Of a stretch of DNA of 64,000 bases, positions 1 through 64,000 are shown one piece after another; within the stretch, counting starts at the first letter, position 1, and each line of letters starts with the position of its first letter. The stretch lies in the NCBI GenBank assembly GCA_963842525.1, contig CAWJGT010000003.1, positions 608,001 to 672,000 of the forward strand, written 5' to 3'. A program made the position numbers and the translations under genes. The notes beneath the pieces were generated by a model. It was not told the origin of the DNA and ran no database searches. It worked only from the letters and a program-made list of their open reading frames with translations. The stretch comes from an uncultured Holophagales bacterium. Lineage in GTDB: Bacteria > Acidobacteriota > Thermoanaerobaculia > Multivoradales > UBA5704.

Positions 1-18315
<18,315 letters not shown>

Positions 18316-18438
18316 CCAACATCAGATGAAAATAGACTGCCGTGTATACAAAGTTAGCCGGCTCTCGTCAACTGCCGAGGCGACGCCGGAGGCGTATGTG
18401 CTACCATCGCGCCGCATTTTTCGGGCGAGGATTTCGGC

Positions 18439-19659
18439 ATGAATGAAGCGCAAGAGAGCGCCCGGCCCAGGCCGGCGTCAGGGTGGGACAAACGTGTTGT
18501 TTTCGTGGTGATCCTGGCCCTCCTCGGCGCCTGGATCAGCCTGACTCTGACCAGCTTCCACCTGTCGGGCGGCCAGGGTGGGCCGGCCGTCTTCCGCAAG
18601 GTCTGCGAGATGAGCGGCGGAGGTTGCGACCAGGTTCTGCAGAGCTCCTGGGCCATGCTCCCCCGGCAGATCCCTACTGCCTTCGCCGGGCTCATCTACT
18701 TCAGCGCCATCGCCCTCTGGTATCTGGCGGTCGGGCGCCCCAACCGGGCCGGCCGCGCCTGGTATGTGCCCATCTTCGCCCTGCAGCTCCTGGGCGCCCT
18801 CTTCTCCCTGTTCCTGCTCGGGGTGATGCTCCTCCAGGTCGGGGCGTTCTGCGGGTGGTGCGCCCTCGTCCACGTCATCAACCTCGTCCTGCTCGGGCTC
18901 GCCTGGAAGCTCTGGCCGCGGGGTCCGCGGCCCGCCGGCGAGGCGGCGTGGCCGCCGGCGCGCCTCGGGCTCGCGGGCCTGCTCCTGGTGCTCGTGGTGG
19001 CCGCCTTCTGGAACGAGTGGCTCCTCGTCCGCTACTTCCAGGCGGAGGCCGCACAGTTCCGCGGCGACACCGACCTGATGCGGTATCTCCATGTCCGCAA
19101 CCCCCGGCAGGAGATTCCCCTGCGCGCGGACGACGCGGTGCGTGGCGGCGGCGCGGCAGCCCACACCATCGTGGTCTTCAGCGACTTTCAGTGCCCTTCC
19201 TGCCGGAGCTTCGCGGGCTTTTTCAAAGACGAGATCCAGCCCTCCTACGGCGACCGCCTGCGGCTGGTCTTCAAGCACCTCCCGCTCGACAAAGACTGCA
19301 ACCCGCAGCTTCCGGGAACGCTCCATGCCAACGCCTGCGAGGCCGCCTACGCCGCGGAGGCGGCGCGGGAGCTGGGAGGACCGGAGGGCTTCTGGAAGAT
19401 GCACGACGCCCTCTTCGCCCGGCAGGCGGACGTGGCGGCAGGACGCTGGGCGGAGCTGGCGGAGAGCGCCGGCCTGGACGGGGCCGCCGTTGCCGAGCGC
19501 GTCGCGCAGCGCAAACACCTCGACCGGGTCGCGGAGGACGTCCGGCTCGGAAACGACCTGAAGGTGCCAGGGACGCCCGGCATCTTCATCGACGGCCGCT
19601 TCCTGCAGGACTGGACGAGCCTCGATCTCTGGAAGGCCATCCTCGCGGCTCCGCTCTGA
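18439..19659 (+). CDS. VKOR-DsbA (thioredoxin) fusion membrane protein
   Basis: N-terminal TM helices with CxxxxxxCDxVL and FCGWC; C-terminal FSDFQCPSC and GTPGIFIDGR. Confidence 0.9.
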   Translation: MNEAQESARPRPASGWDKRVVFVVILALLGAWISLTLTSFHLSGGQGGPAVFRKVCEMSGGGCDQVLQSSWAMLPRQIPTAFAGLIYFSAIALWYLAVGRPNRAGRAWYVPIFALQLLGALFSLFLLGVMLLQVGAFCGWCALVHVINLVLLGLAWKLWPRGPRPAGEAAWPPARLGLAGLLLVLVVAAFWNEWLLVRYFQAEAAQFRGDTDLMRYLHVRNPRQEIPLRADDAVRGGGAAAHTIVVFSDFQCPSCRSFAGFFKDEIQPSYGDRLRLVFKHLPLDKDCNPQLPGTLHANACEAAYAAEAARELGGPEGFWKMHDALFARQADVAAGRWAELAESAGLDGAAVAERVAQRKHLDRVAEDVRLGNDLKVPGTPGIFIDGRFLQDWTSLDLWKAILAAPL

Positions 19660-19665
19660 TGTTTC

Positions 19666-20631
19666 ATGCGAGACCTCGAAGCTCCCTCTCTCGACGAGAT
19701 CTTCGCCGCCCGTGAGCGCCTGCGGGGTGCGGCCCTGCGCACGCCCCTGGTCCGCCTGAACGCCGAGGGGCCGGCGGGGACCGAGATCTGGCTGAAGCTG
19801 GAGAACCTGCAGCCGATCGGCTCCTTCAAGCTGCGGGGCGCCACCAACGCCATGCGCCTCGCCGGTCCGGAGCGGCTGCGCGACGGCGTCCATACGGTGA
19901 GCGCCGGCAACATGGCGCAGGGCGTGGCCTGGAGCGCTCGGGAGATGGGAATCCCGGCCACGGCGATCGTGCCTGAGCATGCTCCGGCGACCAAGCTCGC
20001 CGCCATCGAGCGCCTTGGCGGCCAAGTCCTCCGGGTCCCCTTCGACCGCTGGTGGCACGTCCTCGCCGAGCACGGCGACCCGGGGCTCCCCGGCCTGTTC
20101 ATCCACCCCGTGGCGGACCGGGCGGTGATGGCCGGCAACGGCACGGTCGCGCTGGAGATCCTCGAAGACCTGCCGGACGTGGACGCGATCCTGGTGCCCT
20201 TCGGCGGCGGCGGGCTCTCCTGCGGCATCGCCGCCACAGCCCGGGCGCTCCGCCCCGAGGTCCGGGTCTATGGCTGCGAGGTGGACACCGCGACCCCGCT
20301 CACGGCCTCCTTCGCGGCGGGCCGCTCCCAGGAAACCGAATACCGGCCGAGCTTCGTCGACGGCATCGGCGGCAAGAGCCTGATGCCCGAAATATGGCCG
20401 CTGGTCAGCCGCCTGCTGGCGGGAGCGCTCGTCGTCCCCCTCGCCGAGGTTGCCGCCACCGTCCGCCTCCTGATCGAGCGCAACCGCGTCGTCGCCGAGG
20501 GCGCCGGCGCCACCTCGGTGGCCGCGGCCCTGGCAGGTGTCGAAAACGCCCGCAAGGTCGTCTGCGTGGTCTCGGGAGGCAACATCGACACCGCCAAGAT
20601 CTGCGCGATCCTGGACGGGCGGGTGCCCTGA
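19666..20631 (+). CDS. PLP-dependent threonine/serine dehydratase family protein
   Basis: KLENLQPIGSFKLRGA, SAGNMAQG, PFGGGGL, VSGGNID. Confidence 0.9.
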   Translation: MRDLEAPSLDEIFAARERLRGAALRTPLVRLNAEGPAGTEIWLKLENLQPIGSFKLRGATNAMRLAGPERLRDGVHTVSAGNMAQGVAWSAREMGIPATAIVPEHAPATKLAAIERLGGQVLRVPFDRWWHVLAEHGDPGLPGLFIHPVADRAVMAGNGTVALEILEDLPDVDAILVPFGGGGLSCGIAATARALRPEVRVYGCEVDTATPLTASFAAGRSQETEYRPSFVDGIGGKSLMPEIWPLVSRLLAGALVVPLAEVAATVRLLIERNRVVAEGAGATSVAAALAGVENARKVVCVVSGGNIDTAKICAILDGRVP

Positions 20632-20656
20632 AGCCCGCCCGCCGGTCATCCTGCTG

Positions 20657-21985
20657 CTAGCTGCCGCCGCCGGTGCCCAGGGCCGCGCGGAGCACCTGGG
20701 CCATGGCCCGCAGATCGATGGAGATAGCCCAGAAGCTCTTGTCGTCCCACTCCTTGGCGGTCGGAATCGTATCCGCGGTGCCCGAGAAGGGCGAGCCGAC
20801 CGTGAGGCCCTGGGTGAGGACCTGGACCTGCCGGAAGTGCCGGCCGTAGGTCAGGGCGATCCCTGCCGGCAGGTCGACGGTGATTCCTGCGAAGGCGTTC
20901 TCGGTGATGTCCTCGGGCGCGACGCCGATCGTCGGATTGAGGCGCTTGAACCAGGGGACGCTCTTCTGCATGTCCCTCTTGCCCCAGACGAACGGCGTGT
21001 AGAAGAGGGTGTAGACCAGATCCTGGTCCCCCTCCTCGCCGGCTGCGATGACCGTCTGGCTGCCGACCGTGGCGAGCTTGAAGCCGGGGTTGACGAGGTC
21101 GGTCCGGGCGGCTCCCAGGGTCAGCATGCCGGTGTAGAGCGGATTGACGTTGAAGTCAAAGCTGCCGGTGGGTGTGAGCTGCGTCTGCTGGAGGACCGAG
21201 ATCTGGACCTTGCCCTGTCCCGGCGCGAAGTTCTCCAGGGTGAACTCCCGCACTTCGCAATCCGGCACCAGACCCCCCTGCCGGGTGAGAGTGGGGACCG
21301 TCTCGCCGGCGCCGAGGATCTGCACCGAGGTCACGTTGCGGAAGGCCGAGGTCCTCTCGGCCTTCATGGCAGGCAACCGTTTGTCCGCCACCACGCGGAC
21401 CTTCAAGGTGTCGTTCTCGTCGAATTTGGTATCGAGGCCCGAGACCAGGACGACACCGAGCGGCGTGACCACGATCTCCCCTTCATTCTTTTTCTCGTCG
21501 TAGCCGGCCTCATAGTTGCCCGGGCAGGTCAGAGCCAGAAGCTGGGCGAGGGTCGGATCGCTGCTCGGAGGCGTCGTCGTGCCGCCCGTCGTCGTGCCGC
21601 CGGCCCCGGGCCCGCTGTCGGGCCCGACCTGGAAGGAGCCGATGTTGGCTCCTGCAAAGGACACGGCGAGGCTGGTGCCGTTGCTCACTCCGGACTTCGG
21701 GACCACGAAGGCCGCGCTGGTCGCGCTCTGTGCGGTCGGCCCCAGGTTGGTGAGTGCGCCGCTGAGCACGAGCCCCAGGCCGGCCTGGGAACAGTCGACA
21801 CCCTGGCACTGCACGGTGACCGTGGCCTGATCCTGCGTGACGAGGTTGACCTTGCCTTGCTGCAACGTCGTCGAGGCGATCTTCTTGTCGGCCCCGATCG
21901 TAATCGTCCAGCTCTGGGCCTGCACCGCGGTCGCGCTGCAAAGGACCAGCGCGATCGCAGACCCTGCCTTCCAACATGCCCTCAT
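20657..21985 (-). CDS. Secreted hypothetical protein (signal peptide, beta-rich)
   Basis: 442-aa ORF with RBS, signal-like N-terminus (AVQA-Q), Gly/Thr linker and host-like codon use. Confidence 0.8.
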   Translation of the reverse strand: MRACWKAGSAIALVLCSATAVQAQSWTITIGADKKIASTTLQQGKVNLVTQDQATVTVQCQGVDCSQAGLGLVLSGALTNLGPTAQSATSAAFVVPKSGVSNGTSLAVSFAGANIGSFQVGPDSGPGAGGTTTGGTTTPPSSDPTLAQLLALTCPGNYEAGYDEKKNEGEIVVTPLGVVLVSGLDTKFDENDTLKVRVVADKRLPAMKAERTSAFRNVTSVQILGAGETVPTLTRQGGLVPDCEVREFTLENFAPGQGKVQISVLQQTQLTPTGSFDFNVNPLYTGMLTLGAARTDLVNPGFKLATVGSQTVIAAGEEGDQDLVYTLFYTPFVWGKRDMQKSVPWFKRLNPTIGVAPEDITENAFAGITVDLPAGIALTYGRHFRQVQVLTQGLTVGSPFSGTADTIPTAKEWDDKSFWAISIDLRAMAQVLRAALGTGGGS

Positions 21986-22005
21986 GCGTACTCCCTTCTT
22001 CCTGT

Positions 22006-23023
22006 TCAGGTGGTCGGAATGTCACAGCGCAGCGTCGCGAAGACGAGGCTCGCCGGAGTGAACACGCGCAGGTTGCTGAGCGCCGGCCCACCTTCGCCGA
22101 CGAGGAACCCGAGAAGCAGGCCCTGGTGGTCGACCAGCGCGGACCCCGAATCGCCCCCCTGCGTGAAGATGTTGACCAGGATCGCCGCATCCAGGCTCTC
22201 GGTGGGGATGGAGGCGATGGGATTGACGATGTAGCCCGCCTGGAATCCCGAGACCGCTCCGACCATCTTCACCGTCGTCCCCTGGTCTCCAGGATACGTG
22301 ATGGGCCTCCAGCCCTTGATTTGCCCGATCGTCGGGAAGCTCCGTGACCGCCGGCTGCTGAGTGTCGAGCGACACCTTGGCCGCGTCGGTTCCGGTCATC
22401 GTCCCCTGCCGCAAGCTGCCGAATTGATTGGCGCCAGGCATCGGCGAGACGAATCGGGGCGCCGGGGTGGCTCCTGGGGTGCCGGTCGGGAACTGCTGGA
22501 AGGTGGAGACGTGCATGGCCGTGATGGCTACGGTGTCGTGCGCGTCGAGGTCCGTCACCAGCGCGCCAAGAGTCCCACGCTCGCCGCCGTCCATCTGCCC
22601 GAGGCTGTCGCCTCCGCCGACCTGGCGCCGGATCGTGCCGAGCTCGATGACGTCCACGGGCAGACGGTGCTTGCCGGAGCGGACGGTCCTGGGGATCCGG
22701 GGCGTTTTGGCAGCCGCCAGCTCCGCGAGAGAAAGCTTCCGCTGCACATAGACGGTCAGGCAAGGCTCGCCCGTAGGCGCTCCGGCGCGGAGGCGGAAGC
22801 CCAGGCCCAGGCCGACCACGCCCGGGATGGCGAGAAGCTTTGCGCGCCGGGCCTCCATCAGCTCGTGCGCCCATTGCCAGTCCGGATCGACGAGGTGGGT
22901 CGGGTGCCCCGGCTTGGTGAGCCGGGCCAGGGTCCGGCGCGCGTCGGCCAGCATCTTCTGAGCCGCCGTGAGGTCCGCGACCGCCTGTTGCATCCCCTTC
23001 GGGAGCTTTGCCGTAGGATTCAT
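22006..23023 (-). CDS. Trypsin-like (NAL1-type) serine protease, frameshift near 22310
   Basis: LLAIPGVVGLGLG...LTVYVQRK pro-region, GTLGALV, TAMHV, GTDAA, QGGDSGSALV across two frames. Confidence 0.75.
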
Positions 23024-23058
23024 TGTCGACTCTTTGCCGTACCCTACTCAACCCACGC

Positions 23059-23491
23059 CATGACCCGCAAGCCCCCTCCGCCGCCCGATCCCGAGATGGG
23101 GATGTGGCAGGGTCGGTCCATCGCCCGCCGCTTCGTGTCGCCGGACGGCATGACGGTCCTCGTGGGCCGCACCGCCGAGGACAACGACATCCTCTCCCTG
23201 AAGCTCGCGGCGCCGCGCGACTTCTGGTTCCACGTGGCGGGGGAGTCGGGCTCGCACGTGGTGGTGCGCAACCCCGAGGGGCTCGATCGGCTGCCGAAGG
23301 AGACCGAGCGTTTCGCCGCCTCTCTAGCCGCCGGCTACTCCAAGGCCCGCAAAGGCGGCCGGGTCTCGGTCCATACCTGCACCTGCGCCGACGTGAGCAA
23401 GCCGCGCGGCCTCCCCGCGGGCAAGGTGGTCCTCGACCGCTTCAAGAACATCCAGGTCGCCCCCTGGCGGCCGGACATGGAAGGGGCATGA
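23059..23491 (+). CDS. NFACT RNA-binding (DUF814-like) domain protein
   Basis: [38 protein letters not shown]; ATG at 23059. Confidence 0.85.
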
Positions 23492-23795
23492 GCTCCTCGA
23501 GCCTGCACGGAGCAGGGGATCTACGAGGACATGACCTTCGACCAACCCCCGACCATGAACGTTCCGTCGCTGGCCTTGAACATCAAGGAGCGCCGCCAGC
23601 GGGGGATGCCCAGCAACCTGCAAAACCTTGCAAAGATTTTGAAGACGGCCGGCTATCTTCGCGGACGACACGTTCATCGTCCGCATCAGCGACCATGGCG
23701 ACATGGCCATGGCGCACGGGCTGCAGCGGCAGAAGATGTTCAATATGTACGAGGAGACGCTGAACATTCCGTTCATTCGTTTCCTGTTGGGCGTG
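23488..23795 (+). pseudogene. Sulfatase fragment
   Basis: Frameshifted reading ...[38 protein letters not shown] resembles the sulfatase TSDHG/YEE motifs; ends at a REP element. Confidence 0.6.
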
Positions 23796-23802
23796 GTGGG
23801 GC

Positions 23803-23918
23803 CCCTGGGACCGCGGGCGTCTCGCCCGCACAGACTTTCATCGACCGCGGCGTTGCCGCCAACCCGACGCCGGCCCGAGCGTGAGGAGAGGGCGGGCGAG
23901 ACGCCCGCGGTCCCAGGG
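23803..23918. repeat. REP-like inverted repeat pair
   Basis: Perfect 27-bp inverted repeat CCCTGGGACCGCGGGCGTCTCGCCCGC at 23803-23829 and 23892-23918. Confidence 0.9.
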
Positions 23919-24023
23919 AGAAACTCTTCGGCCAGAGACTTTCGAGTCCGGACGGTCCGGATGTCGTAGTCTCCGGGAGCCAGGGTGTGGCGAAGGAGCC
24001 GTGCAGGGTGTGGTGTAGCGCAT

Positions 24024-24132
24024 CTCCACGCAAACCGCGGCTGCTCGAAGTGCGCGACCCGGGTGCCCCGGCCGTGCACGGCCACTTCGGCGAACTGGTG
24101 GAGGACCGCGGCGGTCGGCGCGTAGAGGAGGC
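24024..24132 (-). repeat. Direct-repeat copy of the NUDIX gene 3' end (partner 28622-28730)
   Basis: 109 bp, 4 mismatches by eye; encodes [36 protein letters not shown]. Confidence 0.95.
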
Positions 24133-24161
24133 TCTCCCGGCACGATTTTGGTAGCTTCTCC

Positions 24162-24450
24162 AGATAAGCTTGCAGCGGCACGGATGAGCTTGGACGGCAT
24201 GGATAGGCGTGTCTACGGCAGAGGATGTTATCTGTTCCGGATAAGCCTGGCCGCGCTGGATAGCGTTATCTGCGCTGGATAAGCTTATCTACGCCGGATA
24301 CAGCTTATTCTGCGCCCGGATAAGCTTATCTGCGGCGGATAGCGTTCTCTGCCGCGGATACGCTTCGCTGTACCGGATACGCTGAGCTGCGCCGGATGAT
24401 CTACGCTGGCGCCGGTGACGGTCTCTGCGATGGATACGGGCTGATTGCCT
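24162..24450. repeat. Degenerate tandem array, about 19-bp palindromic unit (GGATAAGCTTATCTGCGCC)
   Basis: GGAT recurs at about 19-bp spacing (24239, 24258, 24277, 24296, 24318, 24337, 24356); core GATAAGCTTATC is a palindrome. Confidence 0.85.
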
Positions 24451-24479
24451 GCATCTGGAGGGATGCTGCGACACTGCGC

Positions 24480-24660
24480 CGCCGCCTGGCTTTGGGGGGA
24501 GGGAGCCCGGGCGGATCGCCTGCGGAGGTGGCGGGAACAGACGACGGCGCCGGCTTCGTGGCGTTGCTGGCGCGGTTGCGGCCATGGAAGGGCTGCTGCT
24601 GGAGGAACGCCTGGATCGCCTCGTTGCGGACGCAAATGCCTGCCAGCGCGGCGATGAGCC
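24480..24660 (-). pseudogene. 3' remnant of a small helical protein gene similar to 59817-60203
   Basis: Minus frame reads VRNEAIQAFLQQQPFHGRNR plus a Pro-rich tail, versus TRSEKLVQFGLKPFRGRPR plus a Pro-rich tail. Confidence 0.5.
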
Positions 24661-24679
24661 ACGGCAGTGCTCCCAGCGT

Positions 24680-25428
24680 CCCTACATACGGGGAGAGTCT
24701 TTCAGTGCGCGTAAGTTCGCGGAAACGGAGACCCTGCGGTTCGAGCCCTTACCCTGCTGGACGCATCTCACGCCGGAGCAGTATCGAGCGAAGATCGCCG
24801 ATCTGATCGCCGAGATCGAGGCTGAAGCGGCGGCCCAGAGAGAGCAGGCCGGTTGCCAGCCTCTGGGAGTCAAGGCGATCTTGCGCCAGAAGCCGACTGA
24901 TCAGCCGGTGAAGACCAAGATATCTCCTGCCCCGCTCTTTCACGCCTTCAGCCGCAAGGTCCGCAAAGAGCTCTACGAGGCTTATGGCTGGTTCGTGGCG
25001 GCGTTCCGGGAGGCGGCGGACAAGCTCAAGGCTGGAGATCGGAATGCACGGTTTCCGGTAGGGAGCTTTCCACCTCATCTTGCCGTTCGTCAGCGATCAG
25101 CCACCCCGCGGTCTCATTCCCGTGCCCGGGTAAGCCGGGCCGGTCGCCACCAACCTTCAAAGCGCCCGTCCGCCTATGCCTGCTTGGTCGGGCAGAGTTG
25201 CGCCCACAATACCTCCAGTCCGCTCCAGATCCTGACGTCCCGCGGGAAAATTCGCGTTCGCTCCTCTTTCGGTGTGTCCCGCGAGGATTGCCCGAGTGCT
25301 TCGGAAGGGTGAATGCAGCCTGACCGCAGGCGCCGGGACCTCAAGGCTTTCCAAGAAACCCCAGGCACCTATTCCGGCGCCGACCGCCAATACTCGGGGC
25401 TCCCCAAGAAACCCCAGGCACCTATTCC
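24680..25428 (+). mobile_element. 5'-truncated Y1 (IS200-like/RAYT-type) transposase remnant with conserved 3' tail
   Basis: PLPCW...YR..I..L..EIE...SPAPLFHA...YEAYGWFVAAFREAADKLKAGDRNARFPVGSFPP recalled as the C-terminal half of this family; no HUH N-terminus; tail ends in two copies of CCAAGAAACCCCAGGCACCTATTCC (25351-25375, 25404-25428). Confidence 0.7.
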
Positions 25429-25508
25429 CGGCCGCCGATCCCCCACAACTGCTTCGGCGTTATTAGATCCAGCAGTTCACGTAGCTTCATTGTTTCCGGG
25501 TCTGGCAT
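25429..25508 (-). pseudogene. Truncated cassette gene start (MPDPETMKLRELLDLITPKQLWG...)
   Basis: RBS and ATG just after attC 25534-25594; cut by the element terminal motif. Confidence 0.5.
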
Positions 25509-25533
25509 TGCGAGATCTCCGTCTTCTCTGACG

Positions 25534-25594
25534 CAGTAACGCCGCTGCCCCTCACCGGCTGCGTCAGCAGTCCGGTGCAGGGGCCGAGTGAGCC
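25534..25594 (-). other. attC site (R'' mutated to GGCTCAC)
   Basis: Minus strand GGCTCAC...GCACCGGACTGC-TGAC-GCAGCCGGTGAG...GTTACTG hairpin with an extrahelical base. Confidence 0.75.
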
Positions 25595-25678
25595 GTTTGT
25601 CTTGAAATGTCCTCGACCTTAACTTGCACCCTGCGATTTAGCGCCCGCTTTGTCACCATCTTATCTATGTAGGGTCTG

Positions 25679-26635
25679 TCAGACTGCTCTGCCACATCTG
25701 AAGCTGCACTCAAACCACACAGGCGATGAGTCCTTGGCAATTACATAGATTGCTGCTGTCACCTCTAGCTGTGCTGCGGAAAACAAGAGCACTAGCGAAT
25801 TGGTCTCGAAGACAGCCTTTGCAAAGGGTGAAAGCTTTACTGTCCTCGGATTTCTCGGATTACAGATCGAGTGTCTTAAAACCCAATCGTAATCACCTAC
25901 ATGAACCCTTTCGGGGTGCTCTACATAGGAGAGGAGGTGCTTGTTGATCTCGGGCCCGATGTCGTTGACAACCCAAGAGAGAATACCCACATCAAGAGTC
26001 TCTGCGGTCACCAATCCAATATTATCGACTGCCACGTGGACCTCGACGTTGCTCTTGGGCTCCCTCAACGAGGGCGGTGGCTGCTCGAAGGAGACAGCGG
26101 CATCAAGGGTAGGTTGCTGCTTTCTGCCAAGAATGAGATCGGACAACAAGAAGTCGGGCGCCTGTAGGGTAGACTGATTGAGCCTCAAGAAGTACTTGAG
26201 CCGCCCTGCCTCTACACAAGGGACAAGGGCCGGCGCTCTCCTCACCGCAGTTACCACAACAGGCCCAGCAGGATAATCAACAACGTGTATCCGGGGTAAA
26301 GGTGAAAGGAAGGGAGCCATATCGTGTAAATGCCCCTCCACCCACTTATCCAGGGATTCATTACCCGTTTGCAGACACGCTGAGATTTTTCTGGGCGGCT
26401 CGGAAACACCGACGATGAGTACTCCTCCTTCACTGTTGGCGAAGCCACTTATTGCTTGACGGATGGCTTTGACTGCCTCCTTACTGTTGCCCTTGTTAGT
26501 AATCTTCCCATCCTTATACTCTAGATGCTGATCCTCTTCTTGGTGGATTTCAACGAACTTCTCCAGGGTGGAACCGGAAAATTTGTAGCCACTCAGCAGG
26601 GCCTCCATGGCTTCCTGGGAATCCGTAAACGGCAT
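25679..26635 (-). CDS. Schlafen/AlbA_2-domain protein (gene cassette)
   Basis: EEDQHLEYKDG and AISGFANSEGGVLIVGVSE motifs; lower GC; flanked by attC sites. Confidence 0.8.
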   Translation of the reverse strand: MPFTDSQEAMEALLSGYKFSGSTLEKFVEIHQEEDQHLEYKDGKITNKGNSKEAVKAIRQAISGFANSEGGVLIVGVSEPPRKISACLQTGNESLDKWVEGHLHDMAPFLSPLPRIHVVDYPAGPVVVTAVRRAPALVPCVEAGRLKYFLRLNQSTLQAPDFLLSDLILGRKQQPTLDAAVSFEQPPPSLREPKSNVEVHVAVDNIGLVTAETLDVGILSWVVNDIGPEINKHLLSYVEHPERVHVGDYDWVLRHSICNPRNPRTVKLSPFAKAVFETNSLVLLFSAAQLEVTAAIYVIAKDSSPVWFECSFRCGRAV

Positions 26636-26653
26636 CTTAGAACGTCCCTATTC

Positions 26654-26712
26654 GGCTAACAATCAAAAGCTCACCGGCGACGCCAGTCGTCCGGTGAAGC
26701 GTGGGGTTATGC
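26654..26712 (-). other. attC site (59 bp)
   Basis: GCATAAC CCCAC GCTTCACCGGACGAC TGGC GTCGCCGGTGAGC TTTTGATT GTTAGCC; the upstream gene stop TAA lies within R''. Confidence 0.9.
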
Positions 26713-27379
26713 GGGCCGCCCTGGTTGGGAGCGGTTCGCGATTAAGGTGAGAATTGCCTTCATGAACTCCTGCACTGCGTCAATCCAAGGCTCTACTTCT
26801 CCCGCAGTGATAGCTTCGACTCCCTCGCTGGCATCCCTTTGAGGTGAAACTCTGTCGGCTCGATGGACGATCTGATGGCGACGCCTAATTAACTCGTCAA
26901 GCTCGGTGAATGTGTGACGAACCACGGCGGCGTCGATATTTAGACCCGCCAGAACGGTACAGATTTGGGTTGTGTCGTTGTAGGTTGTCGTCAGAAGATG
27001 CTCCTGTACCGACCTCTGGATCAGCTCCAGGACAGTTTTATCTCTATGAGCAGCCAATTTTCCAAGGAAAAACTTTTCCGGTCGACCAGATCCGCCAGAA
27101 CCAGCGATAGGAACACTGTTTGAGCGTTGTTTCGTCAGAGAAAGGGAGCAATATCATGGCGATCGAGCGAAGAAAATCTTCCAGAGTAGCGTGCACTAAC
27201 ACCACCGCTGACCTAATGATATCAGAGAAAGTATCGACAGGTTCTTGCTCGCCGCTTCGGTTGAGCAACTTCCGATAAAGTGCAATGAGCACCTTGGCTC
27301 GTGCAAGATTCTCGCTGTGCCTATCGACTTGAGTCCGTATGAACCTGATAAGTTCACGATAACTGGAAAACGCCTCCAT
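26707..27379 (-). CDS. HEPN-domain protein (RiboL-PSP-HEPN-like; gene cassette; frameshift near 27100)
   Basis: DIIRSAVVLVHATLEDFLRS and RRHQIVH (Rx4H) in two frames; ATG at 27379 after the cassette crossover at 27404. Confidence 0.75.
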
Positions 27380-27397
27380 AAAGTCCCTACTTTCACC

Positions 27398-27430
27398 GCA
27401 TAACCTCATCATGAACTTCTACCCATCCCG
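27398..27430 (-). other. Putative attI-like first crossover (G/TTATGC at 27404)
   Basis: Exact complement of the first cassette's R'' (GCATAAC); no attC hairpin seen upstream. Confidence 0.6.
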
Positions 27431-27528
27431 CCACCAACTTGCCTCGGGCCTGCTTCCGACTTCCACATCCGCGAAGACAAGGTGCATCGACATACTTCTA
27501 TGTGGTTGACCTACTTACGCTTAGAGCG

Positions 27529-27573
27529 ATTCTACGGTGCTCAACCATTTTCGTCAACGACTCAGTGGTTGAC
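27529..27573 (-). promoter_or_regulatory. Sigma70 promoter (Pc-like) with overlapping palindrome
   Basis: TTGACG (27557-27552), N17, TAGAAT (27534-27529); GTCAAC-N9-GTTGAC at 27553-27573. Confidence 0.75.
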
Positions 27574-27954
27574 CGCCTATGTAATCGGGTCATGGGATGG
27601 TCCGGTTTGCTTCGGGATTGCGACAGCGTCGGCGTAAGTCACTGAGGGTTCTAAGGTTCTCTCGCCCGAGGAGAGTGAATCTGACCGCCTAAGACGCATC
27701 TGACGAAGGTGCAGAGGAGCTTAGCCGGTCGAAAATCGGCCGTAAGGCTGCCGCGGCGTGTGCGGCCTCAGGGCTGGAAGGGTCTTCTGCCGAAGCGCTT
27801 ACAGGATCGGACCACTCCTGGGGTGTGTCGGCTTAGACGGTGACCGGCCGACCGCCTATGCCGGCAGGCAGGTGCCAGAGCTTTCTTCTGCCCCGGATGG
27901 CGTGCCTGCGGCTTGGGTCGGACTGGGGTAAAATGTGTCTCCCTCGTTGGCGGC

Positions 27955-28074
27955 TTACCGGAGGCGCTCGAGGGAACGGATCCGGGTCTCGTGGGCCGCC
28001 TGGATCAGCGCGATGTCGGCGCGGACCTGCTCTTGGAGCGCGCGTCGGCGCGCTTCGTACTCGCTGCGAGTCAT
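27955..28074 (-). CDS. Short helical hypothetical protein (39 aa, possibly prematurely stopped)
   Basis: AGGAGG RBS then MTRSEYEARRRALQEQVRADIALIQAAHETRIRSLERLR; too short for the ORF track. Confidence 0.55.
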   Translation of the reverse strand: MTRSEYEARRRALQEQVRADIALIQAAHETRIRSLERLR

Positions 28075-28147
28075 GGTGTCCTCCTGGCTTTACAACACGA
28101 GCGGAGGACGGCCGAGGTCGAGCGGTCTCCGGCGCTTCCTGGTCTCG

Positions 28148-28504
28148 CAGCGGACGGTGTGGACCGCACTCAGGACGATGTTGAGTGCGTTCCGGACGGT
28201 GCGAAGCACGTTCCGGATGTTCCGCAACGCGTTCCGGATGGTTCGTTGCCCGCTTCGAACCGTCCGCAGCGCACTTCGGACGTTTCGCAATGCGCTCCGG
28301 ACGTTTCGTTGTCCGCTCAGGACGGTCCGTAATGCGTTCCGGACGGTGTTGTGCGGGCCTCGGACGATTCGCAGTGCGTTCCGGACGGTTCGCTGCAGAC
28401 TCAGAACCGTCCGCAATGCCCTCCGGATGATTCGATCTGCGTTTCGGACGGTTCTTTGTCCATTCAGAACCGTCCGCAGGGCACTCCTGACCATCCGTGG
28501 CGCG
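28148..28504. repeat. Degenerate 21-bp tandem array (about 17 units, YTCCGGACGGTTCGCARTGCG-like)
   Basis: Strict 21-bp phasing; produces heptad-like ORFs on both strands. Confidence 0.9.
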
Positions 28505-28617
28505 GTCAGGCGCCTACCAAGGCCGAGTCTCGATCGACCGGATCGCATCTGTCGCCGCTCTCTGCGGGTTGCGAACCGTCCTTCCAGCGAGGAGGTTCAT
28601 CCGCTGGCCGGTCTGGA

Positions 28618-29236
28618 TCACCTCCAGGCAAACCGCGGCTGCTCGAAGTGCGCGACCCGGGTGTCCCGGCCGTGCACGGCAACTTCGGCGAACTGGTGGA
28701 GGACGGCGGCGGTCGGCGCGTAGAGGAGGCCTCTTGGCGGCAGGGACAGGGCGAGGACCGGCGGGCCGCCCGGAGTCCCGGGCTGGAGGACGACCCTTTC
28801 CGGCGTCAAGTCTTCGATCGGCAGGAGCTCGACCGAGGCGACTTCGCGCGGATCGGGGCGCAGGACGGCATCGGGTGTCCCCCAGACGACGACCGGCGTG
28901 ATCACGAACCCCGAGCGCGTCGGGTAGTCGTCCAGGCAGCCGAGGATGTGCTCCGGCGGCAGGCTCAGTCCGACCTCTTCCTCGAGCTGCACGGAGGGCG
29001 GCGGCTTCCGCGGTCTCCCCCGGGTCGCGCCGGCCTCCAGGGCAGGCCCACTGGCCTCCGTGGCGGCTCAGCCCCGACGCCCGGACCGTGAGCACGACGC
29101 AGGCCCGGCCCTCCGCATCGGGCACGACCACGACAGCCACCGCGGCCGGCCGTCGTTCCTCGATCGGAACGCTCCGCCGCTCGAACCGGGCGAGGTGAGC
29201 TTCCAGCGTTGCCCGGAGGCCGTCTTCAAAGCGCAT
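28618..29236 (-). CDS. NUDIX CoA pyrophosphatase-like protein (frameshift near 28990)
   Basis: AAVAV, LTVRASGLSRHGGQWACPGGRRDPGETAEAAALR/ELEEEVG, PDPREVASV. Confidence 0.85.
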
Positions 29237-29242
29237 TGTGAA

Positions 29243-30232
29243 TCAGGCCTGCAAGCGCAACAGGCGCGCGGCATTGCCGCCGAGGATCCCCGATTTGTCT
29301 TCGTCCGGGATCGGCAGCGCTCGAATGGCTTCGAGCATCAGCGGGATGCTGCCGATCTGGTGGGGATAGTCGCTGCCGGCCAGGATGCGATCGGCGCCGG
29401 CGAACTCGATGGCCAGCTTCAGCGCTCCTTGGTTGAAATTCACCGTGTCATAGTAGAAATGCTGCTTCAGATATTCGGTCGGTGGCCGATCGATATGTTC
29501 GCGGCACTCCTTGAACGCGCGGTATCCGCGGTCCAGCCGCTCCGCCAGATACGGAATGGTTCCGCCGAGATGGCCGAGCACCCAGCGGATGCGCGGGAAC
29601 CGCCGCACGACGCCGCTGAAGACGAGCTTCGACGCCGCGAGCGTGGTGTCGAACAGAAAGCCGTTGAGTGGCATCAGCCAGTATTCCGACATCGCCTCGA
29701 CGCCCACCGGATAGGTGGGATGGATCATCAGCACGGCGTCGCGCTCGTTCGCGGCTTCATAGAGCGGCCAGAATCGCTCGTCGTTCAGCCCGACGCCGTT
29801 CACGTTGCTGAAGAGCATGGCGCCCGGCAGCTCCAGTTGATCCATGGCGCGGACGAGCTCCGCGGCCGAGGCTTGCGGATCGCAGAGCGGCAGCGTCGCG
29901 AGGGGTATAAACCGTTGCGGACGCTCGGAGCGCACCCGCGCGAACGCGTCATTGGTGATCTGCGCCAGCTTCACCGCGACGGCCGGCGCCTCGACGTGCG
30001 TCCCGGGCGTCGTCAGCGAAATGACCTGGACGTCCACGCCCTGCTCGTCGAGCACCGACTGCCGATAGGAAATGTCGCGGTGGCCCGGCACGATGACGTT
30101 GTAGTCGCCCGGGTAGTGGACGACCGGGTTGCCGTCGCCGTCGATCGTGATCCGGAGCGTGCTGCCGGACGGGCCCAGGGCGTCGAGGTATTCGGGCGGG
30201 TAATAATGGTTATGGAAGTCGACGATCGGCAT
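29243..30232 (-). CDS. Amidohydrolase_2 family (ACMSD-like) protein
   Basis: DFHNH, MIHP, GHLGGTIPY, YYDTV, GSDYPH. Confidence 0.9.
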   Translation of the reverse strand: MPIVDFHNHYYPPEYLDALGPSGSTLRITIDGDGNPVVHYPGDYNVIVPGHRDISYRQSVLDEQGVDVQVISLTTPGTHVEAPAVAVKLAQITNDAFARVRSERPQRFIPLATLPLCDPQASAAELVRAMDQLELPGAMLFSNVNGVGLNDERFWPLYEAANERDAVLMIHPTYPVGVEAMSEYWLMPLNGFLFDTTLAASKLVFSGVVRRFPRIRWVLGHLGGTIPYLAERLDRGYRAFKECREHIDRPPTEYLKQHFYYDTVNFNQGALKLAIEFAGADRILAGSDYPHQIGSIPLMLEAIRALPIPDEDKSGILGGNAARLLRLQA

Positions 30233-31545
30233 GACGATCACCCCCTCGGCTGGCCCATAGAACATAGACAGGCAGCCCGAGCAGGACAAGGCCGAGGCCC
30301 CAGGCGCTGTTTTCCGGCTCGGCCAGGACCTGCACGACGACGATGACGGCGGAAGCCGCCACGAAGACCGCCGGCACCAGCGGATATCCCCAGATGCGCC
30401 AGGCAGGCTTGTAGTCCGGCCGGCGCCGGAGCCGGAAGAGGCCGGCCGCCATCAGCGCGAAGAAAATCCATTCGGTGTAGATGACGCGCGTGAAGAGCGC
30501 TCGATAGGTGTCGGTGATCGCGAGGATCGAGGCCCAGAGAGCCTGGAGCACCAGCGCGCGGTGCGGCGTCTGAAACCTGGGATGGACCGTGCCGAGCCAC
30601 TTGAAGAGCAGGCCGTCCTGGGCCATCGAATAGTAGACGCGCGGCCCGGCTAGGATGATGCCGTTGACGGCGCCGAACGTCGAGACCATGACGAGCACGG
30701 CCATGAGCGAAGCCCCGCCTCCGCCGAGGAGCACGTCCGCCGCATCGGCCGCCACGCGCGTCGAGGCGCGGACCGCGTCGAGCGGCAGCACGCGCAGGTA
30801 GATGGCGTTCAGGCCGGCGTAGCACGCCGTGACGATCAGCGTTCCAAAGAGGAGCGCGCGCGGGATGGTCCGCGTTGCATCCTTCGTCTCGCCGGCGGCA
30901 TAGGTCACCATGTGCCAGCCGCCAAAGGCAAAGAGGCCCGCGACGAGCGCGAGGATGAAACCCTCGCCCGTCGCCGGGTCCGGCGCTGGCGCTGCCGGGG
31001 TTCCTTGCGCCGCGCCCTTCCAAAGCAGCCCTGCCGCGAGGAGCGCCACGATCGCCAGGAGCTTGGCGCCGGTGAACAGGTTCTGCACCAGCCCGCCGTG
31101 CCGCACGCCGACATAGTTGACGAGCGAAAGCACGAGGATGAGCGCCACGGCAGTGAGGCGCTGGCCCAGGTCGCTCATCGGCACGAAAGTGCCTGCATAG
31201 CGGGCGAAGACCATGGCGATGGCGGCGATGATCCCGGTGTGCATGCTCCAGAACATCGCCCAGCCCCAAAGGAAGCCGACGGCGGGGGAGTACGCCTCGC
31301 GCAGGAACACGTAGACCCCGCCCGTCCGTGGGAATGCCGAAGCCGAGCTCGGCGCAGGCGAGCGCGCCGAAGATCGTCAGCACGCCCGCGGCCAGCCACA
31401 CCAGCACGATGCCGCCGACCGAAGGCATGTGGCGGGTGATCTCCGACGGCTGGACGAAGATCGAAGCGCCGATGATGGTCCCGACGACCATCGCCGTCGC
31501 ATGTGTCAGTCCCAGCGGGCGGGGGAGGGCTTCCGGTTCGGCCAT
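30210..31545 (-). CDS. APC family amino acid permease (frameshift near 31330)
   Basis: GTIIGASIF, ALACAEL, LFAFGGW, VHPRFQTP; many TM segments. Confidence 0.9.
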
Positions 31546-31673
31546 GTGCGGAGGAGTTTATGCCATCCGGCGAGAGCGGCTGGGGAGAGGGCCTTCAGAC
31601 GGGCGAGGCAGAGGAGCTCCTGGGGTAGAATCGGCCGTCTCCCGGTTTTCGGCACTTCCAAAGGAGAAGGGGA

Positions 31674-33086
31674 ATGCAACAGAGCGCTCCAGGCTGGATC
31701 GACGACGCCCAGGCATGGGTAGGGACCCTGAGCGGTTGGGTATGGGGTTGGCCGATGCTGGTCCTGCTGGTGGGGACGGGCTTCTATCTGACGTTCCTCC
31801 TGCGCGGGCTTCAGTTCCGTGAGCTCGGGCACTCGCTCTGGCTCGCCCTGATCAAGCGCAAGGAGGAAGGAGCGGGGGACATCTCCCACTTCCAGGCCCT
31901 GATGACGGCTCTTGCCGCCACCGTGGGCACGGGCAACATCGCGGGCGTGGCGGCCGCGATCTCCGTGGGCGGGCCCGGGGCCCTCTTCTGGATGTGGATC
32001 ACCGGCCTGGTGGGCATGGCGACCAAGTATGCGGAGGCTGTCCTCGGCGTGAAGTACCGGGTGCTCGATCCGCGCGGCGAAATGGCGGGCGGCCCCATGT
32101 ACTACCTCGCCCGCGGCGTGGGCGGACCGCTCGGCAAGACCCTGGGGTGGCTCTTCGCCCTGTTCGCGGCCATCGCCGCTTTCGGCATCGGCAACATGGT
32201 GCAGTCCAATTCGGTCGCGGACGCGCTGCGCAGCTCGTTCGGCGTCCCGCCGCTCTGGACCGGCGCCGTCATCGCCGTCCTGGCCGGAATGGTCATCCTC
32301 GGCGGCATCAAATCGATCGGCCGGTTCACCGAATTCTTCGTGCCGGTGATGATCCTCTTCTACATCGCCGGGGCCCTCGTGGTGCTGGCGATCAACTGGC
32401 GGGGCCTGCCGGCGATCTTCGTCTACGTCCTCAAGGACGCCTTCCGTCCGGCCGCCGCGGTGGGCGGCTTTGCCGGGGCGACCCTCATGGCCGCGGTACG
32501 CATGGGCGTGGCACGCGGCGTATTCTCCAACGAGTCCGGCCTGGGCACCGGCGGCATCGCCGCGGCCGCGGCCCAGACGCGGCACCCCGTTTCGCAGGCC
32601 CTGGTCTCCATGACGCAGACCTTCATCGACACCATCGTGGTCTGCTCCATGACCGGCTTCGTCATCATCGCGACCGGCTCGTGGACGAAAGTCGATCCAA
32701 CGACCGGCCTGGGCTTCACCGGCTCACCCCTCACCGTGGAAGCCTTCAGCACCGGCCTGCCCGGGACCTCGGGCGGAGTCGTCGTCTCGATCGGCTTGGC
32801 CCTCTTTGCGTTCTCGACGATCCTGGGCTGGTCCTACTACGGCGAGCGGGCGATCGAGTACCTGCTGGGGGCGAAATCCATCCTTCCCTACCGCCTGGCG
32901 TTCATCGCCGCCTCGTTCCTCGGCTGCTGGGTGCTGAGCCATCCAGGAAGCGGCGGCTTCCAACTCGTCTGGTCCTTCGCCGACGTGATGAACGGCCTCA
33001 TGGCCTTCCCCAACCTGGTGGGGTTGTTGCTGCTCTCCGGAGTGGTGGCGATGGAGACGCGGACGTATCTGGCGGCGAGGAAGTGA
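31674..33086 (+). CDS. Sodium:alanine/glycine symporter (AGCS family)
   Basis: [46 protein letters not shown]. Confidence 0.95.
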
Positions 33087-33207
33087 GGGCCGGTCGCCGA
33101 GTTTGCGAAGGATTCCTTGAGCGTCCGGTCCTGAAAACCCGGGCCCGCCTTCGCCGTATCTCTTCCAGCTCGTCGCTGCGCCCTGCTTGGGTGTCAAGGA
33201 GGCCTCG

Positions 33208-34662
33208 GTGAGAGAGTCTGTGCTTGCATTTCTTCTGCTGATTTTCATCACCAACGGCCCGGCCGCGGCGGAACCGGCCGGCGATCCGGTCGAAGGCCTC
33301 TGGCTCGGCACCGCCGGAACGGAGAGGGAGAAAATCGAGGTGGGGCTCGAATTCCGGCGCGACGCCGAGGGCGCTCTCCAGCTCTTCCTCACCCAGCCGA
33401 TCGCGAATTACTTCGGCCTCCAGGCGCCGGGCACCGTGCGGCGCGAGGGAGACCAGGTCGTCGCCGAAGGGTTTGCCCTCTCGCTGCGGCTCCGCGAAGA
33501 CCGGCTCGAAGGGACCTACCCCGGGCCCAACAGCCCGGCCTCCTTCCATCGCGTCTCGCAGCTTCCGGTCCCGACGCCGATTCCCGATGTCCCGGCCGGC
33601 CCGGGACCGGCCTGGCAGACCCGTCTCAATGGGCAGATCTTCGCCTCGCCGGCTGTCTTCGACGGCAAGGTCTACATCGGCACGACCGGCGGCGTCTTCA
33701 ACGCGGTCGACGCCCGCGACGGAAAGATCCTCTGGGCGGTCGCCGCCGGTCGGCCGATCCTCGGCACCGCGCTGGTCACCGCGGACGCCGTCTTTTTCAC
33801 CTGCGACAACGGCTATCTCTTCCGGCTGCGCCGCGAAGACGGCAAGGAGGTCTGGCGCTACGATCTCGGGGATTCGCGCGCTTCGCGCGTGCTCGGGCAC
33901 CCGGCGGTCTTCAACTGGGACTGGCACGGAGCGAAGCCGGCTCTCGCGGACGGCGTCGTCTACGTCGGTGCGGGGGATGGAGGTTTTCACGCTGTCGACG
34001 CGGCGAGCGGCCAGCGGCGCTGGCGCTTCGCGACCGGCGACCGCGTGCGCGGCGGTGCTGCCATCGCTGGTGATCGCGTCGTCTTCGGCAGCGCCGATCA
34101 CTTCGTCTACGCCCTGGACCGCGCGACCGGCAAGGAGCTCTGGAAGCACGACACGGGAGTGGAGATCGAGGACGAGCCGCTCATTGCCGGCGACCGGGTC
34201 TTCATCGGCAACCGGGGAGGCGGCCTCTACGCGCTCGCGCTCGCGACCGGCGAGCGGCTATGGAAAACCTTTTTCTGGGGATCGTGGCTGGAGTCGACGC
34301 CCGTCCTGGCCGACGGCGTGCTCTACATCGGCTCATCGGATCTGCGCCGGGTCAGCGCGATCGCACCCGAGGACGGCCGCGTGCTCTGGCGCACCGACGT
34401 CTACGGCTGGACGTTCGGCACACCGCTCCTCGTCGGAGACCGGATCTTCGCCGGCGCGGCCGGCGGCGACCCGTACTTCATCCAGCACGTCGCAAGCTTT
34501 TCGATGCTCGACCGCGCGACCGGCAAGCTCCTCCGCCGCTACCCGCTGCCCGAGGTCCCCGGAGCCCACCAGTGGGGCATCGCGGGCTCTCCGGCCCTCG
34601 CCGGAGATCTTGTTGTCGTCTCGACGATTCAGGGTGGGTTGATGGCGTTTCCGGTGAAGTAG
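33208..34662 (+). CDS. Secreted PQQ-like beta-propeller repeat protein
   Basis: AGGAGG RBS with GTG start, signal peptide, repeated AxDxxTGxxxW motifs. Confidence 0.9.
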   Translation: MRESVLAFLLLIFITNGPAAAEPAGDPVEGLWLGTAGTEREKIEVGLEFRRDAEGALQLFLTQPIANYFGLQAPGTVRREGDQVVAEGFALSLRLREDRLEGTYPGPNSPASFHRVSQLPVPTPIPDVPAGPGPAWQTRLNGQIFASPAVFDGKVYIGTTGGVFNAVDARDGKILWAVAAGRPILGTALVTADAVFFTCDNGYLFRLRREDGKEVWRYDLGDSRASRVLGHPAVFNWDWHGAKPALADGVVYVGAGDGGFHAVDAASGQRRWRFATGDRVRGGAAIAGDRVVFGSADHFVYALDRATGKELWKHDTGVEIEDEPLIAGDRVFIGNRGGGLYALALATGERLWKTFFWGSWLESTPVLADGVLYIGSSDLRRVSAIAPEDGRVLWRTDVYGWTFGTPLLVGDRIFAGAAGGDPYFIQHVASFSMLDRATGKLLRRYPLPEVPGAHQWGIAGSPALAGDLVVVSTIQGGLMAFPVK

Positions 34663-34676
34663 ACGCCCTGGACGCG

Positions 34677-34865
34677 CTAGGGAACGGAAGCTTCAATCTC
34701 TACCGTCAGGTCGTTCTGACCGGCGAACCCCCCGTTTGCCCCATAGGTTACGAGCAGTACCCAGGTGGCGAAATCTGACCCCAGCCCCTCTTGAGCAGCT
34801 TTGATGGCCAGATGCAGAGCCACATTGATGTCCCCGTTGTCCGCAGTACCCGAGAATCGTGCCAT
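34677..34865 (-). CDS. Small hypothetical protein (62 aa)
   Basis: GGGAGG RBS and its own promoter upstream. Confidence 0.7.
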   Translation of the reverse strand: MARFSGTADNGDINVALHLAIKAAQEGLGSDFATWVLLVTYGANGGFAGQNDLTVEIEASVP

Positions 34866-34904
34866 GCCGAGTAACCTCCCTTTGCTTTGTTTACGCTTGG
34901 TGCC

Positions 34905-34949
34905 ACCCTATGGCGTTTGCCGGCTTTCGTCAACGGCCCGGCGGTTGAC
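34905..34949 (-). promoter_or_regulatory. Sigma70-like promoter with GTCAAC-N9-GTTGAC palindrome
   Basis: TTGACG (34933-34928), N17, TAGGGT (34910-34905); same surrounding motif as 27549-27581. Confidence 0.6.
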
Positions 34950-35121
34950 CCGCCTATGGAACGGGGCCGCCGGATCGCACCAACTCTGTCCCGTGCATCG
35001 GCGACGGCGAGTTCTTTTTGCGTGAGGTCCGATCTCCCTTGACACTCCCATTGCGATCCTTTATGCTTCGAGACTAAATGCCGGGGAAGGGCTGTAGAAT
35101 GTAGCGGGGGGGTAGGAACGT

Positions 35122-35355
35122 ATGTACAAGATCACTCTGGACATCGAGCAGCTTCCTGAGGGGCCGTACCTGGGTACGAGCCCGGATCTACCCGGCCTCG
35201 TGGTGCAGGCAGACAGCGTCCAGGAAATTCTTCGGCTGGCCCCCGACGTGGCGCACGACCTCATCGCAGTGATGGTTGAAACCAACCAGCAACTGCCGTC
35301 GGGTATTGAGACGGTCACTGCTCCGGGGCGTGTCCCGGTCCTCGTACCCGCTTGA
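35122..35355 (+). CDS. hicB: HicB-like antitoxin
   Basis: EGPYLGTSPDLPGLVVQADSVQEIL; overlaps the downstream hicA. Confidence 0.75.
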   Translation: MYKITLDIEQLPEGPYLGTSPDLPGLVVQADSVQEILRLAPDVAHDLIAVMVETNQQLPSGIETVTAPGRVPVLVPA

Positions 35356-35558
35356 CCTACCGAGAGCTGACCCGCCACCTCCGGCGGCTCGGTTGCGAGC
35401 TGATACGCCAGAGCAAGGGGAGTCACGAGATCTGGCACAACCCGAGTCAGAATCGATCGGCGGTCATTCCCAGACATCCAGGCGATCTCCCGGCCGGGAC
35501 GCTTCGGGCCATTCTCAAGGGTCTCGGTATCACCCCAGACGACCTGATCCCTCGGTAG
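35352..35558 (+). CDS. hicA: HicA toxin
   Basis: RQSKGSHEIW, IPRH, GTLRAILK. Confidence 0.9.
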   Translation: MTYRELTRHLRRLGCELIRQSKGSHEIWHNPSQNRSAVIPRHPGDLPAGTLRAILKGLGITPDDLIPR

Positions 35559-35573
35559 CCCTCAGGCGAGGCT

Positions 35574-35750
35574 ATGTCGAAAGCGTCCAAGCGGCCGGCC
35601 ATCGAGAGCAATGTCGTGCGCACGGAGCTTCAACGAGCCGTGGAGGAAGCGGAGCGAGATCTTGCCGAAAACCGCTGGACGGAGCACTCCGAAGTTGAGG
35701 CGAAGCTGAAGTGGTGGGCGAGCCGGGAAGACGAAGTCCATCGCCCATGA
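35574..35750 (+). CDS. Small antitoxin-like hypothetical protein (58 aa)
   Basis: GAGG then ATG; MSKASKRPAIESNVVRTELQRAVEEAERDLAENRWTEHSEVEAKLKWW...; not in the ORF track. Confidence 0.45.
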   Translation: MSKASKRPAIESNVVRTELQRAVEEAERDLAENRWTEHSEVEAKLKWWASREDEVHRP

Positions 35751-35804
35751 CTCGCGACGAAGGGAACTGTGGTTCTCTCGCAGCTCCTCTGCTGGCGGCG
35801 CTTC

Positions 35805-38800
35805 TCAAGCAGGAGCATCACGGCCGGCCGAGCCGCTTAAGAACTCATCCACGTATGGAAAACTCCTCTCAAGGATTTCTTTCAATCTCGTGTCGACTTG
35901 CGTGGTCAGCCGCTTGAGATCGAAGAACTCCAAGACCGCACGCAGATGGGCTTCACTACCAAATGCCAAACCGTGCCGTTCCGCCAAGTACCTTGCCAAA
36001 ACGTTCAGTTCGCTCGGTGGAATCTCCTCGAATGTTCGCGGCCCCCTGCTTCGCAATCTGATCGGAGGGCTCCCCTTCATTCTGACCACGGAGAAAAGGA
36101 TGCCGCTCTTACCTGTCTCATCTTCGCAAATGACATGTTCCTGTCGAATGGCATGGTAAAGAGCCTTGTTCATAGTGCTCTTGAGCTCAGGGCCCAGCCG
36201 CTTGATGCCGCAGCCCCTCAGGTAAATGTCGTAGGCTCGTTTTGCAACCATTGGACCTTCGACCTCGACGATCCGGACAATGCCTTCCGAGACTCCCTGC
36301 TGGTTGATGCTGCGAGGGTCATTCCCAGTAGGGCCTGCATATTCAACATACCTGCTGAATGGCAGGTCGGCATCTCGCGAGTTGACCGAATAAACGGTCA
36401 GTCGTGCAATGCTAAAGGGATTTCCGTCTCCAGTCGACGGCTGCAACCGAACCTCTGCTGGAGGTGCATCCTCCCTTACTGAATTGGTTCGTGCCGGCGG
36501 TGCGTCAGAAATCGATACCTGAGTGCTCTCGACAATTTCAACAGGCATCACGATGTCTTGACCAACCGCCGGCCCAGTGGGAGAACATACGACGCGGCGC
36601 TCGGTATGCACACTCCTCGGCGCTCGTTCGGCGCCCATCGGTTCGATACCTCGCTCATCTAATGTCTTCAAAAGATTGTCCAGCGTGTCCTTCCGCCGAC
36701 GGATGAAGGCGGAGGCGAAACACCGCCAGAACGCCCAACCGGCGCGTTCCAGGACGCGCTGGCGTTGCATGTCGTCGGCCCATTTGTCTGCTCCATGATA
36801 CTTGTCTCCGTCGCACTCGACCGCCAGCCGAGCGTCATTGTGTCCCTCCACCACCATGTCGATACGGTACTGCCCGACCCTTACTTGGGGCGTCACCCAG
36901 TAGCCTCGCTGCGTGAGCTCGTCGTATATCTCACGTTCGAAAGGTGATTCGCAAAGTTTGCGCAAGTCGTGCGTGCGTACTTCATCCTGAGCGAAGGGTG
37001 TCGCGAAGTGTGAGATGAGGTTGCGCCGCAGGCGGTTCGCTTGCGAGAGGTGTTCCGGGCCTACCGAGCGCACCAGATACATCCGGTCCCTTGCGCGCGA
37101 AGCAGCTACGTTGAACCGTTGGTCATACATGATTCCGGCGAGCGTCCCGCCCACCTCGTTGGGCGCTGACACCATGGAAAGAAACATGATGTCACGCTCT
37201 TTGCCCTGGAACGTGCGGGCATCACCGCACGCGATGCGATGGCGTTGCATGAGCTCCGGCCCGACTTCATCGGATTAGCCTCTCCCATATCTCCCGCGCC
37301 TGCTTGTCCGCGAGCAGCGAGACGACCCCGATGGAGCGGCCTCCCATGTTGGGGTCAGCCACGATCGCCTTGATTTCATCGACGATGAACCTCGCCTCGG
37401 GGAGATTGACGTCGCCTCTGCGGTAGCCGTCTTCCACGACCACGTCAATGAGGGGCGGGTCGAGACGCTCGGAAGCTTTCGGCAGGCGCAATGGCCGTAG
37501 CTCGTGGTTGTAGAACTCGCGCTTGGAGTACTCGATGATTGGGCCGACACAGCGGAAATGTTCCTTCAGCATCACCGCGCTCTTGGCGAATACTACTTTG
37601 AACAGGTCATAGATCGAGCGTTCCGGCGACATCTGCGGCCGATAGGTCTCCACCTGGTTCCCTAGGAAGCGGCTCATGAGGCTGCGAATCTTCTCCTCCT
37701 CAAGGCCGACGCCTTCGGGGGAGACTTGCTTGTCGTCGCCGACGATGAGCACCTTCTGTCGCCCGTAACAAGGAAGGCAATGCCGTTAGGTCTGATTGCG
37801 ACGCTTCATCGATGACGACGAGGTCGAAGCAGCCCAATTCTGCAGGAAGTGATTCGGACACGCGGTAGTGGGGCATGATCCAGCACGGCACTGCGGGGTT
37901 CGCTTGCGATGCTGCCATACGCGCATCCTGCCTATAGCGCACCGCGCGCTTGCCGGTGCCCTTGCCGATCTTCTGAATAGCGTTGAGATAAGCCTGCAGG
38001 GCGGCCCGAATGCTGGGCGAAGCGTTCTCCGCGAGTTTCAGCCATGTTCGTTTCACCACGATGTCACGATAGGCGCGCGACAAATCGCTCTCCACTTCGT
38101 GGCGCTCCTTCGCCAGCCTCTTCAGCTCTTCTTGCGCGTCAATCGATTCGAGATAGGTGGCCAGACGCCTCAGGCGCCAAGCGCTGCGCCAGTTGTCCGG
38201 CAGAAGACCGTCCACCGTGCCCTCAAGTGGCCGCTTGAGCGATGCGGCGTACTTAGGTGCGCCGGAAGCCTCAACTTTGTCGCAGACCTCACGCAAGGCG
38301 GCGAGATGCGTGCCCAGGCCCAGCGCGCGGGATAGCTCCGCCATCAGCGCCGACCACTCGGCCTGCATCCGGGCGTCTTCAATCTCAGGATTACCCAGCG
38401 TTTCGGCGAGAAACCGGCGAATGTCCTCTATGACGCGGCCGGTGCGGCCTTCCAGTACCTTCTGAAAGCGCTCCTTGTGAACCCAGACATTGGCGAGCCG
38501 GTTCTTGGTGAGGTGGTGCCGCAGCGCCTTCTCCAGCTCAGCGAGTCGCTGCTTGTTATTCGCCACCTCGCGAACATGAGCCCAGTTGGGGAAAACGTGA
38601 GAAGCCGCGGCGCAGAGTTCGCTTTCCGCTTTCACTAGAGCCTTCACCTTGAGGTAAAGGGCGTAGTCCTGGGCGGCGGCAAGGCCGTCTTCCGGCTTGT
38701 CCCCCGGCACGACTTCAAGTCGAAGCTCGTGGGCAAGAGCGTTCCAGCGCAAGGCCAGCTCACGCAGGCATTTCAACAACGCCAGATGCTCGGCGACATG

Positions 38801-41145
38801 CTTCCAACTCTCGGTATTGGCAGGTGGATTGCCGAGAACACGAATACTGTCCAACTGCTTCTTCTGCGCGGACCTGCCGAACAGTCCTTTCAGACCAAAG
38901 GGGCTCTTGCCCTCGGCGAGATTCCCCACAGCCTCCGCGAGCTCGATATCAAGCTCGATGCCTGCGGGGGTGGTAACCGGCCGCTCAAGAAATGCCTTGC
39001 GCCGGTCGACAGCCTGCTCAAGCTCGGCGCCGAGGGCTTCCAGAATCGACATCAGGTTGTCGTTTCCGCCGCACCGCAGCCGTTCGCGCATGGCGACCGT
39101 CCAGGGACGATGCGCCTGCGCTACCTCGTCGCGTAGGCGCTGAAGCGCTTCGATGTGCGTGAGGGTTTGCTGAGCGAGAACGAGCGTCTCCTGGGTCGAA
39201 TCGGCGAGCGCCGGAACGTCGCCATTCTCCACGCTCTGTTTCAGCTTTTCGAACTGGGACAAGTCCTGGTGGACTCCCAGCAGCGTCTTGGAGTCAGGAA
39301 ACTCCACGAGTTGCGGCAGCGATGCATCGAGGTAGTCGATGTCTTGGCCTAGAGCACGCCTTGCCTCCCGTAGCCGCATAACATCCGCGTCCAAGAACTG
39401 CGGGGCGAACTCGGGAGTGATTCCAAGCGTGTCGGGAATCCATTCGAATTGGTCCGAGATTCCCGACCACATCGCGCGCCGCGTCTTGAGGGTCGATCTC
39501 CTCGGTTTCAAGCGTGATCTTGGCGAGGTTCCTCTGTGCCCATTCACCAATCTTACGGTCAATGCTGGCAAGCCTGCCATGGAGGGCATCAATGGATTCC
39601 TCAAGATGGTTGATGGCCCTTGCGGTGCTTCCGCGGTCGAGGCCCTGCACCTCGGAGGCAATCTTCTGGATGGCGTGCTCGAATTGCTTCATGCCCTCCT
39701 GTTCGCTCGTCAACAGCGAAATGGCGAGCGGGCGGATTTCTTCGGGAAGCTTTCCTGCAGCACCCCCAATGCCGGGTCCTTCATCGAGGTCACGAGCACA
39801 CGCTTGCCTTCGGCTAAGTAGTGGCAGATGACGTTAGCGATGGTGTGCGTCTTGCCCGTGCCAGGCGGACCCTGCACAACGACGCCATCGGAAATATCCA
39901 ACAGCTGGATGATGCGGACCTGCTCGTCGTTGAAGGGCTTGGGGAAGTAGAGGTCGCGCGCCTTCTTGCCGCTCGTGCTGGGCTCGGAGTGGTATAAGGC
40001 GGAGACACCACGGAAGGGTGGCAGTTCGACGACCGGGTTGGTGGTGTCCGGGTCGGTCACGACTGCGGCCACCGCAGGCGGGTAGGCCTCGGCTTCTTCG
40101 GCTTGTTTCTTCAGCTTTTCCAGGTCCTGCAGAAACAGGCTGTTGGTGCGCGGACGTGCAAAGAGCACCCATGTGTCGGTGACTTTAAGCTTGTCGTCCG
40201 CCTTGGGTAGCGTCCGGTCTTCCGCCGGCACTTCGTTTGGCCAGTAGATACCGTTCGCGTCGAGGTTGGTAACCGCCGTGCGAAGCAGAGGCTCGAAGGT
40301 GCCGCGGTCGAACGGTGAAAAGGTTGTCGTAGCTTTCTCGAAGAACTCCTTCGCCGCCTTCTCCAGATCGGCAACGCCAGGGTTGTCGACAGATGCATAC
40401 CAGTCGACCTCAATGCGAGCATCGACATCCCGCGGCCGGATTTCCACTTCGGCCGTCACGGGGTTGAGCGACATCTCGACCAGACGTCCTACCACCGGAT
40501 AGCTCACGGTAGCGCCATTGGAGTTCCAGATGCCGAGGCCCACGCCCCAGACGAGCTCGAGTTGCGCTTCGACAATGCCGCCCTCGAGCTGCTGCTTGAG
40601 CGTGAAGAGCTGGGAGTAAAGGCGGATGGTCTTGCGGCGGAACTTCTCCTCCTCGGCCCAGGGGCGCCACTTCGTGTCGAGGTAGGTGACGAACTGGGCC
40701 TTGACCAGGGCGGACTTGTCGTAGTCGGGGAGCATGACCGTCGTCTTGGGGGCGATAACAGGTTTGCCTTGCTCAGGTGGTCTTAGGACGATGAACAATG
40801 CGTGCCCGCTGCAATCAGGCTTACGCCGTCCACGGCCTCCCGTAGCCGCGGCTCTTCCGTTGGCCCCTGCGTCATCTGCACCCAGGGTCGCAGCACCGCG
40901 CTGGTAATATCCGGCGGCCTTGTCTCGTGCAGTCGCTCAACGGAAAGCCAAACCTCGTCCTCGCTCTCGGAGCCATTGACGTTTATCCGGATGCCCGGCA
41001 ACCCTCGGATCTCGTGCTCGTAGAGAGCGAAAAGACCGTGTGCGGCAACGGAAGTAGGTGGCTTGCCCCGCAACCGCGCGGACTGCTGAGCGAATTCGAT
41101 AAGAGAGAGAAGCCGATTTCCTTCAATACTCATGATACTTCCCAT
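35805..41145 (-). CDS. Large SF1 (UPF1/Dna2-like) helicase with C-terminal DUF559/Vsr-like nuclease; several frameshifts
   Basis: VQGPPGTGKT, IDEASQ, GDDKQ, EHFRC, FQGKERD, RFNVAASRARD, ESPFE...YRIDMVV...AVECDG...RQRVLERAGW; lower GC than flanks. Confidence 0.85.
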
Positions 41146-41261
41146 GTCATGGCCGGGGCATACATACTATAGCATTCTTACCTGTCGCCAGCATCGCGCG
41201 TCAGGTTGGGTCCAAACCCCGTCGACCCGCGACGGCGGTAAACAGACACCACGGGAATTTG

Positions 41262-41681
41262 TCAGACTTCAAGCAGTGGACAGCACGTATCAATCTGCAT
41301 TTCACGGAGCCTGAGGGCAAAGCCGCGATCCGTTGTAATCACGGTTGCACCCAACCGGCGTGCCAGGACTGCGTACATCATGTCGTAGACGCTGTGCCGG
41401 CCCTGGGCGGCCGCGACCAACGCCTCTGGCGCCAGCGTGCGTTCGGGAACCAGGCTGTCTACGAGCCCCATACACTCCTCAAACCGGGTAAGGGCAAGGT
41501 CCAGAGGAAGAGTGCCTCCACGGATGTACTTCCAGAGCGAGTTTGCGACCTCGGAGCAGTAGAGATCTGGAGTAGAGACGATGGACGCCTCGTCGAGCTT
41601 CGTGGCCAGATAGGATGCGTGCTCCCCATTCAGGACGAGGCGCACGGCAGCGGAGGCGTCAAGAACCGCGCGGGTCGTCAA
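41262..41681 (-). CDS. vapC: PIN-domain toxin
   Basis: VLDASA, SEVANSLW, HSVYDMMYAVLA, TTDRG. Confidence 0.9.
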   Translation of the reverse strand: MTTRAVLDASAAVRLVLNGEHASYLATKLDEASIVSTPDLYCSEVANSLWKYIRGGTLPLDLALTRFEECMGLVDSLVPERTLAPEALVAAAQGRHSVYDMMYAVLARRLGATVITTDRGFALRLREMQIDTCCPLLEV

Positions 41682-41923
41682 CGCTCCCGGTCCACGCGGA
41701 TGAGACCCTCGGGCGCGGGGGAGAGCTGGCTCAGCGGCTCTGTCTCGATCCTCGCCTTCAGGTTCTTCAGGATCTCGCGCCGGCGTTCTCTCGCCGTGAA
41801 CTCGGGGATCCGGCGCAGCTCCACGATAGCCTGCTGCGCCAGGCTTCGGTGCTCGGCCTGTGCTCGGAACGCCAGTGCCTCATAGACGTCGTCGGGCAGA
41901 TCGCGTATCTGGAGAGATGGCAT
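41678..41923 (-). CDS. RHH (FitA/VapB-like) antitoxin
   Basis: MPSLQIRDLPDDVYEALAFRAQAEHRSLAQQ; 4-bp overlap with vapC. Confidence 0.85.
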   Translation of the reverse strand: MPSLQIRDLPDDVYEALAFRAQAEHRSLAQQAIVELRRIPEFTARERRREILKNLKARIETEPLSQLSPAPEGLIRVDRER

Positions 41924-41985
41924 ACGTGAAGCTCCTCAGTCTTCATCATAGTGCATGCGTTTCGCAGTAGCAAACAGCGCAAGGA

Positions 41986-42669
41986 CTACGAGGTGAGGGC
42001 CCGCCGCCGCAGGTCCCGGTTGCGGCGCCGCTCCGCCTCCTTCCGTGTCCGGCTCGCCGCCCAGGAGCAGATGGGGCAGACGTCCAGGTCGTGGTAGAGG
42101 GCCGGGCAATATTCACGGCCAAAGTAGATGATCTGGAGGTGGGCCTTTCCCCAGGTCTCCTCGGGGAAGACCTTCTTGAGGTCTTTCTCGTTCCTCTCGA
42201 CGCTCTTGCCGTTCGATAGGCCCCAGCGGGCGGCCAGCCGGTGGATGTGGGTATCCACTGCAAATGCGGGGAGCCCGAAGGCCTGGTTGAGGACCACCGA
42301 GGCGGTCTTGTGGCCGACCCCGGGCAGCCTCTCGAGCTCTTCGAGCGTCCGCGGCACCTGCCCGCCGTGCTCGGCCACCAGGATTTCCGAGAGGCGCTTC
42401 AGGTTCTTCGCCTTCCCACCGGAGAGGCCGATCCTGCGGATCAGCGACTGGATCTCGACGGCCTCCAGGGCCGCCATCTGCTGCGGGGTCGAGGCGCGGG
42501 CGAAGAGGTCCGGCGTCACCTGGTTGACCAGTTTGTCCGTGGTCTGAGCCGAAAGGACCACGGCCACCAGGAGCGTGAAGGGATCTCGGTGGTCGAGGGG
42601 GATGTCGACCTCCGGGTACAGCTCGTCCAGGATCGCAAGGATGCGCCGCGCCTTCTCCCGCTTCGTCAT
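41986..42669 (-). CDS. nth: Endonuclease III
   Basis: LLVAVVLSAQTTD, LPGVGHKTA, AVDTHIHR, C-terminal Cys cluster. Confidence 0.95.
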   Translation of the reverse strand: MTKREKARRILAILDELYPEVDIPLDHRDPFTLLVAVVLSAQTTDKLVNQVTPDLFARASTPQQMAALEAVEIQSLIRRIGLSGGKAKNLKRLSEILVAEHGGQVPRTLEELERLPGVGHKTASVVLNQAFGLPAFAVDTHIHRLAARWGLSNGKSVERNEKDLKKVFPEETWGKAHLQIIYFGREYCPALYHDLDVCPICSWAASRTRKEAERRRNRDLRRRALTS

Positions 42670-42724
42670 GGCGGCGCACTTTTATCACATCCGGGGAGAT
42701 TCGTCGCTTGAAGCGTTACGTACT

Positions 42725-42961
42725 TTACCTCTTTGGTGCCGCAAAGGGATCCTCGACGTGAGCTGCGGCCTGGGCGGCGGTCAGCTTGCCCTTGCGCGTC
42801 GTCGAGGCGAAAAATTCGCAGAGCGTTTGCAGGGTCAAAAAACAGTCGCCCAGGGCCGCTTGCCGCACGATTTCCCGCGCCCTCTCCTGCTGCTCTCCGG
42901 CATCCGCGTCGACCGTATAGAACAGGATGTTGGAATCGAGACTGAGTCGCTCAACGCTCAT
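42725..42961 (-). pseudogene. Truncated PIN-domain toxin
   Basis: LDSNILFY and QTLCEFF present; ends after about 78 aa without the C-terminal acidic motifs. Confidence 0.7.
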
Positions 42962-43208
42962 GCAGCTCATCCCGCGAAGGGGCTCGGCCGCCGAGGTGGT
43001 GGCTCTGGTTGAGGAGGCGTTCCAATGCGGCTTCCTGCGCCGCGCTTAGAGACCGCTCCTGCCGGGGCAATGGAGAGAGAAGCGCCACGGGTTTGCCGCG
43101 TCGGGTAATGACGATCCGCTCTCCGGCCTCCGCGGCCTTCACATAGCGGGTTAGATTTTGATTGACTTCCCGCAGGCTCACTCTTTGTTCCATGAGATCC
43201 TCCAGCAA
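42951..43208 (-). CDS. Phd/YefM antitoxin
   Basis: VSLRE...AGERIVITRRGKPVALL. Confidence 0.9.
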   Translation of the reverse strand: MLEDLMEQRVSLREVNQNLTRYVKAAEAGERIVITRRGKPVALLSPLPRQERSLSAAQEAALERLLNQSHHLGGRAPSRDELHER

Positions 43209-43417
43209 CGGGCAATTGTAGCACGTAGAACATCGGAGAACCTCGAAGGGGAGCCCGCTGTGCTTTGAGCAGATCCTCCCGGCTTGGCCCTGGCCGTGTT
43301 ACACTCCTATGTCATTCCATCCGCCCGGCACGCTGCACGGCTCGGCCCAGGCCCGACGCGAAGCGCGAGTTGCACAATCAGACCATGACGATCACCACCC
43401 TGGTGGAGCGCTGATCC

Positions 43418-44719
43418 ATGAAGGGCAGGCACAGTCTCCTGGCGCGGCAGATCCGCAGTCACTTCGGGAGCGAGGACGCGGTGCCCGAGCCCTGCCGCTC
43501 CTTGCTCGACGCGGTCGATGCCGCCTACCGCCAGTGGGACGCCGACCGCGCGATGCTCGAGCGCTCCATGGAGCTGAGCTCCGAAGAGCTGATGCAGGCA
43601 AACGCGGCCCTGCGGCAGTCGCTGTCGCTCCTCCAGGCCACCCTCGAATCCACGGCCGACGGCCTCCTGGTGGTCGACCTCCAGGGCCGGATCGTCACCT
43701 TCAACCGGCGGTTCGCCGAGATGTGGCAGATCCCGGACGAGCTGTTGCAGTCCGGGGAGGACGAAAAAGCGATCGCCTTCGTTCTCGACCAACTCGCGAA
43801 ACCCGAGGTGTTCGTCAACAGGGTCCGGGAGCTCTACGCGCAGCCCGATGCGGAAAGCCAGGACGTCCTGGAATTCAAGGATGGCCGGGTCTTTGAGCGC
43901 TATTCGCAGCCGCAGCGGATCGGCGGCCAGGGCGTGGGCCGGGTCTGGAGCTTCCGGGACGTGACCGAGAGACGGCGCGCCGAGGAGGAGCGGGCGCGGC
44001 TGCAGGTCATGGGCGCCCTGGGCCATCTCGTCGGCGGGCTCGCCCACGAGGTGCGCAACCCGCTGTTCGCCATCTCGGCCACCCTCGACGCCATGCTGTC
44101 GACCCTCGACGTCTCGCCGCAGGACGAGGAGCTGCGCCGGACCCTCGACTATCTCCGCGAGCCGACCACCCGGCTGACCGAGCTGATGTCCGAGCTGCTC
44201 GAGTACGGCAAGCCGTTCGGCGGACATCTGTGCCGGGGCTCGCTCGCGCAGGTCATCTGCCAGGCGGTCACGGACTGCCAGGCCCTGGCTGATGCCCGGG
44301 GGGTCCACCTCACCACCCGGCTCGGCGATCCGGAGCTGGCCGTCGGCATGATCCGCCCGCGCCTCGTGACCGCGCTGACCAACCTGATCCAGAACGCCAT
44401 CCAGCACACTCCGCGAGGGGGGACGGTGCTCGTCGAAATGGTCGAGGTCGTGGAAGGCGACCGCGCCTGGGTCCGTTGCACGTTCCAGGACTCCGGCACA
44501 GGCTTCCGGGAGGAAGACCTCGCGAAGATCTTCGAGCCCTTCTTCACCCGCCGGAAGGGCGGCACCGGGCTGGGGCTGTCGATCGTCCAGCGGATCGCCG
44601 AAGAGCAGAGAGGCTGCATCCGGGCGGGAAACCGTCCCGAGGGCGGCGCGATCCTGACCCTCGATCTCCCGCCGTGGAGAGAGCCGGCCGGCTCCTCAGG
44701 CGTCCTGCAAGAGGGCTGA
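43418..44719 (+). CDS. PAS sensor histidine kinase
   Basis: PAS domain (ESTADGLLVVD), AHEVRNPL, NLIQNA, DSGTG, GTGLGL. Confidence 0.95.
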   Translation: MKGRHSLLARQIRSHFGSEDAVPEPCRSLLDAVDAAYRQWDADRAMLERSMELSSEELMQANAALRQSLSLLQATLESTADGLLVVDLQGRIVTFNRRFAEMWQIPDELLQSGEDEKAIAFVLDQLAKPEVFVNRVRELYAQPDAESQDVLEFKDGRVFERYSQPQRIGGQGVGRVWSFRDVTERRRAEEERARLQVMGALGHLVGGLAHEVRNPLFAISATLDAMLSTLDVSPQDEELRRTLDYLREPTTRLTELMSELLEYGKPFGGHLCRGSLAQVICQAVTDCQALADARGVHLTTRLGDPELAVGMIRPRLVTALTNLIQNAIQHTPRGGTVLVEMVEVVEGDRAWVRCTFQDSGTGFREEDLAKIFEPFFTRRKGGTGLGLSIVQRIAEEQRGCIRAGNRPEGGAILTLDLPPWREPAGSSGVLQEG

Positions 44720-46282
44720 GAGCCTGTGAAAAAATCCCGGTAAGCGGTTCGTAGCGGAGCGTATCCATGAGATACTTACTGCATGAGCGACACTCTGTTC
44801 CCTATCCTGCGCCGGAAGTGAGTGCTGAGCCGCAAAGCGAAAGGGGTTCCTCGTTTGGTGGTTCTAACGGTCGCAGATGGAACTGCGCGTGGACCTGGAA
44901 AGTCTTCTGCCGCCGGATCACGTTGCGCGTGCGTCTGGGAGTTCGTGGAGTCCTGGATCTGAGCCCTCTGTACGCGGAGGTGCAATCGGTGGAGGGGGGT
45001 GCGGCGTCAGCCATCGACCCGCGGATCTACATGGCCTTATGGTTGTACGCACGATTGAGGGCGTGGGCAGCGCGCGAGCCTGGAGCGTCTGACGCTTCAA
45101 CACGATGCGTATCGGTGGATCTTGGGGGGTGTATCGGTGAACGACCACTCTTTGTCGGACTTTCGGGTGCAGCACGAGGAATTTCTCGATCAGGTGCTGA
45201 CGCAGAGCGTGGCGGTGTTGATGGAGCAGAAGCTGGTGACACTGAACCGTGTGTCGCAGGACGGCATCCGTGTGCGTGCCAGTGCCGGTGCGGCCTCGTT
45301 TCGGCGTCAATCGAGTCTGGAGCGCTGTCTACAAGAGGCACAGGAGCAGGTGAACGCCTGCGCGAGGAGCTGGAGAAAGACCCGGAGGCGACGAATCGTC
45401 GTCAGACGGCAGCCCGGCAGCGCGCGGCGGAGGACCGCCAGCATCGGGTCAAGGCGGCGTTGGCGCAGATGGCAGAGGTTGCGGCCAAGAAGCCAGCGGA
45501 GAAGAAAGACCAGGCGCGGGTGTCGACGACGGATGCCGAGGCACGGGTGATGAAGATGGGGGATGGAGGATTTCGTCCAGCGTACAACGGTCAGTTTTCG
45601 GTCGACGCCGAGACGCAGATCGTGGTGGGAGTGGATGTCAGCAACAGCGGCAGCGATCAGGGTCAGTTGGTGCCGATGCTGGAGCAACTGGAAGAGCGCT
45701 ATGAAGTGATTCCGCCAGAGAGCTTGGTCGATGGTGGTTTTGCCGGTTTGAAAGATATCGAGAAGGCCAGCGAGTTGGGCACCACGGTCTATGCGCCGGT
45801 CGCCAAGCCGAAGGACAAGACGCGCGATCCGTATGTGCCTCTGTCGACCGATTCACCGGCAATCGCGCAGTGGCGCCAACGCATGGGCACACCGGAGGCC
45901 AAAGAGATCTACAAGCAGCGGGCGTCGAGCGTGGAATGTGTCAACGCTCTGGCTCGCAACCGCGGGCTGCAACGTCTGTTAGTGCGAGGCCTGCACAAGG
46001 CCCGAGCGGTGCTGCTTTGGTTCGCCATTGCCCACAACCTGATGCGCACCCTCTCGCTGGGCGCGGGCTGCGTCGCATCGGCATAAAGGTCAGGGCCTCG
46101 CGGCGAAAAGGAGGGTAATTCCCCTGTCCAAGTCTGTTTTCGACCGCTTGTCGCTGCCTTAGCTCGCGTCGGATACGATGTGGCCCCTGACCGCGCACGC
46201 TTTAGGATACCTCACATCTATTATGCGCCTTGTTACCGCCCTCCGCCTTCCAATCTCGGACCCGCGATTCCTTCACAGCCTC
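44720..46282 (+). mobile_element. IS1182-family insertion sequence
   Basis: Imperfect IRs GAGCCTGTGAAAAAATC and GATTCCTTCACAGCCTC; TGA direct repeats at 44717-44719 and 46283-46285. Confidence 0.85.
44783..46086 (+). CDS. IS1182-family transposase (frameshifted)
   Basis: DLESLLPPDH, QDGIRVRASAG, STTDAEARVMK, PAYNGQ, VDGGF, YKQRASSVE. Confidence 0.85.
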
Positions 46283-46657
46283 TGAGACCACCTCGGCGAT
46301 GGTCGGCAGCGGCTGGGGTTTGTGCAGGACGGCGTGCACGCCGCGCCGCCGGGCTTCCAGCTCCACCTCGGACGAGCCATAGGCGGTCAGGAGGATCACC
46401 TTGGTGTCCGGCGCGATCCGTCGCACGGCGGAGATGATCTCCAGCCCTTCCGTGCCGGAGCTGCCGCTGAGCCGCAGGTCGGCGATCACCACGGCATAGT
46501 GCTCTCGGGCCAGCAGCTCCTCCGCCTCTTCCTGGACCCGGGCCGTATCGACCGTAAAGCCCTGCCGGCCGAAGAACAGCTCGAGGGCGAAGAGGATCGC
46601 CGGTTCGTCCTCGACGATGAGGAGCCGCTTCTGCATCGCGTCGTCCTCCATGCTCAA
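46202..46657 (-). CDS. Single-domain response regulator; C-terminus altered by the IS
   Basis: LLIVEDE, ADLRL, LLTAYG, HKP. Confidence 0.9.
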   Translation of the reverse strand: MSMEDDAMQKRLLIVEDEPAILFALELFFGRQGFTVDTARVQEEAEELLAREHYAVVIADLRLSGSSGTEGLEIISAVRRIAPDTKVILLTAYGSSEVELEARRRGVHAVLHKPQPLPTIAEVVSEAVKESRVRDWKAEGGNKAHNRCEVS

Positions 46658-47844
46658 CGCCCGTTCAGATACTCGACGGCCCGCTTGAGCCCGCCGAGGG
46701 TCAGGTCCTCCATGCGGAAGACCTCGGCGATCTTGTGGAGGGTGAAGTTGCCATAGGCGCCACCCCAGCTCTCCTGGGGGATGGGGTTGAGCCAGACCGT
46801 ATGGCGGAACCGGTCGCGCAGGCGCTGGAGCCAGACCAGGCTCGGCTCAGCATCCTCGGCCAGGTAGTCGATCGAGCCCCGGCGGGCGAACAGCTCCTCC
46901 GGCGCCATCGAGGCGTCGCCCACGATCAGCAGGCGCGTATCGGGCTTGCGTTTCAGCAGCTCCTCCGTGGGCAGCGGATCCCAGCGTTGCGGATCCTTGT
47001 AGACCTTCCCATAGACCGTGTTATGGAAGAAGTATACGTCACAACGCTTGAACCGGTCCCGCAGCTTGCCGAAGAGGAGACGGGTGAGGGAGACCCAGGG
47101 GAGCATGGAGCTGCCGCCGTTGTCGATCAGCAGCACCACCTCGATGCGGTCGAGCAGGTCGCGGCGGAAGACGAGGTCGATCTCGCCGCCGTTCCTGGCG
47201 CTCTGGTAGACCGTCTCGTCGACGTCGAGCTGGTCGCGGGGGCCCGCGGGCGCCAGGCTCTTCAAGGTGGCGAGCGCCTGGGCGACGTTGCTGCCGTGCA
47301 GGATGTTCTGGTCCGAATAGTCGACGTACCGCCGTTCGCCGATCACCTTGAGCGCGGAGCGGCCGCCTCCGGGGCCGTGGACCCGCACGCCTCCCTTGGC
47401 ATTGCCCGAGTGGCCGAAGGGTGAATTGCCGCCCGTGCCGACCCAGCGGCTGCCGCCGTGGTGGGCCTCCATCTGTTTCTTGAGCGTCTCCCAGAAGCGC
47501 TTCATCAGCTCCTCGGGCGGGAAGGTCCAGATCGCCTGCGGAGGCAGCTCACCCTTGCGCAGGGCCTCTTTGAGCCATTCGCGGAACTGCGGAGTGTCGA
47601 GCAGCTCGGGGTCACCTTCGGCCACCCGCGGCACGTCGATCCCGAAGAAGTGGAAGAGAAAGGCCCGTTCGTAGGCGTCCATCTGCTCGACACGCCGCAC
47701 GAAGCACAGCCGGGCGAACAGGAAGAGCGATTCCAAATCCGGCGCGAGCCCCTTCTCCAGCCCCTTGTAGAAGTCGATCGTGTCCGTCAGGCTGACCGGG
47801 ACGCCGTAGTCGCGCAGGCGGTAGAAGAAGTCGGTGAGGAACAT
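46654..47844 (-). CDS. VWA (CoxE-like) domain protein
   Basis: RWVGTGGNSPFG, IDNGGSSM, VGDASMAPEEL, WLNP. Confidence 0.85.
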   Translation of the reverse strand: MFLTDFFYRLRDYGVPVSLTDTIDFYKGLEKGLAPDLESLFLFARLCFVRRVEQMDAYERAFLFHFFGIDVPRVAEGDPELLDTPQFREWLKEALRKGELPPQAIWTFPPEELMKRFWETLKKQMEAHHGGSRWVGTGGNSPFGHSGNAKGGVRVHGPGGGRSALKVIGERRYVDYSDQNILHGSNVAQALATLKSLAPAGPRDQLDVDETVYQSARNGGEIDLVFRRDLLDRIEVVLLIDNGGSSMLPWVSLTRLLFGKLRDRFKRCDVYFFHNTVYGKVYKDPQRWDPLPTEELLKRKPDTRLLIVGDASMAPEELFARRGSIDYLAEDAEPSLVWLQRLRDRFRHTVWLNPIPQESWGGAYGNFTLHKIAEVFRMEDLTLGGLKRAVEYLNGR

Positions 47845-47866
47845 GGGGCCGGCTCCCGCCGCTCCT

Positions 47867-48694
47867 TCAGTGCACCACCCGCGGACGCTTGCCGCCGCTG
47901 CGGAAGCTCAGGATGTCTTCGGTCCTCTTGAGCAGCGTGCCGACGAAGGGAACCTTGAGCCGCTCCGGGGTGACGCGGGCATGCTGGAGGGCGGAGAGCC
48001 AGTTGAGGAGCTCGCTGGTGGCCGGAGGCTTCTCGAAGCCGCGCTGGCGCAGCTCGTAGAAGATGCCGAGGGCGGCGTCGAGGAGCCCCTGCTCGATGTC
48101 GGGGAAGTGGAGATGGACGATCTCCCGCATCTGGTCCGGGGTGGGGAAGGCGATGTGGTGGCAGAAGCAGCGGCGCAGGAAGGGATCGGACAGCTCTCGC
48201 TTGGCGTTCGAGGTGATGACGATGAACGGCCGCAGTTCGGCTTTGACTGTCTCGTTGACCTCGCGGATGGTGAACTGGCAATCCTCCAGCACGTCCAGGA
48301 GGTTGTCCTGCACGTCGGACTCGGTCTTGTCGATCTCGTCGAGGAGGAGCACCACCCGCTCTTCGGCCCGGAAGGCGCGGCCGATCGGTCCCCAGGTCAC
48401 ATAGTCGTGAAAGCGGTTGACGTTCCGTCCCGTTCCGTCGATCCCGAAACGGGCGTCGTTCAGCCGGAGCACGGTGTCCTGGACGTAGCAGGACTCCTCG
48501 CCCTTGATCGTCGACTTGCACCGCAGCACCTCGATGGGCATGCCGAGCGCGCGGCTGATCTCGAAGGCGAGCTGCGTCTTGCCTGTCCCCGCCTCGCCGG
48601 TCAGCAGCAGGGGCTTTTCGAGGACGAGGGCCATGTTGACGATCGACCCGAGCTCGGGGTCGAGGTAGTAACGGTCGGTGCCCTGGAATTCCAT
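47867..48694 (-). CDS. MoxR family AAA+ ATPase
   Basis: PLLLTGEAGTGKT, LLDEIDK, TSNAKRELSDPFLRRC. Confidence 0.9.
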   Translation of the reverse strand: MEFQGTDRYYLDPELGSIVNMALVLEKPLLLTGEAGTGKTQLAFEISRALGMPIEVLRCKSTIKGEESCYVQDTVLRLNDARFGIDGTGRNVNRFHDYVTWGPIGRAFRAEERVVLLLDEIDKTESDVQDNLLDVLEDCQFTIREVNETVKAELRPFIVITSNAKRELSDPFLRRCFCHHIAFPTPDQMREIVHLHFPDIEQGLLDAALGIFYELRQRGFEKPPATSELLNWLSALQHARVTPERLKVPFVGTLLKRTEDILSFRSGGKRPRVVH

Positions 48695-48761
48695 GCCGTG
48701 GTCTCTCCGTGGTCCTGCGGCCTTTCGGCCGGGGGGAGAGCATAACAGTCCCCTCGGTGCA

Positions 48762-49779
48762 TCACCCCGGCGCTCCGATCCCCAGCTCCTCGCGGAGCCG
48801 GCTCGCCAGTCTGCCGCCCTCCTCGATCCAGCCGCGGACCTCGTCGCCTCCGGCTCCCAGCAGCGCCTCGGGGCCGCTGCGCAGCTTCGCAATGAGAGGG
48901 AGGTAGGCCGGGAGGTGGTGCTCGATCCAGGCGGCTGGCACCTCCTCGGTGTCCAGGAGATCGATCTCTTCGAGCCCGGCCCGGGACCGCAGGCCGAGCT
49001 CCACGCCTTCGCGGAGTGAGGGGAGCGCTTCGACAGGAAATCCTCCGGAGGCGAGCACGGCGGCCATCCGGAGCTTGCGGTCGGCATTGCCGAAGGCCTC
49101 CCGCGCCCGGGCGAGCCGGCGCTCCCGTTCCTCGTCCTTCTCCTGGATTGGAGACTGGTGGAGCAGGCGGCGGCCTTCGGCGGTGAGCTGGAGGATTCCC
49201 GCGGCGGCGAGACGCTCGATCGCCTCGAAGGTGGAACGGTCGATCAGCTCCAGGGAAAGGGGGGTAGAAGTTTGGTCGATCCGCTCCTGGAAGAGGGCTT
49301 CCACCCGGGAGCGTTCGGCGGTGGCGCCGCGGTCGACGACCGCCAGGAGCAGGCACCTCCGGCTCCTCGCCGGTGCGGCGCAGGAAAATCTCGATGCGGG
49401 AGCTCTGGGGCCGCGCTCCGCGGGCCTTTTCGAGCCGCGTCTCGATCTGCGCCAGGACCGCCTCGACGTGCTTGCAGGTCCCCAGGCCGTTGACCTGATG
49501 ATCGGGACAGCCGCAGGAGTTGTCCCGGCGCGTCAGGGATCGGATCTCGACCTCGTATGCGCCGCGCCCGCCAGAAGCCACCTGGAAGGTCCCGAACACG
49601 GGGTGCTCCGGCTCGATGGCTTCGCAGGTCAGCGGCTCGCTCGCCGCCCGTTGCTGCCGCCGCTCGATCTCTTCCTCGTTCGTGGTGCGCCAGCCCCGGG
49701 AGCGGGCAGGGCGCTCGATCACCCGCTGGGCCTTGGCGCCGCGAGGCGGGTCGTCCTGACGTCTCGAAGTCGCTCGCAT
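48762..49779 (-). pseudogene. SWIM zinc-finger/SNF2-type gene remnant with internal deletion
   Basis: NSCGCPD...LGTCKHVEAVL SWIM motif joined to a C-terminal helical segment; no helicase motifs. Confidence 0.55.
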
Positions 49780-49872
49780 GGCGGATCTTTTACCACAAGA
49801 TGCGCCCTCGGTTCTCGGCAGATGACACCGCTCCCAGGAGAGCTCGTCGCGGCATACAATCCTGGGCTCGCC

Positions 49873-50934
49873 ATGAAGAAGCTCCTGCTGGCCCTTCTGT
49901 CGATCGTGCTCGCCCTCGGCGCCGCCGAAGGCGGGCTGCGGCTGTTCTACGGCGCGAAGGAGCCGGAGGACTTCCGTGTGGCGCTCCGCCGGGCCGAGCG
50001 GACCCGCCCGATGCCGGGCGGCAAGCTCACCCTCGGCGAGATGGTGCAGGCCAGCCGTTTCGAGGATGTGGTCTATGAGCTGAAGCCGAACCTCTCAGGG
50101 GTCTTCAAGGGAGCTCCCATCCGCACCAATTCGCGCGGGCTGCGGGGGACGCGCGAGCACAGCCTGGAGAAGCCGCCGGGGACGTTTCGGATCGTCGGGA
50201 TCGGCGACTCGAACATGTTCGGCTGGGGGGTCGGGGAGGGCGAGCCCTATCTCCAGATCCTGGAGCAGCGCCTCGACGAGCTGCCGAACGGCCGGCGGCG
50301 GTTCCAGGTGCTCAACTTCGGCGTGCCCGGCTACAACGCGGCCATCGAGGTCGCCTCCTTCGAGCACAAGGCCCTGGCCTACGACCCCGACCTCGTCGTC
50401 ATCCACTTCATCGGCAACGACTTCGGCCTGCCGTACTTCATGCAGCCGCCCGAGGCCAGGCAGGCCGCGGCCCGTTCCTACCTCTGGCAGCTCCTGGAGG
50501 CCCGCTTCGGATCGTCCCAGGACGAGGTCGACCCCGATCTGCTCGGCCATGACCGCAGCCGGCTCGATCCGGACTACCGGGCGCAGGTGCGCGGCCAGTA
50601 CCAGCACATGCTGGGCACGGACGGCTACAAGCGGGCGATGGCGAAGCTCGCCCGTGTGACGCGCGCGAGGGGCATCCCGGTGATCGTCATGGCCCTCGGC
50701 GACGTCGGGGAGCGGGGCGGCCTCTCCCGCCGGGTGGCGGCGGCGAACGGGCTGGGATTCCTCAACGCGGCACCGCGCTTCTACTCCTACCTGGTCGAGA
50801 ACGGGCTGGGCGCCGACAAGCAGGCGTGGAAGAAGACCTTCCGCATCCCCCGCGACGGCCATCCCAACCAGGTGGCGCACCGGCTCTACGCCGAGGTTCT
50901 GCTCGCGGAGATGGCGCGGCGGGGGCTCGTCTGA
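49873..50934 (+). CDS. SGNH/GDSL hydrolase family protein
   Basis: TNSRGLRG, GDSNMFG, NFGVPGY, GND, DGHPN. Confidence 0.9.
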   Translation: MKKLLLALLSIVLALGAAEGGLRLFYGAKEPEDFRVALRRAERTRPMPGGKLTLGEMVQASRFEDVVYELKPNLSGVFKGAPIRTNSRGLRGTREHSLEKPPGTFRIVGIGDSNMFGWGVGEGEPYLQILEQRLDELPNGRRRFQVLNFGVPGYNAAIEVASFEHKALAYDPDLVVIHFIGNDFGLPYFMQPPEARQAAARSYLWQLLEARFGSSQDEVDPDLLGHDRSRLDPDYRAQVRGQYQHMLGTDGYKRAMAKLARVTRARGIPVIVMALGDVGERGGLSRRVAAANGLGFLNAAPRFYSYLVENGLGADKQAWKKTFRIPRDGHPNQVAHRLYAEVLLAEMARRGLV

Positions 50935-51156
50935 TCTGCCGCAAAATCGTTGCCGCGTAATGTGCGGCGTAATCTTGGCCTCTCATAATGCCCCCAGAGG
51001 TTGAGGCTGGCGGCCCAGACCAGGGGCCAGGGGACGCGCAGGGCTTCGGCTCGGGCGAAGTCCGCGCCAGAGGGTGTAGCACACCAGCCTCAACCTTCCC
51101 TCCACGGCGGTTCTCCCGAGCCGCCTCTTTTTTGTCCAGATGTGCCGGAAAGAGCC

Positions 51157-51900
51157 TCACCATCCCATCATCTCGATCGAATAGGGGAGCATCTTCCGCC
51201 ACCAGGGCCAGTCATGATCGACGTCGTGCCCCCAGACATCCAGGAAGTGGGGGATCTCCTTACGATGGAGCAGCTCCGAGAGCTGCCGCGAGGCGTGCGG
51301 CGCCTCGTAGGCCCCCTGGCCGGTGAGGACGTGGATCTGGCAGGACGTGCGCAGGAGGTGGAGGCTGTGCCCCTCCAGGTTGGGCAGATACCAGGCCGGG
51401 TTGTTGAAGTAGACGTTGTCGTCGCTGTAGCCGTGGAGGTAGTCCGGCGCCAGGTCGCAGAAGCCGCTCATGGCAATGGCGGCGTCGAAGAGGTCGGGCC
51501 GGCGAAACAGTGTGTTGGCCGCATGGAAGCCGCCGAAGCTCGCCCCGGCGGTGGCGACGCGCAGGTCGGGGTTCTGGCAGGCTCCCCGGATGTAGGGGAC
51601 CACCTCCTCCTCGACATAGCGGGCGTAGAGGGCCTGCCGCCGCGCCTTTTCGGGCACGGGCAGCCCCTCGTCCATCCACGACAGCTTGTTGATGCTGTCG
51701 ATCGAGAAGATGCGGACCCGTCCAGCCTCGATCATCGGCCCGGCCGCGCCGACGAGCCCGAAGCGTTCGTTTTCCAGGAAATCCGCCGCGGCGGTGGGGA
51801 AGAGCAGCACGGGGTGACCCCAGTGCCCGTACGAGACGATGGGCATGTCCTTGTCGAGGATCGGGCTGTGCCAGCCGTCGATCTGCTGTCGCAGGTCCAT
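51157..51900 (-). CDS. Esterase (alpha/beta hydrolase)
   Basis: YGHWGHPVLLFPT, GASFGG, HDWPWWRKM. Confidence 0.9.
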   Translation of the reverse strand: MDLRQQIDGWHSPILDKDMPIVSYGHWGHPVLLFPTAAADFLENERFGLVGAAGPMIEAGRVRIFSIDSINKLSWMDEGLPVPEKARRQALYARYVEEEVVPYIRGACQNPDLRVATAGASFGGFHAANTLFRRPDLFDAAIAMSGFCDLAPDYLHGYSDDNVYFNNPAWYLPNLEGHSLHLLRTSCQIHVLTGQGAYEAPHASRQLSELLHRKEIPHFLDVWGHDVDHDWPWWRKMLPYSIEMMGW

Positions 51901-52047
51901 TCCGCTCCCTCCTGCCGTGAGCTGCCCGGCATGTGGGCGGGGAGGATATCCGGGAGACGGACGGGGGGCAAGCGAAGGCCGTGGGCGAGCTGCACGATGG
52001 CTGTGGTAACCTCCAACGGCGACGCCGTCCCGTCCTTCCGAGCTGCC

Positions 52048-53626
52048 ATGCCGCGCTTCTTCAACACCGCCGGTCCCTGCAATCCGGCCGATCACTACAT
52101 ACTGCCGCCGGAGCGTCGCCTGCCGGATCTGCGGGAGCTGATCGAGCGCAAGCTCTACTTCACCCTCCATGCGCCCCGCCAGTCGGGGAAGACCACCTGC
52201 CTGGAGACCATGGCGCGTCGCCTTGACAGCCGAAGGGAGGTATGCGCCGCAATGCCTCGCAAGCTGCGAGACCGGCCAGACGGCGGGGAGCGATGTGGAG
52301 CGTGGGGTCGGAGCGGTGCTGCAGCTCGACCGAGCGGCGGGCGGCGGAGCTTCCGCCGGATCTTCGGCCTGAGCCGCTCGCAGGCTATGCGGCTATTGAG
52401 GCGGAGAGCCGCTTGGTGGCCTATCTCGACGCCTGGTGCCAGAGACCGCCCGGCCGGTACGTGCTGTTCCTCGACGAGATCGATGCACTGCGTGACGAGT
52501 CGCTCTTGTCGGTGCTGCGCCAGCTCCGGTCCGGGTATTCGACCCGGCCGCCCGCGTTCCCGCAGTCGGTGGCGCTTGATCGGTCTGCGGGACGTCCGGG
52601 ATTACCGCGTCCGGCTCCGTCCGGAAGCCGAGAGCCTCGGGACCTCTTCGCCGTTCAACATCAAGGTCCGCTCCCTCACCCTCGCCAACTTCTCGCAGGA
52701 CGAGGTCGCCGAGCTCTATGGCCAGCACACCGCGGAGACCGGACAGGTTTTCACGCCCGAGGCGGTCGCCCTTGCGTGGGAGTTGACCCGCGGTCAGCCG
52801 TGGCTGGTCAATGCCCTGGCCGCCGAAGATGGTGGACCGTCTGGTGCGCGACCGGGCGGTTGCGGTCGAGGCTCGGCACGTCGAGCAGCGCCAAGGAGAT
52901 CCTGATCGAGCGCCGCGATACGCACCTCGACTCGTTGGTTGACCGGCTGCGCGAGCTGCGCGTGCGGCGCGTCCTCGAGCCGATCCTGGCAGGGGAGCTG
53001 CTCTCTCCCGACCTGTTGGAGGACGACATCCAGTTCGTGAAGGATCTGGGGCTGGTCGTATCCGGCCCGGCGGGCTTGGAGATCGCCAACCCGATCTACC
53101 GCGAGGTCATCCCCCGTGCCCTGGCCTGGGTCGTCCAGGAGTCGCTGCCGGTGCCCCGGGCGCCGTTCATTGCGCCGGACGGGACCTTGCGGATCGATGC
53201 CGCTCCTTGACGAGTTTCACCGAATTCTGGTGCCAGCACGCCGAGTTTTTCCTGGAGCGTCAGCCCTATTCCGAGGCGGCGGCACAGCTCGTCTTCATGG
53301 CATACCTGCAGCGGATCGTCAACGGCGGAGGTTTCATCGACCGGGAGTATGGGGTGGGCCGCGGGAGGATCGACCTCTGTGTCCGCTGGCCGCATCCCGG
53401 CGGCCTTCAGGTCTGGGCGGCCGAGCTCAAGGTCTGGAGGAATGGCCGTCCCGATCCTCTCTCGGAGGGTCTCAAGCAACTCACGGCCTACCTGGCTCAT
53501 CTGGGCCTCGATTCCGGCGCTCTGATCCTCTTCGACGGCCGGCCCGCCACCCCACCCATCCCGGAGCGCTGTGTGCGGACTGAGGTCGAGCACGAGGGCC
53601 GCAGGATCACCATCCTGCGGCTGTAA
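52048..53626 (+). CDS. P-loop ATPase with C-terminal PD-(D/E)XK-like domain (frameshifted)
   Basis: MPRFFNTAGP, HAPRQSGKTT, LDEIDAL, SPFNIK, TRGQPWLVN, REYGVGRGRIDL, AELK. Confidence 0.85.
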
Positions 53627-53649
53627 GTGTGGGATTCCCCGCTCCCGAG

Positions 53650-53726
53650 CCTCAGGTGCCAGGCACTTATTCTCCTCAGGTGCCAGGCATTTATTCTGGG
53701 GGATCTGCACTTATTCTGGGGGATCT
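53650..53726. repeat. Tandem copies of the GGCACYTATTC terminal motif
   Basis: 24-bp duplicate CCTCAGGTGCCAGGCAYTTATTCT (53650-53697) and 20-bp duplicate GCAYTTATTCTGGGGGATCT (53687-53726). Confidence 0.85.
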
Positions 53727-53760
53727 AGACACGGATGGCGGGAACAGGTATTCTCAGTTC

Positions 53761-54069
53761 ATGAGTGCCCGTCCCGCCAGTGCTCCTGGTCAGCCGATCC
53801 TTCTGATCGTCGAGGATCTCGAAGACCCGCGGTTTTCCGTCTCCTCGCCGCTCCGGGTCGAAGCCTACTGGGAGCCCGAAGGGGTGACGGTCCACCATCC
53901 GGAGTCTGACGTTTTCGGCTATGGCAAGGACGAGGCCGAGGCCTTGGACGATTTTCGCGCGGCGCTCGCCGAACTGTTCGTCACCCTGGACAATGACCGC
54001 GTCTCTCTCGGCCCAGCCCTTCAGGGTGTCTTGCGGGTCCTCGATTTCCACCTTCACAAGCGTTCGTGA
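53761..54069 (+). CDS. HicB-like protein
   Basis: VFGYGKDEAEALDDFRAAL, typical of the HicB N-terminal fold. Confidence 0.6.
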   Translation: MSARPASAPGQPILLIVEDLEDPRFSVSSPLRVEAYWEPEGVTVHHPESDVFGYGKDEAEALDDFRAALAELFVTLDNDRVSLGPALQGVLRVLDFHLHKRS

Positions 54070-54076
54070 TCCGCCT

Positions 54077-54355
54077 GTGTCGATCAGCGCCGAGGTCCTG
54101 GACCGAGCCTGGGGGAAGGTGGGGATGTCGGTGCAGGATCGGGGTGTAGACCGATGGGCCTATCTGTTCGTGGATGGCAGGCGAGTCATCGCGACGCGGC
54201 GGTCGAGAGGCTCGGGCAAGATCCCGGGTCAGGTTCCGCACCTGATCCGTCAGCAGATGAAGCTGAACGAGGAGCAATTTCGTGCCTTGGTCGATTGCCC
54301 TTTGACCCGCGAGGGCTATATCCAGATCCTTCGCGACAAGGGCCTTCTCGGGTAG
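54077..54355 (+). CDS. HicA-like protein
   Basis: IRQQMKLNEEQFRALVDCPLTREGY C-terminus; adjacent to the HicB-like gene. Confidence 0.6.
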   Translation: MSISAEVLDRAWGKVGMSVQDRGVDRWAYLFVDGRRVIATRRSRGSGKIPGQVPHLIRQQMKLNEEQFRALVDCPLTREGYIQILRDKGLLG

Positions 54356-54530
54356 ATCTCTCGATGGGGAGAGAGGTGACAAAGACTTCGAAAGCGGCTC
54401 GGGGTCGTGTTGTGCGCGGTAGAGGGTCGTCCTCGGAGTCCTCGGTTTCCAGGTAGGCTTGGCTGAGGATGTCCCCTGCCAGGTAGAACGTTCGGCTGCA
54501 CGGGCCAGGAAACGCATGGCACTTATTCGG

Positions 54531-54778
54531 GGCCGCATCCCGGCGGCCTTCAGGTTTGGGCGGCCGAGTTGAAGGTCTGGAGGAATGGCCGTCCCGATCC
54601 TCTCTCGGAGGGTCTCAAGCAACTCACGGCCTACCTGGCTCATCTGGGCCTCGATTCCGGCGCTCTGATCCTCTTCGACGGCCGGCCCGCCACCCCACCC
54701 ATCCCGGAGCGCTGTGTGCGGACTGAGGTCGAGCACGAGGGCCGCAGGATCACCGTCCTGCGGCTGTAGGTGTGGGAT
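54531..54778 (+). repeat. Direct-repeat copy of the ATPase gene 3' end (partner 53388-53635)
   Basis: 248 bp, 5 mismatches by eye. Confidence 0.95.
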
Positions 54779-54790
54779 AGCCGCGGGGCC

Positions 54791-55152
54791 GCGGACAAGC
54801 TCAAGGATGGCGATCGGAATGCGCGGTTCCCGCCAGGGAGCTTTCCGCTTCATCTGGCCTTTGTCAGCGATCAGCCGCCCCGTGATTTCATTCCCGTGCC
54901 TGCTGGGTAGCCGAACCGGCTGCCAATCAACTCTCAGAAGCTCTCTCCCTTCTCCTGCGTGGCGACAGAGTTGTGCCCAGCCTACAGCCAGTCGCCGTCA
55001 GATCCCCAAAGAGTGCGGGAAAAATCGCTCTGATCCTCCTCGGGTGCGTCCAAGAGGCTCGCTCAGGCCCCTCGGGAGGATGAATACAGGCTGGCCGCAG
55101 GCCCCGCGGGCCTCCCATACTCAAGGTTCCCCAAGAATCCCCAGGCACCTAT
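54791..55152 (+). mobile_element. Second, shorter Y1 transposase 3' remnant with tail
   Basis: Encodes ADKLKDGDRNARFPPGSFPLHLAFVSDQ; alignable to 25016-25372; ends CCAAGAATCCCCAGGCACCTAT. Confidence 0.8.
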
Positions 55153-55245
55153 GGGTGGAAAACGTTTTCCTTGCTAGCCCGATTCGAGGGCACAGGAATC
55201 AATGGGGGATCCCAAGTTATTGAGATCCCAAATAAAGCATTCAAT

Positions 55246-56385
55246 CTATCGATTTGGAATCTGCAAGCTAAACCGTTTACGCGTGCCGGGCTCGATCGCG
55301 CCGAGATGGATCGTGCGGATCTCGTTGTAGGGCGGAACTAGTCCTTCACCGCCGGGGCCTTCGTAGTGATAACGCAGTTGGAGATCTTGCGCCGCAGTTG
55401 CGGCAGGGAGGGCGAAGCCGTTTCCACGCAGTTCGTTCCAAGCCTTCGTGTTAAACAGTTGCGCACTACCTTCGCGCGAGCCGAAATAGCCGACGGGCTC
55501 ACCCGCCCAAAGCTCGAACTGCAGCGTGTACCATGCTTGCTCGTAGTCGCCGCTGAGATCGAAGGCGAGAAACGCGATGTCGGGGTGCGGATTCTCAACA
55601 AGCGAGAAATCCAGTTTGTATTCGCCGCCTCCCGCTATCGAAAAGATAAGCTGACTCGCCGACGGATAGCCGGCGTTGCCATCGTTCGCGTTCTTCCAGG
55701 CGTTGCAAATGACGATCTTGAGACGCGGATCCCCTTTGAATTCCCAGGTTGGAATGCGGCCGTCGCGATCGGTTTCGCGTGCGAGCATTTCGGCCAGTCG
55801 CAACTCGTACTCCCAATTCATCACCGCGCCGCAGAGCACCAATGCCCCTTGGAGCGACCCGCCATTGTCGTCCTTCACCTCGACGTCAATGCGCCATTCC
55901 TCAGCCGTGTCGAGCGGACCTTCGCCGCCGGGCGGGCGCGGGAGAACCACGGTCGTGGTGACCAGAGAACCTGCGAGCAATGCTGTGATGATCTTTAGCC
56001 AAGAGTTGATGGCCGACCAAGTGCCGCTCACCAGTGCCGCAACAAAGAGAGCGTTCAAGGCCCAGGCGGCCGGGGTGAATGCCAGCCAATGGTTTTCGAA
56101 AACGATGGTGCCGCCGAGGGCCGCCCACAGTGCGCTCAAGGACAGAAGGACAAGCGACACGCTCACCCGCTGCTGCTTGCGATAGAGTGCGGCGGCGAGG
56201 ATTGCAGTGACCGCGATGACGAGAATGACGGCGGCGCCTGCAGTGAGCGAGGCTGCGAAAACCGAGACGGCCGAACCCACGAAAAAGATCAGGAGTCCAA
56301 TACCCACGAAGAAAAGCAGCACGACGCCCGCGCCCTCATTGGGGTCGTGACCGATTTTGCCTTTGCTGCTATCCAAGTTTCGCAT
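55246..56385 (-). CDS. Membrane protein with soluble C-terminal domain (gene cassette)
   Basis: About 5 TM helices; starts just after attC 56413-56485. Confidence 0.8.
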   Translation of the reverse strand: MRNLDSSKGKIGHDPNEGAGVVLLFFVGIGLLIFFVGSAVSVFAASLTAGAAVILVIAVTAILAAALYRKQQRVSVSLVLLSLSALWAALGGTIVFENHWLAFTPAAWALNALFVAALVSGTWSAINSWLKIITALLAGSLVTTTVVLPRPPGGEGPLDTAEEWRIDVEVKDDNGGSLQGALVLCGAVMNWEYELRLAEMLARETDRDGRIPTWEFKGDPRLKIVICNAWKNANDGNAGYPSASQLIFSIAGGGEYKLDFSLVENPHPDIAFLAFDLSGDYEQAWYTLQFELWAGEPVGYFGSREGSAQLFNTKAWNELRGNGFALPAATAAQDLQLRYHYEGPGGEGLVPPYNEIRTIHLGAIEPGTRKRFSLQIPNR

Positions 56386-56412
56386 GTGTTTGAGGTTGTC
56401 GATCGGCGCGAC

Positions 56413-56485
56413 GGCGAACGCTCAGTAGATGAGCGGCGGAACCGCGCTTTTGCGGTTTCCGTCCGCTCGACTGCTGGGGTTCGCC
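56413..56485 (-). other. attC site (73 bp)
   Basis: GGCGAAC...GAGCGGACGGAAACCGC...GCGGTTCCGCCGCTC...GTTCGCC hairpin with extrahelical A. Confidence 0.85.
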
Positions 56486-56509
56486 GCTGCCATTCTCCAT
56501 TTAGGCCTG

Positions 56510-57154
56510 CTATAGCGTGGCCTTTGGTAAGTGCTTCTCCAAGGCCGCCTTTATCGAGCCCGTGATCTCCGCATACAGTCTATCTGCCTCAGAGTAGAAG
56601 GAAGCAAGTCGCTCGATCGAGGTATTATAGGTATGTTCATCCATGGTTTCCTGACCGAGGCTGAGCCTTTCTGGAGGTCGCGTGATCCGGTCGACCAAAA
56701 CGGAAGCATCCTGGAGTTTTCTCTTGAAACGATGGAGCATGTTGAACACAGACTCATCGACAAATGCGCGGTATTTATAAAGATTCTCCGTGAGAAGGTA
56801 GAGAGCAGGATCAAAGGCTTTAAGAGTATTGCGATTCCTCTCCTCCTTAAACCAGAGCAGCGTCTTCCATTCAGCGTGATCAAGGGGAAAAATCGCTAGA
56901 ACATCACGACACGCGTTGCGCAGGCGATAGACGATCTCTAAAATTTCCGGATAAATCGTATTCCGCCGTTCAAGTACTGCGAGAGCTTGGTGCTTCTCGA
57001 TCTCTATAGCCATCTTGGCCCTCTCCTCGATCTCCTTGAATCGCAGATCCATCTTCTTCGTGAGCCAAGTCTTGAGCCAATAGGCAACCCCACCCCCAAT
57101 AGTCGAAATCAAGGCGGCGTTAAGGAGTAAATCAGAAACGATAGAGATTGGCAA
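56510..57154 (-). CDS. Hypothetical protein, N-terminal TM plus helical domain (gene cassette)
   Basis: 214-aa low-GC ORF between two attC sites. Confidence 0.8.
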   Translation of the reverse strand: MPISIVSDLLLNAALISTIGGGVAYWLKTWLTKKMDLRFKEIEERAKMAIEIEKHQALAVLERRNTIYPEILEIVYRLRNACRDVLAIFPLDHAEWKTLLWFKEERNRNTLKAFDPALYLLTENLYKYRAFVDESVFNMLHRFKRKLQDASVLVDRITRPPERLSLGQETMDEHTYNTSIERLASFYSEADRLYAEITGSIKAALEKHLPKATL

Positions 57155-57194
57155 TAGTATTTCCCTTCGTGTCTTATCGGATCTGGCTGTGGAC

Positions 57195-57254
57195 GGCGAA
57201 CGTCTTGGGCGTTCACCGGGGGCGCAGCCATCCGGTGCAACGCCCGGGTTGGCC
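57195..57254 (-). other. attC site (60 bp)
   Basis: GGCCAAC CCGGGCG TTGCACCGGATGG...CCCCGGTGAA CGCCCAAGAC GTTCGCC. Confidence 0.85.
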
Positions 57255-57431
57255 GCCGAATCGCCTTCGCTCGGAACCCGCCGCGCTGGCCACTTCGCCT
57301 TGCTCTGGCCCCCGAACGTCTTCGGTACAGTTCAATATGTACATGCGATCTTCGCCCTTGATGAACTAGAAAAATTGTACATCAGAAGCATGGGCAGGCA
57401 AAGAGCCAAGACGGAGATCGAGGCAACCAAC

Positions 57432-57580
57432 GTGCCCCCATCCCCATCGGGGCTCGCGCCCCTCGGCCGCGCCGTCGCCCCTACAGGGCTTGGAGAAATG
57501 GGGACGCTGCCTACCTGGGGTCGCCGCGCCCCCGGCGCTCTGACCCCAGGCTCTATGCCGACGCCCCTTCGGGGCTTTGC
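57432..57580. repeat. REP-like palindrome cluster
   Basis: GCCCCTACAGGGC, CCTGGGGTC...GACCCCAGG and GCCCCTTCGGGGC hairpins. Confidence 0.7.
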
Positions 57581-57815
57581 AGCGTGGCAGTTTGGTGCCG
57601 GAGCGCAGCGGAGGCGCCAATTTGCGTGTCTTTCTCAGTGGAAGGACCGCGGCAAGGGGCGCAGCCTCTTGCGGACCGCGCCGCAGCAGTTCCTCAAGCA
57701 AGCAAGATATGAGTCCATGCCGATCGCTATGACGGGTCCCCGGTCCCGAGAGACCGAGGGCCAGCCCTACGCTCCGCCGACCACGGTGGCGCCGAGCTAT
57801 TACTGCCAACGAGCT

Positions 57816-58080
57816 TCAGCCGGGGTGAGGAATGTCACTGAACTCTTGGAAGAGACGCGTTAGCGCCTCCGGACCATGAACACCAGTGGAGCTCACAAAA
57901 ACCTCAACCTCGATCGAACCGTCTGACAAGAATTCGACCTCCCATCGCTCACCGGGCACGGCGATCAGCACCATAATGGCTTCGTCACGATTGTGCGCAA
58001 GCGAGTAGGAGATTTTTGGGCCTGATTGAGCTGTCCCAGAAACTCAAGAAGGTCGGGTATGAGTGGGCTCACCGCGTCAT
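57816..58080 (-). CDS. Small hypothetical cassette protein (frameshifted)
   Basis: Reads ...DLLEFLGQLNQA/KISYSLAHNRDEAIMVLIAVPGERWEVEFLSDGSIEVEVFVSS...; follows attC 58108-58169. Confidence 0.6.
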
Positions 58081-58107
58081 CCTTAGCACTCTATGCGAAC
58101 ATCCGAC

Positions 58108-58169
58108 GGCCAACACGGTCTTGCTGCTGAGCGGCGGCGTAGCCGTCCGCTCCGGCAGCGTTGTTAGAT
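58108..58169 (-). other. attC site (62 bp)
   Basis: ATCTAAC...GAGCGGACGG CTACG CCGCCGCTC...GTTGGCC; the upstream stop TAA lies in R''. Confidence 0.85.
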
Positions 58170-58766
58170 GCCTTGCAGCTGCAATTCACTCCACGCTTCC
58201 TCCAGCACTTCCTTGGGATCAGTCCCTCGCTCAATCTCCTTCACGAACAATAGACTAACGAAGTCGATGTCTGGACTTTCTCCCATCTGGACTTTGTAGG
58301 AATACGGCAAGACGTAGAGACCGTACCTAATCCTCCGGTCGCCTCTGATTGTGTGCACAGCGCCAATGACGACCGGGAGGAAATTTTTACCACTTCGTGT
58401 CTCCACAAGTGGAAATCTTCGCGCAATATAAGTTACGATTCGATTCTCGGCCTTTGAGAGATCGATATTATAGGGAAACTCTACAACCTCCGGCTCCAAG
58501 TCGAGAGAGTCTGGCCAAAGAATTTTCAGCTGCTGGAGTGCCGCATCGGATGGGTTTTGAACGCTCAGGCGAAGCAGGTTTGAGTTATTCTCAAGGCTCG
58601 CCGAGAGAATAAGCCGCTTATCAGCTTCAAGCCTTGCTTCGGCCAATTCATCGGCCGTCTTGACTCTTCGGTAGTTCAGAATCCCCACCGCGAGTGCGGC
58701 GGCCGTCACTAATAAACCGACCAGTGCTATCCAATTCTTACGGCCTCTCTCTTGACCGTTTGTCAT
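58164..58766 (-). CDS. Hypothetical protein with N-terminal TM (first cassette)
   Basis: ATG at 58766 is the first start after the crossover at 58794; low GC. Confidence 0.8.
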   Translation of the reverse strand: MTNGQERGRKNWIALVGLLVTAAALAVGILNYRRVKTADELAEARLEADKRLILSASLENNSNLLRLSVQNPSDAALQQLKILWPDSLDLEPEVVEFPYNIDLSKAENRIVTYIARRFPLVETRSGKNFLPVVIGAVHTIRGDRRIRYGLYVLPYSYKVQMGESPDIDFVSLLFVKEIERGTDPKEVLEEAWSELQLQGI

Positions 58767-58787
58767 GTGCCTGTTCTTTAGTGTGGT

Positions 58788-58820
58788 ATCTAACCTCTGC
58801 CTCACATATTCGGCGGCACC
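58788..58820 (-). other. Putative attI-like first crossover (G/TTAGAT at 58794)
   Basis: Exact complement of the first cassette's R'' (ATCTAAC). Confidence 0.6.
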
Positions 58821-58918
58821 CCGCCCGCAGGCCAATACGACACAACCTGCGGGTTGACTCCACGGTTGGTCCCAGGGTGTCGAGCGTGCAGGGTGCTTAT
58901 CCTCTTCGACTTAAGCGC

Positions 58919-58947
58919 ACTCTACACCACTTCCTAACCTGCGTCAA
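58919..58947 (-). promoter_or_regulatory. Sigma70 promoter (Pc-like)
   Basis: TTGACG (58947-58942), N17, TAGAGT (58924-58919), pointing into the cassettes. Confidence 0.7.
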
Positions 58948-59187
58948 GGCCGCCGAGGCACTTGGAGAAGCATTCTGGTCGGCCCTGCGCCTCGAAAGTC
59001 GCAACTACGTCATGCTCGACGAGCGAAGGAGGTTGGGACGATCGGGTCCTGAGCACCGCGGACGACGTCCGCCGATCTCGTCACTCACGTTGAGGGCGAC
59101 GCTGCCCGCGGCATCTTTTTTCGTCTTTCGGCGTGGCGGCGAAGCGTCCAGGAGGAACTCTCGAAGGGCTCGGAGAGGATTTGGCGG

Positions 59188-59731
59188 GCTTCCGGACGGT
59201 TCTCCAGAGCTTCCGGACGGTTCTGGGGGGGCTTCGGAAAAATTCTGGAGCACTCCAAAATTTTTTCCCAGTACTTCGGATCGGATCCGAAGCCTTCCAG
59301 AAAATTTCTGGACTACCTCGAAAGAGTTCTGGAGTACTTCCGAGGAATTCTGGAGCACTTCAAAAACTTTTTCCAGTACTTCGGATCGGATCCGAAGCCC
59401 TTCAGAAGATTTCCGGAGTACCTCGAAAAAGTTCTGAAGTACTTCCGAGGAATTCTGGAGTACTTCAAAAATTTTTCCAGTACTTCGGATCGGATCCGAA
59501 GTACTTCAGAAGATTTCCGGAGTACCTCGAAAAAGTTCTGGAGTACTTCCGAGGAATTCTGAAGTACTCCAAAAATTTTTCTCAGTACTTCGGATCGAAT
59601 CCGAAGCCTTCCAGAAAACTTCCGGAGTACCTCGAAAAAGTTCTGAAGTACTTCGGAAAGATTCCGGAGCACTCCAAATTTTTTCCGGTGCTTCGGATCG
59701 GCTGCGAAGCGTTCCGGCTCGCACCGGAAGC
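59188..59731. repeat. 21-bp palindromic tandem array (about 26 units) with 105-bp higher-order repeat
   Basis: Units such as TACTTCGGATCGGATCCGAAG recur every fifth unit. Confidence 0.95.
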
Positions 59732-59764
59732 CCTTCGCCCTCCTTGCCTGTCTTTGGGCGGGGA

Positions 59765-59797
59765 CGAAGAAAGGGGGCGCGCGGTCCGCGCGCCCCC
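59765..59797 (-). terminator. Intrinsic terminator
   Basis: GGGGGCGCGCG-GAC-CGCGCGCCCCC stem followed by TTTCTTC, 20 bp after the stop at 59817. Confidence 0.75.
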
Positions 59798-59816
59798 TGG
59801 AGTGGAGCGGCTACGA

Positions 59817-60203
59817 TTACTCAGTCGGCGGGGGAGCGGGCGATTCCGGGTCCGGCTCCTCGGGCGGCGGCGCCACCGGCCGGGGACGGCCGCGGAACGG
59901 CTTCAGCCCGAACTGGACCAGCTTTTCGCTGCGGGTGCCGAAACGCTCGCGCGCCCCCTTCCGCAGGAAGGCCGCCAGGGCGTCTCCCTCCCGAAGCGCC
60001 TGCTGCAGCTTCTGCCCGACGTCCTGCTTGGTCGCGGTCAGGGCGCTGAACTCGGCGCTCAGGCTGTTCGCCTGCCGGAGCAGGTTCTCGAGCCGGGAGC
60101 CGGGCTCTGCCAGGTACGGGAGCTCGGCCGCGTGCGAAGCCAGGGCTGCCAGGGCCTGTGCCCAGCCGTTGAGGGTGTTCAGGTACTCAGGGATCTTGGC
60201 CAT
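59817..60203 (-). CDS. Small alpha-helical hypothetical protein (128 aa), basic then Pro-rich tail
   Basis: AG-rich RBS, ATG at 60203, coiled-coil pattern, own promoter and terminator. Confidence 0.85.
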   Translation of the reverse strand: MAKIPEYLNTLNGWAQALAALASHAAELPYLAEPGSRLENLLRQANSLSAEFSALTATKQDVGQKLQQALREGDALAAFLRKGARERFGTRSEKLVQFGLKPFRGRPRPVAPPPEEPDPESPAPPPTE

Positions 60204-60267
60204 ACTGCTTTCCTTTCTCTCCTTCCGGAGATATCTCGGCGCCGGAATTGGCGCCGTGAATGTACAT

Positions 60268-60296
60268 ACGGTAGAGGGCTCTCGTCCGTTTGTCAA
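60268..60296 (-). promoter_or_regulatory. Sigma70-like promoter of the small helical gene
   Basis: TTGACA-N17-TACCGT on the minus strand; a TATAAT on the plus strand near 60330 may serve the kinase. Confidence 0.5.
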
Positions 60297-60451
60297 GAGC
60301 CATACGGACAAGAAGCCGGCATACTGTCTATAATATTCACAACTAAGAAGGGAGGTGCCCGCTGCGGTCAAGGAGCACTACGGCGCCGCGCGGCATCTCC
60401 CGCGGGTTCAGCTCCGGCAAACCGCCGAGGAGAGTATGATCCCCAGGCGAA

Positions 60452-61735
60452 ATGTCGCGCGACTTCTTCTTCCAGAGCATGCTGGACCGGTTCCGCCGCC
60501 GCCGCGTCGATCGCCGCGCCGTGCAGGAATTCAGCCGGTCCCTGGCCCTGATCGTCGACCGGGAGGCTCTGGAGGCCAGCCTTGCGGCCCGCATCCGCGA
60601 GCTCTTCGATCCGGACCGGCTGATCGTGCTCGAGCCCGATGCGGAGTCCGCGTTTCGCCCCACCCTGTCCTTCGGCCTCGAAGAGTCCGATCTGGAGAGC
60701 GCCGGCATCCCGGGCCGCGGGAAGCTCGCGCGCTGGCTGACCGTGAACGAGACCTCTTTCGTGCTCGACCGCCAGCCGGGGGTCCTCGAATTCCTCGACC
60801 CCGCGGAAAAGGACCTGTTCCGGACGCTACGCCTGCATGTGGCGGTCCCCATGATTTCCCTCAATCGCCTGACCGGCATCCTCCTGCTCGGTTTCGACCG
60901 GTCGCTGCGCAGCCTCGGCCGCGGCGACCTGGAGCTGCTGGGCCTCCTGGCGCGGCAGGCGAGCCTCGCCTTCGAGAACACCGCGCTCTACCGCGAGCAG
61001 CGCAAGCGCCTCGACCGTCTGCACCGCGCCGAGCGCCTGGCCGCGGTGGGGCAGCTCGCGGCCGGGGTGGCGCACGAGATCCGCAACCCGCTGACCGCCA
61101 TCCGCTCGACCATGCAGTACCTGCTGCAGGGGCTCGATACCTCCGAGCCGAAGCACCAATTGGTTGAGGAGCTGTTGAGCGAGGTGGACCGGATCAACAG
61201 TACCGTGGGGGGCCTGCTGAGCCTGAGCCGGACCGGCGAGCTGCGGCCGGTGGAGGTCGACCTCCTGGATCCGCTGGCCCGGGCGGTCCAGCTCCTGCGT
61301 GCCCGGGCCGGAGAGCAGGGCGTGGAGATCGCCGCCAGCCTGCCGCCGGAGCCGGTTCCAGTCCTGGGCGATGCCGGCCAGCTCAAGCAGGTGTTCCTCA
61401 ACCTGCTGTTGAACGCGGTCCAGTCCATGCCCGGCGGCGGGCAGGTGCGGGTGACGGTGGCGCCTGGCCCCCCCCGGCCCGGTACCCATCGGGAGGAATG
61501 GGCCCACGTGCGGGTCTCGGACTCCGGTCCCGGCATCCCACCTGACAAGCTCCGCCGGGTGTTCGATCCGTTCTACACCACCAAGAGCGACGGCACCGGC
61601 CTGGGGCTGGCGATCTGCCACGGCATCGTGGAGCAGCACCAGGGAGAGATCGAGGTGGAGAGCGAGGAGGGCTGCGGCACCACCGTGTCGGTCCGGCTCC
61701 CTCTCGCGGGGAGGCAACCATGGCCAGCATCCTGA
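60452..61735 (+). CDS. GAF sensor histidine kinase (NtrB-like)
   Basis: AHEIRNPL, QVFLNLLLNA, DSGPG, GTGLGL. Confidence 0.95.
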   Translation: MSRDFFFQSMLDRFRRRRVDRRAVQEFSRSLALIVDREALEASLAARIRELFDPDRLIVLEPDAESAFRPTLSFGLEESDLESAGIPGRGKLARWLTVNETSFVLDRQPGVLEFLDPAEKDLFRTLRLHVAVPMISLNRLTGILLLGFDRSLRSLGRGDLELLGLLARQASLAFENTALYREQRKRLDRLHRAERLAAVGQLAAGVAHEIRNPLTAIRSTMQYLLQGLDTSEPKHQLVEELLSEVDRINSTVGGLLSLSRTGELRPVEVDLLDPLARAVQLLRARAGEQGVEIAASLPPEPVPVLGDAGQLKQVFLNLLLNAVQSMPGGGQVRVTVAPGPPRPGTHREEWAHVRVSDSGPGIPPDKLRRVFDPFYTTKSDGTGLGLAICHGIVEQHQGEIEVESEEGCGTTVSVRLPLAGRQPWPAS

Positions 61736-63126
61736 TCGTCGACGACGAGAAGCCGATCCGGCGCATCCTCTCTCTGTTGCTCCAGGACCGCCGGCACCGT
61801 GCCACCGAGGTCGGCTCCGGAGAGGAGGCGATCGCCGCGGTGCCGGAAGCCAAGCCGGACCTCGTCCTGCTCGACCTCCGGCTCCCCGGCATGGACGGCC
61901 TCGAGACCCTGTCGCAGGCTGCGCGCCCTTTCGCCGCGTACCGACGTGATCATGATGACCGCGCACGGCACCATCTCCTCGGCCGTCGAGGCCATGCGCC
62001 GCGGTGCCTTCGACTACGTGGCCAAGCCGTTCGACAACGACGAGCTGCTGATGGTCGTCGACCGCGCGCTCCAGGTGCGCAGCCTGAGCTCGGAGGTGGA
62101 GTCGCTGCGCGGCGAGCTGGAGAGCCGCTACGGCTTCACCGAGATCGTGGGCCTCGAGCCGCGAGCTGCAGGAGGTCTTCCGGATGATGGCCAAGGTCGT
62201 CCGGGTCGACGTCACGGTGCTGATCACCGGCGAGTCGGGCACCGGCAAGGAGCTCGTGGCGCGGGCCATCCACCGCCGCAGCGCCCGCGCGGAGGGGCCG
62301 TTCGTGGCGGTCAACTGCAGCGCCATCCCCCAGACGCTGGTCGAGTCCGAGTTCTTCGGCCATGAGAAGGGGGCGTTCACCGATGCCCGCGAGAGCCGGC
62401 CGGGCCGCTTCGAGCAGGCCGACGGCGGCACCCTGTTCCTGGACGAGGTGGGCGACCTCGCCCTCGACGCCCAGGCGAAGCTCCTGCGGGCCCTCCAGGA
62501 GAGGCAGGTGCAGCGCATCGGCTCCCGCTCGGCCCGTCCGGTGGACGTGCGCGTCATCGCGGCCACCAACAAGGACCTGGCGCGCGAGGTGCGCGAAGGC
62601 CGTTTCCGCGAGGACCTCTACTGGCGCCTGAACGTGGTCCAGATCCGCCTGCCGGCCCTGCGCGAGCGCCGCGACGACCTGCCGGTCCTCCTCGATTTTT
62701 TCGTCGACCGGTTCAACCGCGAGCTCGGCCTCGCCGTCCAGTCCATCGCTCCGGATGCGCGCCGGCTCCTCTGCGACTACGACTGGCCGGGCAACGTGCG
62801 GGAGCTGGAGAACACCGTCTGCCGCGCCATGATCCTCTGCGAGGGGGATACGCTGACCGTCTCCGACCTGCCCGGGTCGGGTGCGGGGGGAGAGCGACGG
62901 CTTCGATGCCTCCCTCGGGTCCGATCTCGTCCGGCTCACCCTGACCGAGGCGGTAGCGCAGGCTTCGGAACGCCTGGAGAAGGTCATGATCCTCTCGCGC
63001 CTCGCCGAGCACCGGGGCAACCGCACGGCCACGGCGGAGAGCCTCGGCGTGAGCCGCAAGACCCTGTTCAACAAGATGCGCCAGTACGGCATGACCGGCG
63101 AGGAGGCCGAGGACGCGGTGGGTTGA
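61720..63126 (+). CDS. Sigma54-dependent (NtrC-family) response regulator, frameshifted
   Basis: Receiver domain, [35 protein letters not shown], Fis-type HTH. Confidence 0.95.
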
Positions 63127-63129
63127 GGT

Positions 63130-63867
63130 TTCGAGCCCGGAGCCGCCACGCGGCCGCGGGTGTCCGCTCAGATAGTCGAGATAGAGCTTCTCCAGGCTCT
63201 CGTAGCGCAGCTCCTCGCGGGTCCGGGTGAGCACCTGGCGGCCCTCTTGCAGGATGCCTACCCGGTCGGCGAGCTGCCGCGCCCAGAACAGGTCTTGCGA
63301 GGGTGATCAGCAGCGCCTGGCCGGAGTCGCGGAGGGATTCGAGCAGCTCCACCACCTCGGCCGCCGTCTTGGGGTCGATGCCCGGCGAGCGGCTCGTCGA
63401 GGAGCAGGGCCGGAGCCTCCTTGACCAGCGCCGCGGCGATCCCCAGCTTGCGGACCATCCCGGGAGGGAAGCCGGACACCCGCTGCCGAAGCCGCCTCCG
63501 GGAGCCCCACCTCGCGCAGCGCCATCTCGCAGTCGGCCCGCGCCCGGTCCGGCCTGCCGCCAGGCGCGGCGAAGAACTCCAGGTTCTGGAGCGCCGTCAG
63601 GCGGCCGTAGAAGGCCATGCCGGCGGCCAGGTAGGCGGCCCGCGCTTTGGCTCGCAGCGGGCTCCCGAGCCACGTCGATCCCGTCGATCAGCGCCCGGCC
63701 GGCGGTCGGCTGGGTGAAGCCGAGGAAGAGGTTGATCACCGTGGTCTTGCCGGCGCCCGCGCGCCGAGGAGGCAGTAGATCTCGCCCGGCTCGACCCGGA
63801 GGTTCAGGGCGTCGAGGGCCAGCGTGCCGTTCGGGTAGCGCTTGCTCAGGTGGATCGCTTCGATCAT
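63130..63867 (-). CDS. ABC transporter ATP-binding protein (frameshifted; 3' end approximate)
   Basis: GAGKTT, LTALQNL, LLLDEP; ATG at 63867. Confidence 0.85.
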
Positions 63868-64000
63868 GGTTCACCTGGGCTCCTGGCGGGCGAAGAGGTA
63901 GACGGCGAGGAGCGGCGAGCAGCGAGGGTTTCGAGGCCGAGGAGCGGCCAGGGCCGGCGCCGCGAGCGCCGAGCGCTCTCGGCCACCGGGACCTCCTGGA
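63864..64000 (-). CDS. 3' end of upstream gene, probable ABC permease (partial)
   Basis: Hydrophobic tail ...LLAVYLFARQEPR with stop near the ATPase start. Confidence 0.4.
   Translation of the reverse strand, partial: QEVPVAESARRSRRRPWPLLGLETLAARRSSPSTSSPARSPGEP

Follow-up and report, generated by a model that had tools for sequence, protein, structure and literature searches.

Dead 3' pieces of an IS200-like insertion sequence at the tails of two integrase-less integron cassette arrays

Many bacteria capture genes mainly by means of integron cassette arrays, and how such arrays end, split or turn into integrase-less clusters is poorly understood. Among the mobile elements that dwell in arrays, the IS1111-attC group and the group IIC-attC introns keep a fixed orientation and insert into the attC site itself. 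By the figures given in Cury et al. 2016 (PMC4889954), insertion sequences occur in 12% of integrase-less arrays and in 23% of complete integrons. In Halorhodospira, an HUH single-strand transposon stands at the tail of an integrase-less array, and the authors noted a clustering of elements that depend on single-stranded DNA (PMC7923331); the same source describes, for IS91/ISCR, one-ended events that take adjacent DNA along.

The locus described here lies in a window of 64,000 nt (the whole stretch of DNA that was analyzed; coordinates without a prefix refer to it) from the genome of an uncultured Holophagales bacterium. It shares with the Halorhodospira case an HUH transposon at the tail of an integrase-less array. 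As presented in the passages of PMC7923331 that concern it, that case is one instance of an element with tnpA and tnpB, given without an analysis of orientation or frequency, whereas the linkage to arrays found here is recurrent and orientation-fixed across a whole Y1 family and several genera.

Two cassette arrays and the remnants at their tails

The window holds five minus-strand hairpin attC sites with a bulged base, each behind a minus-strand ORF, two in array 1 and three in array 2. They were found with lineage-specific models (R1 and R2), which gave 61 attC sites in the whole genome. Pairing in the attC sites held for 87.7% of cells, compared to 69.9% in shuffles (none of 500 shuffles reached the observed value), and 15 of 20 pairs had changed on both sides, in an alignment that was itself fitted to the model. 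No integrase domain was found in the 59 ORFs between 20 and 64 kb of the window; integrase-like genes lie elsewhere in the genome (C3:356814, C9:1900160, and C25:539082), with scores under the TIGR02249 cut-off. Both arrays are integron cassette arrays without an integrase (CALIN). Around the tail of array 1, the features are as follows.

24131-24688, minus strand: repeated tail module, holding a small ORF and a run of tandemly repeated 19-bp palindromes (24180-24400)
24689-25374, plus strand: remnant 1, matching positions 859-1542 of the full-length element copy A (blastn, 81% nucleotide identity over 698 columns)
25377-25427, plus strand: second right-end fragment of 50 nt, aligned with the terminal 50 nt of element A
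25429-25503, minus strand: start of an ORF, 25 codons, read from the sequence
25528-25597, minus strand: last attC of array 1, a hairpin with a bulged base (R1 72.4 bits, R2 65.3 bits)
26652-26716, minus strand: attC of array 1 (R1 64.6 bits), behind the HEPN-like ORF 26707-27057

Remnant 1 holds transposase residues ~171 to 317 with a frameshift (tblastn aligned it in two pieces, residues 171-301 and 295-317) and continues through the untranslated 3' stretch into a right end that is intact. The second right-end fragment retains a stretch missing from the tail of remnant 1 and is therefore a distinct fragment, not a simple duplication of that tail. Position 25428, where the right end stops, is 100 nt away from the last attC; the minus-strand ORF at 25429-25503 is cut there 25 codons after its ATG and may be a truncated cassette gene. 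An ORF (25679-26635) with a Pfam match to AlbA_2 (Schlafen) separates the array's two attC sites. On its other side, remnant 1 has removed the first codons of the small minus-strand ORF of the tail module, two copies of which, 86 to 95% identical (C9:883927-884762 and C1:201282-200359), both extend 97 nt beyond window position 24688. Since the 5' junction of remnant 1 truncates both the element and this repeated module, it is a deletion join and not a transposition end. An island at 24133-28609 is flanked by 121-nt direct repeats, which do not coincide with remnant 1. The tail of array 2 is organized as follows.

53388-53635, plus strand: gene tail, copy 1 (248 nt, 98% identical to 54531-54778)
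about 53652-53726, plus strand: fused tips, the left-end tip AGGTGCCAGG joined to the right-end tip GCAYTTATTC, twice, then an extra right-end tip
54505-54530, plus strand: solo right-end-like tip ending in CGCATGGCACTTATTCGGG, adjoining gene-tail copy 2
54531-54778, plus strand: gene tail, copy 2 (98% identical to 53388-53635)
about 54779-55152, plus strand: remnant 2, element positions ~1176-1540 (blastn, 91% nucleotide identity over 375 columns, 54781-55152)
55246-56385, minus strand: last ORF of array 2, from the ORF list, with no Pfam match
56411-56488, minus strand: attC (R1 59.1 bits)
57193-57257, minus strand: attC (R1 80.1 bits)
58103-58172, minus strand: attC nearest the head of the array (R1 65 bits)

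Remnant 2 comprises transposase residues 277-316, the 3' untranslated part and the right end, which at 55152 stands 94 nt from the last ORF, behind which neither R1 nor R2 found an attC. Both remnants keep the right end closing in CCCCAGGCACCTAT; the 22-mer CCAAGAAWCCCCAGGCACCTAT occurs three times in the window, always on the plus strand (25351, 25404, and 55131), and none of 100 shuffles contained any match. The fused tips at 53654-53726 contain AGGTGCCAGGCAYTTATTC twice and one more GCACTTATTC, and a similar fused left/right tip motif is found at C1:326737. The solo tip (54511-54530, GGCACTTATTCGGG) directly abuts the duplicate at 54531. The gene of the duplicated tail gave, at its last ORF, only a sub-threshold PDDEXK_9 match (23.7 bits, cut-off 25.5), and a domain search found no ATPase domain in it.

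Most of this agrees with an earlier note on the window, which had read the two features as 3' parts of a Y1/HUH transposase element with different 5' breakpoints and a common 3' end, standing at the tails of both arrays, one cutting a cassette gene at 25429 and the other lying about 90 bp from an attC-less last cassette, with related motifs near 53650-53726 and 54505-54528. Its starts (24680 and 54791) were each about 10 nt off; it had also described the motif as abutting a duplicated ATPase tail, of which the duplication is real and the ATPase label was not borne out by the domain search.

The full-length element and its transposase

A Pfam search of both remnants gave no match, the pieces covering only the C-terminal, non-catalytic part of the protein, and their transposase identity was taken from full-length copies. 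The full-length HUH gene, for which the earlier note had proposed a search, was found twice, both times on C19.

C19:420877-422418: full copy A
C19:303289-304822: full copy B

The full-length element is 1,542 bp long and has one gene, encoding a 317-aa Y1/HUH transposase. Copies A and B are 85% identical exactly from GAGGTGCCAG, with which the left end begins, to CACCTRTTC at the right end, which closes in CCCCAGGCACCTATTC; outside this block their flanks are unrelated, and no target duplication was seen at either copy. Long terminal inverted repeats are absent, the tips sharing only the 7-nt inverted repeat AGGTGCC / GGCACCT. At the left end we found a palindrome, GAGGATCCTC, with 5 weak pairs and without a supported consensus helix, and at the right end 26 predicted pairs, 3 of them with changes on both sides. 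No common target motif was seen when left-end flanks were compared (A, B, C20, C3:1292k, C9:1819k, C23, L078, L132, L071, and L077), and a search for an empty site and for identical copies of the element found neither. Both features of the window are dead, 5'-truncated 3' pieces of this 1.54-kb IS200-like insertion sequence.

The element belongs to a multi-copy, decaying Y1 family, which has mostly broken copies at 22 loci of this genome and further copies, many carrying internal stops, in 29 of 31 genomes of the order. Mapping of GGCACYTATT over the genome, as the earlier note had suggested, gave 35 copies against 5.6 expected, and CAGGCACYTATT was present 11 times against 0.32 expected. The note's picture of a fixed end with variable truncation was borne out in part: fragments bearing the right end are commoner (9 loci, compared to 4 bearing the left end), and their tips are frequently duplicated in tandem, but left-end fragments without a right end also exist (C3:1291499-1292247 and C20:95149-95289).

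In the transposase, H62, H64, and Y123 (the HUH motif and the single tyrosine) are kept without exception by all 16 homologues aligned. Y1_Tnp was the sole Pfam match at E ≤ 0.1, scoring 18.2 and 21.7 bits on the two full copies, below the cut-off of 23, and a precomputed match to it is present on many close homologues. The best NCBIfam model was REP_Tyr_transpos, at 39.9 bits far under its equivalog cut-off of 80, and the JGI label for homologues is "REP element-mobilizing transposase RayT". A PDB profile search matched ISDra2 TnpA (E 0.002) and TnpAREP (E 0.017), as did structural comparison of the AlphaFold model (pLDDT 78; E 1.3e-5 and 1.9e-5, respectively); of the 21 Foldseek matches at E ≤ 0.001, those listed were all Y1 transposases (ISDra2, TnpAREP, IS608, and IS200). 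The C-terminal half (~170 residues) had no structural match in the search with the predicted model. Judged from these models, the protein is a single-domain, single-tyrosine Y1/HUH enzyme of the RayT/IS200 kind, with the IS200/ISDra2/TnpAREP fold.

With the IS200 group of the IS200/IS605 family (IS200, IS608, and ISDra2), the element thus described shares the Y1/HUH fold, the HUH motif, one conserved tyrosine, one gene bounded by two defined ends that are not identical, the lack of target duplication at full copies, and many decayed copies. It differs in the length of the transposase with its unmatched C-terminal part, in its size of 1.54 kb with long untranslated parts and short inverted tips, and in lacking a conserved target of four or five nucleotides upstream of the left end. 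RAYT/TnpAREP (PDB 4ER8) came first among the NCBIfam models and was one of the two top matches by fold, and solo tip motifs above chance are a further likeness; the solo motifs here, however, number tens and not hundreds, and the 22 mostly broken loci with their pseudogenes differ from the single-copy domesticated gene and high-copy REP hairpins of a RAYT/REP system, an assignment that we rejected. IS91/ISCR elements, which have HUH chemistry in common with this one, were likewise rejected: they encode a large two-tyrosine HUH enzyme and have ori/ter ends, whereas the listed fold matches here are single-tyrosine Y1 proteins, and no second-end read-through structure was seen.

Position and orientation of the family relative to attC sites

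In this genome, an attC is found no more than 3 kb away from 6 of the 22 Y1 loci, against 0.56 expected, and none of 5,000 random placements reached 6. Control transposase families (DDE_Tnp_1, rve, and IS110-type) were near attC sites at 5 of 39 loci (Fisher p = 0.18 compared to Y1). The enrichment next to attC arrays that the earlier note proposed to test is present, but proximity to attC is shared with other transposase families, and only the orientation is specific to this one. At all six array-linked Y1 loci, the attC sites follow the 3' end of the transposase gene and run antisense to it, a geometry found in only one of the five near loci of the control families. The same arrangement was seen in another genus (G010), where attC sites were found near 4 of 18 loci, each time on the 3' side and antisense. 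Among 78 public Thermoanaerobaculia Y1 loci, a limited set of related assemblies that are not independent, 21 had attC matches; 58 of these 59 matches were antisense, and of the 59 matches, 44 lay 3' of the gene and 15 lay 5' of it. Phasing of ORFs to attC sites at L055 confirmed the strand call for 8 of 8 sites. Two exceptions come from G004, one locus being co-directional with an attC 3.7 kb off and another having an attC only on the 5' side.

As with the IS1111-attC group and the group IIC-attC introns, orientation inside cassette arrays is fixed; unlike theirs, the ends of the Y1 element are separated from the nearest attC by 100 nt to several kb and fall inside cassette ORFs or behind them. 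No attC was found on the left-end side of full copy A (within 5.5 kb) or B.

A proposed course of events and its rivals

The reading we favor, with a probability of roughly 0.6, is that an IS200-like element settles strand-specifically in cassette arrays, reaches their tails and decays there. In the arrays where it lodges, the family is antisense to the cassettes, its sense strand being the one to which the attC bottom strands belong; this would come about by strand-specific insertion into single-stranded array DNA. New cassettes join an array at its head, and those past a fixed insertion can only be lost, so that an old insertion would drift to the array tail; ordinary deletions would then remove the left-end side and leave the cassettes that remain facing a right end that is still intact. 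In the window, the remnants mark and delimit the arrays and did not move them: both arrays stop where they do because dead transposon ends stand at their tails. Taken alone, the window offers the more modest observation of two dead transposon ends. A family that keeps one orientation across genera would mechanically link two systems built on folded single-stranded DNA, and it offers a concrete, testable candidate for the delimiting and fragmenting of arrays. More tentatively, this may be a large Y1/HUH family specialized for cassette arrays, which inserts into the strand with folded attC bottom strands and exploits the single-stranded state on which the integrase acts. By doing so it would cut arrays, fix where they end, give rise to integrase-less ones and perhaps occasionally carry cassettes; if so, array-dwelling elements would comprise a third kind, in addition to the IS1111-attC group and the group IIC-attC introns. 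Against the favored reading stand the search that found neither an empty site nor identical copies, the left-end flanks with no common target, the two exceptions in G004, and intact copy A: drift to the tail would predict attC sites on its left-end side unless these were later deleted, and the 5.5 kb there hold none.

The earlier note had instead proposed one-ended or rolling-circle HUH transposition, which would start at the fixed right end, stop at variable points to give 5'-truncated copies, and carry adjacent arrays along. The excess of right-end fragments with variable 5' breakpoints and their tandem tips would suit this origin, and the passages of PMC7923331 on one Halorhodospira array raise the same idea. 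We consider it very unlikely here, given a single-tyrosine fold unlike the IS91/ISCR-type enzyme, the left-end fragments without a right end, and a 5' junction of remnant 1 that joins two truncated sequences. Moreover, the arrays lie outside the element, past its right end, with no second end or repeat bracketing array and remnant together, and array-linked copies come from at least three lineages (57 to 91% identical in protein) whose 3' flanks are unrelated. Of the note's further suggestion that the element mobilizes or delimits arrays, the tail position upholds the delimiting; nothing was seen to show mobilization, and the 121-nt repeats lie off the remnant.

The gene could also be an integron accessory or a cassette passenger, moved by the integrase in reverse-oriented cassettes or acting on arrays (by ending them or by turning them integrase-less), and not an independent insertion sequence. 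It lies between attC sites in 5 of the 21 array-linked public loci, its orientation relative to attC is nearly invariant, and the protein is 55 to 65% identical across genera and public Thermoanaerobaculia assemblies. We nevertheless think this improbable: distances to attC vary (259-891 nt on the 5' side, 275 nt to >4 kb on the 3' side, in the public loci), flanks show no likeness beyond the element ends, copies decay freely, and about three-quarters have no attC nearby (16/22 in this genome, 14/18 in G010, and 57/78 public loci). The narrower idea of the transposase gene as a gene cassette was rejected, there being no conserved attC spacing and no left-side attC at A and B. Coincidence, by which plastic, gene-poor arrays collect any insertion sequence and let it decay with no specific link between Y1 and attC, draws on the control loci near attC sites and on the general frequency of insertion sequences in arrays, as reported in Cury et al. 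2016 (PMC4889954). It is about equally improbable, since it does not account for the fixed geometry, which just one of the five near control loci shows, nor does replication direction explain the orientation. In contrast to IS200/IS605, where the top strand lies on the lagging-strand template, there is no replication-strand bias, judged against a weak skew: in this genome the sense strand coincides with the G-rich strand at 7 of 19 Y1 loci and, for the cassettes, in 14 of 27 arrays, and in G010 (origin and terminus placed from dnaA and GC skew) 8 Y1 loci are co-directional with replication and 10 are head-on.

A Y1 element with full-length copies elsewhere in the genome

The whole genome (9.95 Mb, 34 contigs, with the window at C3:608001-672000) was searched with the two remnants, i.e., the dead 3' pieces of a Y1/HUH element at the tails of the two cassette arrays in the window. 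Two copies of full length, both on contig C19, were recovered and named A (420877-422418) and B (303289-304822), so that the complete HUH gene sought in the earlier note was located. A and B were 85% identical across 1.54 kb, while the sequences outside were unrelated, placing the left end of the element at GAGGTGCCAG and the right end at ...CCCCAGGCACCTATTC. The element carries a single ORF of 317 codons (element positions 349-1302). Measured against the full copies, the pieces in the window are as follows.

Element pieces in the window
24689-25374: remnant 1, element positions 859-1542, with a frameshift near the ORF end
25377-25427: separate, distinct 50-nt right-end fragment behind the right end of remnant 1
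54781-55152: remnant 2, element positions 1176-1540

Three right ends, each with its own 5' breakpoint, are therefore present in the window, and the initial observation of a shared 3' end with variable 5' truncation was borne out. The 22-mer first noticed at this end occurs three times in the window (25351, 25404, and 55131), and none of 100 shuffles contained any copy. The right-end tip GGCAYYTRTT was absent from 10 loci of the related genomes G010 and G004 and is specific to one subfamily; the left-end tip GAGGTGCCAG was kept more widely. In two soil sequencing runs, 0.05 of the sampled words was found in each.

Since the remnants span no more than the C-terminal half of the protein, they gave no Pfam match, and their identity was therefore taken from the full copies. 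The full proteins scored 18.2 and 21.7 bits against Y1_Tnp, just below the cut-off of 23, and 39.9 bits against the NCBIfam model for REP-associated tyrosine transposases (cut-off 80). Database searches returned at least 1,815 homologues at E ≤ 1e-5, mostly of 305 to 317 aa and approximately 60% identity, many of which carry PF01797 and for which JGI uses the name RayT. H62 and H64 (SNHYHL) and Y123 were invariant in an alignment of 16 homologues. A profile search of the PDB matched ISDra2 TnpA (E 0.002) and TnpAREP (4ER8; E 0.017), and an AlphaFold model (pLDDT 78.2) matched the same two proteins (E 1.3e-5 and 1.9e-5, respectively) and also resembled the IS608 and IS200 transposases. The matched part comprised the first ~115 to 150 residues, and the C-terminal half of the model had no clear structural match. 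Of the 31 genomes examined from the order, 29 carried the Y1 family; a single genome had as many as 24 matches, and many of the matches contained internal stops. The family is thus multi-copy and decaying, and therefore acts as an insertion sequence rather than as a single domesticated RAYT. By comparison, a DDE_Tnp_1 transposase gene at 44767-46086, for which three more loci with an identical score exist in the genome, looks like an insertion sequence that was active recently, in contrast to the Y1 family.

Position and orientation of the element at attC arrays

Five minus-strand sites of 65 to 78 nt, lying behind ORFs and folding into a stem with a bulged base, were assigned as attC, the integron cassette recombination site.

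attC sites in the window
25528-25597, minus strand: array 1
26652-26716, minus strand: array 1
56411-56488, minus strand: array 2
57193-57257, minus strand: array 2
58103-58172, minus strand: array 2

R1, a covariance model built from these five sites, found them and no others in the window and gave 46 sites at E ≤ 0.01 across the genome; with an nhmmer profile made from these 46, the genome total rose to 61 sites in 35 clusters. Across 41 sites taken from three genomes, pairing was seen in 87.7% of cells compared to 69.9% in shuffles (none of 500 as high), and 15 of 20 pairs showed changes on both sides, compared to 30 to 41% in slid controls, in an alignment that is fitted to the model and leans towards structure. 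No integrase domain was detected among the 59 ORFs at 20 to 64 kb of the window, and both arrays are therefore short integrase-less clusters. Elsewhere in the genome, three identical integrase-like genes (C3:356814-357623, C9:1900160-1900969, and C25:538791-539600) matched TIGR02249 in two pieces (positions 4-177 and 236-315) with identical scores of 146.8 and 93.3 bits (cut-off 265), each copy adjoining attC sites of its own orientation. The right end at 25428 lies 100 nt from the last attC of array 1 and interrupts an ORF, leaving its first 25 codons, and that at 55152 lies 94 nt from the attC-less ORF 55246-56385. The two low-GC cassettes of array 1 (25679-27412) encode defence-like AlbA_2 (Schlafen) and HEPN (RiboL-PSP) ORFs; a low-GC stretch at 35805-40798 is also defence-like, with a REase_MTES_1575/DUF559 protein and P-loop helicase-like ORFs.

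Merging of BLAST matches gave 22 Y1 loci in this genome, six of which were within 3 kb of an attC (remnant 1, remnant 2, C3:1291499, C9:100755, C9:1080178, and element A), and the genome-wide attC matches alone sufficed for all six. Random placement put a mean of 0.56 loci near attC, and none of 5,000 trials reached six. However, loci of control transposase families (8 DDE_Tnp_1, 11 rve, and 20 IS110-type) were not significantly less often within 3 kb of an attC (5/39; Fisher p = 0.18), and closeness to arrays is therefore a general habit of insertion sequences. As reported in PMC4889954, 12% of arrays lacking an integrase contain an insertion sequence, and so do 23% of complete integrons. The enrichment beside attC arrays that the earlier note asked to be tested thus held against chance but did not set this family apart. 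In all six near loci, the attC lay 3' of the transposase gene on the opposite strand, a convergent geometry seen in only one of the five near control loci. It is thus the fixed orientation, and not the nearness, that is specific to the Y1 family, and the portions of the literature covered hold no account of an orientation-fixed, family-wide link between a Y1 transposase and attC arrays.

Relatives were compared in the same way. In G010, from another genus, 4 of 18 loci were within 3 kb of an attC, all four with the same 3'-side antisense geometry. One of the relatives' loci, L055 of G010, is a 5'-truncated piece (residues 141-305) at the end of an array in which all eight attC sites lie behind the stop codon of a minus-strand ORF, and this phasing confirmed the attC strand call. 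The G004 loci were mixed: one convergent at 3.1 kb, one co-directional at 3.7 kb, one inside an array with antisense attC on both sides, and one with antisense attC on the 5' side only. Among 78 public Thermoanaerobaculia loci, gathered via protein alignment and searched with the broader attC model R2, 21 had matches at E ≤ 0.01. Of the 59 matches, 44 were located 3' and 15 were located 5' of the transposase gene, and all but one (58) were antisense to it. The loci are not independent, coming as they do from related assemblies. By locus, the attC were only 3' in 11, on both sides in five, and only 5' in five. The proposal that the remnants cap cassette arrays therefore fits both window arrays and L055, but 10 of the 21 public array-linked loci have attC on the 5' side, and the element is not "always the cap".

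How the element may have come to lie in the arrays

The best reading is that of an IS200-like element lodging in arrays, on the strand with the attC bottom strands. Y1 transposases work by single-strand chemistry, and together with the almost uniform antisense orientation among the public matches, this would be consistent with strand-specific insertion into single-stranded array DNA. As established integron biology has cassettes joining at the head, those beyond a fixed insertion could only be lost, which would leave the element at the tail; its left-end side may have been lost afterwards through deletions. Alternatively, the orientation bias could arise through selection against sense-oriented copies. 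The weak points of this best reading are that no empty site was found in the genome (no paralogue of either right-end flank, of the insert 53600-54560, or of the last ORF), that no identical copies of the element were seen, that its left ends had no common target, and that element A had no attC beyond its left end. A search for consensus hairpins gave no supported helix at the left end (5 weak pairs) and 26 predicted pairs at the right end, 3 of which had changes on both sides.

The earlier note had instead proposed one-ended or rolling-circle transposition, which could mobilise or delimit the arrays. Right-end-bearing fragments do outnumber left-end-bearing ones: the former comprise remnant 1, its second piece, remnant 2, C9:1820048, and C3:4958, as well as tips at C3:184626, C3:1292835, C23:393622, and C3:736405, and the latter C3:1291499-1292247, C20:95149-95289, C9:1819953, and C23:395067. 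Yet fragments with a left end occur too, and the enzyme belongs to the IS200 type with a single tyrosine. At the 5' junction of remnant 1, element position 859 is fused to a repeated module (...CCCTACATA/GGCGAATTC...) of which two other copies run 97 nt further, so that both partners are truncated, as a deletion leaves. Nor do the 121-nt direct repeats bounding the island 24133-28609 bear any relation to the remnant ends. We therefore consider mobilisation of arrays by the element very unlikely. The repeats themselves (24012-24132 and 28610-28730, 93% identical) flank a 4.5-kb low-GC island that contains array 1 as well as remnant 1. A NUDIX gene has the right copy within its 3' part, the repeat being a duplicated piece of this gene, and the island therefore looks integrated into the gene's end.

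Other causes of the geometry were rejected. Replication direction did not account for it in this genome, where the G-rich strand was the sense strand for 7 of 19 Y1 loci and for the cassettes of 14 of 27 arrays, or in G010, where GC skew and dnaA indicated an origin at about 6.3 Mb and a terminus at about 2.8 to 3.0 Mb and the Y1 loci were 8 co-directional and 10 head-on. Descent from one composite was discarded, as array-linked copies span lineages 57 to 91% identical in protein and have unrelated flanks. Cassette-like insertion abutting attC was likewise dismissed: the distances vary, the flanks between right end and attC are unrelated, and those of loci L053 and L054 part ~270 to 290 nt past the ORF, well short of the attC site. 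On the 8.38-Mb contig C3 of G010, all 7 transposase matches below 3.1 Mb were on the minus strand, and 13 of the 15 above 3.6 Mb were on the plus strand, a switch that does not coincide with the inferred origin or terminus.

Decayed copies and tandem repeats

At 53.4 to 55.2 kb, the first gene-tail copy is followed, after an 18 nt gap, by a direct fusion of left-end and right-end tips (AGGTGCCAG/GCAYTTATTC), which is present twice, plus one extra right-end tip. The second gene-tail copy has a solo right-end-like tip before it and remnant 2 after it. CCAG is common to the left and right ends, and the fused motif could therefore be the end-to-end deletion of a former full copy; the locus looks like two differently decayed copies of a putative "gene tail plus element" unit.

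Element tips were often tandemly duplicated together with 2 to 7 flanking nucleotides. Right-end duplications had units of 12 to 16 nt (e.g., C3:184626/184640, C9:8771/8783, and C23:169410), a further site was the right flank of B (C19:~303270), and the left-end tip CCCCTAAAGGTGCC was tripled in the public locus L077 (~9860-9905). Two short internal-deletion derivatives, possibly non-autonomous forms, join a left-end piece to the last ~340 nt of a Y1 element (C9:1819953-1820383) and to element positions 1177-1276 (C23:395067-395198).

Fifteen arrays in the genome are built from a palindromic tandem repeat of 19 bp (core GGATAAGCTTATCC), among them 24180-24400 of the window, within the module 24131-24688, and C1:200789, C1:699831, C3:180967, C7:37132, C7:144161, C8:64803, C11:258779, C19:361802, and C25:137713. 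Ten of the 15 lie 169 to 1187 nt from an attC, all ten on the tail side. The repeat, which is accompanied by a small ORF, looks like a conserved module at the end of cassette arrays. Altogether, 302 merged tandem arrays with periods of 19 to 21 nt or multiples, of several unit types, occupy 69 kb of the genome. Arrays of 21-nt units are located at the head of each cassette array in the window (28172-28507 and 59153-59736); another lies upstream of C9:1069871, an integrase-like fragment. A tandem array with a 20-nt period is found 15 nt from the left end of element A.

Follow-up and report, generated by a model that had tools for sequence, protein, structure and literature searches.

Dispersed integron platforms without an integrase gene in an uncultured Holophagales bacterium: probable front ends of co-oriented chromosomal integrons

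Two loci in the 64-kb window (the whole stretch of DNA analysed here) each present an outward-facing promoter and a leader that ends at an integron-like crossover, followed by genes on the same strand, which raises the question of what these dispersed platforms are and how their genes came to be there. The promoters and the sequence blocks that carry them are located as follows.

27529..27557, minus strand: Pc-like promoter of locus 1 (family A), TTGACG-N17-TAGAAT, matching the consensus at 10 of 12 positions
27401..27868, minus strand: family-A platform block of locus 1 (BLAST), with the promoter, a 125-nt leader and the attI-like border GATGAG-G|TTA (G at 27404)
58919..58947, minus strand: Pc-like promoter of locus 2 (family B), TTGACG-N17-TAGAGT
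58789..59044, minus strand: family-B platform block of locus 2, 256 bp, with ~95 nt of upstream sequence, the promoter, a 125-nt leader and the border GGCAGAG-G|TTA (G at 58794)

The preliminary description had placed TTGACG-N17-TAGA(A/G)T 125 bp from GAG-GTTA at both loci and considered the geometry identical. Reading of the sequence bears out the distance, as 125 nt separate the last T of the -10 box from the G of GAG-G|TTA in both cases, and the two promoters match the sigma-70-type consensus at 9-10 of 12 positions. TTGACG-N17-TAGART occurs twice in the window, both times on the minus strand, against 0.01 expected, and 12 times in the genome, where about 0.4 would be found by chance (pattern scans, with base composition setting the chance level). 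The geometry is however not fixed: the spacing ranges from 118 to 125 nt within family B, with 125 in four of the ten copies that have a recognisable junction, so that the exact coincidence between the window loci is partly chance. Rfam and tRNA scans of the window returned no matches, and the leader therefore corresponds to no known RNA family.

The two loci belong to two different sequence families, and the genome scan that had been proposed as a check gave, besides the 12 promoter matches, three copies of family A and 15 of family B (BLAST), about 18 orphan platforms in total for this soil bacterium, which agrees with the earlier claim of a multi-copy platform. The window block of family A, whose upstream part is 27753-27868, matches C1:199951-200290 and C9:690866-691068. 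The C1 copy lacks 27629-27752 (124 bp), keeps TTGACG with TAGGCT as the second hexamer, and aligns with the window copy as far as GATGAGGTTA, beyond which the two differ. A third, degenerate promoter resembling that of family A (70% over 60 nt) is found at 34891-34950, upstream of a 62-aa ORF. The full-length copies of family B all stop at query position 252-258, and in ten copies the common sequence ends at (A/G)GGT(T/C) with unrelated sequence beyond, often similar to the right ends of attC sites in this genome (GTTCGCC, GTTCGGC, GTTGGAC, GTTAGAC). Because sister copies match through GAGGTT and then diverge, both GAG-G|TT junctions are, judging by this comparison, real recombination borders with the G|TT crossover of an attI site, and the proposed attI-like border with an outward promoter is upheld. 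The family-B promoter, TTGAC(G/C)-N17/18-TAnnnT, is kept in all 15 copies despite an overall identity of 72-91%. The left edge of the family is also similar, falling at query positions 1-16 in nine of the 15; this hints at a possible common mode of spread, since similar left edges are not an obvious outcome of random intI deletions that occurred independently.

The genes behind the platforms had been described as cassettes, which requires attC sites. A covariance model (R1) built from sites picked by eye in this genome, and therefore leaning toward them, finds at least 56 attC sites across the genome, grouped in numerous small arrays; two of the sites lie in locus 1 and three in locus 2 (55-76 bits), so that cassettes do follow both platforms. 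The cassette ends carry the imperfect hairpins R''(AAC)-L''...L'-R'(GTT), and the bottom strands of the window sites fold with AAC/GTT pairing and bulged stems. Over 43 sites, 86.6% of the cells are paired compared with 70.8% in shuffles, 13 of 18 pairs have changes on both sides, and the covariation score of 0.366 (vs 0.109) was reached by none of 500 shuffles, with slid controls at or below 0.103. R1 also finds sites downstream of intact IntI in four relatives that were outside model building (L017, L018, L021 and L024). It detects no attC after the promoter at 34891-34950. The sites and cassette genes, in the order in which they follow each promoter, are the following.

26707..27412, minus strand: cassette 1 gene of locus 1, HEPN (RiboL-PSP type), in two overlapping ORFs (27412-27044 and 27057-26707)
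26651..26715, minus strand: attC closing cassette 1 of locus 1 (R1 59.1 bits, E 5e-13; bottom-strand hairpin)
25679..26635, minus strand: cassette 2 gene of locus 1, Schlafen/AlbA_2, 318 aa (PF04326, E 8.1e-11)
25530..25604, minus strand: attC closing cassette 2 of locus 1 (R1 63.3 bits; fold z-score -3.5)
58766-58164, minus strand: cassette 1 gene of locus 2, encoding 200 aa with a membrane anchor at the N terminus
58105..58172, minus strand: attC closing cassette 1 of locus 2 (R1 63 bits; fold)
57192..57257, minus strand: attC closing cassette 2 of locus 2 (R1 76 bits)
57154-56510, minus strand: cassette 3 gene of locus 2, 214 aa
56410..56488, minus strand: attC closing cassette 3 and opening cassette 4 of locus 2 (R1 55.2 bits; fold z-score -8)
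56385-55246, minus strand: cassette 4 gene of locus 2, a 379-aa membrane protein

Several of these cassettes look damaged. PF18735 matches only the second ORF of the HEPN gene (Pfam, E 8.6e-8), which is apparently frameshifted, the third cassette of locus 1 is cut off by a Y1-like remnant, and no intact gene is evident in cassette 2 of locus 2, which contains a dispersed GC-rich repeat at ~57432-57582. PADLOC gave only one marginal match among eight island proteins. Cassette 4 of locus 2 is also present, at ~95% identity, on a soil-metagenome contig that departs from the window sequence at 56419, the G of G|TT.

Genome-wide, at least one attC follows on the same strand within 7 kb in nine of the 15 family-B copies and two of the three family-A copies, while none was detected within that distance behind the other six and one, respectively. 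Copies with nothing behind them, and blocks that are short (~256 and ~340 bp), numerous and sharply bounded, could suggest small promoter-bearing mobile or repeat elements in which the GTT border and the spacing arise by chance, with no link to integrons. We regard this as highly improbable: 11 of the 18 copies do lead into same-strand attC sites, the repeat scan of the window shows no inverted repeat pair bounding the blocks, at C9 and C19 a family-B copy follows immediately after remnants of intI, and in relatives a promoter occupies the matching place after an intact intI.

The latter two points come from the search for the integrase. As had been implied, no integrase gene lies beside the window platforms: neither TIGR02249 nor tblastn with same-genus IntI gave a match in the window. 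In the whole assembly (96% complete, 34 contigs), no intact IntI is present at the TIGR02249 cut-off, and IntI beside an array, the arrangement of a complete integron, was thus found neither in the window nor in the genome. Fragments of intI were found by tblastn (E<=1) at C9 and C19 only. The family-B copy at C9:1074153, which has five attC cassettes, follows directly on a broken, co-oriented intI in which an IS21 separates fragments with 71% and 48% identity to a same-genus IntI; the family-B-like copy at C19:417096, with three attC sites, has a co-oriented remnant ~220 bp upstream that comprises the final 22 intI codons (86% identical). Decayed intI upstream of the platforms, which the preliminary description had named as an observation that would speak against its reading, is therefore present at two sister copies, but not at either window platform, where the search gave only noise even at E<=10. 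The best of the weak IntI-like strings there had E values of 0.16-0.24 in a search of 2.8 kb, were inconsistent in their strand or position, and were discarded. Three identical 325-aa recombinases were likewise considered as the host IntI and rejected; they lack ~40 residues of the IntI-specific region, are located beside an IS91-type Y2 transposase, and represent an accessory integrase that belongs to an IS91-family element.

IntI exceeds the TIGR02249 cut-off in 14 of 61 genomes of the family. At seven of ten loci in the relatives, TTGAC-N16-18-TAnnnT is found 302-345 bp beyond the stop codon of intI, and 105-131 nt separate the start of its -10 box from the (G/A)AGGTT that follows; the relatives' attC sites are downstream of the intact intI and co-oriented with it. 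Searched by BLAST, the ten relatives' intI loci gave no matches to the platform, array, Y1 or unit-X modules (see below), and no family-A or family-B sequence was found beside the intact IntI of two same-genus genomes, one of which is on a contig ending 290 bp past intI. Scanning the collection of genome contigs with the exact family-B promoter gave no matches; a looser pattern found three contigs, from Thermoanaerobaculia MAGs.

Since the relatives share the order of intI, promoter, (G/A)AGGTT and attC, and since two family-B copies keep a broken intI, the platforms are best seen as the attI and Pc of integrons minus intI. Each window locus would then, with high probability, be the promoter-proximal end of a co-oriented chromosomal integron, of the type usual in this acidobacterial family, from which the integrase gene has been lost. 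The original layout would have been intI, Pc, attI and cassettes, all on one strand. On the strength of its consensus, the sigma-70-type promoter TTGACG-N17-TAGART would read through the ~125-nt leader, whose AAC/GTT inverted repeats could bind IntI, up to what the comparison of copies indicates is the attI crossover, GAG-G|TT, where cassettes bounded by attC hairpins have been inserted. Because no intact IntI is present, the platforms would now serve as fixed expression sites for the cassettes captured last, although they could remain usable by an IntI acquired from elsewhere.

The preliminary description had gone further and proposed that the platforms are served in trans by the host IntI. 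This is unsupported, because the assembly has no intact IntI, with fragments at C9 and C19 only, and the window has no trace of intI. A broader form of the proposal, in which active satellite integrons are maintained without intI and are still loaded and shuffled in trans by an IntI encoded in the unassembled part, on a plasmid or on an incoming element, would agree with the ten different first cassettes found at one conserved border, with the retention of the promoter and the similar left edge in family B, and with the soil contig whose match to the window sequence ends at the attC crossover. A Thermoanaerobaculia MAG contig (L023) also has an array, the promoter and three attC sites, with no IntI in 4.2 kb upstream, and movement of CALIN cassettes in trans is already accepted in the literature (10.1101/2025.06.18.660453; PMC4889954). 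We nevertheless consider it unlikely. The intI fragments are broken by IS21, deletion or truncation, the 9-28% divergence of the family-B copies points to old copies or different donors and not to fresh multiplication, the arrays are short (1-5 cassettes), and the split HEPN gene and the second cassette of locus 2 suggest decay of the contents.

The platforms had also been thought to match no described element, a view that does not hold. CALINs are defined in PMC4889954 as two or more clustered attC sites without a nearby IntI; locus 1 has two attC sites ~1.1 kb apart and locus 2 has three within 1.8 kb, with no IntI in the 64 kb, and both are CALINs by this definition, here with attI retained. 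According to the same paper, CALINs may originate by intI loss and rearrangement, half are found in genomes without IntI, and Pc cannot drive a CALIN that has split off; the definition as given there is silent on attI. The arrays described here differ from that account in keeping an attI border and a Pc-type promoter, in ~18 diverged copies in one genome. The layout seen with intact IntI in the relatives is that of the co-oriented ('atypical') chromosomal integrons of Treponema (PMC3607928), although the phylum is different (the related loci are from Thermoanaerobaculia) and the window copies have no intI. In Xanthomonas, chromosomal integrons have repeatedly lost or inactivated intI while the arrays remained stable, with CALINs at other loci; that system (10.1101/2025.06.18.660453) has one ancestral platform at ilvD, whereas here many are dispersed and intI has mostly been deleted without trace.

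Orphan integron front ends in many copies are thus an unusual variant of a known system. In class 1 integrons, a fixed promoter upstream of the G|TT crossover of attI1 expresses promoterless cassettes. The principle is alike, but attI1/Pc has no sequence similarity to the platforms, and Pc is located inside intI in class 1 integrons and downstream of intI here. Only a few integron classes, most of them clinical, have known attI sites. For the environmental integron lineage described here, the cassette promoter and the attI border can be read from ~18 natural copies with different first cassettes. A genome can evidently keep many entry platforms after the loss of the integrase, which bears on the origin of CALINs and on whether they remain usable. 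One could go further and see the Thermoanaerobaculia integron as a distributed system, in which many selected attI/Pc platforms without integrase, beside 19-21-bp palindromic arrays, receive their cassettes through one IntI that acts in trans and is often transient. We hold this to be unlikely; if true, it would give the chromosome many dispersed sites of capture and expression and yet keep the recombinase, with its risks, rare.

The preliminary description had counted tandem arrays, Y1 remnants and duplicated gene tails as parts of one platform. These features are listed below.

24012..24132, minus strand: remnant copy of a NUDIX gene 3' end, a direct repeat of 28610-28730 (93% over 121 nt; the protein tails match)
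24163..24688, minus strand: 19-bp palindromic tandem array (24163-24397) and 'unit X' (24402-24688, 287 bp)
24689..25425, plus strand: 3' part and end of a Y1 (HUH) transposase-like gene, convergent with the cassettes; its end, ...CCCCAGGCACCTAT, is present twice
28187..28507, no strand assigned: 21-bp tandem array of locus 1, downstream of the intact NUDIX gene
54781..55152, plus strand: short remnant from the end of the same Y1-like gene (84-85% to 25006-25126, 83% to 25378-25425), abutting the last cassette
59232..59715, no strand assigned: 21-bp tandem array of locus 2 with a 105-bp higher order, between the p130 gene and the platform
59820..60203, minus strand: p130-family gene (128 aa, counted from the MAK start), in the same orientation as array and platform and upstream of both

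The coordinates confirm the common order: from left to right on the plus strand, both loci have a gene-tail copy, a Y1-like remnant, cassettes, promoter and 21-bp array. The order recurs, but the parts are neighbours with their own genome-wide distributions. A full copy of 317 aa exists at C19 (L011 7118-8071, minus strand), and the Y1-like sequence at 24689-25425 shares 81% identity with it; in the full copy, the HUH-like motif NHYHLV accompanies a weak match to Y1_Tnp, whose E value of 0.0028 falls short of the cut-off. The tail copies differ in placement. In locus 1 the partner (28610-28730) is found at the opposite end, and the two copies enclose the entire island, while those of locus 2 (53388-53635 and 54531-54778, 98%) are both on the left, flanking an 895-bp insert.

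The flanking pair of locus 1, with a tandem array just inside each end, could mean that the array-to-array unit is a single mobile island with site-specific insertion at the 3' ends of genes, the platform being its cargo. At least six clusters have flanking direct repeats of 67-487 bp (88-95% identity), and the NUDIX tail is also duplicated in a congener (G037), around a different island of 2.1 kb. That island has neither attC nor platform, however, and G037 has an array with a different unit at the matching position after the NUDIX tail, which identifies the array at 28187-28507 as host context outside the platform. The lengths of the repeats and the genes targeted also vary from case to case, no integrase is present, and variable, diverged repeats fit homologous or homology-facilitated recombination better than a site-specific element; a single mobile island is accordingly improbable. 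The NUDIX gene is kept in five of five congeners, with the far flank not found within 1.5 kb, and the histidine-kinase flank of locus 2 is kept in three, with nothing of the island upstream; a clean empty site was obtained from the congeners for neither locus. Under the preferred reading of integron front ends that have lost intI, the arrays, Y1-like remnants and gene tails are neighbours or scars of island acquisition and erosion.

The 21-bp arrays are a genome-wide repeat feature, often located after the 130-aa family and often beside integrons. This family (p130) has 32 paralogous loci in the genome, and the C4 paralogue of unit X overlaps the 3' end of a p130-family gene. The protein has no Pfam family, and its predicted structure, a three-helix bundle (pLDDT 79), gave no fold match in the PDB at E<=0.001; the nearest Atlas clusters are unnamed acidobacterial hypotheticals. 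The regular occurrence of integrons beside short palindromic arrays and this gene family provides a lead on where integrons settle.

A pattern scan of the window for TTGACG-N17-TAGART returned exactly two matches against an expectation of 0.01, both on the minus strand (27557-27529 and 58947-58919), one before each of the two cassette arrays (loci 1 and 2). Among sigma-70-like sequences read in the direction of the cassettes, each is the best of its island, matching 10 (locus 1) and 9 (locus 2) of the 12 consensus positions. At both loci 125 nt lie between the last T of the -10 box and the G preceding TTA in GAG-GTTA (27404 and 58794). Promoter and spacing are thus as reported in the preliminary description, which was also correct on the order of parts (duplicated gene tail, Y1 remnant, cassettes, promoter, tandem array). 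The window (C3:608001-672000) has islands of low GC (54–60%) at 25-28 kb, 35-42 kb and 55-60 kb.

The blocks running from promoter to crossover belong to two sequence families, A (locus 1) and B (locus 2).

Platform blocks.
27868 to 27401, minus strand: family-A block of locus 1, with copies at C1:199951-200290 and, partial, C9:690866-691068
59044 to 58789, minus strand: family-B block of locus 2, 256 bp, by BLAST

By BLAST, the genome contains the family-B block 15 times (72–100% identity), and all full-length copies stop at query positions 252-258. In the alignment they are alike through GGCAGAGGT(T) and continue into unrelated sequence, which often resembles the right end of the genome's attC sites (GTTCGCC, GTTCGGC, GTTGGAC, GTTAGAC). 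The family-A copies of the window and C1 likewise agree through GATGAGGTTA and diverge afterwards. Since copies agree up to the border and then diverge, both crossovers are real conservation borders. Between the two families little is shared except the promoter, a short stretch past the -10 box and GAGGTT. The family-B promoter is retained in all 15 copies (14 read TTGACG, and in 14 the spacer is 17 nt long), and a similar one occurs on three contigs of other genomes, from Thermoanaerobaculia MAGs. The distance from the -10 box to the G is 118–125 nt in the ten family-B copies with a clear junction and equals 125 in four, so that the identical value in the window is partly chance within a constrained range; the geometry first described as identical holds for the window loci but is not fixed. 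Of the family-B copies 9/15, and of the family-A copies 2/3, have one or more same-strand attC sites no further than 7 kb away; the other six and one have none within that distance. A degenerate family-A-like promoter was also seen at 34891-34950 (region 34680-35560), predicted to drive a 62-aa ORF, with a putative HicB/HicA-like pair, called by eye from the translated sequence, on its other side; attC sites are absent from this 35-42 kb island.

For the attC sites, candidates were picked by eye behind the cassette genes of locus 1, locus 2 and a sister locus on contig C9, and ten were aligned to build a covariance model. Scanning the window with it recovered exactly the five sites chosen by eye, at 55–76 bits, and nothing else below an E-value of 0.39.

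attC sites of the window (covariance model).
26715-26651, minus strand: locus 1
25604-25530, minus strand: locus 1
58172-58105, minus strand: locus 2
57257-57192, minus strand: locus 2
56488-56410, minus strand: locus 2

Their bottom strands form hairpins with AAC/GTT paired and bulged inner stems (z-scores -2.3 to -8.0). The genome holds at least 56 matches at E ≤ 0.01, a lower bound because scoring covered only 150 of the 19,990 first-look candidates. An alignment of 43 sites, drawn from this genome and its relatives, was fitted to the model and is therefore favoured by it; 86.6% of its cells are paired (70.8% in shuffles), and both sides have changed in 13 of 18 pairs. Its covariation score, 0.366 against 0.109, was reached by none of 500 shuffles, and slid controls remained at or below 0.103. 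The model also matches sites in relatives outside the set used for building it, where they follow intact IntI genes.

The genome (9.95 Mb, 34 contigs, GC about 68%, completeness 96%) has no match to the integrase model TIGR02249 over its cut-off. A tblastn search with an intact IntI of the same genus found IntI-specific similarity at four places only.

IntI fragments (tblastn).
C9:1070914-1071162: 71% identical
C9:1073687-1073905: 48% identical
C9:849785-849871: a further family-B copy lies about 2.3 kb away, on the opposite strand
C19:416805-416870: 86% identical, the final 22 codons of intI

The first two derive from a single intI gene that an IS21 element has interrupted and that also has an internal deletion; it lies directly upstream of, and co-oriented with, the family-B copy at C9:1074153, after which five attC cassettes follow. 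Some 220 bp separate the C19 fragment from a family-B-like copy downstream of it, which has three attC sites. Decayed intI, the finding set out beforehand as arguing against satellite platforms, is thus present at these sister copies but not at the window loci, upstream of which no IntI similarity appears even at E ≤ 10 (search space of 2.8 kb). Three identical 325-aa recombinases partially match the IntI model, and were rejected as IntI because they lack the IntI-specific region and each adjoins an IS91-type Y2 transposase. They are the accessory tyrosine recombinases of an IS91-family element, whose transposase has a Zn domain, present in three identical minus-strand copies (C3:356797-358857, that is, extracted locus L008 4797-6857; C9:1900160; C25:539600), each with same-strand attC sites within about 1–3 kb after it.

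Within the family, 14 of 61 genomes, including two of five congeners, have IntI over the cut-off, with attC sites downstream of intI on the same strand. The co-orientation of intI and cassettes is a known atypical layout (PMC3607928). In seven of ten such loci TTGAC-N16-18-TAnnnT stands 302–345 bp past the intI stop; among the other three, two with short flanks have their match at +181 and +186, and the third lacks one. (G/A)AGGTT lies 105–131 nt past the start of the -10 box, and the promoter of one relative (L015) is plainly family-B-like. Compared with this intact layout, the window loci match what immediately follows intI in the working integrons of this clade.

Judged from sequence, both loci are probably attI/Pc platforms of integrons (insertion site and cassette promoter) that have lost intI. 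Of the multi-copy, non-autonomous platform proposed at the outset, integrase-less integron platforms in about 18 copies stand; this assembly, where only IntI fragments occur, does not support service in trans by a resident IntI. Nor are the loci without a described match, since both fit the published definition of CALINs (clustered attC sites without a nearby integron integrase; PMC4889954). The same paper names intI loss among CALIN origins and reports that 15 of 279 CALINs had intI pseudogenes nearby, and the movement of CALIN cassettes in trans is already stated in 10.1101/2025.06.18.660453. In the main texts of the literature searched, no described genome with about 18 diverged attI/Pc front-end copies and no integrase was found. 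The platforms may still be in use. In favour of this, cassette 4 recurs at about 95% identity on a contig from a soil metagenome (X2, record 13), which departs from the window at 56419, the G of an attC crossover. Also in favour, a MAG of another Thermoanaerobaculia species (L023, DATFNZ010000182.1, 3544-7688) has a 20-bp array followed by a family-B-like promoter and then by three attC sites, while the 4.2 kb upstream contain no IntI. Against it are the absence of IntI here and the damaged cassette genes.

The cassettes of locus 1 carry a gene of HEPN (RiboL-PSP) type, which is read as two ORFs that overlap, and one for a Schlafen/AlbA_2 protein, and those of locus 2 encode three proteins without a Pfam family; PADLOC gave nothing useful on the island proteins. 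A GC-rich dispersed repeat with about 40 partial copies genome-wide (70–97% identity) lies within a locus-2 cassette (ca. 57432-57582).

The Y1 remnant corresponds to the 3' part of a gene resembling Y1 (HUH) transposases; C19 has a full copy of 317 aa (weak Pfam match, below cut-off). Its end motif (...CCCCAGGCACCTAT) has six copies in the genome, most of them adjoining cassette arrays: three adjoin window arrays and one is 343 bp past an attC site on C19. The Y1-like element may prefer insertion at cassette arrays.

Ends of Y1 regions.
25359-25425: window
55139-55152: window
C19:420879
C3:1292836
C23:393623

Long direct repeats (67–487 bp, 88–95% identity) flank at least six integron clusters, and a comparable 121-bp repeat flanks locus 1.

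Clusters with flanking direct repeats of 283–487 bp, 90–94% identical.
C1:197580-203334
C19:415949-425288
C9:689398-693589
C3:1282066-1290354

The NUDIX tail is also duplicated in the congener G037, around an unrelated island. We infer that the duplicated gene tails are scars of acquisition by recombination. Between two PDDEXK_9 gene-tail copies (98% identical) sits an 895-bp insert (53636-54530) bounded by related GGCACTTATTC motifs, with two short ORFs of 146 and 144 aa that overlap in a toxin-antitoxin-like layout and have no Pfam family.

The 21-bp arrays are part of a wider genomic feature. The 128-aa gene beside the locus-2 array belongs to a family of roughly 130-aa proteins (p130) with 32 paralogous loci in the genome and 15–32 in most relatives; it has no Pfam family and no PDB fold match, and is predicted to be all-helical.

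p130 loci.
59820-60203, minus strand: p130 gene of the window, with array at 59232-59715
C25:136902-137348: further example
C34:674634-675113: further example

A tandem array with a period of 19–23 bp (or double) lies within 1.2 kb downstream at 21 of the 32 loci, each array with its own palindromic unit (typically 19–21 bp), and eight loci are within 3 kb of an attC site or family-B copy. Arrays of about 20-bp period also stand upstream of intact intI in five to six of ten relatives' loci, and a p130 gene is found there in three of the ten. The locus-1 array follows a NUDIX gene, and the NUDIX tail of G037 likewise has a 21-bp array, of a different unit. In the window this gene (28514-29236, minus strand) is read in two frames, one giving the Pfam match and the other the conserved C-terminus, which may reflect a frameshift or an assembly error.

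Follow-up and report, generated by a model that had tools for sequence, protein, structure and literature searches.

The minus-strand genes at 55246..58947 of the analyzed window (the whole stretch of DNA under study, 64,000 nucleotides long) are separated by short hairpins whose ends complement the starts of the gene-bearing units, and the question raised by this locus is whether such a layout represents true integron cassettes lacking an integrase nearby and, if so, how they came to their present place. Integrase-less cassette arrays (CALINs) are a well-known kind of array. The evidence discussed below makes it very probable that the locus is a CALIN composed of three complete cassettes, each ending in an attC site, and of a further gene, c4, devoid of attC (Table 1). 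The original prediction of real cassette integration at this place was upheld by folding, by a geometry scan accompanied by shuffled and positive controls, and by two covariance models applied both ways. The number of cassettes had been put at four: three complete units with attC were confirmed, but the fourth unit lacks attC, and the "gene" attributed to cassette 2 amounts to no more than an ORF of 52 aa.

Table 1. Coordinates of the cassette array, its attC sites, its flanks, and the sister array in the window. Unpaired attC bases are counted from the 3' end of R'' on the + strand.
Feature	Position	Length	Strand	Details
Promoter-like site	58919..58947		-	TTGACG-17-TAGAGT; precedes the first cassette junction by about 125 nt; 9/12 consensus matches
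Upstream junction, start of cassette 1	58788..58794		-	G|TTAGAT on the minus strand
Cassette 1	58114..58793	680 bp	-	ORF c1 58164-58766, 200 aa, N-terminal TM helix
attC1	58108-58169	62 nt	+ (bottom strand)	GGCCAAC...GTTAGAT; unpaired G16, C17, T24
Cassette 2	57201..58113	913 bp	-	sole ORF 57816-57974, 52 aa
attC2	57195-57254	60 nt	+ (bottom strand)	GGCGAAC...GTTGGCC; unpaired C17, T24, 25
Cassette 3	56419..57200	782 bp	-	ORF c3 56510-57154, 214 aa, one TM helix, then helical bundle
attC3	56413-56485	73 nt	+ (bottom strand)	GGCGAAC...GTTCGCC, full 7-bp R box; unpaired A16, T24, 30
Fourth unit	55246..56418		-	TTCGCC directly after attC3; ORF c4 55246-56385, 379 aa; without attC
Distal flank	54781..55155	375 bp	+	about 73% identical to 25008-25385, distal end of the sister array
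Proximal flank	59153..59715			array of 21-bp units, 105-bp super-period
Sister array (CALIN)	25534..27412		-	attC 26654-26712 and 25534-25601 (+ strand = bottom strand)

An exact complement between the start of a cassette and the R'' of its own attC is the mark of the G|TT crossover, upon which the last six bases of the original R' end up at the 5' end of the cassette, so that the start complements its own R''. The three pairs initially singled out, GTTAGAT/ATCTAAC, GTTGGCC/GGCCAAC, and GTTCGCC/GGCGAAC, are all present, and the complement is exact over 7/7 bases in all three cassettes with attC. On the + strand, the heptamers reside at 58163 (GTTAGAT), 58788 (ATCTAAC), 57248 (GTTGGCC), 58108 (GGCCAAC), 56479 (GTTCGCC), and 56413 and 57195 (GGCGAAC); read on the coding strand, the cassettes open with G|TTAGAT, G|TTGGCC, and G|TTCGCC, and their own attC with ATCTAAC, GGCCAAC, and GGCGAAC, respectively. 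In cassette 2, the complement extends to 15 of 18 bases. By count alone, heptamer pairs are not beyond chance (five pairs spaced by 300–1500 nt were observed in the region vs. 2.45 ± 1.67 in 500 shuffles, 54 of which reached five), but the position of the three pairs is: they coincide precisely with the R''/R' ends of three independently defined hairpins. A 4-nt complement would arise by chance with a probability of ~0.0042 per site and ~7e-8 for three, an argument which is weaker for cassette 1, since its start is not fixed by a hairpin. When the attC sites were refolded with the R' of the excised circle, the R-box of cassette 1 went from 0 to 10 pairs (dG from -18.6 to -22.7), and dG of cassette 2 changed from -24.4 to -27.5.

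Each of the attC sites features AAC at its start and GTT at its end and folds into a single imperfect hairpin with a loop of 3–4 nt (fold z-scores of -2.4, -3.1, and -5.8 for attC1, attC2, and attC3). A stem of 6–7 bp spans the interval between the unpaired position 16/17 and position 24; in attC3, where position 16 is an A-A mismatch, the stem comprises 7 bp. All surplus unpaired bases are located on the 3' arm of the + strand, which identifies this strand as the bottom one, the polarity that minus-strand genes require. Usually, about 5–6 nt of either arm remain unpaired in the central spacer of attC; the minimum-energy folds obtained here leave 8/3, 5/2, and 1/0 unpaired bases per arm, the folding program pairing whatever is possible. 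As described in the available part of PMC5027507, attC sites are 57–141 bp long and display an extrahelical base, mostly G, at position 16 and a conserved T at 23/24, with 6 bp of stem separating the two. The geometry of attC1–3 agrees with this description, and the failure to fold with attC geometry that would have counted against the original prediction was not observed. The wider consensus RYYYAAC/GTTRRRY is followed only in part (e.g., GGCGAAC); AAC/GTT is present in attC1–3 and in both sites of the sister array. A core is common to the five attC sites of both arrays, CACCGG/GAGCGG ... GTCCGGTG/GTCCGCTC; attC sites are more alike within one integron than between integrons, according to the accessible portion of Cury et al. 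(PMC4889954).

The specificity of this signal was assessed by examining every AAC...GTT pair of the window, on either strand, for the attC geometry, with thresholds set after the five sites of the window had been seen. The scan returned exactly five sites, all on the + strand, namely attC1–3 and the two sites of the sister array. Twelve block shuffles yielded nine matches in total (0–1 each), and three unrelated loci (61.8 kb) yielded one; on plasmids harboring class 1 integrons, the scan recovered three of the eight attC sites expected in 102 kb, without any further match. A covariance model (R1) trained only on the attC of aadA1, aac(6')-IIa, aadA2, and psp from class 1 integrons was then run on the whole window with filters off, and its best three matches, all with exact ends, were attC1 (17.0 bits, E 0.027), attC3 (16.5 bits, E 0.039), and 26654-26712 (14.1 bits, E 0.21). 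These matches are weak in absolute terms (E 0.03–0.2 for the whole window), and attC2 was matched only partially, at 9.2 bits. The reciprocal model (R2), trained on attC1, attC3, and 26654-26712, retrieved as its top five from 102 kb of plasmid loci the attC of aadA1, aac(6')-IIa, aadA2, psp, and cmlA1 at E values between 6e-7 and 0.0046, followed by a match at E 0.66, and within the window it found attC2, outside its training set, with exact ends (30.7 bits, E 9e-6). As the R2 alignment was fitted to the R1 structure, the reciprocal test retains some dependence on R1.

The organization of the units is that of cassettes: they are 680–913 bp long, their ORFs start 28–47 nt past the crossover after a short 5' leader, the bottom strand of attC is the non-coding strand, and the TAA stop of c1 is situated inside R''. 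The GC content of the array is 45–63% vs. 66–75% in the flanks, the exception being a 66–70% stretch at 57400–57800 in cassette 2. In the same cassette, 27 nt at 57299–57325 duplicate part of the R' arm of attC2, and the cassette may be non-coding beyond its 52-aa ORF. No Rfam family reached the gathering score in the whole window (only chance-level rows at E <= 1 in 54700–60500), hence there is no group II intron or known RNA in cassette 2; no tRNA genes were found either.

The genes were initially described as unrecognised, and this assessment held: none of the four minus-strand ORFs belongs to a Pfam, NCBIfam, or PADLOC family, and the predicted folds of c3 and c4 have no specific PDB match. 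A single PADLOC row (REase_II, E 9e-4) was discounted, as no stretch passes on its own. As also anticipated, c1, c3, and c4 begin with hydrophobic helices. For c1, there is one homologue at 48% and 22 remote relatives at 20–28% identity, without a known domain. The structure predicted for c3 (pLDDT 89.7) had no PDB match at E <= 0.001, and its look-alikes in the Atlas are clusters without a name. The model of c4 (pLDDT 81.6) consists of six predicted helices followed by two beta-sandwich domains, for which Foldseek returned from the PDB only generic beta-sandwich matches (SlaB, TIE, pilins; TM about 0.2); its closest homologues share 73–75% identity with it. The DNA and proteins of the island (island 2) gave no match in plasmid or phage collections. 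The cargo consists of membrane-anchored proteins of no known family, for which an accessory role in the envelope or in phage defence is the most likely one, a function proposed here with low confidence. The pool of cassette-borne genes gains three membrane-anchored gene families of unknown function, c1, c3, and, if it is a cassette, c4.

The array had been described as integrase-less, and searches of the 64-kb window bore this out (its first 17.5 kb, the NRPS region, was covered by best-scoring frames only). No match to PF00589 was obtained in 59 + 99 ORFs or in 25 stop-to-stop frames beside the arrays, no NCBIfam integrase was detected in 27 ORFs, and the tblastn search with IntI1 (best E 1.3) revealed no intI pseudogene or fragment beside either array. 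A CALIN is recognized by two or more attC sites of one strand, spaced by less than 4 kb, and by the lack of a neighboring integron-integrase; here, three attC sites lie within 1.76 kb on the same strand, and the window is free of such an integrase. A complete integron would comprise an intI with the IntI-specific insertion, an attI, and a Pc upstream of the first cassette; here, intI and its fragments are lacking, and the only promoter match is at chance level, attI sites having no consensus against which a sequence could be compared. Since integron cassettes occur here without an integrase or its remnant in 64 kb, the assignment to CALIN follows. The locus is a clean case of integron cassettes, with intact scars, in a high-GC, NRPS-bearing genome of the environmental type.

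A second array of this kind, an older CALIN with similar attC sites, is situated in the same window. It carries a HEPN-like ORF pair and a Schlafen/AlbA_2 protein, and the match between start and R'' comprises only 5/7 bases; the crossover scars of the array at 55246..58947 are intact, which suggests that its insertion was recent relative to that of the sister array. Chromosomal cassettes have recently been proposed, reportedly, to store phage-defence genes, and the cargo of the sister array fits such proposals.

The flanks common to both arrays are the one feature which could lead to something new, the finding being otherwise ordinary. The distal flank consists of the 3' end of an ORF and downstream DNA and terminates in CCAGGCACCTAT; the core of the proximal flank, TTCCGGACGGTTC, also occurs in a 21-bp array at 28172–28507 adjoining the sister array. 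The regions upstream of the two arrays gave a best local alignment score of 20 vs. a shuffle mean of 21. The motif CCAGGCACYTAT was also observed at the borders of a neighboring 1.1-kb two-gene insert. A likeness of the ORF 24584-25312 (P0107) to the C-terminal tails of some transposase-like proteins was considered but found no confirmation, with nothing in Pfam even at E <= 10, no match in the plasmid collection, and only a sub-threshold TnsD lead (0.88) in the Atlas. It is rather improbable that both arrays, rather than being loose debris of an integron, represent cargo of a repeated, hitherto undescribed carrier unit; in such a unit, promoter-proximal 21-bp repeats (core TTCCGGACGGTTC) would be followed by attC cassettes and then by a conserved 375-bp ORF tail ending in CCAGGCACYTAT. 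If it were real, this would imply, for this lineage, a second system of mobility or capture, other than IntI, by which cassette arrays are moved or nucleated.

Could the locus be an ordinary operon, with its hairpins being REP-like elements or transcription terminators and its heptamer pairs a product of chance? The lack of an integrase, the presence of REP-like tandem palindromes nearby, and the abundance of heptamer pairs, no rarer than expected (5 vs. 2.45), would all agree with that. However, the hairpins are devoid of T tracts, and the terminator scan lists none at attC1–3; their bulges are position-specific and confined to one arm; they are the best matches of the class 1 attC model and retrieve class 1 sites in turn; the heptamer pairs coincide with the hairpin ends; and the phyletic patterns of the genes are unrelated. 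The reading as an ordinary operon is hence highly improbable.

For the cassette array proper, two origins have to be weighed, and the status of c4 is central to both. As stated at the outset, the last unit has no attC: the relaxed fold scan, R1, and R2 found none after c4, and 55156–55245 contains no partial attC. The gene may therefore be a truncated cassette or a resident gene beside the insertion point. It is quite possible, albeit short of probable, that the array is what is left of a once complete chromosomal integron after the loss of intI and attI, c4 being a fourth cassette deprived of its attC upon the joining of the neighboring DNA (the 375-bp segment 54781–55155). This would explain why c4 opens with TTCGCC directly after attC3, with the same six bases as c3, as expected from the same attC pool, and why it resides inside the low-GC island; similar attC sites recur in two arrays separated by 30 kb, a resemblance also seen in sedentary integrons, and the routes to a CALIN include intI loss and rearrangement, with edge attC often incomplete (as far as covered by the available sections of Cury et al., PMC4889954). 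At the same time, no intI pseudogene or fragment is left beside either array, the region 55156–55245 shows no trace of an attC, and the homologues of c4 in 3/3 other genomes are not cassette-borne, having no attC beside them. These homologues also have no c1 or c3 homologue within 10 kb, which bears indirectly on whether gene order is fixed across relatives. Their status as ordinary stand-alone genes is consistent with the other origin, which is equally possible: c4 would be a resident gene which never was a cassette, and an integrase acting in trans would have used a secondary genomic site (attG, GWT) just upstream of it to insert three cassettes. Under this scenario, the R-box rule would be kept by all units with attC, and the unit without it would be the last, exactly as found and as predicted if cassettes enter a genomic G|TT. 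In the sequence preceding the first junction, the relaxed fold scan, R1, and R2 revealed neither an attC nor a recognizable attI. Efficient IntI-mediated insertion at GWT sites was shown, and proposed as a source of small CALINs, in the part of the preprint 10.1101/2022.09.11.507474 at hand. Against this scenario stand the identity of the first six bases of c4 and c3 (chance about 0.004), a GC content of c4 as low as that of the cassettes, and the sister array, whose end shows a similar flank but no c4-like gene.

Whichever way the CALIN arose, its cassettes would have moved as known cassettes do. By analogy, the + strand of each attC would fold into the imperfect hairpin and be bound via its extrahelical bases by an IntI-type tyrosine recombinase, which would cleave between A and C of 5'-AAC-3' in R'. 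Recombination of attC with attC would free the cassette as a circle, and that of attC with attI, or with a genomic GWT site, would reinsert it. With no integrase in cis, movement of the cassettes would require an IntI supplied in trans, either from another part of the genome or from an incoming element; otherwise, the array is likely frozen. Expression would proceed by read-through from upstream, with the promoter-like site at 58947–58919 as a candidate driver of the array; the consensus scan that revealed it yielded three sites in the region vs. 1.3 ± 1.3 in shuffles, which is not beyond chance.

Among known systems, the closest is the CALIN as outlined in the available text of PMC4889954 (2016), where 83% of CALINs hold fewer than six attC sites: at least two same-strand attC less than 4 kb apart, no integrase nearby, a small array, and cargo unrelated to resistance cassettes are all encountered here, whereas the pair of CALINs 30 kb apart with a common 21-bp repeat array and 375-bp segment, and the terminal gene without attC, set the locus apart from that outline. 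Sedentary chromosomal integron arrays resemble it in their mutually similar attC, cargo mostly of unknown function, cassettes of 0.7–0.9 kb, and composition foreign to the host, but the present array has no intI, attI, or defined Pc and only three or four units. With attG-inserted cassettes, or SALIN (as presented in the excerpted 10.1101/2022.09.11.507474), it shares the location of cassettes outside an integron platform and an upstream junction of bare G|TT without attC or attI structure; here, however, three consecutive cassettes are present instead of one, and insertion is inferred instead of observed. The class 1 attC sites from resistance plasmids (aadA1, aadA2, aac(6')-IIa, psp, cmlA1) have little identity to those described here outside AAC/GTT and the "CGTC(C/G)GCT" arm, the host is of the high-GC environmental type, and there are no resistance genes; still, both groups of sites have the same fold with unpaired bases at 16 and 23/24 and are mutually detected by covariance models.

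The cassette array of the third island (array 2) consists of four minus-strand ORFs, namely c1, a 52-aa ORF in cassette 2, c3 and the terminal c4, which are separated by three hairpins, attC1 to attC3. On the coding strand, each hairpin starts with NNNNAAC, directly past the stop codon of the preceding gene or overlapping it, and ends with GTTNNNN. The six bases past each G|TT exactly complement the R'' of the same cassette, i.e., that of the next hairpin downstream. All six heptamers named in the original prediction (GTTAGAT/ATCTAAC, GTTGGCC/GGCCAAC and GTTCGCC/GGCGAAC) are present in the window, and the claimed pairing of a cassette start with its own attC was found to be exact for three cassettes, at the ends of independently defined hairpins. 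Taken alone, such heptamer pairs are not unusual: five occur in the region, vs. 2.45 ± 1.67 in 500 shuffles, 54 of which reach five. Two of the five fall within ORFs and are due to chance; the other three coincide with the hairpin ends (chance about 0.0042 per site), and it is this coincidence, not the number of pairs, that constitutes the signal. In cassette 2, the complementarity of start and R'' extends to 15 of 18 bases. When each attC was refolded with the R' expected in the excised circle, the R-box pairs of the c1 site rose from 0 to 10 and its dG fell from −18.6 to −22.7 kcal/mol; the dG of the cassette 2 site fell from −24.4 to −27.5, and that of c3 did not change, since the neighboring unit happens to begin with the same six bases.

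The structural features of attC sites, as given by Nivina et al. (2016, PMC5027507), include 5'-AAC-3' in R' of the bottom strand, an L'' arm whose extrahelical bases occupy positions 16 (usually G) and 23/24 (a conserved T) and are separated by a 6-bp stem, spacers of about 5–6 nt and a length of 57–141 bp. With unpaired positions numbered from the 3' end of R'' on the plus strand of the window, fold analysis gave unpaired bases at 16 and/or 17 and at 24 in all three sites. The surplus bases are always in the 3' arm of the plus strand; therefore, this is the bottom strand, as genes on the minus strand require. A geometry scan covering all AAC...GTT pairs of the window, on either strand, with thresholds fixed after the sites had been seen, returned exactly five sites, all on the plus strand: attC1 to attC3 and the two sites of the sister array, a second integrase-less array located in the first island. 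Twelve block shuffles gave 9 matches in total (0–1 each), and a single match was found in 61.8 kb of unrelated loci. In five intI1-containing plasmid loci (102 kb), three of the eight attC sites expected from annotation were recovered (aadA1, dfrA14, aadA2) with no other matches; those of IMP-1, aac(6')-IIa, estX, psp and cmlA1 were missed. Judging from these control counts, the scan is specific and its sensitivity only moderate.

Two covariance models were built as well. The model R1, trained only on the attC sites of aadA1, aac(6')-IIa, aadA2 and psp with known structure, was run unfiltered against the full window. The best three matches were attC1 (17.0 bits, E 0.027), attC3 (16.5 bits, E 0.039) and the sister site 26654–26712 (14.1 bits, E 0.21), ending exactly at the previously called site ends; attC2 was matched only partially (9.2 bits), and the other sister site, 25534–25601, was absent from the whole-window match list. 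The model R2 was trained on R1's three best matches aligned to the structure of R1. Its top five matches in the plasmid loci were the attC sites of aadA1, aac(6')-IIa, aadA2, psp and cmlA1 (E 6e-7 to 0.0046), followed by a sixth at E 0.66; the cmlA1 site was retrieved although it belonged to neither training set. In the window, R2 also yielded attC2 with exact ends (30.7 bits, E 9e-6) and a partial match within 25534–25601 (E 0.083), with none near 55100–55246 or 58795–59150.

Features of array 2, the sister array and their surroundings (unpaired positions are counted from the 3' end of R'')
Feature	Position	Strand	Details
c1 ORF	58164–58766	minus	200 aa
52-aa ORF of cassette 2	57816–57974	minus	
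c3 ORF	56510–57154	minus	214 aa
c4 ORF	55246–56385	minus	379 aa
attC1	58108–58169	plus	unpaired 8–10, 16, 17, 24; key bases G16, T24
attC2	57195–57254	plus	unpaired 8, 9, 17, 24, 25; key bases C17, T24
attC3	56413–56485	plus	unpaired 16, 24, 30; key bases A16 (mismatch), T24
Partial copy of attC2 arm	57299–57325		
Sister array	25534–27412	minus (genes)	attC sites 26654–26712, 25534–25601
Schlafen/AlbA_2 protein gene	25679–26635	minus	sister array
ORF with HEPN profile match	26707–27057		sister array; overlaps ORF 27044–27412
121-bp direct repeat	24012–24132, 28610–28730		
Nudix hydrolase gene	28514–29236		frameshifted
21-bp repeat arrays	28172–28507, 59153–59715		
375-bp homologous segment	54781–55155, 25008–25385		
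ORF reaching into the segment	24584–25312		
CCAGGCACYTAT(TC) copies	25361, 25414, 53659, 53683, 55141	plus	
Shorter copy GGCACTTAT	54518		
248-bp direct duplication	53388–53635, 54531–54778		
Small ORFs of bracketed insert	53629–54069, 53921–54355		
AAA-ATPase/PD-(D/E)XK gene	52242–53626		frameshifted, with small insert; borders array 2 on one side
Small gene without assigned name	59817–60203	minus	other border of array 2; adjoins GAF histidine kinase
Terminator hairpin of small gene	59772–59798		
GAF histidine kinase gene	60452–61735		beyond the small gene

Array 2 is the third of three GC-poor islands (~24.1–28.6, 35–42 and 55–59.7 kb) in a window with a GC content of 66.6%. Neither tRNA genes nor Rfam families at gathering score were found across the window. 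The middle island (35000–43300), where no attC-like site was found, harbors a HicB-like/HicA pair (35122–35558), a helicase-type gene that is distributed over several ORFs and includes an MTES_1575/DUF559 endonuclease domain (35805–40798), a PIN-domain ORF (41262–41681) and a Phd/YefM antitoxin (42951–43208). A DDE transposase (DDE_Tnp_1) gene (44767–46086) lies between genes of a PAS histidine kinase (43418–44719) and a response regulator (46202–46657). A large minus-strand NRPS locus with condensation, adenylation and PP-binding modules occupies positions 1–17500; the locus is split among several ORFs, possibly owing to frameshifts or errors of assembly.

The last unit was predicted to lack an attC, and neither the geometry scan nor R1, R2 or a fold scan with relaxed settings detected one downstream of c4. 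The c4 ORF starts 34 nt past the G|TT of attC3, and its unit opens with TTCGCC, the hexamer of the c3 start. This gene could be a cassette whose attC was lost at the array edge or, about equally likely, a resident gene beside which an integrase supplied in trans placed the three cassettes, using a genomic GWT site; Loot et al. (10.1101/2022.09.11.507474) demonstrated this route by experiment. The gene belongs to a real and widespread family: a homologue search returned the identical sequence and 49 others (46–75% identity, the closest, on metagenomic contigs, at 73–75%), none with a Pfam domain. A one-genome-per-species scan gave three other c4 loci, each in a MAG (two of Alphaproteobacteria and one with the label Flavobacteriaceae). 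Since the flanks were ordinary, no attC was found and homologues of c1 or c3 within 10 kb were lacking in all three, both the truncated cassette and the resident gene remain as origins. The predicted c4 model (pLDDT 81.6) comprises six helices (residues 15–147) followed by two beta-sandwich domains, with generic structural matches only (S-layer, pilin and CnaB-like folds, TM ~0.2).

The original prediction of four cassettes with unrecognized genes holds in part: c1 has no known domain, the c4 homologues no Pfam domain and c3 no PDB neighbor at E ≤ 0.001, but only three cassettes are intact, and cassette 2 contains nothing besides the 52-aa ORF and a stretch of 66–70% GC, without a family match. 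The 27-nt copy of the attC2 R'/spacer arm within cassette 2 (78% identical) may be a remnant of another attC. The c1 protein has a TM helix at its N-terminus, one homologue at 48% identity and 22 remote relatives of similar length (20–28% identity), and no known domain was found in it or its relatives. For c3, there are 28 homologues besides its own record (the closest, on metagenomic contigs, at 53–57% identity), with invariant motifs around 'IYPE..E.VYRLRN' and 'LTENLYKYRA...LH.FKR.LQD'; the predicted model (pLDDT 89.7) displays a long TM-containing helix and then a helical bundle, and its Atlas neighbors are unnamed clusters. The record of the same genome (P0054, 167 aa) begins 47 residues later; the longer form is favored as the probable one because the N-terminal helix is conserved in the homologues. 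An accessory role at the envelope, perhaps in phage defence, is tentatively proposed from the TM anchors, from the sister array's defence-like cargo (Schlafen/AlbA_2, HEPN) and from recent reports.

The two attC sites of the sister array are of the same sequence type as those of array 2. This array looks older, judging by its start/R'' match of only 5 of 7 bases, and its overlapping ORFs at 26707–27057 and 27044–27412 may represent one broken gene. The first island is bracketed by the 121-bp direct repeat (93% identical), which corresponds to the 3' end of the Nudix hydrolase gene, as would be expected after site-specific integration into the end of a gene. A tandem array of 19-bp palindromic units is located at 24228–24397.

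Both arrays share their flanks. On the promoter-proximal side, there are arrays of a 21-bp partly palindromic repeat, that of array 2 with a 105-bp super-period; the repeat core TTCCGGACGGTTC has seven matches at ≤1 mismatch, all within the two repeat arrays, vs. 0.18 expected. Several frames of these repeats are open on both strands; in one case, the units are spaced by 104 rather than 105 nt, which argues against a coding role. The stretches separating the repeats from the first cassettes are not related across the two arrays. On the distal side, both carry the homologous 375-bp segment (~73% identical), comprising the end of ORF 24584–25312 with ~250 bp downstream and terminating in CCAGGCACCTAT. 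None of the libraries and searches assigned this ORF a name; a possible resemblance to transposase-like proteins in their C-terminal tails was not confirmed. The motif CCAGGCACCTAT occurs five times at ≤1 mismatch, always on the plus strand (0.29 expected) and only at module borders, i.e., where the distal segment of either island terminates and close to the two ends of a two-ORF insert, one edge of which has two copies. This insert of 1.1 kb (895 bp between the duplicated copies) is bracketed by the 248-bp duplication (98% identical), representing the 3' end of the PD-(D/E)XK-domain gene; its ORFs have no family match. The common flanks may stem from segmental duplication, belong to a carrier element or mark an insertion hotspot common to both arrays.

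The predicted absence of an integrase near array 2 was borne out within the 64-kb window. No PF00589 match was found in its 59 best-scoring ORFs, in 99 further ORFs of ≥110 aa at 17.5–64 kb (the NRPS region at 1–17.5 kb being covered by its best-scoring frames) or, at E ≤ 1, in 25 stop-to-stop frames adjoining both arrays; no NCBIfam integrase was found in 27 ORFs, and tblastn with IntI1 of plasmid R100 gave a best E of only 1.3 in the window. In the homologue tables, the host contig has a length of about 2.0 Mb, and an intI may lie outside the window. As defined by Cury et al. (2016, PMC4889954), a CALIN comprises two or more attC sites of the same strand, <4 kb apart, and lacks an integron-integrase. 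By this definition, with the absence of an integrase judged within the 64-kb window, array 2 is a CALIN in which three intact cassettes are followed by a terminal gene lacking an attC, which supports its original interpretation as an integrase-less cassette array. CALINs are already well known, and array 2 is a further case, carrying uncharacterized membrane proteins; the flanks common to both arrays are an extra feature.
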